Shown: positions 1 to 62,251, counted from the stretch's first letter. The stretch is DNA of 62,251 bases from Gammaproteobacteria bacterium (GCA_015488555.1 WFNO01000005.1:1-62251), one strand, 5' to 3'. A program made the numbers and translations. The notes: generated from the letters alone by a model not told the origin.

Positions 1-51
1 CAGCAAGCCCCCCAGCAAGCCCCCCAGCAGGCCCAGGCCCCAGACGGCTAG
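1..51 (+). CDS. Probable 3' end of a gene entering from the left (QQAPQQAPQQAQAPDG*), containing a 12-bp tandem repeat
   Basis: Frame 1 is open to TAG at 49-51; the cagcaagccccc unit is repeated and encodes QQAP. No product can be assigned. Confidence 0.4.
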   Translation, partial: QQAPQQAPQQAQAPDG

Positions 52-347
52 ACGGGCTCCCACCCCTGTTGCCCTGCGCCGCACCTCGGCCAGGCTTCCT
101 TCTGGAATTCTCCCCGGGGTTTTCCCCGGTATTTTCATGGCAGGATCCGCCTTACAATGATTTCGTGATTTCGGCGCATTTTCCACCCCACCTAGACATC
201 CCCGACGCCGCCGTGGGTCATGGATTACGCCATACTTTACACGCAATGCTTCAATTATAACAGATAAGCTATATGAGGAATCACGGGATTTCGGTGCCAT
301 CCCGCGAGCATGCTCTCTCCCGGCCGGCGCGCGGCTCGACCACCACC

Positions 348-1034
348 ATGGCCTGTACCATCGTCGTCCCGGTGTTGAACGATGCGGTTTGGCTTGCCCG
401 GAATCTCCCCGCCCTGCAAGCCCTGCGCGCCCGGGGCGTGGAAATCGTGGTCGTGGACGGCGGCAGCCGTGACGGCAGCGCCGCCGTGGCCGCGCCACTG
501 GCCGACCGGGTGCTGCATGCGCCGCGGGGGCGGGCGCGCCAGATGAACGCCGGTGCAGCCGTGGCACGCGGAGAGATCCTGCTCTTCCTGCATGCCGACA
601 CCCGCCTGCCTGCCGGTGCCATCGAGACGGTCATCGAGGGACTCACCAGCAGCGGCCGCTGCTGGGGGCGCTTCGACGTCTGCCTGGACGGCCGCGCTCC
701 GCTGTTGCGCCTGGTGGCCTGGAGCATGAACCTGCGTTCCCGGCTCACCGGCATCGCCACCGGAGATCAGGCCATCTTCGTCACCGCCGCCGCCTTCCGC
801 CGCGCGGGTGGATTCCCCGATCTGGCACTCATGGAAGACATCGCCATGAGCCGGCGCCTCAAGGCCATGTCCCGCCCCCTGTGCCTGCGCCAGCGAGTGC
901 TCACCTCCAGCAGGCGCTGGGAACAGGACGGAATCCTGCGCACCATCCTCCTCATGTGGCGCCTGCGCCTGGCCTTCTTCCTGGGCGCCGATCCCGAGCG
1001 TCTCGCGCGCCGCTACTACGGCGGTCACACATGA
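348..1034 (+). CDS. Glycosyltransferase family 2, TIGR04283-type
   Basis: IVVPVLN, VVVDGGSRD, RGRARQMNAGA, LFLHADT, TGDQAIF, LMEDI and TSSRRW motifs; ATG 348 preferred over the ORF-track start at 273. Confidence 0.9.
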   Translation: MACTIVVPVLNDAVWLARNLPALQALRARGVEIVVVDGGSRDGSAAVAAPLADRVLHAPRGRARQMNAGAAVARGEILLFLHADTRLPAGAIETVIEGLTSSGRCWGRFDVCLDGRAPLLRLVAWSMNLRSRLTGIATGDQAIFVTAAAFRRAGGFPDLALMEDIAMSRRLKAMSRPLCLRQRVLTSSRRWEQDGILRTILLMWRLRLAFFLGADPERLARRYYGGHT

Positions 1035-1747
1035 GCCGCCGTGGCACCTGCCTGCTGGTCTTCGCCAAGGCGCCGCTGCCGGGGCGGGTGAAGACCCGCC
1101 TGGCGGCCGAACTCGGCGCCGCCCGGGCGGCACTGCTACACCGGCTCCTGCTCCGCCATACCCTGGAAGAACTCTGTGGGGGCATGCGCTCCGTTCCGCT
1201 CGCCGTGGAGCTGTGGTGCGCGCCCCACATCCGCCATCCCTTCTTCCGGGAATGCCGCCGGCGCTACGCCCTGGCGCTGTGCCGGCAGCGGGGACGGGAT
1301 CTGGGAGCGCGCATGCACCACGCCTTCACCACCGCCTTGCGCCGCCACCGGGCGGTCCTGCTCGCGGGCAGCGACTGCCCCCAACTCACCACCGCCCATC
1401 TACGACGGGCACATGCCGCGCTGGCCGGCTGCGATGCCGTACTCACACCGGCTCGGGACGGCGGTTATGTCCTGGTGGGCCTGCGCCGCCCTGCGCCGTT
1501 CCTGTTCAGTGACATGCCCTGGGGCAGCTCCGCGGTGCTGGCCGAGACCCGCAGGCGCCTGCGCCGCAAGGGATACCGCTGGCTGGAGCTGCCCCCGCTA
1601 GCGGACGTGGACGAATACCCGGACCTGTTGCAGTTGCTGGACCGCGCCGGAGACGCCCCTGGATTGCAAGTTCTGGCGCGCCGCCTGGAGTCCCTGCTGG
1701 GAGCACGCCGAACGCCCTCGGGAAAGTCCCGCGGCACATCCTGCTGA
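1031..1747 (+). CDS. TIGR04282/DUF2064-type glycosyltransferase-like protein
   Basis: FAKAPLPGRVKTRL, QRGRDLGARM, GSDCP, PARDGGYVLVGL, MPWGS and DVD motifs; ATGA overlap with the upstream GT2 gene, the usual partner. Confidence 0.9.
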   Translation: MSRRGTCLLVFAKAPLPGRVKTRLAAELGAARAALLHRLLLRHTLEELCGGMRSVPLAVELWCAPHIRHPFFRECRRRYALALCRQRGRDLGARMHHAFTTALRRHRAVLLAGSDCPQLTTAHLRRAHAALAGCDAVLTPARDGGYVLVGLRRPAPFLFSDMPWGSSAVLAETRRRLRRKGYRWLELPPLADVDEYPDLLQLLDRAGDAPGLQVLARRLESLLGARRTPSGKSRGTSC

Positions 1748-1841
1748 TCACATCATGGGTGTCCCATTCGAAACACACCCCGCAACCCGTTTTGGACAAG
1801 CAGCAAAGCCCCCCTGTAAAATCTGCCCGGAGGGAGAGGCC

Positions 1842-4664
1842 ATGACACATTCACGAGCACACCGTTGCGGGGAGGGCGGCCGCGAGATCCGGTCGAAGAT
1901 CCAGCTGAAGATCGGCCCATCCTGGTCGAAGGCCGGATCGGCCCGCGCAGGCATCCTATCGGGTATCCTGCTCGTGGCAATGACGGCGCTGGTGACCATC
2001 GCCGGCCTGGCCCGCATGTCATCGCAGATCCAGGCTCCACTGTCTGGGTTCGAGGCCAGGGGAGTCACACCGGCACTCGCCCTGCGTTTCGAACCGTTAC
2101 CCGGAAACACGCCGGTCTATGCGGCCCGAGGAACGGACTATCACATCGCCCTCACTCCAGAGGGCGCGCGGTTGGCACTGGGTCGAAACGATACCCTCAC
2201 CTTGCATCTCTTGCAGGCCGATTCCGTCCCTCCGGTTGCGGCACGGCCCCTGCCCACCCGCCACCACTACTTGCTGGGGCGCGACCCGGCCCGCTGGCGT
2301 ATCGGGATACCCACCTATGGCGAGATCCGCTATCCCGGTGTCTATCCCGGCATCGACCTGGTCTATTACGGGCAGGAGGGACGCCTGGAATACGATTTCG
2401 TCGTGTCTCCGGGAGCCGACCCCGGGCGCATCCGACTGGCCTTCGAAGGCGCGGACGTCCTGCGCCTGTTGCCCGGGGGCAAGTTGCTGATCCAGGCCGG
2501 GACACACCGCCTGATCCAGCCGCCGCCACACAGCTATCAGGTGATCGACGGCCGCAAGCGGACCATCGCCAGCGGGTATCGCCTGGACGCCAACGGACGA
2601 GTGCGTTTCCAGCTCGCCGCCTACGACCCGCGCCACCCGCTGGTGATCGATCCGGTGCTGGTGTATGCCAGTTATTTCGGCGGCGACAGCGACGACCGCA
2701 TCACCGCCATGGCCGTGGACGATGCCGGCAACGTCTATCTCACCGGCTACACCACGTCCACGGATCTGGGGAGCAGCGCCAGTCTCGATGCCGACTGCGG
2801 CAGCGACGGCACTTGCAACCAGGAGATCCCCTCTCAGGATTCGGTCTTTCGCAAGGCCGATCTCTTCGTCACCAAGTTGTCCCCGGACGGCAGCCCGCTC
2901 TTCACCACCTACCTGGGCGGTAACCGCACCGACCAGGGCCACGCCATCGCCGTGGATGCCGGCACGGGCGACATCGTGGTCGCCGGCCACACCCTGAGCA
3001 CCGACTACCCCACCACCGGCGGGGCCTATGCCCCGGCCTGCACCGATCTCTTGCCAGCAGGCAACCCGGACGGCATCTGCGACGAGCGCGTGCAGGCAGT
3101 GGTCACGCGCCTGAGCGCCGACGGGACCGCCTTGCGATATTCCACCTACCTGGGCGGCAACGGGGACGACATGGCCCTCGCCCTGGCACTCGACGACAGC
3201 GGCAATGCCTACGTGGCGGGCAGCACTACTTCTGGAGAGGGATTGGCCACCTCAGGTGCTTACGACAAAATCTTCTCGGGCCACGAGGACGGCTTCATCG
3301 CCAAGCTGGATCCGACCGGAATGGATTTGCTCTATGCCACCTATCTCGGCGGCACCGCCACCGACATCGTACGTGACATCGCTGTGGATGCGTCCGGCAA
3401 TGCCTATGTCACGGGCTACACCGGTTCCCGGGATTTCCCGGTAACCACCGGGGCCCTGGACAAGCAGTGCGGGCTCGCCGGCACCTGTGACGACAGCTAC
3501 GACGCCTTCGTGGTCAAACTGAACGATACCGGCACGGCTCTGGACTACGCCACCTACCTGGGCGGTGAAGGCTACGACTACGGCAACGCCATCGCCGTGG
3601 ACGCGACCGGCAATGCCTACGTGGCCGGCGAGACCCGTTCTTCCCTGGACTTCAGCGGTGCGCCGTCGGCCAATGCCCACCAAGACGAGCTCGGCGGCAG
3701 CTACGATGCCTTCGTCGCACGCCTGAACGCTGCAGGCGATGCCCTGAATGCGTTCACCTATCTGGGCGGCGGATCGGGGGACCTCATCAACGACCTGGCC
3801 CTGGACGGTACCGGAGACGTCCACGTGGCGGGCTTCACACTCTCCCGTGACTTTCCCGTCCTGGATCCTTTCTATCCCTCCCCACCCCAGCGCCTGGACG
3901 ATGCCGTCATCGTCTACAACGCCGACACCTTCGTGGCCCGCCTCAGCGCCGATCTCTCCACCCTGCGTTATGCCAGCCTCTATGGCGGCCAGCACAACGA
4001 CTACGCCACCACCCTGGCCGTGGGCGGGAGCGGGCGTGTCTATTTCGCCGGCTACACCTTCTCCGCCGACCTGCCGGTGAGCGATGACGCCGCCCAGGCA
4101 TCGCACCGCAATGAGAAGGACGGACTCGAGACCATCGTCGCCGCCGACGGCTTCGTGGCCTGGGTGGACGACAGCGCCAGCGATCTGGCGGTCACCCTGA
4201 GCGACGATGCCGATCCCATTGCCCAGGGCGAGACCGTCACCTACACGGCCGTGGTCTCCAACCTGAGCCAGTCGGACGCGCAGGGCGTGCGTTTTTCTTA
4301 CGACATTCCCCAGGACACCAACCTAGTGGCCAGTGCCACCACGGTCGGCAGCTGCGTGCGACGCTACAACACCGTGATCTGTGACATCGGGCGTCTGGCC
4401 GCCGGCGCCCAGGCCACGATCACCGTCACCATCAAACCCCGCGGTGCCGGTGAATTCCACAATACCGCCGTGGTCACCGCCCTGGTCACCGACTCCAACC
4501 CCAGTAACAACAGTGCCAGCGAAATCACCAGCGTCACACCACCCTTCTTCACGCCCAGCACGGGCGGAAGCGCCGCCTTGAGCCCCTGGATGTTGATTCT
4601 GCTGTCGTTCGCCATGCTGGCTTGCCGGTTTCGAGGCCGGCGACCGGCACGAGCCACCACCTGA
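1842..4664 (+). CDS. Large extracytoplasmic SBBP beta-propeller repeat protein with DUF11 domain and GlyGly-CTERM-like tail
   Basis: N-terminal hydrophobic segment; YPGIDLVYYG..LEYDFVV and LVIDP; repeated YxTYLGG...IAVDxxGNAYVxGxTxS; DUF11-like DLAVT...DSNPSNNSAS; C-terminal TGGSAALSPW-hydrophobic-RFRGRR. Start is uncertain (1755 or 1842; 1842 has a GGGAGAGG RBS). Confidence 0.85.
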   Translation: MTHSRAHRCGEGGREIRSKIQLKIGPSWSKAGSARAGILSGILLVAMTALVTIAGLARMSSQIQAPLSGFEARGVTPALALRFEPLPGNTPVYAARGTDYHIALTPEGARLALGRNDTLTLHLLQADSVPPVAARPLPTRHHYLLGRDPARWRIGIPTYGEIRYPGVYPGIDLVYYGQEGRLEYDFVVSPGADPGRIRLAFEGADVLRLLPGGKLLIQAGTHRLIQPPPHSYQVIDGRKRTIASGYRLDANGRVRFQLAAYDPRHPLVIDPVLVYASYFGGDSDDRITAMAVDDAGNVYLTGYTTSTDLGSSASLDADCGSDGTCNQEIPSQDSVFRKADLFVTKLSPDGSPLFTTYLGGNRTDQGHAIAVDAGTGDIVVAGHTLSTDYPTTGGAYAPACTDLLPAGNPDGICDERVQAVVTRLSADGTALRYSTYLGGNGDDMALALALDDSGNAYVAGSTTSGEGLATSGAYDKIFSGHEDGFIAKLDPTGMDLLYATYLGGTATDIVRDIAVDASGNAYVTGYTGSRDFPVTTGALDKQCGLAGTCDDSYDAFVVKLNDTGTALDYATYLGGEGYDYGNAIAVDATGNAYVAGETRSSLDFSGAPSANAHQDELGGSYDAFVARLNAAGDALNAFTYLGGGSGDLINDLALDGTGDVHVAGFTLSRDFPVLDPFYPSPPQRLDDAVIVYNADTFVARLSADLSTLRYASLYGGQHNDYATTLAVGGSGRVYFAGYTFSADLPVSDDAAQASHRNEKDGLETIVAADGFVAWVDDSASDLAVTLSDDADPIAQGETVTYTAVVSNLSQSDAQGVRFSYDIPQDTNLVASATTVGSCVRRYNTVICDIGRLAAGAQATITVTIKPRGAGEFHNTAVVTALVTDSNPSNNSASEITSVTPPFFTPSTGGSAALSPWMLILLSFAMLACRFRGRRPARATT

Positions 4665-4750
4665 TCCAGCACACCCTCTGTCGTATTCCCAGCCGAAAGC
4701 ACCAGCGAACGGGTTTACTCCGCGCACTTTCCCCGATACCCTGTGTCACC

Positions 4751-5014
4751 AGCCTCAGGTGTCTCCGGAGGCGGTCCCGCCCCGGAGATGAAACGGGAAG
4801 CCGGTGCGCCTGGTCGCCGACCATGGCAAGTCCGGCGCTGCCCCCGCAACGGTAGGCGAGTCGAGGAAGCGGCACGACGCCACTGTGCCTTGTACTGTGC
4901 CCGGGCGATTCAGGCGTACGCCCGAAATGGTATGGGATCGGCATGGGAAGGCGCCGCTTCCGGCATGGTCGATCCCGATCCGTGCCACTCGCGAGCCCGG
5001 AGACCGGCCTGGGG
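4751..5014 (+). promoter_or_regulatory. Cobalamin (B12) riboswitch
   Basis: Conserved elements in order: AGGT, TGAAACGGGAAGCCGGTG, AAGTCCGGCGCTGCCCCCGCAACGGTA, GCCACTG, GGGAAGG, B12-box GAGCCCGGAGACCGGCC; closing helix cctcagg/cctgggg; lies directly upstream of a btuB-like gene. Confidence 0.93.
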
Positions 5015-5150
5015 TCCGATGAAACCGGATCGCGGAGGGCGAGACGGGGAGCGTCATCGTATCGCCGCTCGGCTGCTCCGCGTTCCTCCCGCATAACGAA
5101 CAAAAACGACCGCTGCGCGGGTGTGCGCAGCACAATCACGAGGAGGACAC

Positions 5151-6929
5151 ATGAACCAGCGTATCTCCTGCGCCGTCCTGCTGGCGCTATGGACCCCTTT
5201 CGCCTCGGCATCCGATCCCGTGGTAGTCTCTGCTCCCATCGTCGTCACTGCCACCCGTACCGCGGAGATCGCCGACGAGACCCTGGCCCCGGTGATCGTC
5301 ATCACTCGGGAAGACATCGCCCGCTCCCAGGCCACCGACGTGGCCGATCTGCTGCGCTTCCACGCCGGCCTGGAAATCACCCGCAATGGGGGTCCCGGCC
5401 AGACCACCTCTTTGTTCCTGCGCGGTACCGACAGCAACCACACCCTGGTGCTGGTGGACGGTGTCAAGATCAATCCCGGCACCATCGGTGGCGCCGCCCT
5501 GCAGCACATCAACCCGGAGATCATCGAACGCATCGAAATCGTCAAGGGGCCGCGCTCCACCCTCTACGGCTCCGAGGCCATCGGCGGCGTCGTCAACATC
5601 ATCACCCGCTCCGAGGCTCCGGGTACACGCACCGAGCTGGCCTATGGCCAGGGCAAGTACGACACCCGCACGGCCAGTCTGGACCTGCGCCAGCGCCGCG
5701 GTGACTTTCGCAGCGGCATCACCGTGAGCGGATTGCGAAGCGATGGTTTCCCTCCCCGCGAGGGTTCCGATCTCGACCGCGGCCACGACAACACCACCAT
5801 CAATGCCTATCTGGGCTCCCGCCTCGGCCCCGTCGATGCCGAGGTGAGCCTGTGGCGCGCGGCAGGCAATACAGAATACCTGGACTTCTTCCTCAATCCC
5901 GTGGACCAGGACTTCGAAAATCGCGTGGCCGCCCTCACCCTCGAGGCCAACCCCAGTGACGCCTGGACCAGCCTCCTGCGCCTGAGCCACACCATCGACG
6001 AGATCGACCAGAACCAGAGCGATGATTACGCGCGCACCCGCCGCTACCTGGTGGACTTTCAAAACGACATCCAGATCGGCGCGCGCCAGTTGCTGAGCGC
6101 GGGACTGTGGTTGTCCCGGGAAGACACCGCCGCCAGTGTCTTCGGCAGTGCCTTCGACGAGGACACGGCGGTGAATGCGGCCTACCTGCAGGACGATCTC
6201 GACCTGGGCCGGCACCGCCTGCTGCTGGCGGCACGCGTCACCGATCACGACAGTTTCGGCACCCACACCACCTGGGACGTGGAATACGGCTACCAGTGGG
6301 GCGAGCGCACGCGCCTCACCGCCTCCGCCGGCACCGCCTTTCGGGCACCCGATGCCACCGATCGCTTCGGCTTCGGCGGCAATCCGGACCTGGATCCGGA
6401 GACCGCCCGCAACCTGGAAATGGGGTTGCGCCATACCGCGGGACATCACCGGTTCAGCGCCAGCGCCTTTCGCAACGACATCGACGACCTGATCGAATAC
6501 GACTTCGTCACTGCCACCATGCAGAACACCGGCAAGGCCCGCATCACCGGGCTGGAGCTGGCGTATGATTTCGCACGAGGTCCCTGGCAGCTTCGCACCG
6601 AGCTCAGTTTCCAGGATCCGGAGAACCGGGACACGGGAGACCGCTTGTTGCGCCGGGCCACGCGCAATCTCACCGCCAATCTGCGCTACGAGCGGCCCCG
6701 TTACAGCATGTCCCTGGATCTGCTGGCCGCCGGAGACCGCAAAGACTTCGGCGGTGACCTGGACAGCTACGAATTGCTCAATGCGACGCTGGCGCTGCGC
6801 CCCCTGCCCTCCTGGGAGGCTCGGCTCAAGATCGAGAACCTACTCGACCAGGACTATCAGTTGGCACGGACCTACAACACCAGCGAGCGGGCCTGGTTCC
6901 TGGAACTGCGCTACCGCCATCGCGGCTGA
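5151..6929 (+). CDS. btuB: TonB-dependent vitamin B12 receptor
   Basis: Signal peptide, TonB box IVVTATR, plug motifs LFLRGTDSNHTLVLVDGV and ERIEIVKGPRSTLYGSEAIGGVVNIIT, GNPDLDPE, IENLLD; AGGAGG RBS; downstream of a B12 riboswitch. Confidence 0.92.
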   Translation: MNQRISCAVLLALWTPFASASDPVVVSAPIVVTATRTAEIADETLAPVIVITREDIARSQATDVADLLRFHAGLEITRNGGPGQTTSLFLRGTDSNHTLVLVDGVKINPGTIGGAALQHINPEIIERIEIVKGPRSTLYGSEAIGGVVNIITRSEAPGTRTELAYGQGKYDTRTASLDLRQRRGDFRSGITVSGLRSDGFPPREGSDLDRGHDNTTINAYLGSRLGPVDAEVSLWRAAGNTEYLDFFLNPVDQDFENRVAALTLEANPSDAWTSLLRLSHTIDEIDQNQSDDYARTRRYLVDFQNDIQIGARQLLSAGLWLSREDTAASVFGSAFDEDTAVNAAYLQDDLDLGRHRLLLAARVTDHDSFGTHTTWDVEYGYQWGERTRLTASAGTAFRAPDATDRFGFGGNPDLDPETARNLEMGLRHTAGHHRFSASAFRNDIDDLIEYDFVTATMQNTGKARITGLELAYDFARGPWQLRTELSFQDPENRDTGDRLLRRATRNLTANLRYERPRYSMSLDLLAAGDRKDFGGDLDSYELLNATLALRPLPSWEARLKIENLLDQDYQLARTYNTSERAWFLELRYRHRG

Positions 6930-6993
6930 GCCCGTGGAAACAGCCAGCGAGTACGGCACCGGCGATGCACCCCTGTCGCCGTTCGCACCTCCT

Positions 6994-7048
6994 CTGGGGT
7001 CGGTGACAAACGCAAATACAAATGATTTGCGTTTGTCACCGACCCCAG
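6994..7048. repeat. REP-like perfect palindrome, copy 1 (24-bp arms, 7-nt loop)
   Basis: ctggggtcggtgacaaacgcaaat-acaaatg-atttgcgtttgtcaccgaccccag; 6998-7046 is identical to 12772-12820. Confidence 0.92.
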
Positions 7049-7128
7049 GGTGATGCGGTTCACGTTTCGGCATTCCGGATTGGAGGGCGGTCTTCCGTTG
7101 CCCGATAAGCAGTCGTGGCACCTCATGA

Positions 7129-8931
7129 ATGTTCTTGCCCATGAAACGGCTCTTGTCGTGGTGCATGCGCCTCTCCTTGCTGCTCGTGCTGGGTGCCCTG
7201 GCCACGCCGTTCCTGGTGCCTCTTGACCGTTTCCGCCCTCAACTGGAACACCAGCTCAGCCAACTCAGCGGGCGCTATGTGCGTCTGGGGGCCCTGCGAC
7301 TGGAAATCCTGCCCCAGCCTGCCCTCTATGCCGAGGCGGTCAGTTTCTGGGGGCATACGGCGGCCCAGAGTTCTCCCATCACATCCCGGGGGGAACTGTA
7401 CGTGCAGCGTCTCGCCCTGCATCCCGACATGGGACGGCTGCTCTTCGAACGACGCCTGGTATTGCGCCACATCGCCCTTCATGGCGTCGCCGTCAACGAG
7501 GCCCTGCTCCGGAATCTGGTACGGCGGCTGCGTGCGCAACAGGCCACGCCCAGTGATGGAGATCCTGCATGGGGCCTCGAATCCCTGGCCGCCGATCCAA
7601 TGACCATCCGCCTGCAAGGCGGACAGGTGCTGGGACCCTATCGCATGCGCCTCCAGCTGCATCCGGACAACCGCCTGCGGGAAATCGATCTGATGCGCCG
7701 GGACGGCAGCCTGCAGTTGCACCTGGAACCTCGCGACAAGGGATTCGCCCTGACGCTCAAGGCCGTCCGCTGGACCCTGCCGCTGCCGCCCCCGCTGCAG
7801 TTCGACGCCCTCCAGGCTGCGGGCCTGCTCACTCCCCAAGGGGTGTCGCTCGACCATGTGCAGGCGCGTGCCTACGGCGGCCGGATCGAAGGGCAGGCAC
7901 GACTCCAATGGCAGGACGATTGGCGCCTGGACGCCCACCTGCGCAGCACCGGCGTGCACATGGCCCCCCTCATTCGCTTGTTCGGCGGCTCGGGCTTTCG
8001 CGGGGATTTCCACGGCGACCTGGAAATCCGCCTGCAGGCTGCCGATGCGACCGGAATTTTCCGCAATCCCCTCGTCCAGGGACCCTTCCGCATCACGAAT
8101 GGCGTGGTGGGCAGCGATCCCTCCAGGCCCTTGCTGGTCTTCCAGTCCTTCGCCGCCCGCGGGCGCCTCGACCGAGCGGGCATCGACACCTGGGGCAATC
8201 TCCTCCAGGCCTATGGAGGCCGCGCAGCCAGTACCCATCTCCGCCTGCGCTGGCAGCCGCAATGGCGTTTGGAAGGCACAGTGGAAGTGGCGAACATGGA
8301 CAGCGAGGCCCTGCTGGCCGGTTTCCTGGAACAACGGGCATTGGCCGGCCGCCTCTCGGGACAGACGCGACTGGCGCTCGCCGGCGACACGTTTCAAGCG
8401 CTTTTTCTGCACCCGCAACTGCAAGCCCGCATCCATCTGCAGGACGGCCGGTTCTACCGCGCCGATCTGGAGAAAGCCGGCAGCTCGCTGGGGCGGGAAA
8501 GCGCCGGCGAGACCCGCTTCCAGGACCTGCACGCCCGCATTCGCATGACCGGCGGCCACACATATGTGGAAGATCTACACCTCGGCTCGCGCGCCCTGCA
8601 AGCGACGGGAGCCTTCCAAGTCGACGAATCCGGGAACCTCTCAGGCCATCTGGACGTGGGACTCAAACACACGGGCTTTCTCACCAGCATCCCGCTGGTG
8701 GTGAGCGGTCACCGGGACGATCCTCACTTGCGCCCCAGCAAGGCCGTATTGCTGGGAGGCGTGGCGGGCAGTGGCCTGTGGGGTCCAGGCATCGGCACGG
8801 CCCTGGGAATCAAATTGGGCGAGACGGTGGAAAAATTCACGCGACTGCTGCGCCGCAACTCCGACGATCCACGGGATGCGGCGGCCGATCCCGCCGACAA
8901 CGGGGACACAAGCACGGCCGGCACAAAGTAG
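7129..8931 (+). CDS. AsmA-family (repeating beta-groove) protein
   Basis: N-terminal TM anchor followed by PFLVPLDRFRPQLEHQLSQLSGRYVRLG; duplicated AYGGR...LxWQxxWRL unit; GETRFQDL and IPLVVSG in an AsmA-like C-terminus. Confidence 0.8.
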   Translation: MFLPMKRLLSWCMRLSLLLVLGALATPFLVPLDRFRPQLEHQLSQLSGRYVRLGALRLEILPQPALYAEAVSFWGHTAAQSSPITSRGELYVQRLALHPDMGRLLFERRLVLRHIALHGVAVNEALLRNLVRRLRAQQATPSDGDPAWGLESLAADPMTIRLQGGQVLGPYRMRLQLHPDNRLREIDLMRRDGSLQLHLEPRDKGFALTLKAVRWTLPLPPPLQFDALQAAGLLTPQGVSLDHVQARAYGGRIEGQARLQWQDDWRLDAHLRSTGVHMAPLIRLFGGSGFRGDFHGDLEIRLQAADATGIFRNPLVQGPFRITNGVVGSDPSRPLLVFQSFAARGRLDRAGIDTWGNLLQAYGGRAASTHLRLRWQPQWRLEGTVEVANMDSEALLAGFLEQRALAGRLSGQTRLALAGDTFQALFLHPQLQARIHLQDGRFYRADLEKAGSSLGRESAGETRFQDLHARIRMTGGHTYVEDLHLGSRALQATGAFQVDESGNLSGHLDVGLKHTGFLTSIPLVVSGHRDDPHLRPSKAVLLGGVAGSGLWGPGIGTALGIKLGETVEKFTRLLRRNSDDPRDAAADPADNGDTSTAGTK

Positions 8932-8998
8932 CACACCCGCGCTGTAACGCCCTGTAAAGAGCCTGTTACAATGCGCCTGAACAGAAAGACAGTCACCG

Positions 8999-9565
8999 AT
9001 GGGGCATCGACTCACGAAGATCTACACCCGCCGGGGCGACGGCGGGGAGAGCGCCCTGGCAGACGGCCAGCGCCTGCCCAAGGATCATCCCCGCTTCGAA
9101 GCCCTGGGTACGCTGGACGAATTGAACGCCGCCGTGGGCATGATCCTGGCGCTGGGGCCTCCTGCCGATCTACGCCCCGGTCTCCTGGCCATACAACAGT
9201 GCCTGTTCGACATCGGCGCGGAGCTGTCCCTGCCCGGTCGGAGGGACTTTCCGCCCGATCCCCACAAAGAGCTGGAACGCTGGTTGGACGAACTCAACAG
9301 CGACCTGCCGCCGCTGCAGGAATTCATCCTGCCCGGCGGCACGCCGCTCGCGGCCGCTTGCCACCAGGCCCGTACCGTGTGCCGCCGCGCCGAGCGCCGT
9401 CTCGTCACCCTGCACCGCAAGGAAGGTCTCAATCTTCACGTCCTGACCTATCTCAACCGGCTTTCCGATCTGCTGTTCGTCCTGGCCCGGGTGTGCAACC
9501 GGCGTGCCCAGTTCGACGAAGGGATCGACGAACCCCAGTGGCAACCCCGCCGCCCGCCGGATTGA
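8999..9565 (+). CDS. pduO: ATP:cob(I)alamin adenosyltransferase, PduO type
   Basis: KIYTRRGDGG, GTLDELNA, FILPGG, RTVCRRAER and YLNRLSDLLF motifs. Confidence 0.93.
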   Translation: MGHRLTKIYTRRGDGGESALADGQRLPKDHPRFEALGTLDELNAAVGMILALGPPADLRPGLLAIQQCLFDIGAELSLPGRRDFPPDPHKELERWLDELNSDLPPLQEFILPGGTPLAAACHQARTVCRRAERRLVTLHRKEGLNLHVLTYLNRLSDLLFVLARVCNRRAQFDEGIDEPQWQPRRPPD

Positions 9566-9608
9566 GCCTCCGCCTCGAGCCTCTGGACCGAATCCTCGTA
9601 TCGGGTCC

Positions 9609-10571
9609 TCATGGCCGAGAGGGCACATCGGCCGGGCGCGAACCCCCGCGCATGCCTTGTCGCACCTCCTCCAGGATCTCGCAGATCCGCGACATGCCCT
9701 GCAGGATGCGTGGTCCCGGCCGACTGACCCAGTCGGCGGGCACGGTGTAGAGTCGCCCCAGACGCACGGCACGCAAGTGCGGCAATTCCCGCCAGCGGGC
9801 AAAAGGGTCTCCCGCGGGTGGTTTTGCGGTAATGAAGACCCATGGATCGGCGCGCAACAGGACTTCCACGTCGATGGTGGGCGTGGCCTGCTCCAGGCGG
9901 GAGAAGGGATTGTCGCCACCACAACGCCGCAGGAGTTCACCGATGACATGGCGGCCATTCACCGTCATGAGCGGTCGATCCCAGAGCTGATAGAACACCG
10001 GCACCGGCGTCTTGTCTCCGTAGCGCCGGGTCAAGTCTCGCAGGCGCGTCCGGAAACGGCCGGCCGCCTCCCGGGCCCGGCTCTCGTGGCCCGTGAGCCG
10101 CCCCAGGTCTTCCAGTTCGGCGGCGATGCGCGCCAGGGTGTCACTGGCAGCGACATAGACGGCGATGCCGGCTTCTTCCAGGCGCTCCAGATCCGCAGGT
10201 TTGAACCCGCTGCGCCAGGCCACCACCAACTGCGGGCGCAGGATCAGCAGGCGCTCCAGATCCACCCGGAAGGCGTCCCCCACCTGCGGCAGGCGGCGCG
10301 CTTCCGGTGGGTGATCGCTGAAGGCCGACACTCCCACTACTGCGGCGCCGGCCCCGATCTCGAACAACATCTCGGTCACATGGGGCGCCAGACTCACGAT
10401 ACGCGCGGCCGGTGCCTCCAGTCGCACCGCCTGCCCGCGGGCATCCACGACACTGACCCGCCCCCATGCATACGGCGCCGCCAATACCAGGCAGAACACA
10501 CCCCCCCACAGGATCGGCTCGTGCCAGCCGCACCTGCGCTTGCCGAATGAGAATAAGAGATAGGGGATCAC
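9609..10571 (-). CDS. btuF: Periplasmic cobalamin-binding protein
   Basis: RIVSLAPHVTEMLFEIGAG, SDHP, DLERLLILRPQLVVAW, CGGDNPF, RPGPRI; B12 context. The GTG start at 10571 is inferred because the longer ORF overlaps the upstream gene. Confidence 0.85.
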   Translation of the reverse strand: MIPYLLFSFGKRRCGWHEPILWGGVFCLVLAAPYAWGRVSVVDARGQAVRLEAPAARIVSLAPHVTEMLFEIGAGAAVVGVSAFSDHPPEARRLPQVGDAFRVDLERLLILRPQLVVAWRSGFKPADLERLEEAGIAVYVAASDTLARIAAELEDLGRLTGHESRAREAAGRFRTRLRDLTRRYGDKTPVPVFYQLWDRPLMTVNGRHVIGELLRRCGGDNPFSRLEQATPTIDVEVLLRADPWVFITAKPPAGDPFARWRELPHLRAVRLGRLYTVPADWVSRPGPRILQGMSRICEILEEVRQGMRGGSRPADVPSRP

Positions 10572-10575
10572 GCAC

Positions 10576-11175
10576 TCACCGCAACTGCAAGGCCGGCGGC
10601 CGCTCGCCATCACCGCGAATGCGCAGGAGCGCCGCATGCCCCACGTGCAAGCGGAACAGATGCCCGGGCGGGGCCCCCAGGAGATGCGCCACCACCGCAC
10701 GCATCACCCCGGCATGCGTCACCACCAGGAGGCGTTCACCGGGATGGCGGGCCAGCACCTCCTCCCACACCGATTGCACGCGGGCCATAAAGGCCGCCAC
10801 GCCCTCGAAGCCCGGCGGGGCCGCGCCCACGGGGTCGTGATAGAAACGCCGCAGGCAATGCGGATCCCGGGCTCGTAACTCCGCGGCACTGCGTCCTTCC
10901 CAGAGACCGAAGCCGATCTCCTTCCAGCGCTCGTCCACCTCCAGCGGAACACCCAGTTCTCGCGCCAGATGCTGCGCGAACGTCCGGCAGCGACTCAGTG
11001 GCGAGCTGAGGACGCGCTGCCAAGGCGCCTGCCCGGCCACCGCTTCCTGCATCTGCCGCCAACCGCGCTCGGTGAGGGGATCGTCCCGCCACCCCCGGTA
11101 GCGGCGCCCGCCCAGCGGTTCCCCGTGGCGCAACAGATCCACTTCCACCCGCATGGTGGCAGACGCTTCGTTCAT
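10576..11175 (-). CDS. cobC: Histidine phosphatase family protein, likely alpha-ribazole phosphatase
   Basis: LLRHGE, SSPLSRC, EIGFGLWEG and VTHAGV motifs; the specificity is inferred from the adjacent btuF and pduO. Confidence 0.75.
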   Translation of the reverse strand: MNEASATMRVEVDLLRHGEPLGGRRYRGWRDDPLTERGWRQMQEAVAGQAPWQRVLSSPLSRCRTFAQHLARELGVPLEVDERWKEIGFGLWEGRSAAELRARDPHCLRRFYHDPVGAAPPGFEGVAAFMARVQSVWEEVLARHPGERLLVVTHAGVMRAVVAHLLGAPPGHLFRLHVGHAALLRIRGDGERPPALQLR

Positions 11176-11741
11176 ACCTCTTCTCCGATCAGACGCCGGC
11201 GGAAATACGTCCAGCGAAAGGCAGGACCGGGATCGGTCTTGCGCTGTGGTGCCACATGATAGTGACCCACGATACGCTCCGGACGGATCAGCGGATAATG
11301 TGCCATCAACAGCTGCGCGATCTCCACCAGCACTTCGTATTGGACCGTCTCATAGGGGATGTGATCGCAGCCTTCCAATTCGATCCCGATGGAAAAATCG
11401 TTGCAGCGGGACCGCCCTTCGAAGCAGGATTCCCCCGCATGCCAGGCCCGTTTGTGAAAGGGCACGAATTGCGTCACGCCGCCTTGACGATCGATGAACA
11501 GATGGGCGGAGACCCGCAGCCCCGCCAGTTCCGAGAACACGGGATGGGCACCCGGATCCAGGCGGTTGGTGAACAGGGCCTCCACGTGGCCCTGACCGAA
11601 GCAGCCCTCCGGCAGGCTGATGCCATGGATCACCAGCAGATCGATGGCCGTGCCCGGCGGGCGCTCGTCGTGATTGGGAGAGGGCAGGCGGCGCGCCGAC
11701 GCCAGCCATCCGTCCTCGATACGCGCGTGTATGCCATCCAT
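11172..11741 (-). CDS. ampD: 1,6-anhydro-N-acetylmuramyl-L-alanine amidase
   Basis: SPNHDERP, LLVIHGISLP, VSAHLFI, RAWHAGES, CNDFSIGIELEG and RKTDPG motifs. Confidence 0.95.
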   Translation of the reverse strand: MDGIHARIEDGWLASARRLPSPNHDERPPGTAIDLLVIHGISLPEGCFGQGHVEALFTNRLDPGAHPVFSELAGLRVSAHLFIDRQGGVTQFVPFHKRAWHAGESCFEGRSRCNDFSIGIELEGCDHIPYETVQYEVLVEIAQLLMAHYPLIRPERIVGHYHVAPQRKTDPGPAFRWTYFRRRLIGEEV

Positions 11742-11796
11742 GCCGTCATGATACCATCCGCGCGGCCATCGGAAGGGAACCGCAGGGCGGGACAAA

Positions 11797-12708
11797 CTAG
11801 CGGGTGTGTGGATGCTGCAACAGACAGGCCTTGAGGTCGAGAGCCGTCATCAGATCGATGTCCTCATACTGATCGCCCATCAGACGGCTCTTCAAGGCCA
11901 CCACCACATGTTCCTCGTCGCGCCGCAGGATCCGCCCCTTGATGATGAAAGAGCGCATCTGCACCGGCAGATCCACGGCCACGATCACCGCGCGCCGCCG
12001 AGCCAGCTGATGCTTGAGATTCTCGCTCTCCGGCAGGCGCAGTTTGAAGCTGGACTCGGTGAAATCCACCAGCAGGCACTCCCAGGGGCCTTCCTCCTCG
12101 CTGAAAAAAAGCTTCACGGGGATCTGAGTCTTGATACGATGATGCTGGCGCTGATCCACGTGCTGCAAGGTCTCCGTTTGCACCTCCAGCACGATCACCG
12201 AATGATTGGCGTAATATCCTTCCTTTAGCAACACATTCTTGCGGATGCGCGCGTCCACGTGCGGCACGCCCTTGTGCGTGAAGACGGACATGAGCGTGAA
12301 CTGCTCGCCACGCTGAAACCAGCCGCCGCTCTTGAGGGCTGCTTTGCTCACATAATCCAGATCCTTGTTGGTCACTCCCACATCGGGAATGACGAAACAG
12401 AAGCTGTACAACTCCCGCAGGGTCACATCCTTCCAATCGTCGTCCAGCACGATCGAAGGCGTGCCCTCACTGGAACGTTCCACATGGATGTCGTTCTGAG
12501 TGTAGACCAGATAGTGATTGAGCCCGTAGGCAATGATCAGAGACTCCAGCACGATGTCCTTGCGGAGCACCGGAAAATAGCGAATCTTACCGCCGATGGG
12601 GAAACATTCCATGACCTCCACCACCCGCTCATTGTCTAGCAGTTTCGGGACCTCGGGCAGGGCTGATTTCCCTTTCCGGGTCGTGGATTTGGCCATAAAT
12701 CCAAACAT
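11797..12708 (-). CDS. PilZ-domain protein
   Basis: C-terminal DQRQHHRI (RxxxR) followed by LVDFTESSF (degenerate DxSxxG); start taken at MFGFMAK because the longer ORF runs through the palindrome. Confidence 0.7.
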   Translation of the reverse strand: MFGFMAKSTTRKGKSALPEVPKLLDNERVVEVMECFPIGGKIRYFPVLRKDIVLESLIIAYGLNHYLVYTQNDIHVERSSEGTPSIVLDDDWKDVTLRELYSFCFVIPDVGVTNKDLDYVSKAALKSGGWFQRGEQFTLMSVFTHKGVPHVDARIRKNVLLKEGYYANHSVIVLEVQTETLQHVDQRQHHRIKTQIPVKLFFSEEEGPWECLLVDFTESSFKLRLPESENLKHQLARRRAVIVAVDLPVQMRSFIIKGRILRRDEEHVVVALKSRLMGDQYEDIDLMTALDLKACLLQHPHTR

Positions 12709-12771
12709 CGCGCTACCTTCAAGCCGATACTCTGCAAAACTTGCAAAATCGATGCCCACCATCCTCAAGGT

Positions 12772-12820
12772 GGTCGGTGACAAACGCAAATACAAATGAT
12801 TTGCGTTTGTCACCGACCCC
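12772..12820. repeat. REP-like perfect palindrome, copy 2 (20-bp arms, 7-nt loop)
   Basis: 49 bp identical to 6998-7046, with the same loop orientation; lies between divergent genes. Confidence 0.92.
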
Positions 12821-12928
12821 GGGATGAAAATAGGGTCTCGTTTGTCAGCGGCTGCAGGCTGGGGTAGAGTGGGAGAAACTCCCCGCATCACAGACACCGG
12901 CAACCACCACATGAGGGAGGTCAGCCAG

Positions 12929-14722
12929 ATGTTGCGCCCTGCTCCGGTTCTCGCCGTGACATGCGCCCTGTTCCTCAGCGCTTGCGCCATTCTCAAGCCG
13001 CCCGCCAAGGCCCCCGCCTGGACCACCTACGAGGACGTCCCCCTGTTGAACCTGGCCATGGATGGGCTGCGCATCGGCCTGCTGGCGGACACCCGGATCG
13101 CCACGGAACAGAACCTCAGCCTGCTGGCTCGCGATGGCCGTACCGCGCGACCAACCTCTACCCGTCGTCCCCCCGCCCTCGAGCGACTGGCGCCGGACAT
13201 GCTGACCTACGCCTTGCGGCGTCTCATCGACGAACAGGATGTGGCACTCATCCTCTACCTGGGCAACGGCGCCGAAAATGGCTGCAGCGACGAACTGAAT
13301 ACCGTGTTCGAGATCCTGGAACGCTTTCGCCGTGGCGAAGGCACGCGCAAGGGAACGCCGACACCCATCTTCTACGTCATCGGCAACCATGACTATCTGG
13401 GCGGCGGCTACACCCCGGCCATGCCGGACCGCAATCGCCTGTGTTTCGACAGTCCCGTGGCGCTGGATACCCGGCTCAATACACCGGTGGACAAGTTCAC
13501 GCTCCTCACCCGCATTCATGCCTTCAACCAGGCCAATTTCGACGGTTCCATTCCCGGTATGGAACAGGTGGCCGCCGCCTGGCGTTACATCGACAGTTAC
13601 GACGAGAAACGCCTCTACGAGGCCTGCGTGATACGCGACCGGGGGCGCTATCAACACGTCAAGGCGGGCTGCTACCTGGCCGGCAAGTTGATCTACAAGG
13701 ATGGCTCGGAGATCCTCCTGGTGGACAGCTCCGATTATTACGATGGCGGACACGACCGAGGGGGCTTCGCCGGTGCCCCCGTTTTCAAGAAGTCCTGGTA
13801 CGGGCTGACGGGTTGGATCTCCACTCGCGGCCCGGGAGATCCCGAGGCCGAATGCAGTGCAGAAGACCCACCGCTCATCAGCCAGGTACAGTGGTATCGC
13901 TGCCAGCAAACAGAACAGCCCCCACCGGTACGCATCGTCGCGGCCCACTATCCACCGTACAGCTTGTCGCCCATCGCCCGCGTAGTACTGAACAACCAGG
14001 ACACTCTGTGTGCCCTGTCTCCCCTCTTGCTGCCCGAACCCCGCCATGGCAACTTCTGGTTCTCGGCCCTCACCCAACGCCCGCGCAGCAACACCACCAT
14101 CCGCTTCGATCTCGGCCTGTGCCTGGGTGAACCCGAGAGCCGTGACCTGGAGATCGGCACGCTCAACATCGGCTCCACGGTGGACTACGATCGTTTTCTG
14201 GACCGGGGCACCACCGAACGGCTGGAGCGCACCGGCTCCATGGCCCAGTTCGTAGGCTTCGAACCCGGTGCCTACGTGGCCAGCATCGCCATGGTGGAGA
14301 GCGACAAGGGCAGCCGCATCGTGACTCGCCACGTCTCGCCCGACATCCGCCGCTGCGATGCCGTACTCGAAGCACTGCGCCGTGAACCCACGGTGGCATC
14401 ACCCCACTACGTCCCGGTGCGGGATTCACTGGCCTACCAGAACCTGTTCGGCATGGGTAGGGGTTTCCTGGCAAAGGACTGGACCCGTTACGACCACGTC
14501 TATGCCCACCGCAATCTGGAACAATTACTGGATTATTTCACGCTGCGTTTCGTCGCCCCGCACGAATCAGGCGGGCTGAGCGCAGAGGACGTACGCATGT
14601 GCCTGGCGTTGGAAGCCTCGCGCCTGGCCAACATCCCCGGCGCGGAAGGCTTCGAGTGCAAGACCTGCCCATCGTGGCGCCGCATGCGCCGGCTGGAATT
14701 CGAGGAACGCGCCAACTATTGA
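12929..14722 (+). CDS. Lipoprotein with a degenerate calcineurin-like metallophosphoesterase fold
   Basis: Lipobox LFLSAC; motif order GLLADTR, LYLGNG, YVIGNHD, LLVDSS, VAAHYP; GGAGG RBS before ATG 12929. Confidence 0.65.
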   Translation: MLRPAPVLAVTCALFLSACAILKPPAKAPAWTTYEDVPLLNLAMDGLRIGLLADTRIATEQNLSLLARDGRTARPTSTRRPPALERLAPDMLTYALRRLIDEQDVALILYLGNGAENGCSDELNTVFEILERFRRGEGTRKGTPTPIFYVIGNHDYLGGGYTPAMPDRNRLCFDSPVALDTRLNTPVDKFTLLTRIHAFNQANFDGSIPGMEQVAAAWRYIDSYDEKRLYEACVIRDRGRYQHVKAGCYLAGKLIYKDGSEILLVDSSDYYDGGHDRGGFAGAPVFKKSWYGLTGWISTRGPGDPEAECSAEDPPLISQVQWYRCQQTEQPPPVRIVAAHYPPYSLSPIARVVLNNQDTLCALSPLLLPEPRHGNFWFSALTQRPRSNTTIRFDLGLCLGEPESRDLEIGTLNIGSTVDYDRFLDRGTTERLERTGSMAQFVGFEPGAYVASIAMVESDKGSRIVTRHVSPDIRRCDAVLEALRREPTVASPHYVPVRDSLAYQNLFGMGRGFLAKDWTRYDHVYAHRNLEQLLDYFTLRFVAPHESGGLSAEDVRMCLALEASRLANIPGAEGFECKTCPSWRRMRRLEFEERANY

Positions 14723-14755
14723 AATCTGCACCACGACCGCCGGCAAAAATTGCCG

Positions 14756-15019
14756 TCAGCGTAGTCGAGGGTGCAGGTATTCCGCCTCGCAGGCCTTACG
14801 GATGAGTTCTGCAGCCACGTCGCTGCCCACACGGGGCAGATAGGCGAACAGACAACTGCGGTACTTGCCCTCGCGCACGTCTTTGCCTTCGCCGCTGTCG
14901 AGCGGCGCCGTGGTGATCATTGTCCGCGGTACCCCTGGCGGTAATGCTTCGAGTGGAGCGGTACGATCGGCGGCCAGAACTGGAGCCGCGCCCAACAGCA
15001 GGGCCAGGGCCACGGTCAT
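14756..15019 (-). CDS. Small secreted protein with a two-Cys helical module (resembles one VF_A0006-type repeat)
   Basis: Signal peptide ending VLA-A; YRSCLFAYLPRVGSDVAAELIRKACEAEY. The family resemblance is from memory. Confidence 0.6.
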   Translation of the reverse strand: MTVALALLLGAAPVLAADRTAPLEALPPGVPRTMITTAPLDSGEGKDVREGKYRSCLFAYLPRVGSDVAAELIRKACEAEYLHPRLR

Positions 15020-15130
15020 GAGGAGAACCCCTCGCAGGATGCCTTGTATGTCTCACTCCCCCGGGCCGAATCACTGGAGAACACAGCAAAGTGCGTGCCG
15101 GCTCTGGATGGGGCACGAGGAGAGGAAAGA

Positions 15131-15206
<76 letters not shown>

Positions 15207-15249
15207 GCATTTCAAGGTGCGCAATCAGGCAGGCAATTCTACTACAGGA

Positions 15250-16395
15250 TCAGGGTGACAAAAAGTCCAGCGCCGCCCGTGTCTCCCAATTCTCTTTGCG
15301 GCCCGGATCGTAAGGTGCGGGATCCACCTCGGGTGGCACGCCGGTAAGCAAGTCCGCCAACAGGCGGGCGCTGGCCGGCCCCAGGACCACGCCGTTGCGA
15401 AAATGCCCGCAATTGACATACAGCCCGGCAATACCGGGTACAGCCCCGATATAAGGAATACCTGCCGGCGCGCCGGGACGCAGGCCGGCCCATTGTCGAA
15501 CCAGGGGTTGCTCCGCCAGAGCTGGGATCATTCGAGCAGCCGCGGCCTGGAGATCCTCACGCACGGTTGAGGTGATGGAACGATCGAAGCCCACTTCCTC
15601 CACGCTGCTGCCCACCAGGATGTAGCCATCACGGCGGGGAATCACGTAGCGCCCTTGGCTGAGGATGATATGCCGCACCAGTGTGGGCTGAGCCCGATAG
15701 AGCAACATCTGGCCGCGCACGGGATACACCGGAAGGCGGACACCCAGCCGCGCGAGGAGAGTACCACTCCAGGCACCGCCTGCCACTACTACGTTCGGGG
15801 CCCGGTACCGGTCGCCCGCAGCCGTGCTCACGCCCTCCACATGCGCGTTCCTGTAGGAAATTTGGACGACCTCGACGCCTTCCAGCAATTCGATGCCGGC
15901 GGTGGACCGCAGTTCGGCCCGCAGGGCGCGCAGTAGGCGCGGATTGCGGATCTGAGCCACCGCCGGTAACCACAGACTCCGGTCCGGCACCGCTCCCACC
16001 GCTGGCTCCAGTTCCCGGCAACAGACTTCGTCCACCACTTCGAGCGCCTCCTGCCACTCCTGGGCCCAAGTATGGGCTGGCTTTTCCTCGCCATCCTCCA
16101 AGATCAATAAACCGCTCGGAGTCCATTCCGGATCGATACCGGTTGTCGCCGCCAGGTCCTCAGCCAGCTGCGGATAGACCTGCCGGCTCCACGTAGCGAG
16201 CACGTTCACCGCCTGTGGATAACGCCAGGGATAGAGCGGAGACAGGATGCCGCCACCTGCCCAAGAAGACTCTCCTCCTGCATGCCCTCGCTCCAGCACG
16301 CACACCCGCAGGCCGCAGCGGTGCAGCGTCCGAGCCGTGAGCATGCCGATCAGACCGCCTCCCACGATCAGGCAATCCGGTGTGCTCTCACCCAT
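15250..16395 (-). CDS. thiO: Glycine oxidase / FAD-dependent D-amino acid oxidase
   Basis: IVGGGLIG, SSWAGGGILSP, PVRGQM, WAGLRP and GHFRNG motifs; typical position next to the minor pilin operon. Confidence 0.9.
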   Translation of the reverse strand: MGESTPDCLIVGGGLIGMLTARTLHRCGLRVCVLERGHAGGESSWAGGGILSPLYPWRYPQAVNVLATWSRQVYPQLAEDLAATTGIDPEWTPSGLLILEDGEEKPAHTWAQEWQEALEVVDEVCCRELEPAVGAVPDRSLWLPAVAQIRNPRLLRALRAELRSTAGIELLEGVEVVQISYRNAHVEGVSTAAGDRYRAPNVVVAGGAWSGTLLARLGVRLPVYPVRGQMLLYRAQPTLVRHIILSQGRYVIPRRDGYILVGSSVEEVGFDRSITSTVREDLQAAAARMIPALAEQPLVRQWAGLRPGAPAGIPYIGAVPGIAGLYVNCGHFRNGVVLGPASARLLADLLTGVPPEVDPAPYDPGRKENWETRAALDFLSP

Positions 16396-16610
16396 CTCTC
16401 ATACCCTGCTAGCAGTTAGCCCACCGCTGAATTTTTCAGCCAAGCGGTCGATAAACACTGTGTCCACCCCCCAGGCGGCTTCATGGCGGGGATCACAAGA
16501 GGTGCCTGGGGGAAACTGCTGAAACTGCACAACGGCCATTCGTCGGCCTGCGGTGACTGTTCGTCGGCGATTCCGTGACTGTTCATGCCATCGATGTTAT
16601 CAAAACCCAC

Positions 16611-17099
16611 ATGAAAAACGCAGAGACAGGTTTCACGCTCATCGAGCTGCTCATCGCGTTGCTCATCGGTGCCATCCTGGCTACCTTGGCGGCGCCGAGC
16701 TTCATGGACACCATCCGGCGCAACCGCCTGGTATCCGCCAGCAACGATTTTCTTGCCACGCTGAATTACGCACGCAGCGAAGCCATCAAACGTGGACAGA
16801 CCATCACCATCTGTCCTAGCAACGACCAGGCCAGCTGTACCAGTTCTCCCTGGCAAGACGGCTGGATCGTGCAGGAGGAAAACTCCAGTGAATTGTTGCG
16901 TGCCCACGGCGCGCTGGACGGCGGGGCCACGCTCGTCAAAACAGATACCAGCACTACGCTCCAGTACACCCCGCGAGGGCTGCTCGCAGGCGGCAACAGC
17001 GCCACTTTCAATCTCTGCGTCGCCAGTGGTTTTGAAGGCAGGCAGATCGTTATCAGTGCTACGGGCAGGGCCAGGATCGTCGAATACAACGGCTGCTGA
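16611..17099 (+). CDS. fimT: GspH/FimT-family minor pilin (FimT/FimU)
   Basis: GFTLIELL prepilin cleavage motif, ARSEAIKR, WQDGWIV, GRARI. Confidence 0.88.
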   Translation: MKNAETGFTLIELLIALLIGAILATLAAPSFMDTIRRNRLVSASNDFLATLNYARSEAIKRGQTITICPSNDQASCTSSPWQDGWIVQEENSSELLRAHGALDGGATLVKTDTSTTLQYTPRGLLAGGNSATFNLCVASGFEGRQIVISATGRARIVEYNGC

Positions 17100-17121
17100 G
17101 AGAGACTACGGATAAAAACGG

Positions 17122-17628
17122 ATGAAACCTGCGATGATATCACGTTCCCTTTACGCCGCCTGGTATCCTGTCCACCGCCAGCGCGGAATTTCCATGATGG
17201 AGGTGCTGGTGACGGTGTTGGTCTTGTCTATTGGCCTGTTGGGATTGGCTGGCCTACAACTCACCGGCCTGCGTTACAATCACAGTGCCTATCTGCGCTC
17301 GCAGGCTACTCTGCTCGCCTCGGACATCATCGACCGCATGCGCGTCAACCGCGACCAAGCCCTCTATGGGGCCTACGATATCGATTTCGGCGACTACAGC
17401 AGCAGTATCACTTGTGCCACCGTGAACGCTGATTGCTCGCCCGCCGATTTGGCCCAAGCCGATCTCTCGGAGTGGAAACAGAACTTGCAGGACTTGCTAC
17501 CCTCTGGGGACGGTGCCATCGCGCGCGCCATCAACGGCGACGAGGTTCGTTTCACCGTAACCATTCAGTGGGACGACACCCGCGGCGAACAAAGCCCAGT
17601 GAGGTTGCCCGTGGAGACTCTCCTATGA
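17122..17628 (+). CDS. pilV: Type IV pilus modification protein PilV
   Basis: GISMMEVLV, GLLGLAGLQ, RSQATLLASDIIDRMR, LPSGDG. Confidence 0.92.
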   Translation: MKPAMISRSLYAAWYPVHRQRGISMMEVLVTVLVLSIGLLGLAGLQLTGLRYNHSAYLRSQATLLASDIIDRMRVNRDQALYGAYDIDFGDYSSSITCATVNADCSPADLAQADLSEWKQNLQDLLPSGDGAIARAINGDEVRFTVTIQWDDTRGEQSPVRLPVETLL

Positions 17629-18677
17629 ATCATGGCAAACATTGCAGTACAACCTGTATTCAGTCTCAGCACGGCATGACCTTGGTAGAGATCCTGGTGG
17701 CCCTGGCCTTGAGCTTGCTCCTGCTCGCCGGAGTGATGGAGATCATGCTTTCCAGCAAACAAGCCTTCCGCATCCAGGATGGGCTGTCTCGGCTACAGGA
17801 GAACGCCCGTTTCGCTATGCAGTTCCTGAGTGAGGACCTGCGCATGGCTGGTTATTCTGGTTGCAGCAGTGCCAGGGTGCCCAATAACATCGTAGACCTG
17901 GACGGAGACGGTGTAGCCGATGATGTATATGACTTCGCCCAAGACGGCCTGATAGGATTCGAATACCCTGCACTTCCCATTATCCTCACCGCTACCGAAA
18001 GCCTCACCCCAGTCGAGGTCACTCCGAATACCGACATCGTGGTAATCATGTATGGCTCTCCTGCTGAGTCATTCAACCTGCTGGGCAACCTGCAAGCAAA
18101 CAATGCCAACATCCAACTTCCACGAACCGACGTATTCGCTGCCGGTGACGTACTTCTCATTAGCGATTGCAGCACTGCTGATATCTTCTCCGCCACCAAT
18201 GTCACCAACGGTAGCAGTCGCACCACCATCGCCCATGCAAACAACAACAATCTAGACAACAGACTGAGCAAAGCCTACGGCACTGATGCCACCGTCATGG
18301 GCCTGATCAAAGCGGCCTATTATGTTGGCCCCAATGCCGTTGGCATCCCCAGCCTATACCGAAAGCGCATGGTGGGCAGTGGCATGCAAGTAGAAGAACT
18401 TGTGGAAGGGGTTGAGAGTATGCAACTCCTATACGGTGAAGATCTCGATGCCGATGGCATTCCTAACCGTTATATACCAGCGGATGCGGTGGGAAATTTC
18501 GCCAATGTAGTGTCAGTACGTATCGGCCTGCTGCTACGCACTATCGATGAGGTGGACCGCCAGCTCAACACCAATACCTATAATGTACTCGATGAAACCG
18601 TCGATCCCGCGGACGATCGCCGCCTGCGGCGCATCTTCGAAACCACGATCATGCTACGCAACAGGAACATTTCATGA
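17625..18677 (+). CDS. pilW: Type IV pilus assembly protein PilW
   Basis: GMTLVEILVAL, QENARFA, LRMAGY, ELVEGVESMQLLYG, VVSVRIGLL; ATGA overlap with pilV. Confidence 0.92.
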   Translation: MNHGKHCSTTCIQSQHGMTLVEILVALALSLLLLAGVMEIMLSSKQAFRIQDGLSRLQENARFAMQFLSEDLRMAGYSGCSSARVPNNIVDLDGDGVADDVYDFAQDGLIGFEYPALPIILTATESLTPVEVTPNTDIVVIMYGSPAESFNLLGNLQANNANIQLPRTDVFAAGDVLLISDCSTADIFSATNVTNGSSRTTIAHANNNNLDNRLSKAYGTDATVMGLIKAAYYVGPNAVGIPSLYRKRMVGSGMQVEELVEGVESMQLLYGEDLDADGIPNRYIPADAVGNFANVVSVRIGLLLRTIDEVDRQLNTNTYNVLDETVDPADDRRLRRIFETTIMLRNRNIS

Positions 18678-19240
18678 TGGTACGACATCCATACATTGAA
18701 TTCAGAGGCCTCACACCCAATAAGCCTCCCTTCGGTCAACGGGGGGCGGCCCTCATTGTCAGCCTGTTGATTCTCATCATTCTCACCCTCATCGGCGTCT
18801 CTGCCATGAGCACCTCCAGCCTGGAGGAAAAGATGGCAAGCAACACCCGTGATCTCAATCTCGCCTTCCAGGCTGCGGAGAGCGCACTCATGGATGCCGA
18901 GCGTTTCATCGACGATCTGGCCTCGGTCTCGGCCTTCGATGGCAGTGTCGCCGGCCTCTACCCGCCCGTAAGCGAGAATAACCCGCCACCCGATTTCTTC
19001 AGCGGTCCGGTGTGGGAACAAGCCATCGTCTACTCCGGCACTATCGATGGGGTAGCCAGCCCGCCACGTTACATCATCGAGCTGGTGGGCACCATGGGCA
19101 ACGAGGACATCAACATAGGCGACTACAGCTCTTCTTCCGGTGCGGGAGAGATCACCACTTTCCGCATCACCGCCCGTGGCACGGGAGGCAGCGACAGCGC
19201 CGTAGTTTACCTGCAGACCTATTACGGCAGAAACATCTGA
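18674..19240 (+). CDS. pilX: Type IV pilus assembly protein PilX
   Basis: QRGAALIVSL (no Glu5), EEKMASN, AFQAAESAL, FRITARG. Confidence 0.92.
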   Translation: MMVRHPYIEFRGLTPNKPPFGQRGAALIVSLLILIILTLIGVSAMSTSSLEEKMASNTRDLNLAFQAAESALMDAERFIDDLASVSAFDGSVAGLYPPVSENNPPPDFFSGPVWEQAIVYSGTIDGVASPPRYIIELVGTMGNEDINIGDYSSSSGAGEITTFRITARGTGGSDSAVVYLQTYYGRNI

Positions 19241-19276
19241 GAACAACGACTCAGATCACGACACGGGAGAACGAAC

Positions 19277-22200
19277 ATGAAGCAGTATTGCAAACAGCTC
19301 TCCGACCATTACGCCATTCCGGCAGTACCGTTCGCTCTAACTATGATCCTGATATGGGCAGCGAGCGGTATTGTACGCGCCGCACCTGGCACTCTGTCCC
19401 AGGTACCACTCTATTTGAATACCACCGTAGAACCCAACATCGTCTTCTTGTCCGATGATTCCACCAGCATGGATTGGGGCATGATGACCCCAGAAGAAGA
19501 AGAAGAAGGCACTATCCGGATCGGCCCAAGGCGATACTTTTATGCTCTGCCGGCAGAGGACAATCGCTTTTACTGGACCTTGGCCAGCGAAGAGGCACTG
19601 CTCAATATGGGTGTACCACATCCAGCAGATGGCGTGTGGCGCGCGCGCAACTCCGACTACAACAAGATCTACTATAACCCCGCTATCACCTACAAACCCT
19701 GGAAGGGCGTGAACATCAACGGTGACACCTACACAGATAGCCCCCCCACAGCTGCCTGGTTGGATCCCTACGATCCCTCCGCGGGCACCATGGACCTCAC
19801 TGCCCTGGTAAATTACGAAACTGAGCACGGCGATGATATAGAAGAATTTGAGGTAACCAACTATTATCCTGCCCGCTATTACACCTGGACGGACAGCAAT
19901 GGCAACGGGGAGGTGGATGCAGACGACGCCCACACCCTGGTGGAGATCACCGACACCCCCACGCCCATGACGCCCACACCCCCGGCCTTCTATATCGGTA
20001 GCGCTGAACGTACCGATTGCGCGGCCGCCCCTTTGTGCACCTATGAGGAAGAGATTCAGAACTTTGCCAATTGGTTCAGCTATTATCGAAAGCGCGAGTA
20101 CAGTGCCAAAAACGCCATCGGTGCCGTGGTCGCCGACATCAATTTCGGCCGCGTGGGTTATGGCACCCTGCACAACAACAACAATGTCAATATTCCAGTG
20201 GCCTCCATGAATACGAATCCCGCCACTGGAAATAAGCGTGCTGTCCTGGATCGCATCTATGCCACCACTTCAATCGGCGGGACCCCCTTGCGCGATCGCC
20301 TGCGCGATATAGGCCGCTACTTCGAGTGCGAGGATGGAAATTTCTTTGGCGTCAATGGTAGTAACTGCCCCATACTGCCTGCAGATCAGGGTGGCATGTG
20401 CCAGCAGAATTTCACTGTCCTCATGACCGATGGCTACTACAACGGCTGGTTCGACGGCCTGCCGAATCCCAATGCCGATGGCGACAACGACACGGCCTTC
20501 GACGGTGGCAGCTATGCGGACGGATTCAGCAACACCTTGGCTGATATCGCCATGCATTACTACGAGCGGGACCTGGCCATCGACTTGCCGAACGAAGTCC
20601 CCATCACTCCTGGAGTGGACGAAGCCTCGCATCAGCACATGGTCACCTATACCGTATCCTTCGGTGTTACAGGCACTCTCGACCCCGACGACACTAAGAC
20701 ACCCGGGGTGTCCAGCGACACAGACCCCACGGACCCGGCCTTCAGTTGGCCCGACCCCGACTCCGGCAATCCCCAGCGTATCGATGACCTGTGGCACGCC
20801 GCCTACAACGGACGTGGTCTGTTTCTGAGTGCCCACGATCCGGAATCCTTGAGCAAAGCCCTAAAAGATGCCCTGGTGGATGTCACTGAGCGTACCAGCA
20901 GTGCTGCAGCCGTAGCCTTCAATTCCACTAGTCTGGGCACTGGTACCGCAGTCTACCTGGCCCAGTTCAATTCCTCCTCCTGGCGAGGAGAATTGTACTC
21001 CTACGATCTCGATCCCTTCACCGGTGCCGTGGCCAGCACCCCCAATTGGCAAGCTTCTACGGTACTGGACAGGCAGGATCCAGCCAGCCGCTTCGTCATC
21101 ACCTATAATCGGGACACCAAGACTGGTGTACTATTCAAAAATCTGAACGACCTCGCAAAATTGCAGCAAGACGATCTCAACACCGGCCCAAGTGGCGTAC
21201 CCGATGGTCTGGGGCAAGATCGCATCGACTATCTGCGCGGCGACCGCAGCCATGAAGGCACGGGCAACAATTTCCGCATCCGCAGCAGCGTGCTTGGCGA
21301 CATCGTCCATTCCAACCCTGTCTACGTGGGTCAGCCGCGCATGAACTATCCAGATGCCTCGCCTTTCGGCACCGGCAGTGATGCCTATTCCAGCTTCAAG
21401 AGCGCTTGGGAAAATCGTGAAGGCGTGATCTACATCGGAGCCAATGACGGTATGCTGCACGGTTTCCGGGAAAGCGATGGTAAGGAAGTCCTGGCCTATG
21501 TTCCTTATGCCTTGTTCTCCACGGACGCCACCGCTGGCTTGCACTATCTGACCGATCCCGGGTATACCCACCGCTATTACGTGGATCTCAGCCCCGCGGT
21601 ATCCGATGTACGCATCAAGACGACGCCTTCCGGTTCCGTCGCCTGGCGCACCATTCTCGTCGGCGGCCTGCGTGCCGGTGGTCGCGGCCTGTTCGCCCTG
21701 GACATCACCGATCCCAGCAAGTTCACGGACACCTACGCGGATGACCTGGTACTGTGGGAATTTAGCAGCGAGGACGATCCAGACCTGGGATACACTTTCA
21801 GCAAGCCCATCATCGCACTCATGAACAATGGCCAATGGGCCGCCGTATTCGGCAACGGTTATAACGATACCGGCGACGGCGAAGCCAAGTTGTTCATCCT
21901 CTTCCTGGAAGGCGGCCTGGACGGCGTCTGGACCGCAGGCACCGACTACATCGAGATCACCACCAAGGCTGTGGACGGCCTGTCCTCGGTGAATCTGGTA
22001 GATCTGGATGGCAATGGCACTCCCGACCGTGCCTACGCCGGCGATCTCAACGGTAACCTGTGGGCCTTCGATCTCTCCGGCAGAGACGCCTCCAGTTGGG
22101 ACGTGGCCTACAAGACTGGCTCCACTCCCCAACCCCTATTCTCCTCGCCCGGTCAGCCCATCACTGCCAAGCCGGTGGCCGCCAAACAATTGGTCTCGGT

Positions 22201-22834
22201 GCAGGGCAATAACAACGATCCCAATCTCATGGTCTTTTTCGGAACTGGCCAGTACCTGGTAGACAGTGACCGCACCTCCACCGCCACTCAGTCCTTCTAC
22301 GGAATTTGGGACCATGGCAAGAAGAACATCGGCCGCGGGGACCTTCTGGCCCAGACCATCTCCTATCCCACGGCCGATACCCGTGTCACCACTGACACCA
22401 TGGTGGATTACAACACGCAGGACGGTTGGTATATCGACCTGGAGAGCGGCGAACGGGTAGCGGTCAACCCCAAGGTGCGGGGTGAATACGTGTTCTTCAA
22501 TACCCTCATTCCCGAGAGCACGCCTTGCACCTTCGGCGGCGACGGCTGGCTCATGGTGGTACGTCAGATCAACGGTGGCACGCCTGAGAAGCCAGTCTTC
22601 GACATCAACAACGACTTCGAAGTGGACGAATCGGACGTGGTGGACGACTCTGGCACCACCCGCGCCCCTGCCGGCCTTCGTTTCAATGAGGGCATCCCGG
22701 CCGAGTCCAATTTTCTGAGCAATAACCAGTATACGCCGGGCAGCAGTGGTGAACTGGTACAAAAAGCCATCGATGCTGGCTTGAATACCAGCCAGGGACG
22801 TCTGTCCTGGCAGGAATTGCGGCCCGACAACTGA
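19277..22834 (+). CDS. pilY1: Type IV pilus tip adhesin PilY1
   Basis: N-terminal vWA-like DDSTSM/GTPL/LMTDG, NFANWFSYY, LGDIVHS, GANDGMLHGF, Ca-loop DLDGNGTPD, GRLSWQEL. Confidence 0.93.
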   Translation: MKQYCKQLSDHYAIPAVPFALTMILIWAASGIVRAAPGTLSQVPLYLNTTVEPNIVFLSDDSTSMDWGMMTPEEEEEGTIRIGPRRYFYALPAEDNRFYWTLASEEALLNMGVPHPADGVWRARNSDYNKIYYNPAITYKPWKGVNINGDTYTDSPPTAAWLDPYDPSAGTMDLTALVNYETEHGDDIEEFEVTNYYPARYYTWTDSNGNGEVDADDAHTLVEITDTPTPMTPTPPAFYIGSAERTDCAAAPLCTYEEEIQNFANWFSYYRKREYSAKNAIGAVVADINFGRVGYGTLHNNNNVNIPVASMNTNPATGNKRAVLDRIYATTSIGGTPLRDRLRDIGRYFECEDGNFFGVNGSNCPILPADQGGMCQQNFTVLMTDGYYNGWFDGLPNPNADGDNDTAFDGGSYADGFSNTLADIAMHYYERDLAIDLPNEVPITPGVDEASHQHMVTYTVSFGVTGTLDPDDTKTPGVSSDTDPTDPAFSWPDPDSGNPQRIDDLWHAAYNGRGLFLSAHDPESLSKALKDALVDVTERTSSAAAVAFNSTSLGTGTAVYLAQFNSSSWRGELYSYDLDPFTGAVASTPNWQASTVLDRQDPASRFVITYNRDTKTGVLFKNLNDLAKLQQDDLNTGPSGVPDGLGQDRIDYLRGDRSHEGTGNNFRIRSSVLGDIVHSNPVYVGQPRMNYPDASPFGTGSDAYSSFKSAWENREGVIYIGANDGMLHGFRESDGKEVLAYVPYALFSTDATAGLHYLTDPGYTHRYYVDLSPAVSDVRIKTTPSGSVAWRTILVGGLRAGGRGLFALDITDPSKFTDTYADDLVLWEFSSEDDPDLGYTFSKPIIALMNNGQWAAVFGNGYNDTGDGEAKLFILFLEGGLDGVWTAGTDYIEITTKAVDGLSSVNLVDLDGNGTPDRAYAGDLNGNLWAFDLSGRDASSWDVAYKTGSTPQPLFSSPGQPITAKPVAAKQLVSVQGNNNDPNLMVFFGTGQYLVDSDRTSTATQSFYGIWDHGKKNIGRGDLLAQTISYPTADTRVTTDTMVDYNTQDGWYIDLESGERVAVNPKVRGEYVFFNTLIPESTPCTFGGDGWLMVVRQINGGTPEKPVFDINNDFEVDESDVVDDSGTTRAPAGLRFNEGIPAESNFLSNNQYTPGSSGELVQKAIDAGLNTSQGRLSWQELRPDN

Positions 22835-22847
22835 GATAACCGACGCA

Positions 22848-23261
22848 ATGGAGAAAGCGCACATGGCATCACAATATCTCGCACAGCAAGCGATCCGCCT
22901 CTTCTGGACAGTACTGCTGGCGACAACGACATTGCTACCGGCTATCGCCAGTGCCCATGAACTCCCAGAATACTATCCTGCAGGGTTCCAGTTGGTGGGC
23001 ACTATCCAACGCATCGATACCAGTCGCAATCTGCTGGTACTCGACGACGTTCGCCTGCCCTATAGCCCCAACTTCAAGGTGCACACCCTGAACACCGAAT
23101 TTGGGACTATCCATGACCTGCGCCCAGGACTCAAGATCGGAGTCAAAATGTTACCCGCCCGTAATGGCCAGTTTTTAATCTCTGAGGTCTGGGTGCTACC
23201 CAAAGACTACCGCCAGCATTTCCGTGTTACACCATCGCGTCCCGGAGGAGGAAAATCATGA
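22848..23261 (+). CDS. Small exported protein in the PilY2 position
   Basis: Signal peptide; short beta-rich domain; lies between pilY1 and pilE. Confidence 0.6.
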   Translation: MEKAHMASQYLAQQAIRLFWTVLLATTTLLPAIASAHELPEYYPAGFQLVGTIQRIDTSRNLLVLDDVRLPYSPNFKVHTLNTEFGTIHDLRPGLKIGVKMLPARNGQFLISEVWVLPKDYRQHFRVTPSRPGGGKS

Positions 23262-23680
23262 ATGGGAGACGCCACGATCGGATACTCACATGGGAATACA
23301 CACGGGGCTTTACACTCATCGAACTGGTGATCGCAATGGCCATCATCGGCTTGCTGGCAGCCCTGGCGTACCCAGCCTACAACAGCCATATGACGCAGAC
23401 ACGGCGCAGCGACGGCCAAGCTGCTCTACTGGACATCATGGCCAAGCAGGAGCGCTACTACACGGAAAATCATACCTACACCACCGACCTGTCCGAGCTG
23501 CCAGCCAAACCTACCAGCAAGGAAGGATTCTACACCATCAGCGTCAGCACCTGCGATACGGGCACTATCGCCCAATGCGTACAACTCACCGCGACCCCCG
23601 TGAGCGGCGGTCCCCAGGAGTCCGATGGTCCCCTGACCCTGAACTCCAGAGGACAGAAAACCCCTGTAGACAAGTGGTAA
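23258..23680 (+). CDS. pilE: Type IV minor pilin PilE
   Basis: GFTLIELVI, AYPAY, RRSDGQAAL, QERYY, LTLNSRGQK. Confidence 0.92.
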   Translation: MNGRRHDRILTWEYTRGFTLIELVIAMAIIGLLAALAYPAYNSHMTQTRRSDGQAALLDIMAKQERYYTENHTYTTDLSELPAKPTSKEGFYTISVSTCDTGTIAQCVQLTATPVSGGPQESDGPLTLNSRGQKTPVDKW

Positions 23681-23821
23681 GCCACGGCATGACGCCCCCT
23701 GAAGAACGCTCCGAATCCCACTGCACAGAGGCATCGCCCGTACTAACTACCGGCATCTGGCCGAAAGGAAAGGACTAGGATGAGACAGATGGAAGAACGA
23801 CTACGATAGAACCCGGACAAT

Positions 23822-24778
23822 CTACCGGCCGCGGACCTGCGGTGCCGCAACCTGTAATTCCCGCGGCAAAGAGAACACCACGTCTTCGCTACGCCCGTCC
23901 AGTTCGACGACCGGTCCGCCTCCCCATTCCAGCAGACGCTGGACCACTTCCTGTACGAGAATCTCGGGTACCGAGGCCCCAGCCGTCACGCCTACCCGCG
24001 TCATATTCTCCAACCAGGCACGCCGAATCTCCACCGCCGAATCGATGAGATAGGCTTCGGCCCCTTCCCGCTCGGCGATTTCGCGCAAGCGGTTGGAGTT
24101 GGAACTGTTGCGCGACCCCACCACCAGTACCAGCTTGCAAGCGGCCGCCAGGCGCTTCACCGCATCCTGGCGGTTCTGAGTAGCATAGCAGATATCATCC
24201 TTGCGCGGCCCGACGATGCGCGGAAAGCGTGCCTTCAGAGCGGCGATGATCTGCGCCGTATCGTCCACAGACAGGGTAGTCTGAGTCACATAGGCCAATC
24301 GCTCGGGATCACGGACCTGCAGACGTGCGACATCGGCCTCCATCTCCACCAGATACATGCTGCCTTGTCCTTCCCGGCACTGTCCCAGAGTCCCTTCCAC
24401 CTCGGGATGTCCAGCATGGCCGATGAGCACGCATTCCCGGCCTTCCGCTAGATGACGGGCCACCTCCACATGGACCTTGGTCACCAGCGGGCAAGTGGCG
24501 TCGAAGACTTGCAATTCCCGAGCCGCAGCCTCTTCCCGTACCGCTTGCGACACACCGTGGGCGCTGAAGACCACTGCCGTGCGCGGCGGCACCTCGTGCA
24601 ACTCTTCCACGAATACAGCCCCGCGCTCACGCAGACGCTCCACCACATAGCGGTTGTGCACCACTTCGTGCCGTACGTAGACCGGGGCACCGCATTGGGC
24701 CAGCACCTGTTCCACGATCTCGATAGCACGATTGACGCCTGCACAGAAACCGCGTGGATTGGCCAGCAAGATCTCCAT
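23822..24778 (-). CDS. ispH: 4-hydroxy-3-methylbut-2-enyl diphosphate reductase
   Basis: [49 protein letters not shown]. Confidence 0.97.
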
Positions 24779-24780
24779 GA

Positions 24781-25320
24781 TCACCCATCCTCTCTCGAAC
24801 CCAGCTTCGTTCCGGATGGCGAAGCTCGCCCGGGCCTGCGGAAGCTGTCGGCGATCAGCAGTACCGCCCCCACGGTGATAGCGGAGTCCGCCACGTTGAA
24901 GGCTGGCCAGTGCCAGTCCCGGTAATAGACATCGATGAAGTCTACCACATAGCCCAGCTGCAAGCGGTCCCAGACATTGCCCAAAGCACCACCCAGCACC
25001 AGTGCCAAGGCCGTACCCTGCCACTTCTCTTCGCGTGGCAGGCGACGTAACCACCACACGATCACCGCACTCACTATCAAAGCCACCCCCGTAAAGAACC
25101 AACGCTGCCAACCACCTGCATCGCTGAGTAGGCTGAAGGCTGCACCGGGGTTGTGCACCAGGGTCAGATTGAGGAAGGGCAATACGGGCAGTGGCTGATG
25201 CAGTTCCAGGAAACGACTGGCCAGAGCCTTGGTGCTCTGATCCAGGACCACCACCACTGCCGCCAAGGCCAGCCAGCCCATGGGCCAACGCTGCGTCTCG
25301 TGTCCGCTGGAAATGTCCAT
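24781..25320 (-). CDS. lspA: Lipoprotein signal peptidase II
   Basis: [35 protein letters not shown]. Confidence 0.96.
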
Positions 25321-25326
25321 GGTCCT

Positions 25327-28164
25327 TCAGGCGTAGCAGCGCACTTCGCCCGCTCCGGTGACGTTGCACAGGCAACGGCCGCAGAGTCCCGGATGATCGG
25401 CATCGCGGCCCACGTCCGGCCGGTGATGCCAGCAGCGCACGCACTTGGGATGCGGCGAGCGCTTCGCCACCACCCACAAGCCGTCACCACCCTGGGTGAC
25501 CCCGGCTGGGCGTTCCCCTTCTGGATGCAGGCGGGCCTCGGAAGTGATGAGCACGAAGCGCAACTCGTCCTCCAGACGAGAGAGAAGCCGGTACCGCTCC
25601 GGCGCACAATAGAGATCCACCTCAGCGTCCAAGGAGGCCCCGATCTCTCCGGCCACCCGTATTTTTTCCAACTCTTGGCTCACCGCCTCGCGCACCCCGA
25701 TTACCTGGTCCCAGAAAGCGAAATCCATGGACCCGGCCTGCAGCCGTTCGGGGAAGTCCTCCACCACCTGGTACCAGGTCTCCAGAAACACCGAGTCACC
25801 TCGCCTGCCTGGGATATGCTGCCAGATGTCCTCGGCGGTGAAACTGAGAATGGGGGCGATCCAGCGTACCAGGGCCTCCACTACGTGATAGAGGGCGCTC
25901 TGGGCCGAGCGCCGCGCCAGGCTGTCGGCCGGCGTGGTGTACTGGCGGTCCTTGATGATGTCCAGATAGAAGGCCCCCATGTCCACGGTGCAGAAGTTGT
26001 GTACCTTCTGATAGATCTGATGGAATTCGAAGTCTTCGTAGGCGCGGCGAATCTCCCCTTGCAGCTGCCCCGCCCGCGCTACCGCCCAGCGGTCCAGGGC
26101 CAGCATCTCGGACTCCGGGATCAGGTGAGCGGCGGGATCGAAGCCGTTGAGATTGGCCAGCAGGAAGCGCGCCGTATTGCGCATGCGCCGGTAGGCATCG
26201 GCCATGCGCTTGAGAATCTCCTCGGAGACACTCATCTCCCCGCGGTAGTCGATGGCCGCCACCCACAGGCGCAGGATGTCGGCTCCCAGCGTATCCACCA
26301 CCTTCTGCGGGGCGATGACGTTGCCCAGGGACTTGGACATCTTGCGCCCCTGGGCATCCACCGTGAAACCGTGCGTGAGCACGGTGCGGTAGGGCGCCCG
26401 CCCGTCCATGGCCACGCCGGTGAGCAGGGAGGATTGGAACCAGCCGCGATGCTGGTCGGAACCCTCCAGATAGAGATCGGCTGGCCAGGCCAATTGCGGG
26501 TTGCGGCGCAATACGCAGAAATGGGTGACCCCTGAATCGAACCACACGTCCAGGGTGTCCTTCACCTTGTCGTAGTCGGCGGCCTCCTCGCCCAGCAATT
26601 CCGCCGCATCCAGCGCGAACCAGGCTTCGATACCGCCCTCCGCCACCCGGCGCGCCACTGCCTCCAGCAGCTCTCCGGTACGAGGATGCAGTTCACCGGT
26701 GCGCTTGTGGGTGAACAACGGAATGGGTACCCCCCAGGTCCGCTGGCGGGAGATACACCAGTCGGGGCGCCCCGCCACCATGGCCTCGATGCGCGCCCGC
26801 CCCCATTCCGGCAGCCAGCGCACCTCACCGATGGCCTGCAGCGCCGCCTCCCGCAACCCCGCCTGGTCCATGCTGATGAACCACTGGGGCGTGGCACGAA
26901 AGATGATAGGCGTCTTGTGCCGCCAGCAATGGGGATAGCTGTGGGTGAGGGCCTCCTCGTGGAGCAACATGTCCCGGGCCTTGAGCACCTCGATGACATG
27001 GTCGTTGGCGGTGAACACGTGTTCGCCCTCGAACAAGGGCGTGCCAGGCCGAAAACGCCCTTCCCCATCCACGGGGTTGTCCACCGGCAGGCCGTAGCAG
27101 CTGCCCACCACGTAGTCCTCCTGGCCGTGCCCGGGCGCGGTGTGCACGGCCCCGGTGCCGCTCTCCGCCGTCACGTGCTCGCCGAGGACGATGGGTACCT
27201 CGCGCGCGTAGAAGGGATGCTGCAGCTTGAGTCCTTCCAGATCCGCGCCCTTGCAATAGGCGAGCACGTGGTAGTCTTCGATGCCGTAGCGCAACATGAC
27301 GTCCTTGAGCAGGGCATCGGCCAACAGCAGGCGCTCGGGCCCGCGCTCGGTGGTGCACTGCACCACCACATAGTCGAATTCCGGATTGAGGGCCACCGCC
27401 TGATTGGCCGGCAACGTCCAGGGTGTGGTGGTCCAGATCACCACCGACAAGGGCCCAGAACCTTCGTGCCCCGGCACGTGATGGCAGCGCGCCAGCAGGG
27501 CCTCTTCGTCCAGCACTTCGAAACGCACGTCGATGGCGGGCGAAGTGCGCTCGGCATATTCCACCTCGGCCTCCGCCAGCGCGGAACCACAGTCGCTGCA
27601 CCAATGCACGGGCTTGTAGCCCTTGTGCAGATGGCCGCGCTCGATGATCCGGCCGAGGGCACGGATGATGTCCGCCTCGAAGGCGAAATCCATGGTGAGA
27701 TAGGGTTGCGACCAGTCTCCCAGCACCCCCAGGCGCTGGAAATCACGCCGCTGTCGCTCCACCTGGCGGGCGGCGTACTCGCGGCAGGCCCGGCGGAACC
27801 GGTTGGCCTCCACCTGCACCCCCGCCTTGCCGATCCGTTTCTCCACGTTGAGTTCGATGGGCAGGCCGTGGCAATCCCAGCCCGGCACGTAAGGGGCGTC
27901 ATAGCCCTCCAGGGACTTGGCCTTGACGATGATGTCCTTGAGTACCTTGTTGACGGCGTGGCCGATGTGGATCTCGCCGTTGGCATAGGGCGGGCCGTCG
28001 TGGAGGACGTATTTGGGGGCGCCGGCGCGTGCTTCGCGCAACCGGCGGTAGAGATCCATCTCCTGCCAGGCCGCCAGGAACTGGGGCTCGCGCTGGGCCA
28101 GGTTGGCCTTCATGGCGAAGGCCGTGCGCGGCAGATTCAGGGTGGCTTTGTAGTCTTCACTCAT
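25327..28164 (-). CDS. ileS: Isoleucine--tRNA ligase
   Basis: [29 protein letters not shown] and a C-terminal CVRCW...CGRC zinc finger. Confidence 0.98.
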
Positions 28165-28239
28165 GAAACATGGCGCTCGTCGTTTTCGATGCTGCGTGCA
28201 ACACCCGCCCGGCGACCGGGGTACGGCACCAGACCGGAA

Positions 28240-29220
<981 letters not shown>

Positions 29221-29400
29221 TGCGCCAATTTCATCGATCCCAATTTCAACTCAATGGTTTCACCCAATCCCGTTCGGTGCCATCGCCGGCGCACCCGCGA
29301 AATGCTGCATTATAGCACCACAGTAGTGCTGCAGCGCCGCGATCTCAAAACCGGGATTAAAACAGGGATACAAAAAGGGGGCACGTCCAAAGGGAAAGGT

Positions 29401-30957
29401 TCAACCGCGCAGCAGGGTGCGCAGGTGCAGGCCCGCCAGGCGCAAGACCAGGAAATAACTTCCCGCGCCCACCACCACCAGCCCCGCCAGCACCGCTGCC
29501 CGGGTCGGCCAGCTCCAGCCGCCCCAGTGCGCCATCTCCGCGGACAGCGCATGGAGCAGCCCGGCCATCGCCAGACTGGCCACGGCCACCTGCACTAGCA
29601 GGCGCCCCCAGCCGGGAGCTGGCCGATAACCGGCATCGCGGCGCAGCCAGACCAGGAGCAATCCGGCATTGAGGAAGGCGGCCAGCGAGGTGGCCAGTGC
29701 CAAACCGGCATGGGGGCCGGGCACATCCAGCAACACCATGGGCACCACGAAGGCCACGTTGAGCCCCATGTTGGCCACCATGGCCACCACGGCGGCGCGT
29801 ACCGGGGTGCGCGTGTCCTGGCGGGCATAGAATCCCGGGGCCAGCACTTTCACCAGAATGAAGCCCACCAGGCCCAGGGCATAGGCCATGAGGCTCAGGC
29901 GGGACATGGCCACGTCTTCCAGGGTGAAGGCCCCGTACTGGAACAGGGTCACCAGGAGCGGCCCGGCCAGCACCACCAGGGCCACCGCCGCAGGCACGCC
30001 GATGACCACCGCCAGGCGCAGGGCCCAGTCCAGGGTGGCGAGGAAGGCCCTGGGGTCGTCCTCGGCATGGCGCCGGGACAGGGCCGGCAGGATCACGGTG
30101 GCCAGAGCGATACCGAACACCCCCAAAGGAAACTCCACCAGGCGGTCGGAGAAATAGAGCCAGCTGACGCTACCGGTCACCAGGAAGGAAGCGATGAGGG
30201 TATCGAACAAGAGATTGATCTGCGCCACGGAGGAGCCGAAGATCCCGGGCAGCATGAGCCGTACCACCCGCTGTACCCCTTCGTGCCGCCAGTGCAAGCG
30301 CGGCCGTGGCAAGAGCCCCAGGGCCCGCAGATAGGGCAACTGGAAGAGCAGCTGTACCACCCCGGCCAGCAATACCCCCCAGGCCAGTGCGGTCACCGGC
30401 TCCGCCAGCCGCGGGGCCAGCCACAGGGCCGCGGCGATGAGGCAGAGATTGAGCAGGGCTGGCGTAAAAGCGGGGACGGCGAAGCGCCCGTAACTGTTGA
30501 GGATACCGCCAGCCAGGGCGGTGAGCGAAATAAACAGGATGTAAGGAAAGGTGATGCGGATCATCTCCGCCGTGAGGTCGAACTTGGCCGACTCCTGCAA
30601 GAAGCCCGGGGCGAAGATCAACACCAGCAAGGGCGCCGCCACGATGCCCGCCACCGTCACCAGGCACAACACCCCGCCCAACACGCCCACCACGCTGTCC
30701 ACCAATTGCCGAACCGCGGCGCCATCGCGCCGGCTCTTGTATTCGGCAAGCACCGGCACGAAGGCCTGGGAGAAGGCCCCCTCCCCGAACAGGCGGCGCA
30801 GGAAATTGGGAATCTTGAAGGCGACGAAAAAGGCATCCGCCCCCACGCCGGCCCCGAAGGCACGCGCGATGACGATGTCGCGCAGCAGCCCCAGCACCCG
30901 AGAGATGCCGGTCATGGCCCCCACCGTGGCGGTGGAACGCAGCAAGCGCCGGCTCAT
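29401..30957 (-). CDS. murJ: Lipid II flippase
   Basis: SRVLGLLRD, AFKIPNFLRRLFGEGAFSQAFVP, DRLVEFPLG, FYARQDTRTP. Confidence 0.97.
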   Translation of the reverse strand: MSRRLLRSTATVGAMTGISRVLGLLRDIVIARAFGAGVGADAFFVAFKIPNFLRRLFGEGAFSQAFVPVLAEYKSRRDGAAVRQLVDSVVGVLGGVLCLVTVAGIVAAPLLVLIFAPGFLQESAKFDLTAEMIRITFPYILFISLTALAGGILNSYGRFAVPAFTPALLNLCLIAAALWLAPRLAEPVTALAWGVLLAGVVQLLFQLPYLRALGLLPRPRLHWRHEGVQRVVRLMLPGIFGSSVAQINLLFDTLIASFLVTGSVSWLYFSDRLVEFPLGVFGIALATVILPALSRRHAEDDPRAFLATLDWALRLAVVIGVPAAVALVVLAGPLLVTLFQYGAFTLEDVAMSRLSLMAYALGLVGFILVKVLAPGFYARQDTRTPVRAAVVAMVANMGLNVAFVVPMVLLDVPGPHAGLALATSLAAFLNAGLLLVWLRRDAGYRPAPGWGRLLVQVAVASLAMAGLLHALSAEMAHWGGWSWPTRAAVLAGLVVVGAGSYFLVLRLAGLHLRTLLRG

Positions 30958-31225
30958 GGACGGCGGCCTACCCGCCGGTGCACCGGCATGCAACGAGCGC
31001 CTCCCGGCGGGCGCAAAGCCGGGGGTACTTCGACAGCGGGCGGAACGCAAGGGCGGTGGGAAAGAGAAGGGCTGGGGCGCGAGCACACAGTGCCGGACAT
31101 CGGCGGGATGATACTGGCCTGTAGCATGCGGTACAAGTTTCCTCCCCCCCAGTTTCGTCCCCAACTTTGTCTACCAGGTCCCCACCCCCTTATCGGCGGC
31201 GCCAACATCCATTTCCAGCGCTCAT

Positions 31226-31254
31226 TTGACAAACAGGCCCAAAATCCTCATAGT
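31226..31254 (+). promoter_or_regulatory. Putative sigma70 promoter of rpsT
   Basis: TTGACA-17 bp-CATAGT upstream of the rpsT RBS. Confidence 0.55.
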
Positions 31255-31295
31255 ATTTGCCCTTTCACGAGTCTGGTAGTAGAGGAGATCTGCGA

Positions 31296-31562
31296 TTGGC
31301 CAATTCAGCACAGGCAAGAAAGCGGGCGCGGCAGGCGGAGAAACGCAGGGCGCACAATCGCAAGTTGCGTTCGCGCATGCGCACCGCCGTGAAGAAGGTG
31401 CGCAAGGCCATCGAAGCCGGAGACCGCGAACAGGCCCTGACCGCCTTCCGTGAGGCCGAGCCCGTGATCGACAAGATGGCCCGCAAGGGTATCATCCACA
31501 AGAACAGGGCGGCGCGTCAGAAGAGCCGCCTGGCCAACCATCTGCGCGCCCTTCAGGGTTGA
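31296..31562 (+). CDS. rpsT: 30S ribosomal protein S20
   Basis: TTG start after AGAGGAG; [34 protein letters not shown]. Confidence 0.97.
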
Positions 31563-31637
31563 GGCGCGGTCTGCCCCGCGTTTTCTTTCTCTGACCTCCC
31601 TTTTCCGGCAAAGTGAGGCTGGCTTTCAGCCGGTCCC

Positions 31638-32159
31638 TCATCCAGTGGGCATTCGGGCATTGGATGCGGGCGGTGGGGCATCCTGGCCGCACAAGATATA
31701 GGGGGCGAATTCCTCCAGGGCTTGGCGATAAACCCGTCGCTTGAAGGCCACCACCTCGCGCAGAGGCCCCCAATAGTCGATCCAGCGCCAGTAATCGAAC
31801 TCGGGGTGGTCGGTGAGATCGAACCGCACCTTGCTCTCGTCGCACAACAGTCGCAGCATGAACCAGATCTGCTTCTGGCCGATGCACACGGGCTTGCTGT
31901 GGCGGCGGATCAGGCGCCGGGGCAGGCGATAGCGCAGCCAGTCCCGGGTGCGGGCGATGAGGTGCACGTCTCCGGGTTGCAGGCCCACTTCCTCGCGCAA
32001 TTCCCGGTACATGGCCTCTTCTGGGGTCTCATGGGGGGCGATGCCGCCCTGGGGGAACTGCCAGGCATTCTGGCCGATACGGCGTGCCCACAACAGCTGG
32101 CCCGCCTGATTGCTCAGGATGATGCCTACATTCGGTCTGTATCCGTCGCCGTCGATCAC
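31638..32159 (-). CDS. rppH: RNA pyrophosphohydrolase
   Basis: GTG start; [20 protein letters not shown], Nudix box [18 protein letters not shown]. Confidence 0.96.
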
Positions 32160-32338
32160 TGCTCCATCACCCTGTATGCTTGTGTTAATTTTCCCACAAT
32201 CGGCTCCGGCCCCGCAAATAGCCGGGTAGGAGCGAGGCGCAGGCCGCCCCAACTCCGAACTGGATCGCAGACGGGACTTCGGCCGAGGACCTGCCGCCGG
32301 ATGATTAGATTTTTACTTTAGAAACATGAGGTTGACAA

Positions 32339-32995
32339 TTGAGCCTGGCCATATTCGATCTCGACAACACCCTGCTCGCGGGGGACAGCGACTACCTGTG
32401 GGGACAATTCCTGGTGGAAGAAGGGCTCGTGGACCGCGAGTACTACGAGCGGGAGAACCGGCGTTTCTACGAGGAATATCGGGCCGGCAGCCTGGACATC
32501 CATGAATTCCTCGCCTTCACCCTCGCCCCGCTGACCCGCCTGGACCCGCAGACCCTGCAGGCGCTGCGCGCGCGTTTCATGGCCCGCAAGATCCAGCCCA
32601 TCATCCTGCCCAAAGCCCGCGAACTCCTGGAACACCACCGCCGGGCCGGGCGCATCCTGCTCATCGTCACTGCCACCAATCGTTTCGTCACCGAACCCAT
32701 CGCCCGGGCCCTGGCCGTTCCCCATCTCCTGGCGACGGAGCCGGAAATGCGCGGCGGCCGCTACACTGGGCGGGTGCAGGACCTGCCCTGTTTCCGGGAG
32801 GGCAAGGTCCAGCGGCTGGAGGAATGGCTGCGCCGGACGGGGTACAATCTGGCCGGGAGCTGGTTCTATTCCGATTCCCACAACGACCTGCCCCTGCTCG
32901 AACGGGTCACCCATCCGGTGGCCGTGGATCCGGACGAGACCCTGGCCCAGCATGCGGAAATGAAGGGCTGGCCCATCATCTCCCTGCGCTCATGA
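32339..32995 (+). CDS. HAD-IB family hydrolase (SerB-like; possibly histidinol phosphatase)
   Basis: FDLDNTLL, VTATN, EGKV, YSDSHNDLPLL; divergent from rppH. Confidence 0.9.
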   Translation: MSLAIFDLDNTLLAGDSDYLWGQFLVEEGLVDREYYERENRRFYEEYRAGSLDIHEFLAFTLAPLTRLDPQTLQALRARFMARKIQPIILPKARELLEHHRRAGRILLIVTATNRFVTEPIARALAVPHLLATEPEMRGGRYTGRVQDLPCFREGKVQRLEEWLRRTGYNLAGSWFYSDSHNDLPLLERVTHPVAVDPDETLAQHAEMKGWPIISLRS

Positions 32996-33017
32996 CCCCC
33001 AACATGTCTGCACGCCC

Positions 33018-34088
33018 ATGACCTCCGGGCCCGATGTGAAACCGCAAATGAAACCGCCGGCCGACTCCACCTCCGTGCCTGCAGCCCCGCTTGCAGGGGC
33101 CCGGCGGGGCGGCTGGTTGCTGGCGGCCACGTTCTCGCTGGCCCTGGGCGGCCTGGCCTTCGCCCTGCTCCAAGGCAGCGTCCCCCTCGGCTGGGAGCAG
33201 CTGTGGCAGGTCTGGGCAGGCAACGCCCCGGACGGCACACGCCAGATCCTGGCCCTGCGCCTGGAGCGGGCCGCCAACGCCTTCGCCTGCGGGGGACTGC
33301 TGGCCCTGGCCGGCGCCCTGCTGCAGGCCCTGCTGCGCAACCCACTGGCCGATCCCTATATCCTGGGGGTCTCCGGCGGCGCCTCGGCCGGCGCCCTGGG
33401 AGCGCTGCTGCTGGGCCTGGGAGGAGGCCTGGGCAGCGGGTGGACCACGGGCAGCGCCTTCGCCGGGGCCCTGCTGTCCATGGCACTGGTCTTCGGCCTG
33501 GCGCGGAGCGGCGGGCATTGGACCCCGGCACGCCTGCTGCTCACGGGGGTGGTGGTCGCCGCCGGTTGGGGGGCACTCATCAGCTTCCTGCTGGCCATCG
33601 GCCCGGACAGCCAGCTGCGGGGCATGTTGTTCTGGCTCATGGGCGACCTCTCGCTCACCCGCCTCTCACTGTGGGGACCGGCGGTGCTCGCCGCCGGTCT
33701 GCTGGCCGCTGCCCTCCTGGCCCGGCCGCTCAATGTACTGGTACGGGGCGAGATCCGCGCCGCAGCGCTGGGCGTGGAGGTCCCCGCACTGCGCCTGCGC
33801 CTGTATGTGCTCGCCTCCCTGCTCACGGCCGTGGCCGTCACCATCGCCGGTAACATCGGCTTCGTGGGCCTGGTGGTACCTCATCTGGTACGCCTGCTGG
33901 GAGGACGGGACCACCGTATCCTGCTGCCGGCCTCGGTATTCCTCGGCGCCGCCCTGCTGCTGGTGGCCGACACCCTGGCCCGCACCCTGCTGGCCCCGCA
34001 GCAACTTCCGGTGGGGGTACTCACCGCCCTCTTGGGGGTCCCCCTGTTTCTCTATCTGTTGCAGCGGCTCGACCGTACTTCGATATGA
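33018..34088 (+). CDS. FecCD/BtuC-family ABC permease (probable B12 import)
   Basis: LLRNPLADPYILGVSGGA, FWLMGDL, IGFVGLVVPH, LPVGVLTALLG. Confidence 0.9.
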   Translation: MTSGPDVKPQMKPPADSTSVPAAPLAGARRGGWLLAATFSLALGGLAFALLQGSVPLGWEQLWQVWAGNAPDGTRQILALRLERAANAFACGGLLALAGALLQALLRNPLADPYILGVSGGASAGALGALLLGLGGGLGSGWTTGSAFAGALLSMALVFGLARSGGHWTPARLLLTGVVVAAGWGALISFLLAIGPDSQLRGMLFWLMGDLSLTRLSLWGPAVLAAGLLAAALLARPLNVLVRGEIRAAALGVEVPALRLRLYVLASLLTAVAVTIAGNIGFVGLVVPHLVRLLGGRDHRILLPASVFLGAALLLVADTLARTLLAPQQLPVGVLTALLGVPLFLYLLQRLDRTSI

Positions 34089-34918
34089 GTATCCGCATGG
34101 GCAGCGAAGAGCATCCCGCCGCCGATCCGCCCTCTGCCCGGCCGGCAGAGGATCCCTTGCTGGAGGCGCGCGGGCTCACCGTGCACATCGCCGGGCACTG
34201 CGTCTGCCAGGCATTGTCCCTGACCCTGGCAGCGGGCCGTTGCTGGGGCCTGCTGGGACGCAACGGCGCGGGCAAGACCACCCTGCTGCACACCCTGGCG
34301 GGACTGCGTCCCCCCGAGGCCGGAACGCTGCACCTGTGCGGGCGGCCGCTCGCACACTGGAGCGGGCGGGAGCGGGCCCGCCGTTTGGGCGTCCTGTTCC
34401 AGGACCACCGCGAGGTCTTTCCCAGCACCGTACTGGAGACCGTGCTCATCGGCCGCCATCCCCATCTGTCCCGCTGGGGCTGGGAAGGCCCGGAGGACGT
34501 CGCCGCCGCCCGTGCGGCCCTCGCGGCCGTGGATCTGGCGGGCTACGAGGCGCGCGCCATCGGCACCCTCTCCGGGGGGGAATACCAGCGCCTGCAACTG
34601 GCCACCCTGCTGGCCCAGGATCCCCGCGTCCTGTTGTTGGACGAGCCCGTCAACCACTTGGACCTGCGGCATCAACTCGCCCTGCTCGATCTCCTGGCCG
34701 ACTTGGCCGCCGCAGGCCGGACCGTGCTCATGGTGGTGCACGACGTCAATCTGGCCGCCCGGGCCTGTGACCACTTTCTGCTGCTCTATGGCGACGGCTC
34801 CTACCAGCTGGGACCACGGGAGGTCGTGCTGGAGAAAGAGGCCCTGGAACGGCTCTACGGCGCTCCGCTGCAGGTGCTGACAGGCAGAGGCGGGCGGCGC
34901 TGGTTCCTGCCGGGCTAG
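34085..34918 (+). CDS. FecE/BtuD-family ABC ATP-binding protein
   Basis: GRNGAGKT, LSGGE, LLLDEP, HDVNLA. Confidence 0.92.
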   Translation: MSIRMGSEEHPAADPPSARPAEDPLLEARGLTVHIAGHCVCQALSLTLAAGRCWGLLGRNGAGKTTLLHTLAGLRPPEAGTLHLCGRPLAHWSGRERARRLGVLFQDHREVFPSTVLETVLIGRHPHLSRWGWEGPEDVAAARAALAAVDLAGYEARAIGTLSGGEYQRLQLATLLAQDPRVLLLDEPVNHLDLRHQLALLDLLADLAAAGRTVLMVVHDVNLAARACDHFLLLYGDGSYQLGPREVVLEKEALERLYGAPLQVLTGRGGRRWFLPG

Positions 34919-35619
34919 CGGATGCGTTTCGAGGGGCGCGTGCCGAAAAGGGCCGTGCCCACTCGCACCATGGTCGCCCCCTCGGCGATGGCGGCCTCCA
35001 GATCGGCCGACATGCCCATGGACAGGGTGTCCAGTGCCAGTCCCCGGGCGATGAGCCCCGCTTGCAAGGCACGCAGCCGCCGGAAGGCGTCCCGCTGGAC
35101 TTGGAAGTCGTCGCGGGGCGCGGGGATGGCCATGAGCCCCCGCAGGCGCAGGCGCGGCAATTCCGCCACCGCGGCCGCCAGTCCTTCCACTTCTCCTGGG
35201 GCGCAACCCGCCTTGCTGGACTCGCCGCTGATGTTGACCTGCAGGCAGACCTGGAGCGGCGGCAAGTGGGCCGGGCGCTGGGCTGACAGGCGGCGGGCGA
35301 TCTTGAGGCGATCCACGCTGTGCACCCAGTGGAAGCGGCCGGCGATGTCACGGGTCTTGTTGGACTGCACGGGGCCGATGAAATGCCATTCCAGCTCCAG
35401 GTCCGCCAGGGCTTCCTGCTTGCCCAGGGCCTCCTGCACGTAGCTCTCGCCGAAGGCCTGCTGGCCCGCCGCATGGACGGCACGCAGGTCTGCAGCCGGC
35501 CAGGTCTTGCTCACGGCCAGCAGTCGCACCGAACCCGGCGGGCGCCCGAAACGGGCCTCGGCCGCCGCAATGCGGGCGCGCACCCGGTTCAGGTTCTCCG
35601 TCAAGTCTCGAGTGCTCAT
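34915..35619 (-). CDS. yggS: YggS-family PLP homeostasis protein
   Basis: LLAVSKT, FGESYVQE, WHFIGPVQSNK, LSMGMSAD, MVRVGTALFG. Confidence 0.96.
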   Translation of the reverse strand: MSTRDLTENLNRVRARIAAAEARFGRPPGSVRLLAVSKTWPAADLRAVHAAGQQAFGESYVQEALGKQEALADLELEWHFIGPVQSNKTRDIAGRFHWVHSVDRLKIARRLSAQRPAHLPPLQVCLQVNISGESSKAGCAPGEVEGLAAAVAELPRLRLRGLMAIPAPRDDFQVQRDAFRRLRALQAGLIARGLALDTLSMGMSADLEAAIAEGATMVRVGTALFGTRPSKRIR

Positions 35620-35747
35620 CTCAAGAAGAATACCGAGCTGCCGCTAGAAAAATACGGCGCGCGACCCGCAGGCTTGCTGCAGGCCTGGCCTTGGGAGGCG
35701 CGCCCGTCACTTGTAGTGTGCCACATCGTCTCCGGGAGGAAAGTGGA

Positions 35748-36785
35748 ATGGACGTGGCTGAATTGCTGGCCTTCAGCGTCAAGAACAACGCCTCGGACCT
35801 GCACCTGTCGGCGGGATTGCCCCCCATGATCCGCGTGGACGGCGACGTGCGCCGTATCAACGTACCCGCCCTGGACAACAAGACCGTCCAGAACATGCTC
35901 TACGACATCATGAACGACAAGCAGCGCAAGGACTTCGAGGAAAATCTGGAGACCGATTTCTCCTTCGAGATCCCGGGCCTGGCGCGCTTCCGCGTCAATG
36001 TCTTCAATCACAACCGCGGCGTGGGCGGTGTGTTCCGCACCATTCCCTCCACCATCCTGTCCCTGGAAGAGCTGGGCTGTCCCGAGGTGTTCAAGGAAAT
36101 CGCCGAATATCCCCGCGGCATCGTGCTGGTGACCGGCCCCACCGGTTCCGGCAAGTCCACCACCCTCGCCGCCATGCTGGACTACAAGAACAACAACGAA
36201 TTCGGGCACATCCTCACCCTGGAGGACCCCATCGAATTCGTGCACCAGAGCAAGAAATGCCTGGTGAACCAGCGCGAGGTACATCGCGACACCCTGGGCT
36301 TCGCCGAGGCCCTGCGCTCCGCCCTGCGCGAGGACCCCGACACCATTCTGGTGGGGGAGATGCGCGACCCGGAGACCATCGGCCTGGCACTCACCGCCGC
36401 CGAAACCGGCCACATGGTGTTCGGCACCTTGCACACCAGCTCCGCGGCCAAGACCATCGACCGCATCATCGACGTGTTCCCCGCCGCGGAAAAGGAGATG
36501 GTGCGCTCCATGCTGTCGGAGTCCCTGCGCGCGGTGATCTCTCAGACCCTGCTGAAAAAGGTGGGCGGCGGCCGCATCGCCGCCCACGAGATCATGATCG
36601 GCACCCCCGCCATCCGCAACCTGATCCGCGAGAACAAGGTGCCGCAGATGTATTCCGCCATCCAGACCGGCCAATCCGTGGGCATGCAGACCCTGGATCA
36701 GTGCCTGCAGGACCTGGTGGCCCGGGGACTGGTGAGCAAGCAAGAGGCCATGTCCAAGGCCGTCAACAAAGACGCCTTCCGCTGA
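35748..36785 (+). CDS. pilT: Type IV pilus retraction ATPase
   Basis: ASDLHLS, GPTGSGKSTT, LREDPD, GTLHT, AIRNLIRE. Confidence 0.97.
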   Translation: MDVAELLAFSVKNNASDLHLSAGLPPMIRVDGDVRRINVPALDNKTVQNMLYDIMNDKQRKDFEENLETDFSFEIPGLARFRVNVFNHNRGVGGVFRTIPSTILSLEELGCPEVFKEIAEYPRGIVLVTGPTGSGKSTTLAAMLDYKNNNEFGHILTLEDPIEFVHQSKKCLVNQREVHRDTLGFAEALRSALREDPDTILVGEMRDPETIGLALTAAETGHMVFGTLHTSSAAKTIDRIIDVFPAAEKEMVRSMLSESLRAVISQTLLKKVGGGRIAAHEIMIGTPAIRNLIRENKVPQMYSAIQTGQSVGMQTLDQCLQDLVARGLVSKQEAMSKAVNKDAFR

Positions 36786-36795
36786 TCCCCTCCAG

Positions 36796-36852
36796 TTATC
36801 CACAGGGATTGTCCACAGGGGTCGGAGTCCCGACTCCGACCCCTGTGGATAC
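36796..36852. repeat. 18-bp perfect inverted repeat overlapping DnaA-box-like 9-mers
   Basis: tccacaggggtcggagtc-cc-gactccgacccctgtgga (36812-36849); TTATCCACA 36796-36804, TTGTCCACA 36809-36817, TGTGGATAC 36844-36852. Confidence 0.8.
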
Positions 36853-36902
36853 TTTCTTCTGGTGCGAGGGACCGATAAACTTAAGAAAAAACGAATATCG
36901 TC

Positions 36903-37730
36903 ATGGAGAATCCCAGAATAGCCTTCATCGGCGGCGGCAACATGGCCCGCAGCCTGGTGGCGGGGCTGCTGGCGGACCGTTTCGATCCCGCCCGCATCCG
37001 CGTCGCCGACCCCGATCCGCAGCAGCGCCAGCGCCTGGAGGGACTCGGTGTGCGTACCACCGAAGACAACGCCGCCGCCCTGGAGGGTGCCGAGGTGGTG
37101 GTGCTGGCGGTGAAGCCCCAGGTCATGAAGGGGGTGGCGGAAGCGCTGGCAGCCCATCTGCCGCAACCGCCCCCCCTGATCATTTCCGTGGCCGCCGGCA
37201 TTCGCGAGGCCGATTTGACCCGCTGGCTGGGACAGGACTGTCCTGTCGTGCGGGCCATGCCCAACACTCCGGCCATGGTACAGAGCGCCGCCACCGCTCT
37301 GCACGCCAATGCCCGGGTGAGCCCGGCGCAACGGGATCTGGCGGAATTCGTGCTGCGGGCCGTGGGCCTCACCGTCTGGCTGGAGGACGAATCCCTCATG
37401 GACGCGGTCACCGCCCTCTCCGGCAGCGGACCCGCCTATGTCTTCCTGGTCATGGAGGCCTTGGAACAGGCCGGCCGGGAGCTGGGGCTGCCCGCCGACG
37501 TCGCCCGCCTGCTCACCCTGCAGACGACCTTCGGGGCCGCCAAGATGGCACTGGAGACCGCTGAGGACAGTGCCACACTGCGCCAGCGGGTGACTTCACC
37601 CGGCGGTACCACGGAGTGGGCCATCGCCGTGCTGCAGGAAGGCGGGCTGCAACGGTTGTTCACCCGTGCCCTGGTGGCCGCCCGCGATCGGGCCGAAGAA
37701 CTGGCTGAACTCTTGGGAGCGGACGCGTGA
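36903..37730 (+). CDS. proC: Pyrroline-5-carboxylate reductase
   Basis: FIGGGNMA, LAVKPQ, RAMPNTP, SGSGPAY, VTSPGGTT. Confidence 0.97.
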   Translation: MENPRIAFIGGGNMARSLVAGLLADRFDPARIRVADPDPQQRQRLEGLGVRTTEDNAAALEGAEVVVLAVKPQVMKGVAEALAAHLPQPPPLIISVAAGIREADLTRWLGQDCPVVRAMPNTPAMVQSAATALHANARVSPAQRDLAEFVLRAVGLTVWLEDESLMDAVTALSGSGPAYVFLVMEALEQAGRELGLPADVARLLTLQTTFGAAKMALETAEDSATLRQRVTSPGGTTEWAIAVLQEGGLQRLFTRALVAARDRAEELAELLGADA

Positions 37731-38305
37731 TCGACAATCCTTATTTCACCAATGCCAGCGTCTATATCATCAGCGCCCTGTCGGACCTCTTTCTGATCGC
37801 GGTGCTGTTGCGCCTGATCCTGCAGATCGTACGCGCCGATTTCTACAACCCCATCTCCCAGTTCATCGTCAAGGTCACCAATCCCTTCCTGCGCCCCTTG
37901 CGCCGGGTGATTCCCGGCTGGAAGGGGCTGGACCTGGCCTCCATCGTCCTGCTGCTGGCGGTCCAGATGCTGGCCACCGCCCTCATCCATCTCGCCGCCG
38001 GACAGGACTTCGGTGCCTCCGGACTGCTGGTGATGTCGGTGGCCCAACTGCTGGCGCTCACTCTCAATCTCTATCTCATCACCATCCTGGTGGAGGTCAT
38101 CCTGAGCTGGGTGGGACCCGGTGGCAATCACCCCATCTTCGGCCTGCTGCACAGCGTGAACGAGCCCGTACTGCGACCGGCACGCCGCCTGCTGCCGCCC
38201 ATCGCCGGACTGGATCTCTCTCCCATCGTGGTGCTGTTCGCCATCCAGCTGCTCAAGATCCTGCTGGTGGCGCCGATCCACGATCTGGGCATGGGCCTGA
38301 ACTGA
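37727..38305 (+). CDS. yggT: YggT-family membrane protein
   Basis: RADFYNPISQFIVKVTNP, ILSWV, LDLSP; follows proC. Confidence 0.93.
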   Translation: MIDNPYFTNASVYIISALSDLFLIAVLLRLILQIVRADFYNPISQFIVKVTNPFLRPLRRVIPGWKGLDLASIVLLLAVQMLATALIHLAAGQDFGASGLLVMSVAQLLALTLNLYLITILVEVILSWVGPGGNHPIFGLLHSVNEPVLRPARRLLPPIAGLDLSPIVVLFAIQLLKILLVAPIHDLGMGLN

Positions 38306-38380
38306 GACCGGCCCCACGGCGCGCCCGGGCCGCGGATTTCGTGGAATTTTCCGCCGTCCGCGGGGTCTGAATATTAGGGT

Positions 38381-40720
38381 ATGAACGTTGCCACACATCC
38401 CAGCCAGCAGCCCATGATGCTTCGCCTGCCTGCCCTCTTTTCCATCCTGTTTCTCACCACCCTCTGCCTTCTGGGTACGGCGTATCCGGAAGCGGCCCGA
38501 GCGGCGGGCACCAAATGGACCGCGGTCAATCCCCTGCCGGATGCAAGCGATTTTCGGCGGGTCCTCTGGGACGGCAGCCGCTTCTATGCCGTAGGCGGCA
38601 GCGGGATCATCGCCTCCAGCAGCGACGGCAGCAACTGGCAGGTGGACTCTCTGGGCGTGATCCACCCGCTCTACGGCATCCTCCATACCGGCACTCGCTA
38701 CGTGGTGGTGGGTGACAACGGCTTGCTGGCCACCAGTCCCGATGCGAACGACTGGACTTTTCGCACGACCGGAATCACCGACGTCGCCCTCATCGACGTG
38801 GCCTGGAGCCCCACGCTGGATCGTTACGTGGCCGGTGGCGCCAACGGCAAAATGATCGCCAGCGACGACGGCATCACCTGGATCGAAGTGGACTCGGGCA
38901 CCGGCGCCGCTCTGGAAAGGATCCTGTGGAGCAATGATCTGGGTCATTTCATCGCCGCAGGCAGTTCCGGCACCATCCTCACCAGTCCCGACGGCCTGAG
39001 CTGGACCACGCGACACATCGGCATCGGCATCATTCTGCGGGGACTGGCCTGTAACGACAGCCGCTACGTGGCGGTGGGCAGTGCCGGGACGGTGCTCACC
39101 AGTGCCGACGGCTTCAACTGGACCCCCAACACCGACACGCTCACCAGCCAGACCCTGTACGACGTCCTCTGGGACGGCAGCCAATTCGTCGCCGTGGGCA
39201 CCGGCGGTGTCGTCTTCACCAGCCCCGACGGGGAAAACTGGATCGCCCAGCTCTCCGGGACCACCGCCCAGTTGCAGGGCGTGGCCTGGAGCGGTACCCG
39301 CCTCGTGGCCGTAGGCCGGGAGAGTCTCTTGAGCAGCCCCGACGGCAACAACTGGACCGTAGAGGGTACGGACGTGAGCGCGGGCTCCGCCTTGCGCGAC
39401 CTGGTCTGGAACGGCAGTCGTTTCCTGGCGGTGGGGGACGGCGGCCTGCTCCTCACCAGTGACTCGGGCTTGAACTGGAGCGTCGTCGGCGCCGGCCTGG
39501 TGAACGCCGATCTCCATGGCGTGACCTGGAATGGGACCCTGTTCGTGGCCGTGGGCACGGGCGGCACGGTGCTCACCAGCCCCGACGGCCAAACCTGGAC
39601 GCTACAGAACTCCGGCACCGCCAGCGATCTCTACGCCGTGGCCTGGGACGGCGGCCAGCGCTTCGTGGCCGTCGGCGCGGGCGGCACGGTGCTCACCAGC
39701 CCCGACGGCCAAACCTGGACGCTACAGAACTCCAGCACCGCCAGTGATCTCTACGCCGTCACCTGGGACGGCGGCAACCAGCGCTTCGTGGCCGTCGGCG
39801 CGGGCGGCACGATTCTCACCAGTCCGGACGCCCAAGCCTGGACCGCACGCCTCAGCGGTCTCTCCACGGCCCTGCTGGACGTGACCGAGGGCAAGGGCGG
39901 CCTGCTGGCCGTGGGCGAGAAGGGCAAGGCCCTGAGCAGTCTGGACGGTATCACCTGGACCGGCATCGGCACCGGACGCTCTGAGGACCTCACAAGCGTC
40001 GTCTGGACCGGCAAGCAATATCTGGTCACCGGCGAAGGCGGACTCACCCTGGCCAGCACGGACGGTGGCAGTTGGCGCGCCGACGTCCAGGTGATCCAGG
40101 CCCGCCTCACTGCCGCAGCCTGGAATGGAATCCAATTCGTGGCCGTGGGGGAAGCGGGGACCATCCTGGCCAGCGGCCGGGCCGATCTGGCCCTGAGCAT
40201 GGCCGCCACTCCGGATCCGGTGGCACAGAACACCCCCTTGACCATCGCAGGCCAGATCTCCAATACCGGGGGACTCTACGCCACCAACGTCCGCTGGGAA
40301 TATGCGCTGCCCGGCGGTGTGACCGTTGCCCGCATGGAACCCTCGCAGGGCAGCTGCAGCGCCACGGTCTCCACGGTCAGCTGTGATCTGGGTGCCATCG
40401 AACCGGGGACCGACACCGTTTCGATCATCGTGGAGGTGACGCCGGCCATCGCTGGCACGATAGAGCACACTGCCACCCTCTTCAGCGATGGCGATCCTAA
40501 CCCGGTCAACGACACGACCATAGTGCAAAGTACCGTCATCGTCCCCCAGAAAGTGCTGGAAGACCCGGACCGAGAAAACACGGGCACCCGCATCGGAGCC
40601 CTGCACCCTGCCGTCTGGCTCCCCCTCTTCCTGCCTTTCTTCCTGTGGCGGTGGATTTGCATCCCACGCCCCCTGACTCTTGGCGCCCGTCTCCGTGGCA
40701 ACGGGCCTGCGGCATTGTGA
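38381..40720 (+). CDS. Secreted BNR/Asp-box beta-propeller protein with DUF11 domain and C-terminal membrane anchor
   Basis: Signal peptide; many ~40-aa repeats of LxxVxWxGxxFVAVGxxGxxLTSPDGxxW; ADLAL...DPNPVND DUF11-like domain; tail IGALHPAVWLPLFLPFFLWRW. Confidence 0.85.
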   Translation: MNVATHPSQQPMMLRLPALFSILFLTTLCLLGTAYPEAARAAGTKWTAVNPLPDASDFRRVLWDGSRFYAVGGSGIIASSSDGSNWQVDSLGVIHPLYGILHTGTRYVVVGDNGLLATSPDANDWTFRTTGITDVALIDVAWSPTLDRYVAGGANGKMIASDDGITWIEVDSGTGAALERILWSNDLGHFIAAGSSGTILTSPDGLSWTTRHIGIGIILRGLACNDSRYVAVGSAGTVLTSADGFNWTPNTDTLTSQTLYDVLWDGSQFVAVGTGGVVFTSPDGENWIAQLSGTTAQLQGVAWSGTRLVAVGRESLLSSPDGNNWTVEGTDVSAGSALRDLVWNGSRFLAVGDGGLLLTSDSGLNWSVVGAGLVNADLHGVTWNGTLFVAVGTGGTVLTSPDGQTWTLQNSGTASDLYAVAWDGGQRFVAVGAGGTVLTSPDGQTWTLQNSSTASDLYAVTWDGGNQRFVAVGAGGTILTSPDAQAWTARLSGLSTALLDVTEGKGGLLAVGEKGKALSSLDGITWTGIGTGRSEDLTSVVWTGKQYLVTGEGGLTLASTDGGSWRADVQVIQARLTAAAWNGIQFVAVGEAGTILASGRADLALSMAATPDPVAQNTPLTIAGQISNTGGLYATNVRWEYALPGGVTVARMEPSQGSCSATVSTVSCDLGAIEPGTDTVSIIVEVTPAIAGTIEHTATLFSDGDPNPVNDTTIVQSTVIVPQKVLEDPDRENTGTRIGALHPAVWLPLFLPFFLWRWICIPRPLTLGARLRGNGPAAL
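39542..39820 (+). repeat. Near-identical in-frame ~120-bp tandem duplication within the propeller gene
   Basis: Units start at about 39542, 39662 and 39785 (partial); both full units encode FVAVGxGGTVLTSPDGQTWTLQNSxTASDLYAVxWDGG. Confidence 0.85.
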
Positions 40721-41160
40721 ACGCAGCCCGTATCCCGCTCGGATGCACCGTTCCGAACCAGTCGGAACGATATCACCGCCCTGGCAGTGGATCACCTGGG
40801 CACGCGCATCACCACTCCGCCGTGGAAAGGTCGCTCCCTTCTATTGCATTGTCTCGCCCAATGTTTTGCTATACCGGAGAGTGCCGTCGTCCTACTCTTC
40901 GGGCGTGCTGGCGGCGCCAATGGACAAGCTTACCCCGGCTCTGGCGCCCATCCGACATTCTCTCCGGAACCCTTGGTCTTTCAAAAGGATAACCCCTCAA
41001 GCTTTGTAAGAGAGGGGTCGATATGCACGGTACGGGTACCCTGGAAACGCGGACCCGGCCACAAAAAATGCACAAATATTCATAAATCCGTACCCGCATT
41101 CCGATACAGGAGGTCGAAGCGGTAGCATCGGCCCTGCCTGGCCATGACGGAAAGGACACT

Positions 41161-43185
41161 ATGGCGACGACGAACGTGCTGAATCTCAACGCGGACCCGC
41201 GGTCGGGTCGCTTCAAGATGGAAATGCAGGCCTTCGCCGACTGGCGGGCCGCGCTCCTCAAGACCATCCAGGGATTCCACGGCTGGATCAGCCAGCACGA
41301 GTTGACCAGCCCCGAGATCGAGTTGCGTCTCTACGACGCCTTGCAAGCCCTGGAATCGGACCGCCTTAGCCTAGCCTTCGTAGCCGAATTCTCTCGCGGC
41401 AAGACTGAACTCATCAATGCCATTTTTTTTGCCGATTACGGCCGCCGACTGTTGCCCTCCGAGGTGGGGCGCACCACCATGTGCCCCACCGAACTGTTCT
41501 TCGATCATGAGAGCGGAGAATCCTACATCAAGCTGCTACCCATCGAGACTCGCCTCAGTGACATCAGCCTCAGCGAATTGAAAAATGAGGACAGCTATTG
41601 GACCAGGCTGCCCCTCGACGTGGAAGTGCCGGAGCAGATGGTGGCAACCTTCCGCGAAATCGTCAAAACCAAGGAAGTCACGGTGGAAGAGGCCGAAAAC
41701 CTGGGATTGTTTCATGCTTCCGGTGCGTCGGAAACTGAAGGGAGCGATCCAGACCGGCGGGTGGAGATTCCGGTCTGGCGCCATGCCATTATCAGTTTCC
41801 CCCATCCCCTATTGAAACAAGGCCTGGTGATCCTAGATACGCCGGGCCTCAACGCCTTGGGCAGCGAACCCGAACTGACCCTCAACATGCTGCCCAGTGC
41901 CCAGGCCGTGCTCTTTGTTCTCTCCGCAGACACCGGAGTCACGCGCAGCGATCTGGACATGTGGCAGAACCACATCATGTCCTGCCGTCGCAACCAGCAA
42001 CAGGGGTTGCTCGCTGTGCTCAACAAAATCGACACCCTGTGGGACGAGATGAAAGAGCCCGGTGAAATCGAGGCCTCCATCACGGAACAGTGCCGCGCCA
42101 CGGCCAACCTGTTGGGCATCGATGAGCAAAGCGTCTTTCCCGTGTCGGCGCAAAAGGCCCTGGTGGCCAAGATCCGTGGTAATCAGGAGCTGCTGGAACG
42201 AAGCAAGCTGTCGGCCCTGGAAGGACTACTGGCCAGCGAGATCCTGCCGGCACGGCAGCACATCCTGTGGGACAACATTGCCTCGGGACTGGATCACCTC
42301 ATCGACGAACTGCTCACCCCTTTGCTGGCCCAGCTGGAGGACACCAAGACCCAGATGCAGGAACTCTCCTCCCTGCGCGGCAGCAACGAAGAGGTGGTGC
42401 AGCAATTGCTGCAGAAGGCCAAGGAGAAGAAGGCCAGCTACTACGAATGCGTCAAGAGCTTTCAGCTCAGCCGGCGTAAACTGGCCTTGCAGGCCAAAAC
42501 CATGTTCAACACCCTGGACATCGAGGCCATCGACGCCCTCATCGAAAAGACCCGCCGGGAGATGTCGGGTAGTTGGACTACGGTGGGCATGAAGAACGGC
42601 ATGGCCGTCTTCTTCGACAGCATGCGTGATGCCATGCAGATCGTGAGCCGCCAGGCCGAGGAGACCCACAAGCTGGTGCAGAGCATCTACCACAAGTTTC
42701 AGACCGAATATGGCCTGCACGTGGCGGCGCCCCGCCCCTTCCCCATCAAGCGCTACAGCGACGAGTTGGACCGGCTATATCTGAAGTCGGAAGAGTTCCG
42801 CAACAGCACCTTCGCCACCATAAGCGAGCAGCACTTCGTAGTCAAAAAGTTCTTCATCTCCCTGGTCAGCCACGCCCGCAATCTCTTTTTGGAGACACAC
42901 AAAGAAACAGACTTGTGGCTCAGGGAACTCGTTACCCCTCTGGTCCAGCAGATCCAGGACAAGCGCCGTGGCATCGAACAGCACATGAAGACCCTAAGTA
43001 AGATCCGAGAATCGAAGAAGAACCTGGAAGGTCAGTTGACCGATCTACGCCAACAGTGCGAAACCTTGCAGACCAAGGCTCAAGCTCTGGAACGGTTCAA
43101 ACGGGAACTGCGCGCCTGCCAACCTGCACCGCGTAACACCTCCCCTGCCCCAAAAAACAAGCCCCAAAAGGCCACCAGCAAGTAG
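41161..43185 (+). CDS. Bacterial dynamin-like GTPase
   Basis: G1 AEFSRGKT, G2 RTT, G3 DTPG, G4 NKID, followed by a long helical/coiled-coil C-terminus. Confidence 0.88.
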   Translation: MATTNVLNLNADPRSGRFKMEMQAFADWRAALLKTIQGFHGWISQHELTSPEIELRLYDALQALESDRLSLAFVAEFSRGKTELINAIFFADYGRRLLPSEVGRTTMCPTELFFDHESGESYIKLLPIETRLSDISLSELKNEDSYWTRLPLDVEVPEQMVATFREIVKTKEVTVEEAENLGLFHASGASETEGSDPDRRVEIPVWRHAIISFPHPLLKQGLVILDTPGLNALGSEPELTLNMLPSAQAVLFVLSADTGVTRSDLDMWQNHIMSCRRNQQQGLLAVLNKIDTLWDEMKEPGEIEASITEQCRATANLLGIDEQSVFPVSAQKALVAKIRGNQELLERSKLSALEGLLASEILPARQHILWDNIASGLDHLIDELLTPLLAQLEDTKTQMQELSSLRGSNEEVVQQLLQKAKEKKASYYECVKSFQLSRRKLALQAKTMFNTLDIEAIDALIEKTRREMSGSWTTVGMKNGMAVFFDSMRDAMQIVSRQAEETHKLVQSIYHKFQTEYGLHVAAPRPFPIKRYSDELDRLYLKSEEFRNSTFATISEQHFVVKKFFISLVSHARNLFLETHKETDLWLRELVTPLVQQIQDKRRGIEQHMKTLSKIRESKKNLEGQLTDLRQQCETLQTKAQALERFKRELRACQPAPRNTSPAPKNKPQKATSK

Positions 43186-43216
43186 CGCGCCTGAGCGGAC
43201 TTATTCCAAGGTGGAC

Positions 43217-43750
43217 TCATTCCTGATCGGGCTCACCCCGCCGGCGCGCGCGATTGCGCAACACCAGGCTTTCCTCCCAACGCCGCAATAGCAACAGGCG
43301 TTCACCTCCACGGTCCTCGCTACACCGGGGACAGGTCAGGTAGGCGAGATACAATTCCTTTGGCATGCGCCCGCTGTCGATCAGCTCCCTCTGCATGTCC
43401 CGGATCACGTTGCGAGCGGTGCTGATGTTGCCGTGATGCAGGTGGGCCCGCAGGTGAAACGGCGAGGGCAGGTGCCGCACCTGGGTGGAGAGGGAATGTG
43501 TATCTTCGTGCAGCAGGCGCAGCATTCGCCCCCGCAACATGCCCGTCGAGAAGAGCACCAACCCCGGCCAGCGTTCCGCAAGCTGGAGCTTGATCAAGGC
43601 CTCCTGCTGTTTTTTGAGATAGGCCTCAAAGGCCAGGGGCATGTGCAGAAACATGGGTACGGACAATTCGTGCACCACGCTCCCACCCAAATCCACGTCT
43701 TCGTCCCGCCACGGGGGATATTCCCCGGGACAACCACATTCAAGTATCAT
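43217..43750 (-). CDS. Hypothetical protein with N-terminal CxC and C-terminal CxxC (possible GyrI-like fold)
   Basis: MILECGCPGEYPPW...LYLAYLTCPRC; start overlaps the stop of the upstream CcoN-fragment gene. Confidence 0.7.
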   Translation of the reverse strand: MILECGCPGEYPPWRDEDVDLGGSVVHELSVPMFLHMPLAFEAYLKKQQEALIKLQLAERWPGLVLFSTGMLRGRMLRLLHEDTHSLSTQVRHLPSPFHLRAHLHHGNISTARNVIRDMQRELIDSGRMPKELYLAYLTCPRCSEDRGGERLLLLRRWEESLVLRNRARRRGEPDQE

Positions 43751-44267
43751 GGCGACGCGTAGAAAAGATGGCCCTTGCGGTGAGAAAGACGTTGGCGAAA
43801 AAGACCCAGAAACCGATCCCCATGACCGTGGAAACGGAGGCGATGATAGGACTGTAGATGCTGTGCAACGCTGCAATCTCCTCGTGGTCACCAGCCAACA
43901 GGGCCTGACCCTTGAGGATGCCAAAGACCATCAGCGTGGTATAGAAGCCCGTCACTCCCAGCGCCGTCCACCAGAAGGAATGGTTGAGCAGGCGCACGGA
44001 ATAGACAGGGCGACCGCTGATGGCCTGGAACAAGTAATATGTCACCGCCATGCACAATAGCACCACCCCGCCCACCACGTTGATGTGGGCGTGGGCTAAG
44101 GGATCGATCATGTGGCCGGGCCCGCCATAGGGACTGCCAATGGAATCCAGCCAGGCCCGCACCGGCGGCAGCACCTGGACCACGCCATGTACCGTACCCA
44201 CGAAAAAGAAAAAAGGAGATGCTACCAGAAATTTCAGTAATTCTCGTTGAACCAATCTGTCCCCCAT
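43740..44267 (-). CDS. Stand-alone 4-TM protein homologous to the C-terminal helices of cbb3 oxidase subunit I
   Basis: AHAHINVVGG...YYLFQAISGRPVYSVRLLNHSFWW aligns by eye with AHAHLALLG...YFGLQQMLRRKLYSLALANFHYW of CcoN at 58743-60152. Confidence 0.8.
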   Translation of the reverse strand: MGDRLVQRELLKFLVASPFFFFVGTVHGVVQVLPPVRAWLDSIGSPYGGPGHMIDPLAHAHINVVGGVVLLCMAVTYYLFQAISGRPVYSVRLLNHSFWWTALGVTGFYTTLMVFGILKGQALLAGDHEEIAALHSIYSPIIASVSTVMGIGFWVFFANVFLTARAIFSTRRHDT

Positions 44268-44561
44268 CCTCGCTCCCGTCGATTTTTACTGACACACAAC
44301 CTTCGCCCTCCCCTGGCCCCCTGGCCGCCCCAGACAAGCTCCGAACTCAAACAAACCACTAAAATAGTCAAATTTTTGATTTTACTAAAACCTCTATCCC
44401 CAGCACAACTCTGGAAAAAACCACCGAACCGCACTCTTTGTCCGCTCCGAAGCCGCCTTGACCTGCGTGCAAACATGTGCAAAACTTCGATAGAGTTTGG
44501 GGGATGGTGTCGGCTGCCACCATCGTTCTTGAGAATAAAAATATCCGCAGGAGGAGGGAAC

Positions 44562-44675
44562 ATGGCTGGAAATTCCACCAATATCAACAAGTTCGACGGT
44601 TTTATCTGCATCGCGATGGCCGTTATCTGGTTTTTTCTGTTGTATGTCGCTTCGGCCCTGGCCCTGAAGGCCTGA
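44562..44675 (+). CDS. 37-aa single-TM microprotein (MAGNSTNINKFDGFICIAMAVIWFFLLYVASALALKA)
   Basis: AGGAGGAGGG RBS, one hydrophobic helix, followed by a terminator. Confidence 0.65.
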   Translation: MAGNSTNINKFDGFICIAMAVIWFFLLYVASALALKA

Positions 44676-44735
44676 AATCCGGGTACGATTTCTGGAAAGG
44701 CTTCGCGTCGGCGAGGTCGTTCTTACAATTTTTAT

Positions 44736-44768
44736 AAAAAAGGCCAGGTTCGTGCACTGGCCTTTTTT
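44736..44768. terminator. Bidirectional intrinsic terminator
   Basis: aaaaaaggccag-gttcgtgca-ctggcctttttt. Confidence 0.8.
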
Positions 44769-44908
44769 CATTCCTGTGGCTGCCGTTGCAGCACTGAGGT
44801 TTTTTCTTATAACATTGTCGTGCTGTAGGTTTTTAGCGCCCACCTCCCTGACAAAAGAGAAGGACACCGGCACTCCTGCCCTTGTGGCGCCCAAGGAAAC
44901 GGTCACAT

Positions 44909-45928
44909 ATGGCCCGCCATAAACATATGGTACACGAGCAGTCCTTTCGTGCCCTCCTGCTGTGGCTGGGCTGGGCGGCCACGGCCATCGCAGTCTATTT
45001 CATTCTCTATCTGGACACCAATCTATGGCAATTCATGAAACAGGACCCCAGCCGCATCACGTGGGTAATCATGGGGCTGTTTCTCATGGGGCTGGCCATC
45101 AGTTTCGCTCTCACCATCTCCATTACCAACGAGGCCATCCAGGCAGTGCGTCTGGGCAATATTGCCAAGCAGACCAGCCTGCCCGGCATCAATCCCGAGG
45201 ACGACCGTCATGCCGTGCAGCGTTTCTTCATTGCCCTCAAGGAGGTGCTGTCCAAGAACGGCCAACCCGATATCGAATCTCTCATCGAAGTGGAATTGGC
45301 GGACTATCATCGCAAGAGCCATGCAGTGGAGGTCATCGGTAACCTGCTCATCACCTTGGGGCTCATCGGCACGGTAATCGGACTCACGCTCACCCTGTCT
45401 GGCTTGACCACCTCGCTGGACGCTCTGGGCGAGGACCAACAGCGACTGTTGAGTGGCCTGCGCCGGGCCATGGGTGGCATGGGTACGGCCTTCTATACCA
45501 CCCTACTGGGCTCCATTCTCGGGGGAGTCATCCTGCGCGTGTTCGCACTCATAACCGACGGTGGTATCCAGAATCTCTCAGATACCCTAAAGAAGATCTG
45601 TATGGTGTACTGCGCCTCAGACTGCAAACCCACTATGGAACGCGACATCCGCGCTCTGAATCACGAAATCGAACACCTGGGGGCCAACGTCGCCACCCTG
45701 CGCCAGGCTATCGATGAAACCACTGCAGCCATGCAACAATTCCACAAAGAAGCCAAACAACTCAACCAGATCAATGATTCAGAGGACCGGAACAAGACCC
45801 TTAGGGATGCCGTAGTCCTGCAAATGTATTACACGGACCTTCTGAAGAAGGAGATTCAGATGATCAACAAGGTCAATCGCTCTTGGTGGGGGAGACTGCG
45901 CCGCGCTCTACGCGCCGGCCGCCATTGA
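44909..45928 (+). CDS. MotA/TolQ/ExbB proton-channel family protein with coiled-coil tail
   Basis: LGLIGTVIGL and GMGTAFYTTLLG channel motifs; two extra N-terminal TM helices. Confidence 0.85.
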   Translation: MARHKHMVHEQSFRALLLWLGWAATAIAVYFILYLDTNLWQFMKQDPSRITWVIMGLFLMGLAISFALTISITNEAIQAVRLGNIAKQTSLPGINPEDDRHAVQRFFIALKEVLSKNGQPDIESLIEVELADYHRKSHAVEVIGNLLITLGLIGTVIGLTLTLSGLTTSLDALGEDQQRLLSGLRRAMGGMGTAFYTTLLGSILGGVILRVFALITDGGIQNLSDTLKKICMVYCASDCKPTMERDIRALNHEIEHLGANVATLRQAIDETTAAMQQFHKEAKQLNQINDSEDRNKTLRDAVVLQMYYTDLLKKEIQMINKVNRSWWGRLRRALRAGRH

Positions 45929-45980
45929 TCCCCCCTCGCACTTCTCTTCTAGAGACATGTCATGAAGGAGGAAGCTGACC

Positions 45981-46748
45981 ATGGCCAAATTTCGTAAATC
46001 GGCTTCCAATGTTCATGAGAGCTTCTCAGACGTGGCCTTGCTCATGCTGGCCACTTTCATCTTCCTTTTGGTGACCATCCTCATCACCACCCGCATCGCT
46101 GAAGAAAACGAATTGCCCAAGCTGCGCAAGCAGGTGGAGATGTTGCAAGAACAGTTGCAGCTTGCTGAATCTGACAAGGAGCGTCTAAAAAAGAATTTCA
46201 AGCGCGTCCTGATTACCGACCCAGATACCCAGCTAGAGACCATACTAGAGAGCGCCAACGTGGGACGCAAGGATTTCGAGATGTTCGTCAAGGGTTTGAA
46301 GGAGATCCCAGGCAAGGACCTGCATCTGGTGGTGGACGCCTCCGGTTCCATGCACGGAGTCTCCATGTTCTTGGTACCCATCTTGCGCCTCATCGTCATC
46401 CGCGCTGACAAGCACTTGAGCGCCATCACCTGGTTCTCGGACAGTCGCGCCAAGACCTATCAGGGCACCATGGGTGAGATGTTCGACAACCTCATGAGCG
46501 AGGCTCCCTTCGTGGGTAACCGGGAAACAATCGGCCGTGCCTTTCGCGTGGCGGCGCGTGAGGCTCCTCCGCCCGGAGCCTACTTGCTTGTCGGAGACGA
46601 ACCTTCAGACGACACTATTTATTACAGCGAGATCCCCAGCCCCGTTTTCACCTTACCCATGGGACGCTCGGACCCCGACACCGACAAAGAATACCGCACC
46701 CTGGCCCAGAAGACGGGCGGACGCATGCTGCACCTGACCTTTAGATGA
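45981..46748 (+). CDS. Membrane-anchored vWA-domain protein
   Basis: TM segment SFSDVALLML (ExbD/MotB-like Asp), coiled coil, MIDAS VVDASGSM, VGDEP, LAQKTGG. Confidence 0.8.
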   Translation: MAKFRKSASNVHESFSDVALLMLATFIFLLVTILITTRIAEENELPKLRKQVEMLQEQLQLAESDKERLKKNFKRVLITDPDTQLETILESANVGRKDFEMFVKGLKEIPGKDLHLVVDASGSMHGVSMFLVPILRLIVIRADKHLSAITWFSDSRAKTYQGTMGEMFDNLMSEAPFVGNRETIGRAFRVAAREAPPPGAYLLVGDEPSDDTIYYSEIPSPVFTLPMGRSDPDTDKEYRTLAQKTGGRMLHLTFR

Positions 46749-46754
46749 GCGCAC

Positions 46755-47201
46755 TCAGTCGCGGGTGCGCACGTTGTGCATTTCGATGCGCACGATGCGG
46801 TCGGAGACGGGCTGGAACAGGATCAACCCCTCGGTGGCGTGTTTTTTGCTGTAGCGGGTTTTGTATTTGAGAATGTAACGGCGCCCGCTGAAGACGGTGT
46901 TCACCACTGTGTCTTTCAGGCGAAAATCCTCCAAATCCCCCAGCTCTTGGCGATTGCGCTCCAGCTCGGCAATAATCTCTTGCCGGGGAATCTTCTCAAT
47001 GAACAGGCCGGCGGCAGTGGTAAAATCACCCCGCTGTACTGCTTCGTAGAATCGCTGACCGACCTCCTCAGCCGTGGGGCCCACGGGCTCTTCACTGCAG
47101 GCAGAGAGGGTCACCAGCCCTCCCAGTAGCAGTAGGGTAAAAAGCAGGGATCGCCTCAACCTCCTGTCGACCTTCGTTTGCTTCATCTGGGCTCGCTCCA
47201 T
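46755..47201 (-). CDS. Hypothetical lipoprotein
   Basis: Basic N-terminus, hydrophobic stretch, lipobox LSAC. Confidence 0.7.
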   Translation of the reverse strand: MERAQMKQTKVDRRLRRSLLFTLLLLGGLVTLSACSEEPVGPTAEEVGQRFYEAVQRGDFTTAAGLFIEKIPRQEIIAELERNRQELGDLEDFRLKDTVVNTVFSGRRYILKYKTRYSKKHATEGLILFQPVSDRIVRIEMHNVRTRD

Positions 47202-47442
47202 TATTCGGGCTTTCTTCGAAAATATTGAGCGTTCATGGGGTTGGAATTATGCGCTATAATGGCTGGGTCGGTTCTGGCTGATCGAATTTTGGCTTCGGTC
47301 ACCCGTCCGGCTCCTTCTGTAAAACTGCCGGGAGCGTTTCCGAGACCGTTTCAGTAACTTACACGCTCGCTCCCTCTGAGTAAAGTGGCGATAAGTCGTA
47401 ACCGCAGATCGCGAACGCGGTGCGGAATAAGACGAAGAGGTC

Positions 47443-48759
47443 ATGAAAGGCAATACCTCCATCAAGGGCATTCCCATCACCGTACGGGCGCCCCGTCGTA
47501 CGCCTGCCAATCTCTCCACCTGGAGATTCTTCAGTCGGGCAGGCGGATTACTGCTCCTGATCCTTATCCCCCTGTCCGGAATCTTTCGGATCGACTTGTC
47601 CTCAGGGTTCGTCATCCTCAATCACCAGGTGTGGTTTGCTGACTTCTTCATCGTCTTCGGTTTTTGGCTGGCCGCCGCTTGCCTGCTCATTCTGCTCTAC
47701 TCCTCGCTGGGTACGGTGTTCTGCGGCTGGCTCTGTCCCCAGAACACGGCCTCCACCTGGGCCAACAAGGTCACTACCAAGCTGTTGGGTAAACGGGCCA
47801 TCATCAACTGGGGAGACGAAGGCACTGACGTACGAGTCTCCACGGGCAAGAACAAGCCGCTCAACTGGTTGATCCTATTTTTCAAGTTGCTAGCCATGGC
47901 CATGTTCCTGGCCTTGATCCCCTTGCTGTATTTCTTCCCTCCCGGGGCTATGTGGTCCTTTGTCACTTTCCAGGAGGACGAGCGTCTAGCGGGCTCTCTC
48001 TATTGGATCTACACCGTGTTCGTGTTCATCACCTTTGCCAACATCGCCGTGGTTCGCCACTACACCTGCCGGTACATGTGCATCTATCGCATGTGGCAAT
48101 TCCTATTCAAGACCCGGGATACACTGCACGTGGAATACGATGCCTCGCGTGGGGAGGAATGCCGCAAATGCAATTTCTGCGTCACCGCTTGCCCGGTAGG
48201 CATCGATCCGCGCCAGACCCTCACCTTCGACAGTTGTACCAACTGCGGAGAATGCATCACGGCCTGTGATCGATTACACCAGCACCGTGATGGCACCCCT
48301 GGGCTGTTACGCTTCCGCTTCGGTCAGCGCAAGGGCAAGCATCAGTTGTCCAATAGAGTCCCCCTGACCAGCCTCCTGGGACGCGCCTCTTGGGTGGCCC
48401 CGGTATTCATCCTGGCCCTGGGCATCCTGACTTGGGGCATCGTCCAGTACGAACCCTATCACCTGTCGGTGTTCCGGGCGGATTCCGCCGGCAGCGGCGG
48501 CAGGATCCTGGACTATCAGATCAATGTCGCCAACAAGACCTACGAACCCACCATCATAGAACTGCAGGTCGCTGGCCTGCCCGATGATCGCTATATCCTG
48601 GAACGCTCTACGGTGCATTTCGAAACCGCCACTCGCAAAGACGTGCGCCTGCACATCGATGGTGGACTGAACCCCGGTCTGTATCGCATCACCATCACTG
48701 CCCGAGCTGCCGGTAGTGATTGGGAAAAACGCTATAATATACAGCATTACGTTCCTTGA
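47443..48759 (+). CDS. ccoG: CcoG/FixG-family membrane polyferredoxin
   Basis: FCGWLCPQ, CRYMC, CRKCNFCVTACPVGID, CTNCGECITACD, and a C-terminal Ig-like domain. Confidence 0.88.
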   Translation: MKGNTSIKGIPITVRAPRRTPANLSTWRFFSRAGGLLLLILIPLSGIFRIDLSSGFVILNHQVWFADFFIVFGFWLAAACLLILLYSSLGTVFCGWLCPQNTASTWANKVTTKLLGKRAIINWGDEGTDVRVSTGKNKPLNWLILFFKLLAMAMFLALIPLLYFFPPGAMWSFVTFQEDERLAGSLYWIYTVFVFITFANIAVVRHYTCRYMCIYRMWQFLFKTRDTLHVEYDASRGEECRKCNFCVTACPVGIDPRQTLTFDSCTNCGECITACDRLHQHRDGTPGLLRFRFGQRKGKHQLSNRVPLTSLLGRASWVAPVFILALGILTWGIVQYEPYHLSVFRADSAGSGGRILDYQINVANKTYEPTIIELQVAGLPDDRYILERSTVHFETATRKDVRLHIDGGLNPGLYRITITARAAGSDWEKRYNIQHYVP

Positions 48760-48774
48760 GATGGGAGCAACTCC

Positions 48775-49167
48775 ATGGTCAAGAAAGTCATCAAAGACGA
48801 TATCCCCTTGAAACCCGCCCAGGAAGTGAAATGGGGCGAGACCCCGAAAGACCACTTGGGTTACAAGAGCGAAGCGGACCGCATCGAACGCCGTGGCCTG
48901 GAAGACTGGGAAATGGTGGAAAAAATGTCCGAGCAATCGGACCACAAAATCCCTTACTGGTTCTTCGCCTTGTTCTTCATATTGCTGCTAGTGGCCACCG
49001 GATTAACCTTCCCCTTTTGGGGGGTGCGGCCTGGCTTTGAACGCCCCTGGTTCGACTGGGGCATTGTCGCCGGTGTGATCTGGGTGGTAAGTATGGCCGC
49101 CATCATCTATTACCTGGTCGACTATCGGCATCGGCGCAAGAACAAACGCGATTCCTCGTCGTCATGA
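48775..49167 (+). CDS. Hypothetical 2-TM membrane protein
   Basis: GGGAG RBS; two hydrophobic segments and a basic tail; follows ccoG closely. Confidence 0.75.
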   Translation: MVKKVIKDDIPLKPAQEVKWGETPKDHLGYKSEADRIERRGLEDWEMVEKMSEQSDHKIPYWFFALFFILLLVATGLTFPFWGVRPGFERPWFDWGIVAGVIWVVSMAAIIYYLVDYRHRRKNKRDSSSS

Positions 49168-49601
49168 GTAGAACCTCTCGCAGATACCGCCCTGCAACTA
49201 TCGGGTGGCTGACAAGTATGCCCCTGTTGTTTCTACTCGGCGCTTGCAGCAAGGATGACATACCGCGCTATCCCCCGCAAATCTGGGAAGATATCACCGT
49301 GGAGGTTGAAACCCGCCCTACGCGCATCACGCGCGGTATGATCGAATTCCTGGTAATTGCCACCCGCCCGCCGCGACGGCCGGCACACGATCTCATCGTC
49401 TCCTTTCGAATCAACGACGAGGGGAAATGGCACCAAGCCATTCAAGACGGCCACGTCGGAGTCTATCGACGTGCCATTTTTGTGAACGATCCTCAGCAAG
49501 ACGTATTGACAGTGAGACTCCAAAGAGATGATCGGGAGGGGATACTGTACTTTCCCTTACGTCAGGATGACCCCGCTATGTCCAGCGACCCATCTTCCTG
49601 A
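49164..49601 (+). CDS. Hypothetical lipoprotein
   Basis: Lipobox LGAC; ATGA overlap with the upstream gene. Confidence 0.7.
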   Translation: MSRTSRRYRPATIGWLTSMPLLFLLGACSKDDIPRYPPQIWEDITVEVETRPTRITRGMIEFLVIATRPPRRPAHDLIVSFRINDEGKWHQAIQDGHVGVYRRAIFVNDPQQDVLTVRLQRDDREGILYFPLRQDDPAMSSDPSS

Positions 49602-49654
49602 TCACCCCCTGAAAAGAACAGCCCCCTCCCGAATGAGGGTATATTAGAACCCGC

Positions 49655-49732
49655 TCAGGCGGCTGCGAGAGGCAGCAGCACGAAGAAGAGCAAGGTCAGT
49701 GCCAACAAGATCCATAACAGTGTCGTGTTCAT
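49655..49732 (-). CDS. 25-aa hydrophobic microprotein (MNTTLLWILLALTLLFFVLLPLAAA)
   Basis: AAAGGAGGT RBS; similar to the 25-aa ORF at 61822-61899. Confidence 0.65.
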   Translation of the reverse strand: MNTTLLWILLALTLLFFVLLPLAAA

Positions 49733-50028
49733 CTCGACCTCCTTTCATTTGTTTTGTTGTTGTTGCTCGCTTGCTCGCTCGTGATCGCTACCCTTCCCGA
49801 GGCAGCAATCACCCTATAATCATCATGGAATCAGGGGCAGAAATCAATACCACACGAAAATAAAGGAGAAATAATCCGAGAATCAGCAATTTATCAATAT
49901 TATTCCCTGTGGAATCCCTTGTACGCTCAACAGCGGTTGCTTTTCTTGACAAGCGTGGTTAGAATGGCTGATGTCTATCCCTCATGAGCAGGGAGGGGCA
50001 GCACAAAAATAACAGGAGGGTTGGAAAC

Positions 50029-50160
50029 ATGGTCGAAGATCTTGGTATCAATGTATTGGTGCCTATTCTGGTTTTCCTGATTCTGATTGTAGGTAGCATC
50101 ATGATCACCAACAAGGCGATTGAAGACGTAAATCGCCGCCGCAGCAGCGGGGAGTATTGA
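50029..50160 (+). CDS. 43-aa single-TM microprotein (MVEDLGINVLVPILVFLILIVGSIMITNKAIEDVNRRRSSGEY)
   Basis: AGGAGG RBS, one TM with a positive C-terminal flank, followed by a terminator. Confidence 0.7.
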   Translation: MVEDLGINVLVPILVFLILIVGSIMITNKAIEDVNRRRSSGEY

Positions 50161-50199
50161 GCCCTGCACCTGCGTCTGTCTGGATTTTAGAATCCATTG

Positions 50200-50229
50200 A
50201 AAAGGCCCGCAAAGAGCGGGCCTTTTTTT
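50200..50229. terminator. Bidirectional intrinsic terminator
   Basis: aaaaggcccgc-aaaga-gcgggccttttttt between convergent genes. Confidence 0.85.
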
Positions 50230-50261
50230 GTGCACGCCTTCCCTCCCTTCCGTGAGAAAAG

Positions 50262-52907
50262 TCAGGGCACTTCCAAAAATGGCGCAAGGGTCTGTAGACG
50301 CTGACGGTAACGCGCCACCGCTGGTGATTCAGGTTCACGTGCCAGCTCCATGCGCAACACTTCGCGCAGGGCCTGCACGTGATCGGGACGAATCTCCAGG
50401 ATCTTCTGTAGGACCTGCCAGCGGGTTTGTTCGTCCAAGGCCGGAAGGCTTGCATACAATCGGTCGGCTAGGCCGTATCCTACCCATCGATCGAGGGGAT
50501 TGGCCTCGTAAGCGAAACGTAACAAACGTTGAGCCTCCCCGTTCCGTCCCCGGATCGAAGCCAGCCAGCTACGCATAGCAAGTTCGGTGGCTACGTAGGC
50601 CCCTTCAAAATCCGGATGAGGATGCCCTTCGAATCCCAACAGGCGCCAGGCTGCCTCAGGTGTGGGCCGCTGCGCCAACAACCATTCGAGCATCCTCCCC
50701 AGATCCAGTGAGCCGCCATAGCGCAAGATCGGCAGGCTGAATTCGAGCTTCGGCGCCCACTCGTCTTGGACGGGTCCATCCGGCATCGGCAGCGGACCCC
50801 AGAAACGTCCCAGCCAGGTCCACATGCCCTCGCCCCCCGTAAGCGCCTTCCTTTGTGAAGCGGTGAGGCCCGCCATCCTCTCGACCGGATCGAAACGACC
50901 TGATTCCGGCGAGCGGGCATAGCCCACCAAAGCCAGACGCAACCCATCTGTATAAACCTGCACGGCAGGAAAAACCGCCTGGAAGCTGCGTATCACCGTC
51001 TGCAAGGCTGGTACGTCGAACTGATTGAGAGCCAACCACTGGATATAAAGACCGCCAGCGGCCAAGTGCGCGAGACCACGCTGAAACTGCTGCACCGACA
51101 ACAAGTGGCTACGGCCCACCAGATCCGGATGGAACAGGTCACCAACAATGACATCGTAGCGCTGCTCGCTCGCACGCAGGAAACGCCGTGCGTCGTCGTG
51201 GTGCACGGCGATACGCATACTCACCCCTTCATTGACCGGCTCGAACCAGAGGCGTGCTGCCCGAATGGAACCAGCGGACAATTCCACGGCAGAGGCCTCA
51301 AGTGCAGGAAAGTACACCACCGGCGAGGCAGTGATCCCCGTACCCAGCCCCAAAAATAAAACCCGCATGGGACGCGGATGGAGCAGCAACGCCAGGCGCC
51401 CTTGATTTTTCTGTACCTCGACGGCCGTGGGTTCAGAAGATGCGTCCATGCGGCGCAGATCCGACAACAGGATGCGTTGCCCCTCGTGGTCCTCCACTAC
51501 ATGGGTCACCGAGATCGCATCCTCATAGAGCATGAGATCGCGACTTCCTGCATGAGCTTCTGGCAACAACTCACTCACCGGAGGCAGGCGGATCAACGGC
51601 CAGGCCAAAATGAGAAACACAGGGAGCAATGACCAATAGCGCCGCTCTGATACCCAGACCATCCCCGCGACGAATAACAGGAGGGCGGCCAAACACAGGG
51701 TGGATGCAGTTCCCCACGCGGGAATGAATACAAAACCACACAACAGCGCACCCAGCCCGGCTCCTAATGCATTGGCTCCATAGAGCCAAGCCCCCGTCAC
51801 AGTACCGCCTGCAACATGGCGGGCCAACAAGGGCAACCAAGCCCCTAGTACCAGAGTCAGAGGCAAGGTCAACAGAGCGAGCGCTACGGTTTGCAGAAAC
51901 AAGCCTTGGGGCAGACTCTGAAAATGAGCGCCTTCCGCCCATGCCGCCAACATGGGCAGTCCCCACAGACTGAACAAAGCCGCTAGGGCCGCAAGCCAAG
52001 GGAAATGATGCAGTAGGCGAAGGGATAACCAGCGAGCGACAATACTGCCGATACCGATACCTACCAAAAATACGAACAGAATGATGGCCAATACGTATTC
52101 CGTTCGCAGCAAGACCATACCATAGAGACGACTCCAACCAATCTCCAGCATCAAAGCTGCTCCACCAATGACACCATAGGCCAGGAGTACGCGCCAGGCA
52201 GGTCGAGACGCCATCGGATCAGTCTCCATCGCCTCCTGCTCCCCTTGCGAAAGGGACTGGCGTCTAGCAAGCAATGCGAGTCCCAACGCCACCCCCAAAC
52301 CCACCAAGGCCACAGTCTGCATGGCAAGGGTCCACCCCAATGTCGGCAATAGCAAAAGCGGCAACAAGGCACCTGCAGCGCCGCCTGCCGTGTTGATCCC
52401 ATAGATCAGCGGCAGGGTCACGCTCGTCCCACGCAAGGCCTTGAGGACCAGCGGAAAACCCAGGCCCAGAGCAAGGGAAGGGAAAAACAACAGCAGGAAG
52501 GCCATAAGGGCTTGTATGGCATACCACACGGCCAGGGGCCATGCGGCTGCCAAATCTCCCAACAGGTGGTCGATGCCACTGAATAGCCAGGGCATGAGTA
52601 GCGCGAACAATGCCACCAGTCCTTCGAGTACAGCCAATACCAGGAGCGGTTGGCGTACCGTTGCAAACCAGCGTCCTCCCATCAGACTACCGGCACCCAG
52701 TCCGATCATGAAGGTGGCCAGGGTCATGACCACCCCAAAGCTGCTTACGCCGAACTGGATGGTAAGCATACGCACCCACAGAATCTCGTAAGCCAGGCCA
52801 GTGATTCCGGATAGGAAATAGACCCCCAGCACACCCCACGCCCAGATTTGACTACCCACTTGCGCACCACCGGTGTGGGCGGTCAGCGGCCTAGAATGCA
52901 GGGACAT
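50262..52907 (-). CDS. Fused multi-TM / spermidine-synthase-like SAM-binding protein
   Basis: SGITGLAYEILWVR and LIYGINTAGG duplicated membrane modules; RVLFLGLGTGIT, VEL, DARRFL, YDVIVGD; TPR-like tail. Confidence 0.85.
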   Translation of the reverse strand: MSLHSRPLTAHTGGAQVGSQIWAWGVLGVYFLSGITGLAYEILWVRMLTIQFGVSSFGVVMTLATFMIGLGAGSLMGGRWFATVRQPLLVLAVLEGLVALFALLMPWLFSGIDHLLGDLAAAWPLAVWYAIQALMAFLLLFFPSLALGLGFPLVLKALRGTSVTLPLIYGINTAGGAAGALLPLLLLPTLGWTLAMQTVALVGLGVALGLALLARRQSLSQGEQEAMETDPMASRPAWRVLLAYGVIGGAALMLEIGWSRLYGMVLLRTEYVLAIILFVFLVGIGIGSIVARWLSLRLLHHFPWLAALAALFSLWGLPMLAAWAEGAHFQSLPQGLFLQTVALALLTLPLTLVLGAWLPLLARHVAGGTVTGAWLYGANALGAGLGALLCGFVFIPAWGTASTLCLAALLLFVAGMVWVSERRYWSLLPVFLILAWPLIRLPPVSELLPEAHAGSRDLMLYEDAISVTHVVEDHEGQRILLSDLRRMDASSEPTAVEVQKNQGRLALLLHPRPMRVLFLGLGTGITASPVVYFPALEASAVELSAGSIRAARLWFEPVNEGVSMRIAVHHDDARRFLRASEQRYDVIVGDLFHPDLVGRSHLLSVQQFQRGLAHLAAGGLYIQWLALNQFDVPALQTVIRSFQAVFPAVQVYTDGLRLALVGYARSPESGRFDPVERMAGLTASQRKALTGGEGMWTWLGRFWGPLPMPDGPVQDEWAPKLEFSLPILRYGGSLDLGRMLEWLLAQRPTPEAAWRLLGFEGHPHPDFEGAYVATELAMRSWLASIRGRNGEAQRLLRFAYEANPLDRWVGYGLADRLYASLPALDEQTRWQVLQKILEIRPDHVQALREVLRMELAREPESPAVARYRQRLQTLAPFLEVP

Positions 52908-52920
52908 CAGGCGAGAAAAT

Positions 52921-53385
52921 TCAGAAAGGGAAGAACCAAACGACGGCCGTCACGGCGTGCACAATGGATAGGAATACGCTGAATAAGGCGCAAACCATAT
53001 GGGCGACGAAAACCTCCTTACCGAACAACACCATGGCTACTCCCAGCGCAGCAGTAGCGATCACACCCACCAATAATATGAATCCCATGATGAACATGAT
53101 CTGGTGTTTGCGTTCGGTCGAAATCTTTACAATCTCGCTCTCCTCTTTTTCCTGTTCGGTGAAACCCTTCATCACGCGCAGACTCTCGTCCTCCTGCGCA
53201 TGGCTGACACCAGGCCCCAATACCGCCAAGGCGCCCAGGGTAACGGAAAGCGACATCACCCACACGATGATGCGCCCCACGTTTCTCCCATGCATCTTCC
53301 GCATATCCTGTTTCTTTTTCATTCCTTCCCAGAATTGAGTCGCGAGAGGATTGTTCACATGCTGGAGCCGTGCTTCCGGCGTCAT
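52921..53385 (-). CDS. Hypothetical membrane protein
   Basis: Three hydrophobic segments with intramembrane His (KHQIMF, AHMVC, VHAV), ending VWFFPF; ATGA overlap with the upstream gene. Confidence 0.7.
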   Translation of the reverse strand: MTPEARLQHVNNPLATQFWEGMKKKQDMRKMHGRNVGRIIVWVMSLSVTLGALAVLGPGVSHAQEDESLRVMKGFTEQEKEESEIVKISTERKHQIMFIMGFILLVGVIATAALGVAMVLFGKEVFVAHMVCALFSVFLSIVHAVTAVVWFFPF

Positions 53386-53648
53386 TCTTCTGGCGTCATT
53401 CTTTCCGCGGATTCCTCACCACCTTCGTTCTTATCTTGTTTCTTATTCGCACCCATGATGGCGAAGCGCCAATAGAGAATTGCCATCAACACGATGGGCA
53501 CCAGCACCATGGGCAACAGGAAGAGAAAAATTGCCCATGGGGTTTCGATGGTCACGTGCAGCCATCGATAACTATCCGCAGCCCACACCGTGCTGCTACC
53601 AGCCACGCAGCCCAGCAAGGCTATGACAAATTGCAATAATCTATTCAA
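53382..53648 (-). CDS. Hypothetical small membrane protein
   Basis: Signal-like N-terminus, ADSYRWLHVTIETPW, one long TM; a TTG start overlapping the upstream stop is inferred. Confidence 0.65.
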   Translation of the reverse strand: MNRLLQFVIALLGCVAGSSTVWAADSYRWLHVTIETPWAIFLFLLPMVLVPIVLMAILYWRFAIMGANKKQDKNEGGEESAERMTPEE

Positions 53649-54708
53649 CGTCTTTCGCACACCTGAATCCAAAAAAATCCGATGCAAAATTAGGCCATGA
53701 GAAGTTACGATGATACCCGGAAGTGGAAAACGGGTCACTCTTCCATGAACCTCCGCGTATCACCTTGTAACGTTCCTCCGTGGTCATAAAATCGACAACC
53801 TTCATGGAACGTTCGGCACCAGATTTGGGCAAAACCGGGACCTTGGCCTGAAACATGCTGCTGGGAGCCTTGGAGCCCGGATAGGGCAGGAAATCGTCAT
53901 ACACCCATTCACTGACATTGCCAGCTAAGTCCATCACCCCCTCGGGACTGGCGCCTTCCGGATAGCTACCCACAGGGGTGGTAGATCCCACCTGATAGTA
54001 TGTGTTCAGGCGTGCCGGATCCATGTTGTTGCCCCAGGGCCAGCGCCGGCCATCCGTGCCTCTGGCGGCACGCTCCCACTCGGCCTCGGTAGGCAAACGT
54101 TTACCCGCCCACTCTGCATAGCGTTTGGCATCAAACCAGGAAATCATGGTTACCGGATGCAGCTCAAGGCCTTCCGGGATACGGCCCTTGTCCCAGTGTA
54201 ACGGTGGGCGATAATCAGTAGCGGCTACGAAGCGGGCGTATTGGGCATTGGTCACTTCGTATTTATCGATCATGTAGGCATCCAATTCCACCACCCGCTG
54301 AGGCTTGTCCTGGGGATCTGCGCGGTGATAGTCGGTACCCATGACGAAGGTACCCGCAGGAATGAGAATCATGGTTTCCAGCTCAGCCCATTGCTCAGGA
54401 CTCAAAAGGGCTTCGGCTTCTTCCACCGTATAGCTCTCGATCTGTTTGAGCTTGAACTCGTGGAAAGTCTGCCGGAAACGCTCTTCACCCGCGGCCCTAA
54501 GTTTGGATTCTAGTTCCGAAATATCGTAGGAGATCTTACTGCGCATCTCGTGCATGCGGTTCGACCCCAAGGTGAGCACGTGTATCGTGCCCCCGATCAG
54601 GGTGAGCACGATGGCAGTTACGAATGTGGCGCCCAGGAAACGGCGCCTCTGCTCCACCTGTTCCTTACTAATGACGATTCTGCGTCTTTGAATGTAGTCG
54701 TTGGCCAT
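53641..54708 (-). CDS. Membrane-anchored FGE-sulfatase (SUMF1/EgtB/PvdO/NirV) fold protein
   Basis: IPAGTFVMG, YEVTNAQY, HPVT, KRLPTEAEWERAARG, DLAGNVSEW, RGGSW, GFRCA; N-terminal TM. Confidence 0.9.
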   Translation of the reverse strand: MANDYIQRRRIVISKEQVEQRRRFLGATFVTAIVLTLIGGTIHVLTLGSNRMHEMRSKISYDISELESKLRAAGEERFRQTFHEFKLKQIESYTVEEAEALLSPEQWAELETMILIPAGTFVMGTDYHRADPQDKPQRVVELDAYMIDKYEVTNAQYARFVAATDYRPPLHWDKGRIPEGLELHPVTMISWFDAKRYAEWAGKRLPTEAEWERAARGTDGRRWPWGNNMDPARLNTYYQVGSTTPVGSYPEGASPEGVMDLAGNVSEWVYDDFLPYPGSKAPSSMFQAKVPVLPKSGAERSMKVVDFMTTEERYKVIRGGSWKSDPFSTSGYHRNFSWPNFASDFFGFRCAKDVE

Positions 54709-54756
54709 GAGCAAACCCTCAAGCCATCCTCATCTCACCGCAATCTTACCGCAATC

Positions 54757-55236
54757 TCACCGGGCATCCTGTACGGCCTGGCGCTTGGCCTTTTTTCTGC
54801 GGCGCCGTTTGTGCAGCTGCCCCTCTCTGCCATAGGTACGCTTGACAACGACCTCTCCTACCACGCCCCCGATGGCGGCAAACTCTGCGGCCACGATAAC
54901 CACCAACAACCAATACCCCAACGGTAGCAGATCCGAGCCTGGGGGAGGGCCCTCCAGGTGTAATTGATAGTAACTGATCACACGTACGATCAGCGGCGAG
55001 AAATGTGCCAGGATCTTCCCTCCAAGACCATAGATCAAGGACACGACAATTCCGCCAAGAAACGGAACGAAGAACAGATCCACGATCCACAAGGGATGGA
55101 ATGTAGCGATACCGTAGAAAAGCTCCAATTTGACGCCCAGCAAGGTATCGCCCACATAAATCACGAGAGCGCCACAGGAGACGGCAATAGTCGCTACCCC
55201 CATATCCATCAACCGCTGCTTGAGCGCTTTATTCAT
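54757..55236 (-). CDS. Hypothetical multi-TM membrane protein
   Basis: Three to four hydrophobic segments and a strongly basic tail; overlaps the upstream cytochrome gene stop. Confidence 0.75.
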   Translation of the reverse strand: MNKALKQRLMDMGVATIAVSCGALVIYVGDTLLGVKLELFYGIATFHPLWIVDLFFVPFLGGIVVSLIYGLGGKILAHFSPLIVRVISYYQLHLEGPPPGSDLLPLGYWLLVVIVAAEFAAIGGVVGEVVVKRTYGREGQLHKRRRRKKAKRQAVQDAR

Positions 55237-55723
55237 CGCTCTTCGGCACGTAAGGCTTTCCCGTCAACTTTTCATATTCGGCCTTTCGGGTCTCTTCCAG
55301 ATACCAGTCTTCGACCTTCAGGCTTGCCAGATAGGCCGCCAGCAGACGTCGCTCCTTTTCTGGCAGATGCGCATACGAAGGCATGCGGTATTCTGGACGC
55401 AGCCGACTCGGCAAGATCGATTGCGGATTCTCTGCCGAAAGATAGCGATAAAACCACTCTTCGCTCCTCAATGAGCCGATTCCGTCCAGTGCCGGAGCCG
55501 GCACATTGGCCATCATGTTTCGTACCATCCACAGGGCATGACACTTGGAGCACTTGAGTCGCTTGTACAATGCCTCCGCTTCTCGTTTGAGTTCCGGAGA
55601 GGCCGTGGTGTAGAACGGGATGCCAGGATCCGGATCGGTAAATTCCTGATATCCCCGATAGACGAGCATGAAACCTACAACGACAGCAATGAAAATAAGC
55701 AGGTTTTTCTCACCCGCTTTCAT
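55229..55723 (-). CDS. Membrane-anchored monoheme cytochrome c, CcoO-like
   Basis: N-terminal TM, CSKCH, APALDGIGS, distal Met motif YRMPSY, LAAYLASLK. Confidence 0.85.
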   Translation of the reverse strand: MKAGEKNLLIFIAVVVGFMLVYRGYQEFTDPDPGIPFYTTASPELKREAEALYKRLKCSKCHALWMVRNMMANVPAPALDGIGSLRSEEWFYRYLSAENPQSILPSRLRPEYRMPSYAHLPEKERRLLAAYLASLKVEDWYLEETRKAEYEKLTGKPYVPKSDE

Positions 55724-56004
55724 TTGCGTCGTGCAGCATAACGCTCGGCCTTCCTCCGCAGGTATTCTTTGCGCAGCTCCTCTTGGTGTGCGATCACTTC
55801 TCTGCTCTTCTGGTACTCCTCCGGATCCATCTTGTCCTTATCGTTCTCATCGAACACCACGTATTTGATGTTCTCGTCGAACTGATCGTTCTTCGCCGCC
55901 CAGCGCAGCAGAAAAACAGCACCAATGAGGATGGCTGCTGCAGCCACCATCCAGACATAGATTGTCCAGCCGTCGGGCAGCGATTCAATGAATTCTTTCA
56001 TCAC
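55720..56004 (-). CDS. ccoS: cbb3 oxidase maturation protein CcoS/FixS-like, extended
   Basis: TM followed by WAAKNDQFDE, matching the WAxxxGQFDD signature. Confidence 0.75.
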   Translation of the reverse strand: MMKEFIESLPDGWTIYVWMVAAAAILIGAVFLLRWAAKNDQFDENIKYVVFDENDKDKMDPEEYQKSREVIAHQEELRKEYLRRKAERYAARRK

Positions 56005-56013
56005 CTGTCTCCT

Positions 56014-56361
56014 CTAAACAAGATATCCTTCGATCAGCTGCAGCCAGCCGAATGCAACCGCAATGAAGAGGCCCATGATGATGGCACCGAACATGATTTT
56101 CTCGCCGCGCTTGAGGGCTTCCTCCTTACCACGCTTTGGCCAATAGACCCAAATGATATAGGCAAAAATGATCAGCGAGATGACCAGAAAAACGAAGATG
56201 CCTATACTGAATTTTCTCGAGCGCAGACTCTCGATGCTCAGATCGATACCTAAAACCGTAGTGTTCTGCGCCACTTCCACCAAGACGGGAAGAACACCGC
56301 CCGTCAACCAACCCAACAGTTGGGACAGCATGACTAACCAATCTTGCATATCAATCCACAT
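56014..56361 (-). CDS. Hypothetical membrane protein
   Basis: Two or three hydrophobic segments; first gene of the ccoS-containing operon. Confidence 0.7.
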   Translation of the reverse strand: MWIDMQDWLVMLSQLLGWLTGGVLPVLVEVAQNTTVLGIDLSIESLRSRKFSIGIFVFLVISLIIFAYIIWVYWPKRGKEEALKRGEKIMFGAIIMGLFIAVAFGWLQLIEGYLV

Positions 56362-56721
56362 TTCGCGGTTACACGACCCAACACGGGTGCTCGCACAATG
56401 GATGGTAGCTGATCGTCAGATAAGTCTCTAAAACTGAAAGAGTTTCGGACCCCGACCCCCCCCATAAGCGGGTATAACAGGAATCCCCTGCCCTAGGTCC
56501 ACATCGAGTCTATAACTATAGGCTCTTCGACTGCAAATGTAAAGTGCTCTCGCAGCCAACACAGATGCATAACCGACTGTTTCAAATAACTTTTTCACCT
56601 GTTAGAAACCCGCCGTTCGCGTCACTGACGATCGAAAATCTGGCTAGCAACTTCTTATCTCAAGTTTTCTCACGAGCAGTCACACGACTTCTACTAGATA
56701 TCCACTGCCTCTTCCAAAATT

Positions 56722-56758
56722 AAAAAAATGCCGCTGACTCGTAAGAATCAGCGGCATT
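56722..56758 (-). terminator. Intrinsic terminator of the cco structural operon
   Basis: Minus strand reads aatgccgctgattc-ttac-gagtcagcggcattttttt. Confidence 0.85.
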
Positions 56759-56787
56759 CAAAGAGAGTTAAACTGCCTATTATCGTT

Positions 56788-56937
56788 TTAGTTGAAGGCG
56801 TCTACATCAGGTGAATCTTCCGCCTTATGTTTCTCCCAGTACTTGTCTACCAGCATATAGCCATACAGAGCTGGCAGAATGAGCACAATTAGAATCTCCA
56901 CGAGGAAGACAGTTGGTGCAAAGTCGATATCAATCAT
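56788..56937 (-). CDS. 49-aa single-TM microprotein (MIDIDFAPTVFLVEILIVLILPALYGYMLVDKYWEKHKAEDSPDVDAFN), CcoQ-sized
   Basis: GGAG RBS; last ORF before the operon terminator. Confidence 0.7.
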   Translation of the reverse strand: MIDIDFAPTVFLVEILIVLILPALYGYMLVDKYWEKHKAEDSPDVDAFN

Positions 56938-56968
56938 GACGTTATTCTCCAAATGCTGTTGGTATGTA

Positions 56969-57619
56969 TCAGGTGGCCTTGGACATATCAGGCTTCATCG
57001 TGTACGGCGGCAAGCGTTTGCACACGATGACCATAGCCAAGACAAAATAGGCTACGTAGAACAGGTCGATAGTAAAGCCCAGATCCCACCACGGCTGGAC
57101 ACGTTCGCGCAAGCCATCCGGGCGGAAACTACCTTCAAAGTTGGCCAAGACCACTTGGTCACCGACCACATTGTAGCTCTCCAGGCCGTAGGGTCCTCCC
57201 GCAGCGGCAATCTCCCGGATTTGAGGCGCGATCAGCTGCAGATCGAGCCAGTTGATGGGATGCCGGTCCAAAAGTCCGGGTAACCTGGAATCATCCATCG
57301 CTTCAAGAACTTCCATGGCGCGATCAGTTAGATAGGCGATCTTCTCCTCGGGAGTCGTCAAGCGTTGGACTTCTGGCGAATCCATCAGCTCCACCATGGG
57401 TGCATACAGCTGAGCTGTGGGGCGCTGCCCCCAGATGGGCATGGTGATCAAAAAGGCAGTCAGAATCACCAGGGCAATGAGCCAAGTCAGAGGATATGGC
57501 AAGCGGTTGTTACCTTCCCACAGACCGCCGTGTTTCTCCGACTCCCACTGTGAGATCATCTGCTTTACTTCCTCTTCATCGGAGAGCGTATAAAGAGGGT
57601 TGTCGAATTTCCATCCCAT
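56969..57619 (-). CDS. CcoP-N-terminus-like membrane protein lacking any CXXCH
   Basis: HGGLWEGNNRLPYPLTW resembles the CcoP/FixP DGIxExxNPLPxWW motif; two TMs; directly after ccoO; GGAGG RBS. Confidence 0.7.
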   Translation of the reverse strand: MGWKFDNPLYTLSDEEEVKQMISQWESEKHGGLWEGNNRLPYPLTWLIALVILTAFLITMPIWGQRPTAQLYAPMVELMDSPEVQRLTTPEEKIAYLTDRAMEVLEAMDDSRLPGLLDRHPINWLDLQLIAPQIREIAAAGGPYGLESYNVVGDQVVLANFEGSFRPDGLRERVQPWWDLGFTIDLFYVAYFVLAMVIVCKRLPPYTMKPDMSKAT

Positions 57620-57639
57620 TGTCTAATCCTCCGCTATTC

Positions 57640-58596
57640 TTATTTTAGGCTGGTGAGTATCCAGTCGATCAAAGCCCTGATTTCCGTATCCGGGGCATAT
57701 TCGGGCACCTCGGGCGGATAGGGACGCAACCCTCTCCGATACTCGTCATACTCCTTGCGCCACTTGGCGAAATCGATAGGGTTGCCGTTGGCGTCCACCT
57801 TACCCCATAGATAGTCGAAGCGTGGCATGATGGAATTGGGCTGCACCAACCGCGGATTGAAGAAGTGCAACATCATCCACTCGCGAGACGAGTTACGTGA
57901 GGCAACGTGCAAGAGGTCTGGAGCCTTGCGGTCCGAGCCAAAGACCGTTGGCATCTCACCATTCATGTCACCTACGTAAGGCGGCCAGCCAAACACTTGC
58001 CAGTCCTGAGTCTGCTCGGGCAACAGTGTGTGACACCACCAGCAACCTTCCGTGATGTACACGGTCTTCCCCTTGCCCACGTACTTGTGCTGGCTGTCAT
58101 CCGTGGAGTTGAGGATCAAATCAGGTGTCCATCCTCGGGTCACCGTAGCGTTTTCCACATAAGCCCACTCTTCACCATTTACGTCTGCATAATTAATGGT
58201 GAAGACAGCACCCTGAGCTTTATTGACTTGATCGATCTTCCCCTTGCTGATACTCAGGCTCTTGACGGTGGGACCCAGATTGTCGGGATGGTTAATCACC
58301 GCTGCGAAAGGCGTTCCCGGCTTGTAGACATAGACGCGTATAGCCGGATCGAACTCCTCACCCGTCTTTGGATCTTTGTCCAAGATGACGGTGATGGGCT
58401 TGCCTTCGCCACGCACCAGTGGATCTTCATAAGACCAACCAATCACGCGCCCATTGGACAAGGACTTGTCGAGCCCCACCCAGGTTGATTCAGCAGACCG
58501 GAAATCCCAGCTCGGCAGGAACAGCGTGATGGTCATGGAGAACCCCAGCATCAAGCCGACACCCGCCGATCCGAATTTATACGATTGAAATGCCAC
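57640..58596 (-). CDS. ccoO: cbb3-type cytochrome c oxidase subunit II, enlarged
   Basis: GKTVYITEGCWWCHT, FGSDRKAPDL, HFFNPR, SIMPRFDYL, ALIDWILTSLK. Confidence 0.92.
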   Translation of the reverse strand: MAFQSYKFGSAGVGLMLGFSMTITLFLPSWDFRSAESTWVGLDKSLSNGRVIGWSYEDPLVRGEGKPITVILDKDPKTGEEFDPAIRVYVYKPGTPFAAVINHPDNLGPTVKSLSISKGKIDQVNKAQGAVFTINYADVNGEEWAYVENATVTRGWTPDLILNSTDDSQHKYVGKGKTVYITEGCWWCHTLLPEQTQDWQVFGWPPYVGDMNGEMPTVFGSDRKAPDLLHVASRNSSREWMMLHFFNPRLVQPNSIMPRFDYLWGKVDANGNPIDFAKWRKEYDEYRRGLRPYPPEVPEYAPDTEIRALIDWILTSLK

Positions 58597-58626
58597 TTCT
58601 CGTTCCTCCCCTGATTATTTTTAGCC

Positions 58627-58660
58627 CTCCCCGGCCCCTTGCGGGGGACCGGGGAGTTTT
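58627..58660. other. GC-rich stem-loop in the ccoN-ccoO spacer
   Basis: ctccccggcccc-ttgc-gggggaccggggag; the T-run is only on the + (antisense) side. Confidence 0.6.
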
Positions 58661-58742
58661 CTAGTTAGAGGCTGGACGTCTTTCGTTTCCTTACCCGAAA
58701 AAGCGTCACGCATCCAGCGTGATAAGGCGTCCACTTACCCGC

Positions 58743-60152
58743 TTACCGCTCGTAGGCCAGCTCGTGGGCGTAACGGCCCTTGGGCACCACGGTTCCCTCG
58801 ACGGCCGTCATATACATGTTGTAGAGCCACACGAGATTACCGGTGAACACCATGGTGCCGCCAATCCAGCGGGCGATCATATACGGGTGCTCGGCCACCA
58901 CCACGTCGATGTACGGAACTTCGTAGATCTTGCCCGCACCCTGGATCAGACCCGCAATGGTCATAGAGATCCAGTAGATGCAGAAACCAATAATCACGAA
59001 CCAGTAGTGGAAATTGGCCAGAGCCAGCGAGTACAGCTTGCGGCGCAGCATTTGCTGCAAACCGAAGTACACGGCTGCGATTTCCAGGAAGCTCGACATA
59101 CCCAGTAGGGCCAAATGAGCGTGAGCCACGATCCAGCCGGTACCGTGCACGTACCAGTTGATGGCACGAGTCTGTTGGAACCCACCCTGCATGTTGAGCG
59201 GAATGGCCAGCAGCACACCGGTGACGCTGAACTTGATTTCCACATTCTCCACAAACATGCTCCAGCGCCCCTTCATGGTCAGCAGGATGTTGGCCACGAA
59301 GGCGATAGCGGGAATCAGGATCAGCACGCCTTCCACGGAGGCAAACGACTTCAACCACTCCGGCAGCGGAGCCGAGAGCAGATGATGAGAAGCCGGCGTG
59401 GAATAGAAGGCGATAATGGCCCAGAAGTGCAGATGGCCGATGCGGTGTGAGTACAGCGGATTGCCCGTGAGCTTGGGAATCGTGTAGTAAGCGATCGCCG
59501 CAGCTACTGGCGTGATCCACAGACCCAACACGTTATGTGCAAACCAGAAGGTGAGATAACCCTCGGTCAGCCCGGTGAGGTTGAACAGTTCCGCAGACTG
59601 CCCCACCAGGAACACCACCCATACCATGAAGATGCAGGCACCGAAGAACCAGTTGGTGATGTAGATCCCCTGCGTGCGACGGTGAGCGATGGTCATCCAT
59701 ACGTTAATGCCCAACGGCACCAGGACCCCGAACATGATTACCAGGTCGATGGGCCAAATCAGGTCCGAATATTCACGACCAGAGGTGAACCCCAGCCACA
59801 GCAAGAACAGACCCAGAGAGAGCCCCACGTTCCACAGAAAGGCCGTCCATAGACCCAGCTTTTCGGACCACAGCTTGGTGTTACCCAAAGCCGGTGTCAT
59901 GTACATCATAGTCATGGCAAAGGCCATGGAGATCCAGCCCAGAATCACGGCCAGCACGTGCACTTGGCGCATGTGCCCAAAAGCAAAAAGCTCGGTACCC
60001 GTCACGAAATCCGGGAACGCGAGCTTCGCAGCATTGAAGGAACCGAGACCCGTCCCGATAATGAACCAAAAAATGGAAGAGAATCCGAAATAGATTGTCG
60101 CTGTCCCTGGCGGGATATCCTCGTTCTTCGCCATTAAGTATTTAAACAGCAT
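58743..60152 (-). CDS. ccoN: cbb3-type cytochrome c oxidase subunit I
   Basis: Six His ligands: RQVH, WFAHNVLG, FYSTPASHH (with helix-VII Tyr), AHAH; also GREYSDL and YVHGTGW. Confidence 0.95.
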   Translation of the reverse strand: MLFKYLMAKNEDIPPGTATIYFGFSSIFWFIIGTGLGSFNAAKLAFPDFVTGTELFAFGHMRQVHVLAVILGWISMAFAMTMMYMTPALGNTKLWSEKLGLWTAFLWNVGLSLGLFLLWLGFTSGREYSDLIWPIDLVIMFGVLVPLGINVWMTIAHRRTQGIYITNWFFGACIFMVWVVFLVGQSAELFNLTGLTEGYLTFWFAHNVLGLWITPVAAAIAYYTIPKLTGNPLYSHRIGHLHFWAIIAFYSTPASHHLLSAPLPEWLKSFASVEGVLILIPAIAFVANILLTMKGRWSMFVENVEIKFSVTGVLLAIPLNMQGGFQQTRAINWYVHGTGWIVAHAHLALLGMSSFLEIAAVYFGLQQMLRRKLYSLALANFHYWFVIIGFCIYWISMTIAGLIQGAGKIYEVPYIDVVVAEHPYMIARWIGGTMVFTGNLVWLYNMYMTAVEGTVVPKGRYAHELAYER

Positions 60153-60212
60153 CCTTCCAGCCCTCCTAAAATCGATTTACGTTCATGTCTGCTTTCTTTG
60201 TTGGTCTTCTTC

Positions 60213-60305
60213 TCACTCAGACTGTTTGTTCAGCAGATACCAGGAAAACCACATGCTCGAAAATGCAAGGAGCACGCCGCACGCTGCTGCAAACGCTGCC
60301 AACAT
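60213..60305 (-). CDS. 30-aa single-TM microprotein (MLAAFAAACGVLLAFSSMWFSWYLLNKQSE)
   Basis: AGGGGGTG RBS; sits inside the operon immediately upstream of ccoN. Confidence 0.6.
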   Translation of the reverse strand: MLAAFAAACGVLLAFSSMWFSWYLLNKQSE

Positions 60306-60383
60306 CGTTCACCCCCTATTCAGTTGATTCTGTTTTCCAATGCCTTTGAGTAATCGGTGCCTCACCCAAATTTAGCTTGGTGA

Positions 60384-60674
60384 TCACCAGCCGGTATTGT
60401 CCCGTTGCATTTCGATCTCACCATGCTTCTTCAGCGCAGTGGCCACGATGATGGCAAAGGCAAGACCAAAAATGATCATCACCCAATCGATGAATCCGCT
60501 GAAAGTGGTGGGATCGAAGGCCTCAAGCCCCCAGCCACCCCAACTCTCGAAAGGACCACGGCCGATGGCACTCATCACCGCAGCGCCGAACACGCTACCG
60601 TTACCCATACCCACGGTGAAAGCCGGTATGAGAAGTACCCAGAAGAGATTACCTAGCGTGAGTTTGTTTTCCAT
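60384..60674 (-). CDS. Hypothetical 96-aa Gly-rich membrane protein heading the cco operon
   Basis: G-rich RBS; TVGMGNGSVFGAAV and a second TM. Confidence 0.75.
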   Translation of the reverse strand: MENKLTLGNLFWVLLIPAFTVGMGNGSVFGAAVMSAIGRGPFESWGGWGLEAFDPTTFSGFIDWVMIIFGLAFAIIVATALKKHGEIEMQRDNTGW

Positions 60675-61146
60675 ACTCCCCCCTTATTTTAGTTGTGATA
60701 AGGAACCTAGACAGCCTGGAACCATTGTTAGCGAGTCGTCCATCCTGCCCCTTCCGGCTCCTCGTGGGACTCAGAATCAGGAGTCGCTCAAGTCAGGCAT
60801 CACTCACTGAGAGACCACCCGCATGACCTTGGATTATAGACCCAATTCCAGATTTTGCAACCACTCTACGAGCGATTCAGAACGCTTATTTGCCCCTTTC
60901 CCCCTCCCTGAACTACCCCCCACCAAGGAGGAATCTCACAAAAAATTCCAATATATCTGTAGGTTAGCGCTACTTCCCACTATTTATCTCGCCTGTTATC
61001 GCTTGCCGCGATCTCTTCATAAAACCGTTTTTCGTGCAACAATTCCAACAATCAAATGCAGGGGTTATAGATAGTTTGCTTTCATCCCTGTAGCAGATAT
61101 CTTAGTAACCGGTGATGTGAACTTGTATCGCAACGAGGAGAATCCT

Positions 61147-61416
61147 GTGAACGGCAAGGAAATCATCATTTACGGAATTGTGGCCATCAGCTCCCTGACT
61201 TTGCTGGCCTATACGGTTCACATGTTCGTAGGTGGATTGGTGAGCGAGCGCACGGAAAACACCATTATGTGGACCGTGGTCGTTATCGGTGCGGTGGCCA
61301 TGGGCTTCATGGCACGCAGTATCGTACGCCGCCGTCGCCTACATCAGCTGTACATGCAACAACTGCAGGCAAGGGAGGAAAGGCAATCCCCTGAAGGAGA
61401 CAATGCAGAGCGATAA
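61147..61416 (+). CDS. Hypothetical 2-TM membrane protein, divergent from the cco operon
   Basis: GAGGAG RBS before GTG 61147; YTVHMFVGGLVS between two TMs; basic tail. Confidence 0.75.
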   Translation: MNGKEIIIYGIVAISSLTLLAYTVHMFVGGLVSERTENTIMWTVVVIGAVAMGFMARSIVRRRRLHQLYMQQLQAREERQSPEGDNAER

Positions 61417-61745
61417 AGCTACCCAACTTCATTCGCGAGCTTCATTTTCAAGATTCGCGACTTTGTTCGGGTTGCGGTTATGTACGCCATAATACGCCGG
61501 TACCGAAAGTATCGGTTACAGCTCGCAAGATATACACAGGCAAACGCGATACAGTATAGCAACATCGCATCTTGCGCGAGTGTTTCACAGGACATCTCGA
61601 ACTCACCCACTGAATCACTATTACCCATGCGGTGCACGGCGTCCTGCAACACACGGTACTCAAGACCCCGTGCATATTCGCCTGCATTTTACCCACGCGC
61701 GCTGGAACAACAGGAAAATCACGAATGATTGTTACCAGACGGCGC

Positions 61746-61781
61746 AAAAAAATCCCCGGCGACCCAAAGGAACGCCGGGGA
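61746..61781 (-). terminator. Intrinsic terminator
   Basis: Minus strand reads tccccggcgttcctttgggtcgccggggattttttt, downstream of the 25-aa ORF. Confidence 0.75.
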
Positions 61782-61821
61782 AGAAAAACCGATCCGATCA
61801 CTTGGATTCAGAACCCTGAGA

Positions 61822-61899
61822 TCAGATCGTCGCTGCGGGAAGAATAACGAAGATCAAGAACGCAAGCGCAAACAACAGCAACAAAACATTGATTTTCAT
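61822..61899 (-). CDS. 25-aa hydrophobic microprotein (MKINVLLLLFALAFLIFVILPAATI)
   Basis: GAGGAGG RBS, its own terminator, and similarity to 49655-49732. Confidence 0.65.
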   Translation of the reverse strand: MKINVLLLLFALAFLIFVILPAATI

Positions 61900-62098
61900 A
61901 AATACCCTCCTCGATTTCGCTATATCCAAAAATCGTCAGGCCGCACTTTACCTGCCCCAATTCTCTCGTTCTGCATGCGGTCATTCCTGACCGTTTCACT
62001 CTACAAAAAAGGGAATAGAGATGCAACTCTAAACAAACTGCACACTGGAAGATTCACACAGTAAGAAATTCACAGTCCAAGCAAAACATGCTCCTGCA

Positions 62099-62251
62099 TG
62101 TGGGTTGCCCCTCGAATATTTTGGACACATATTTGGTCGTAGAGTGAGAACGACAGGAGGTGTCCATGAGCACGAAGTCTGTGAAGCGTTGGTCTGCAAA
62201 GCGCAAGCAAGAGGTGGTGCTGCGACTGCTGCGAGGCGAGAGCCTGGATAC
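62099..62251 (+). mobile_element. Left end of an IS3-family-like insertion sequence (truncated by the window)
   Basis: TG-initiated IR-like TGTGGGTTGCCCCTCGAATATTTTGGACAC followed by an OrfA-like reading frame. Confidence 0.7.
62166..62251 (+). CDS. Transposase OrfA N-terminus (partial)
   Basis: AGGAGG RBS; MSTKSVKRWSAKRKQEVVLRLLRGESLD is typical of the start of an IS3 OrfA HTH. Confidence 0.75.
   Translation, partial: MSTKSVKRWSAKRKQEVVLRLLRGESLD

Follow-up and report, generated by a model that had tools for sequence, protein, structure and literature searches.

Which respiratory enzyme is encoded at positions 43,217 to 61,899 of the window, that is, the whole analysed stretch of 62,251 nucleotides from a gammaproteobacterium, and how far does it depart from the canonical cbb3 oxidase? 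An earlier note had claimed about 25 low-GC genes here; ORF picks together with Pfam and NCBIfam matches gave about 24, at a GC content of 54.5 % (0.545) versus 63.7 % (0.637) for the genome, and a value as low was not seen in any of 188 genome windows of equal length. Core genes recur in 38 to 47 of the 47 loci with full flanks, in Gamma- and Betaproteobacteria and in conserved order, so that the supposed co-occurrence is borne out. Furthermore, 381 of 424 matched stretches among 185,579 species genomes encode a relative. Relatives are present in Gallionella and Sideroxydans MAGs (L083, L085), and the matched names include Mariprofundales and Zetaproteobacteria, with a CcoN of 74 % identity. 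The island encodes an unusual cbb3-type oxidase; it is genuine and conserved across many genomes, and has already been described, in the published accounts discussed below, in iron-oxidising and electricity-eating bacteria. We consider it probable that the segment holds the greater part of a conserved gene island of foreign composition and, jointly with this, that its oxidase is of the 'distal' cbb3 type.

The assembly breaks inside the island, at a repeat also present in contigs C32 and C25:
62,101–62,251 (no strand): repeat at the contig end

Beyond this insertion-sequence break, contig C121 carries the continuation, with a cytochrome c4-type dihaem, a monohaem cytochrome, a second truncated CcoN and a thioredoxin-like lipoprotein. 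Relatives differ in the distal part of the island. All island genes have open frames, a neighbouring CBS-domain gene is truncated, and promoter-like and terminator-like sites were counted in no excess over shuffles.

Catalytic and putative structural genes of the oxidase

61,117–61,416 (+): p99, two-helix membrane protein, divergent from p96-ccoN; 41 of 47 loci
60,384–60,674 (−): p96, membrane protein with two helices, immediately upstream of ccoN; 46 of 47 loci
58,743–60,152 (−): CcoN, catalytic subunit of a non-canonical, probably 'distal'-type, C-family haem-copper oxidase, 469 aa; COX1 E 4.6e-73
57,640–58,596 (−): CcoO-like monohaem subunit with a periplasmic insert of about 150 residues, 318 aa; FixO E 6e-15
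56,969–57,619 (−): p216, candidate haem-less CcoP-like subunit; FixP_N in orthologues; 46 of 47 loci
56,788–56,952 (−): p54, small single-helix membrane protein (ORF with one predicted membrane helix), last gene before the hairpin
56,726–56,759 (−): terminator-like hairpin, 15-pair stem and T run (consensus match only), between structural and accessory operons

By alignment, CcoN has a complete ligand set for haem b and haem b3-CuB together with the C-family tyrosine, as the earlier note had stated: H65, H206, Y250, H256, H257, H344 and H346 correspond to H60, H207, Y251, H257, H258, H345 and H347 of Pseudomonas stutzeri CcoN (3mk7_A), and all of 10 clade sequences share these six His and the cross-link Tyr. 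Its TIGR00780 score of 225 bits falls far under the NCBIfam ccoN cut-off of 583. The clade is tight, with 73–96 % identity across classes and short internal branches, and no full-length representative outside it exceeds 39 % identity to its members. It stands apart from canonical CcoN, to which identity is about 30–33 %.

The claimed enlargement of CcoO is likewise present, with roughly 150 additional residues separating the haem domain from the membrane helix. The FixO match covers profile positions 52–143 only, and the PDB alignment is limited to the haem domain (residues 175–270, aligning to CcoO 55–154). The protein carries a haem c motif (CWWCH at residue 185) and the conserved Met of a SIMP motif, and at least 90 % of 41 rows keep M257. 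The insert is modelled with a pLDDT of 80–95 and found no fold match in the PDB.

The haem-less CcoP-like protein of the earlier note is p216, which lacks CXXCH; its anchor helix resembles FixP_N, a helical domain lies in the periplasm, and a further membrane helix is found at the C-terminus. FixP_N was matched at E<=0.1 by 13 of 25 orthologues (best 2.5e-5) and not by the remaining 12; the window's own copy reached E 0.65 only. The p216 family comprises 1830 proteins, and the 120 listed had no Pfam domain, the names shown being 'hypothetical protein'. A complex model scored 0.88 against 0.00 for the best of 3 controls, a mark reached by 58 of 80 complexes of solved structure and by 2 of 110 mismatched pairs; the runs share at least 80 % of their contacts, and partner pLDDT is at least 79. 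This modelling supports, short of proof, p216 binding in the oxidase complex; since CcoP–CcoN complexes have already been solved, the pass may reflect likeness to them. Among the small proteins, p96 has conserved M23, M34, M66 and H84, p54 was matched by tblastn in 23 of 47 loci, and p99 lies on the opposite strand in every locus carrying it.

The genome, 95 % complete, holds one full-length COX1 and one FixO; no other COX1 and no cytochrome bd was found. The clade oxidase is thus the only terminal oxidase found, and the 95 % completeness could hide another. Likewise, in 7 of 16 genomes of the family (this one included) the clade CcoN is the sole COX1 match at E<=1e-20, with no bd, and an eighth has a partial copy. 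The absence of CcoH that had been claimed extends to the whole genome, where FixH was not found. As for a dihaem CcoP, TIGR00782 gave nothing over cut-off anywhere in the genome, yet the island part on C121 does include a dihaem gene of the c4 type; and while no copper ATPase such as CcoI is linked to the island, a copper P-type ATPase is encoded elsewhere, at C31. With genes that co-occur, a non-canonical CcoN and no canonical ccoP or ccoH found elsewhere in the genome, the reading as a separate kind of cbb3 system stands.

Accessory operon, CcoG block and neighbouring genes

56,014–56,361 (−): three-helix membrane protein with faint FixQ likeness (E 0.0078, below cut-off); 43 of 47 loci
55,720–56,004 (−): CcoS (FixS)-like maturation protein, charged C-terminal tail; FixS E 3e-4 (window copy)
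55,229–55,723 (−): cyt164, membrane-anchored monohaem cytochrome c; Cytochrome_CBB3 E 7.5e-5; 46 of 47 loci
54,757–55,236 (−): p159, three-helix membrane protein; 43 of 47 loci
53,641–54,714 (−): membrane-anchored FGE-sulfatase-fold protein; PF03781 E 2.4e-58; 46 of 47 loci
53,382–53,738 (−): p118, small membrane protein; 44 of 47 loci
52,921–53,385 (−): p154, three-helix membrane protein; 45 of 47 loci
50,262–52,907 (−): MFS-like, spermidine-synthase-like and C-terminal helical fusion, 881 aa; NF037959 82 bits, cut-off 40; 46 of 47 loci
50,029–50,160 (+): p43, conserved protein of 43 aa with one helix, its gene convergent to that of the MFS fusion
49,655–49,732 (−): p25, possible gene for a 25-aa hydrophobic peptide behind an AAGGAGG box (weak evidence)
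49,164–49,601 (+): p145, lipoprotein-like, after p130 (as also in L081 and L073); 7 of 47 loci, a count limited by flank length
48,775–49,167 (+): p130, two-helix membrane protein travelling with the CcoG-like gene; 25 of 47 loci, limited by flank length
47,443–48,759 (+): CcoG-like polyferredoxin membrane protein; TIGR02745 E 1.2e-36, 127 bits, below cut-off 317
44,882–46,748 (+): MotA/ExbB-like gene (44,882–45,928; MotA_ExbB E 3.6e-9) and 255-aa membrane protein p255 (45,981–46,748)
43,740–44,267 (−): truncated CcoN copy a; COX1 positions 308–413, E 4.7e-10
43,217–43,750 (−): PF20603 'Bact_hydrolase' protein, E 1.8e-9, overlapping the end of truncated CcoN copy a

Most of the names that had been proposed for these genes fit the profiles. 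The CcoS-like gene is the genome's sole FixS match, and FixS is matched by 20 of 24 orthologues (best 1.3e-5). The second CcoO-like cytochrome is cyt164, with CSKCH at residue 58, a helix at its N-terminus and no sequence match in the PDB. The FGE-fold protein has a single Cys, and the postulated membrane/spermidine-synthase fusion, well over the NF037959 cut-off, also matches Spermine_synth (E 1e-7). Among the smaller products, p159 was assigned no family by Pfam search, p154 has conserved His and Met within its helices (H129, H143, M100, M118, M130), and the start codon of p118 is uncertain because its ORF overlaps the end of the FGE gene. By tblastn (E<=2e-6), p43 occurs in 26 of 80 loci, always just past the MFS fusion gene on the opposite strand; p25 gave weak positional matches in relatives (E 0.01–0.8).

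The CcoG assignment holds as a likeness, the score lying below cut-off, and both four-Cys cluster motifs and two more Cys pairs are conserved. The gene is inverted in the window; in relatives it follows the MFS fusion gene co-directionally. The supposed CcoN C-terminal mini-paralog is a free-standing four-helix unit equal to CcoN helices IX–XII, with the HxH motif kept; in relatives it lies about 10–13 kb from ccoN on the same contig, and the PF20603 gene comes after it in L013 and L026. The 'ExbB-like plus vWA' pair fared less well: the MotA/ExbB likeness is real, whereas p255 matched no Pfam family at E<=0.01 (ExbD weakly, E 0.05), leaving the vWA label without Pfam support. We rejected the pair as a member of the cbb3 system, since it is linked to ccoN in only 4 family genomes, lies elsewhere in the rest, and also occurs in 4 genomes without the clade CcoN.

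Proposed electron route and alternative explanations

We favour, with fair confidence and judging from gene content, the reading that the island encodes a non-canonical ('distal'-type) cbb3 cytochrome c oxidase along with its own electron donors and maturation genes. Electrons would pass from periplasmic or membrane-tethered c-type cytochromes, for which the dihaem on C121 and the anchored cyt164 are candidates, to the CcoO haem c and onwards via haem b to the b3-CuB site, where O2 would be reduced and proton motive force built. The different electron-entry route envisaged by the earlier note is less exotic than implied: the dihaem matches cytochrome c4 (E 1.8e-22), one matched c4 chain is in PDB entries 8smr and 8snh, which also contain a cbb3 oxidase, and the island thus carries a donor class present in two cbb3-containing entries. 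In place of the canonical dihaem CcoP, p216 may retain the N-terminal anchor packing on CcoN, but with a helical domain free of haem, and p96 and p54 probably act as additional small subunits. The second operon (FixQ-like, CcoS-like, cyt164, p159, FGE-fold, p118, p154 and MFS/spermidine-synthase fusion, followed by CcoG-like) would take over cofactor insertion from CcoH and a linked CcoI; for the small membrane proteins, the FGE-fold protein and the MFS fusion, such a part is suggested solely by gene neighbourhood. The free-standing four-helix CcoN units probably bind a b haem via the HxH motif.

The oxidase might instead consist of p96-ccoN-ccoO-p216-p54 only, with the accessory operon, CcoG block and truncated-CcoN modules as separate membrane systems co-travelling on a mobile island. 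A strong terminator-like hairpin past p54, a promoter-like site ahead of the next gene, the inverted CcoG block, the variable distal part, the foreign GC and the IS elements at the break would all suit such a split, and no oxidase-assembly role is known for the FGE-fold protein or the MFS fusion. We nevertheless think it unlikely, as the accessory genes occur in 43–46 of 47 loci, in fixed order directly after the structural genes and across two classes; their operon includes a cytochrome c domain of the cbb3 type as well as the one CcoS-like gene found in the genome, and the CcoG-like gene follows it in Betaproteobacteria and other Gammaproteobacteria. It is hardly credible that the whole island is a passenger, acquired recently and either non-functional or in decay: low GC, the IS elements and the truncated CBS-domain gene speak for this, but every frame is open, CcoN is strongly conserved across classes on short branches, and no other oxidase was found in the genome.

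The enzyme could serve mainly to reduce or detoxify nitric oxide, or act on both O2 and NO, instead of conserving energy by respiring O2. Canonical cbb3 oxidases have some NO reductase activity, a NirK-like gene with a cytochrome c part lies at C77 (172 bits against a cut-off of 296), and the genome yielded no further COX1-family gene as a NorB candidate. Against this, CcoN retains every CuB histidine and the cross-link tyrosine of the C family, the partner subunit is CcoO-like, nirS and narG were not found, the clade CcoN is the only oxidase candidate found in several relatives, and these lineages are described as microaerophilic lithotrophs in the published papers cited below; we regard an NO function as distinctly improbable, and keep the distal-type cytochrome c oxidase as our working model.

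Comparison with known systems

The system is not as uncharacterised as had been thought. The island is a homologue of the 'cbb3-1/cbb3-2' region of 'Candidatus Tenderia electrophaga', already in print (Eddie et al. 2022, bioRxiv 10.1101/2022.05.06.490989, Fig. 2B), where the region is named 'a sort of alternative complex IV'. The genes listed there, and their order, match those of the window and C121: dihaem, monohaem, truncated CcoN, thioredoxin, unknowns, CcoN and CcoO; then three unknowns, a monohaem, an unknown, a 'serine threonine protein kinase', which we take from its position to be the FGE-fold gene, and small single-helix proteins; finally CcoG and a second truncated CcoN. Unlike in that published map, the island here is split by IS elements over two contigs, its CcoG block is inverted and the ExbB-like pair is inserted. 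A Ca. Tenderia sp. MAG (L051) has the same order and a CcoN 82 % identical. Ca. T. electrophaga is described as also having a canonical ccoNOQP, whereas none was found in this genome; on the cathode, its canonical ccoNOPQ is reported as lowly expressed and a non-canonical 'complex IV-2' as among the highest-expressed genes.

From the canonical CcoNOQP/ccoGHIS systems (P. stutzeri 3MK7/5DJQ; R. capsulatus 6XKW), which share the CcoN fold and metal ligands, the CcoO haem domain, the CcoP-type anchor and CcoS-like and CcoG-like genes, the island differs by lacking a dihaem CcoP, CcoH and an island-linked Cu-ATPase, and by its CcoO insert of 150 residues, about ten extra membrane proteins, FGE-fold protein and MFS/spermidine-synthase fusion. 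In 'Ferrovum' strain JA12, the ccoNO cluster encodes subunits I and II only, and co-localised c-type cytochromes were proposed to substitute for subunit III (Ullrich et al. 2016, PMC4725956); the spacing of one of them, judged from locus tags rather than sequences, fits cyt164, and a haem-less CcoP-like protein goes unmentioned in the portion of that account used here.

The earlier note had pointed to similar gene sets near cyc2 in iron oxidisers, and relatives do occur in Gallionella, Sideroxydans and Zetaproteobacteria, but linkage to cyc2 was not seen; the one Cyc2-like candidate found lies on another contig than the island. Neutrophilic iron oxidisers, namely Sideroxydans lithotrophicus ES-1, Gallionellaceae and Zetaproteobacteria, are described as having a 'distal' cbb3 (PMC8788666, PMC7029218, PMC10734462), the subtree name being credited there to Ducluzeau et al. 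2008. The accessory genes are not described in the portions of these papers used here. The 'complex IV-2' and the ES-1 'distal' enzyme are likened to our clade by published descriptions, not by sequence. In ES-1, distal expression is given as about 3-fold above proximal, and a Sideroxydans MAG encodes one canonical CcoN (665 bits) and one clade CcoN of 79 % identity, in the same gene order. The distal enzyme of iron oxidisers is portrayed as a ccoNO-only oxidase beside or in place of the canonical one, as here, and the island system is most likely this 'distal' cbb3.

Gene content, conserved order, and the two probable pieces of the island

The window comprises the entire contig C5 of a 2.35-Mb genome in 132 contigs, estimated to be ~95% complete, and the island it contains (43217-61899) has a GC content of 0.545 versus 0.637 for the genome, lower than in any of 188 equally long windows of the genome. 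We counted 24 plausible genes in this stretch, nearly all predicted to encode membrane proteins. Family scans bore out the gene list of the earlier note but for one item, recovering a full-length CcoN, a 318-aa CcoO-like cytochrome, a truncated CcoN, and a second monohaem cytochrome, together with CcoS-like, CcoG-like, FGE-sulfatase-fold, fused MFS/spermidine-synthase, and MotA/ExbB-like proteins. The sole unsupported item was the 'vWA' label on the 255-aa protein p255 beside the ExbB-like gene: Pfam gave no family at E<=0.01 and, as best likeness, a weak one to ExbD (E 0.05), and the vWA reading was consequently dropped. Scanning 185,579 species, each represented by a single genome, yielded 424 pattern matches, 381 of them encoding a relative, and the best 80 of these 381 provided the loci for comparison, which also brought out one small gene (p43). 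The features referred to by name below are as follows:

43740-44267, reverse strand: truncated CcoN, copy a
45981-46748: p255, beside the MotA/ExbB-like gene
50029-50160: p43, a gene for a conserved single-helix protein of 43 aa, present in 26/80 loci and overlooked by ORF length filters
55229-55723, reverse strand: cyt164, an anchored monohaem cytochrome
56969-57619, reverse strand: p216, a haem-less CcoP-like protein

Gene order in relatives starts with the dihaem and monohaem cytochromes, truncated CcoN b, the thioredoxin-like protein, p155, p99 (on the opposite strand), p96, and CcoN, continues through CcoO, p216, (p54), the FixQ-like and CcoS-like proteins, cyt164, and p159, and ends with the FGE-fold protein, p118, p154, the MFS fusion, the CcoG-like protein, p130, and a lipoprotein; still further out comes truncated CcoN a together with a PF20603 protein. 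In the window, the CcoG block has the opposite orientation. The co-occurrence of these genes in other genomes, on which the earlier note had staked its reading, is thus confirmed by a conserved order, as those from CcoO to the MFS fusion were present in 43-46 of the 47 loci from other genomes with full 10-kb flanks, except for the small p54 (23/47), and the outer genes are undercounted because of the flank limit. CcoS-like and CcoG-like genes are recognizable by their sequence, and the synteny can be regarded as fixed. The ExbB-like pair, which had been counted as part of the system, did not hold that place: it lies near ccoN in 4 family genomes only, is otherwise found elsewhere or on another contig, and also occurs in 4 genomes lacking the clade CcoN, and it is therefore a neighbour, not a component. 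Just outside the island, a 674-aa dynamin-family GTPase-like gene (41161-43185, +) was carried by none of the 47 relatives' loci and was rejected as a member of the system.

Signals in the DNA itself were sparse. An Rfam scan of 41000-62251 returned no family at gathering score, and none of the sequencing data sets listed for 52900-60700 was of RNA. Of the motif TTGAT-N4-ATCAA, which we take to be the FNR/Anr-type consensus, two one-mismatch sites occur in the window versus 1.05 expected, none of them 5' of ccoN, and these boxes were thus rejected as evidence of regulation. A 15-pair hairpin 3' of p54, itself a weak hint, and promoter-like sites 5' of p96 and 5' of the FixQ-like gene suggest two putative transcription units; the totals of promoter-like and terminator-like sites were not above those of shuffles.

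The probable remaining piece of the island is found on a second contig, C121. There, genes for a dihaem and a monohaem cytochrome lead up to another truncated CcoN, after which come a thioredoxin-like lipoprotein and one more small membrane protein. These genes stand directly upstream of p99-p96-ccoN in 38-47 of the 47 loci, and the GC content of the piece is equally low (0.542). C121 ends in a C-terminal fragment of a Mutator-family (IS256-type) transposase (C121:23939-24339; 7440-7840 in its extracted stretch L091) adjoining the final ~38 codons of a gene with a CBS domain, which in a same-genus relative is whole (196 aa, L011 6948-7538) and located between the two island pieces, and the window in turn ends in a 151-base repeat (62101-62251) with copies also on contigs C32 and C25. 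From the synteny in relatives, the equal GC content, the transposase fragment, the end repeat, and the tail of the CBS gene, we infer that C121 and C5 carry one island split by an IS insertion, across a junction that is unassembled. The dihaem protein falls into the family of cytochrome c4 (E 1.8e-22), one chain of which is present, along with a cbb3 oxidase, in PDB entries 8smr/8snh, and the monohaem protein is similar to haem domains in subunits of alternative complex III (E 1.1e-7). At the left island edge, a PsiE-family (phosphate-starvation-inducible) membrane protein (C121:17724-18206, L091 1225-1707) was present in 8/47 loci. A third truncated CcoN (C7:11149-11667, -), 68% identical to copy a of the window, lies remote from oxidase genes.

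Catalytic core and the haem-less CcoP-like protein

CcoN has the 12-helix COX1 fold at full length (PF00115, E 4.6e-73, profile 3-436 of 436) and aligns over its whole length to CcoN of P. stutzeri (3mk7_A residues 16-459, E 1.7e-62). Its H65, H206, H256, H257, H344, and H346 correspond to H60, H207, H257, H258, H345, and H347 of 3mk7_A, and Y250 to Y251, the cross-link tyrosine at the C-family position on helix VII; on the basis of the P. stutzeri structure, we take the aligned residues to be the haem b, CuB, and haem b3/b ligands and the cross-link tyrosine. All six histidines and the tyrosine were invariant in 10/10 clade sequences. In CcoO, the CWWCH motif is present and the conserved Met of the SIMP motif is kept, residues 175-270 being the sole stretch that aligns to solved CcoO chains. 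The protein carries a ~150-residue insert after its membrane helix, modelled by AlphaFold at pLDDT 80-95, and a PDB fold search with the whole CcoO model gave no significant match, the best being CcoO itself (E 0.21). As judged from these residues, the O2-reducing centre and the haem site of CcoO are intact.

The cross-link tyrosine bears as well on a rival explanation, in which the main role of the enzyme would be NO reduction or detoxification, or a dual role with O2 and NO. Such a role would fit a genome in which NorB was not found and in which contig C77 encodes a NirK-like multicopper protein (C77:5808-7105, +; 172 bits versus a cut-off of 296, within a 491-aa frame that includes a cytochrome c domain), nirS and narG likewise not being found in the genome. 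Conservation of the tyrosine in CcoN weakens this explanation, and two features of cNOR NorB/NorC are absent, as the tyrosine is present and the partner protein matches FixO/CcoO, not NorC. We hold such a main or dual role in NO turnover to be very improbable, and favour O2 reduction.

The CcoP-like protein p216 contains no CXXCH haem motif. Its descent is hinted at by FixP_N, which the window copy matches at E 0.65 and 13/25 orthologues at E<=0.1 (best E 2.5e-5). The p216 model (pLDDT 74) displays a helical periplasmic domain between two membrane helices, and a PDB fold search with it found nothing significant (best E 1.6). In a three-chain model with CcoN and CcoO, p216 reached a score of 0.88 versus 0.00 for the best of three controls, runs sharing at least 80% of contacts and partner pLDDT being at least 79, with modelled contacts joining residues 223-291 of CcoN to the two helices of p216; the calibration mark for such scores was reached by 58/80 solved complexes and 2/110 mismatched pairs. 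The complex model supports, short of demonstrating, a binding of p216 to CcoN/CcoO, and its pass may partly mirror likeness to known structures, because CcoP-CcoN complexes have been solved. By its sequence, p216 is best described as a CcoP-type anchor without haems. Its family counts 1830 proteins, among 120 listed members of which no Pfam domain was present and the names shown were 'hypothetical protein', and it merits a name in annotation.

A separate CcoN clade and its genomic setting

The window CcoN scored 224.9 bits on the NCBIfam ccoN equivalog (TIGR00780), below the cut-off of 583.15, and the canonical CcoN of a Sideroxydans MAG reached 664.9 bits. A tree of 76 rows was built from 8 clade members, this canonical CcoN, a fused form, and 66 representatives of 440-560 aa from the top 150 matches, shorter, longer, and fragmentary ones being left out. 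In this unrooted tree, whose sample is biased toward the query's relatives, the clade formed one branch (SH-aLRT 100) on a long stem of 0.79, and the canonical group stood apart, also at a support of 100, in agreement with the separation from canonical enzymes that the earlier note had anticipated. Among 1.84 billion representatives of 50% identity clusters, the clade was reduced to a single full-length protein (81% identical), with fragments and a partial match of 57% across residues 10-336; the nearest further full-length protein was 39% identical.

Within the family, the clade CcoN occurs at 76% identity or more in 19/24 other genomes, and it was not found in any of 16 genomes representing other families of the class. 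We searched 16 family genomes, including our own, for COX1 (E<=1e-20) and cytochrome bd. In seven of them (G000, the genome under study, G006, G008, G010, G012, G015, and G020) the clade CcoN was the only COX1 match and no bd was found, and an eighth, G017, has a partial copy. The clade CcoN is accompanied by bd in G007, G011, and G019 and by a second, fused COX1 in G013; four of the 16 lack it, one of which (G018) has bd. Among five carriers reached through the loci, canonical CcoN was additionally present in the Sideroxydans MAG only. As a second copy, some carriers possess a fused CcoN-CcoO-type gene with a ~1000-aa frame (L094, G004:C2:1286350-1287684; G013:C7:5271-6533), belonging to another non-canonical CcoN group.

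The genome search recovered one full-length COX1 and one FixO, and cytochrome bd subunit I was not found in this 95% complete genome; with no other oxidase found, the clade CcoN is apparently its sole terminal oxidase. Parts of the canonical ccoNOQP-ccoGHIS set were not found. For dihaem CcoP, TIGR00782 gave 9 matches over the genome, none above the cut-off (best 51.6 bits versus 179.95), CcoH (FixH, PF05751) had no match in the genome, and no CcoI Cu-ATPase is linked to the oxidase genes, the Cu P-type ATPase of this genome (619 bits) being located elsewhere, on contig C31. The CcoG-like protein scored 127 bits versus a cut-off of 317, with all Cys motifs conserved, and the CcoS-like protein 20.9 bits versus 23.1, FixS being matched by 20/24 orthologues. 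Such genomes, with the clade CcoN as their apparent sole oxidase, should not be annotated as having a standard ccoNOQP.

The linkage to cyc2 that the earlier note had brought up for iron oxidizers did not materialize, as a genome motif scan yielded one monohaem porin-like candidate, unlinked to the island. This 506-aa protein (C85:4827-6347, L106) has a signal peptide, a single CALCH at residue 46, and Phe as its last residue, an architecture like that of a fused cytochrome-porin (Cyc2-like). It had no NCBIfam match and its nearest Atlas clusters were unnamed or partly Porin_O_P, so that its identity as Cyc2 was not confirmed.

Proposed operation and relation to known systems

For bacteria living on iron, minerals, or electrodes, electrons of high potential have to be delivered to O2 when very little O2 is available, and the oxidase has been assumed to be 'cbb3'. 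To our knowledge, the version carried by most such bacteria has never been purified. In the island studied here, electrons would enter at CcoO from its own c4-type and tethered monohaem cytochromes, p216, p96, and p54 may be subunits of the oxidase, the accessory operon would mature the enzyme without CcoH, and the truncated CcoN units would bind b haem. A more far-reaching possibility, tentative and as one joint reading rather unlikely to hold, is that the island specifies a respiratory machine in its own right, a genuine 'alternative complex IV'. Its CcoNO core, with an enlarged CcoO and p216 as a haem-free, CcoP-derived scaffold, would be fed by tethered c-type cytochromes of its own and by free-standing, four-helix CcoN-repeat b-cytochromes; its maturation would be independent of CcoH and CcoI, relying on the CcoG-like, CcoS-like, and FGE-fold proteins, the MFS/spermidine-synthase fusion, and the thioredoxin-like lipoprotein; and it would be a mobile low-GC unit spreading among bacteria on Fe(II), minerals, or electrodes, serving in at least some carriers as the sole route of O2 reduction. 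Since the genome under study and no fewer than six relatives in the family seem to rely on the clade oxidase alone, they lend themselves to testing what it does. Proteomics, cryo-EM, and genetics in cultured carriers have concrete targets in the accessory operon, the insert of CcoO, and the candidate CcoP-like subunit lacking haem.

On a cathode, canonical ccoNOPQ showed low and a non-canonical 'complex IV-2' very high expression, according to passages of Eddie et al. 2017 (PMC5371394). Proximal and distal cbb3 forms were told apart in Zetaproteobacteria, S. lithotrophicus ES-1, and Gallionellaceae, as stated in passages of McAllister et al. 2020 (PMC7029218), Zhou et al. 2022 (PMC8788666), and Hoover et al. 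2023 (PMC10734462), among which the distal form of ES-1 is given ~3-fold higher expression and upregulation on thiosulfate. For Ferrovum, a passage of Ullrich et al. 2016 (PMC4725956) proposes that co-localized cytochromes replace subunit III. The present island is not described in the passages found of Emerson et al. 2013 (PMC3770913), and the matches listed held nothing useful linking MFS/spermidine-synthase fusions with oxidases.

The closest counterpart is the 30-gene region around 'cbb3-1 and cbb3-2' of Ca. Tenderia electrophaga, for which passages of the preprint by Eddie et al. 2022 (bioRxiv 10.1101/2022.05.06.490989) give 26 conserved orthologues in a listed order matching the present island, term it 'a sort of alternative complex IV', and mention its earlier sighting in freshwater iron oxidizers; among the matches listed, 'alternative complex IV' or 'truncated CcoN' appeared only there. 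What our study adds is the inferred joining of C121 to C5, the removal of the ExbB-like pair from the system, the CcoO insert, the FixP_N ancestry and modelled docking of p216, and, within the family, the pattern of a sole oxidase. We regard the island as real, conserved, biologically important, and biochemically unstudied. Its CcoN shares 82% identity with that of a Ca. Tenderia sp. MAG and 79% with those of Sideroxydans and Gallionella MAGs, all of the same clade, and, as far as Fig. 2B of the preprint depicts it, the Tenderia-type island has the same order, including truncated CcoN copies, monohaem cytochromes, the CcoG-like protein, and small membrane proteins. Thus, the present island is another member of an already described island, not a new kind of system.
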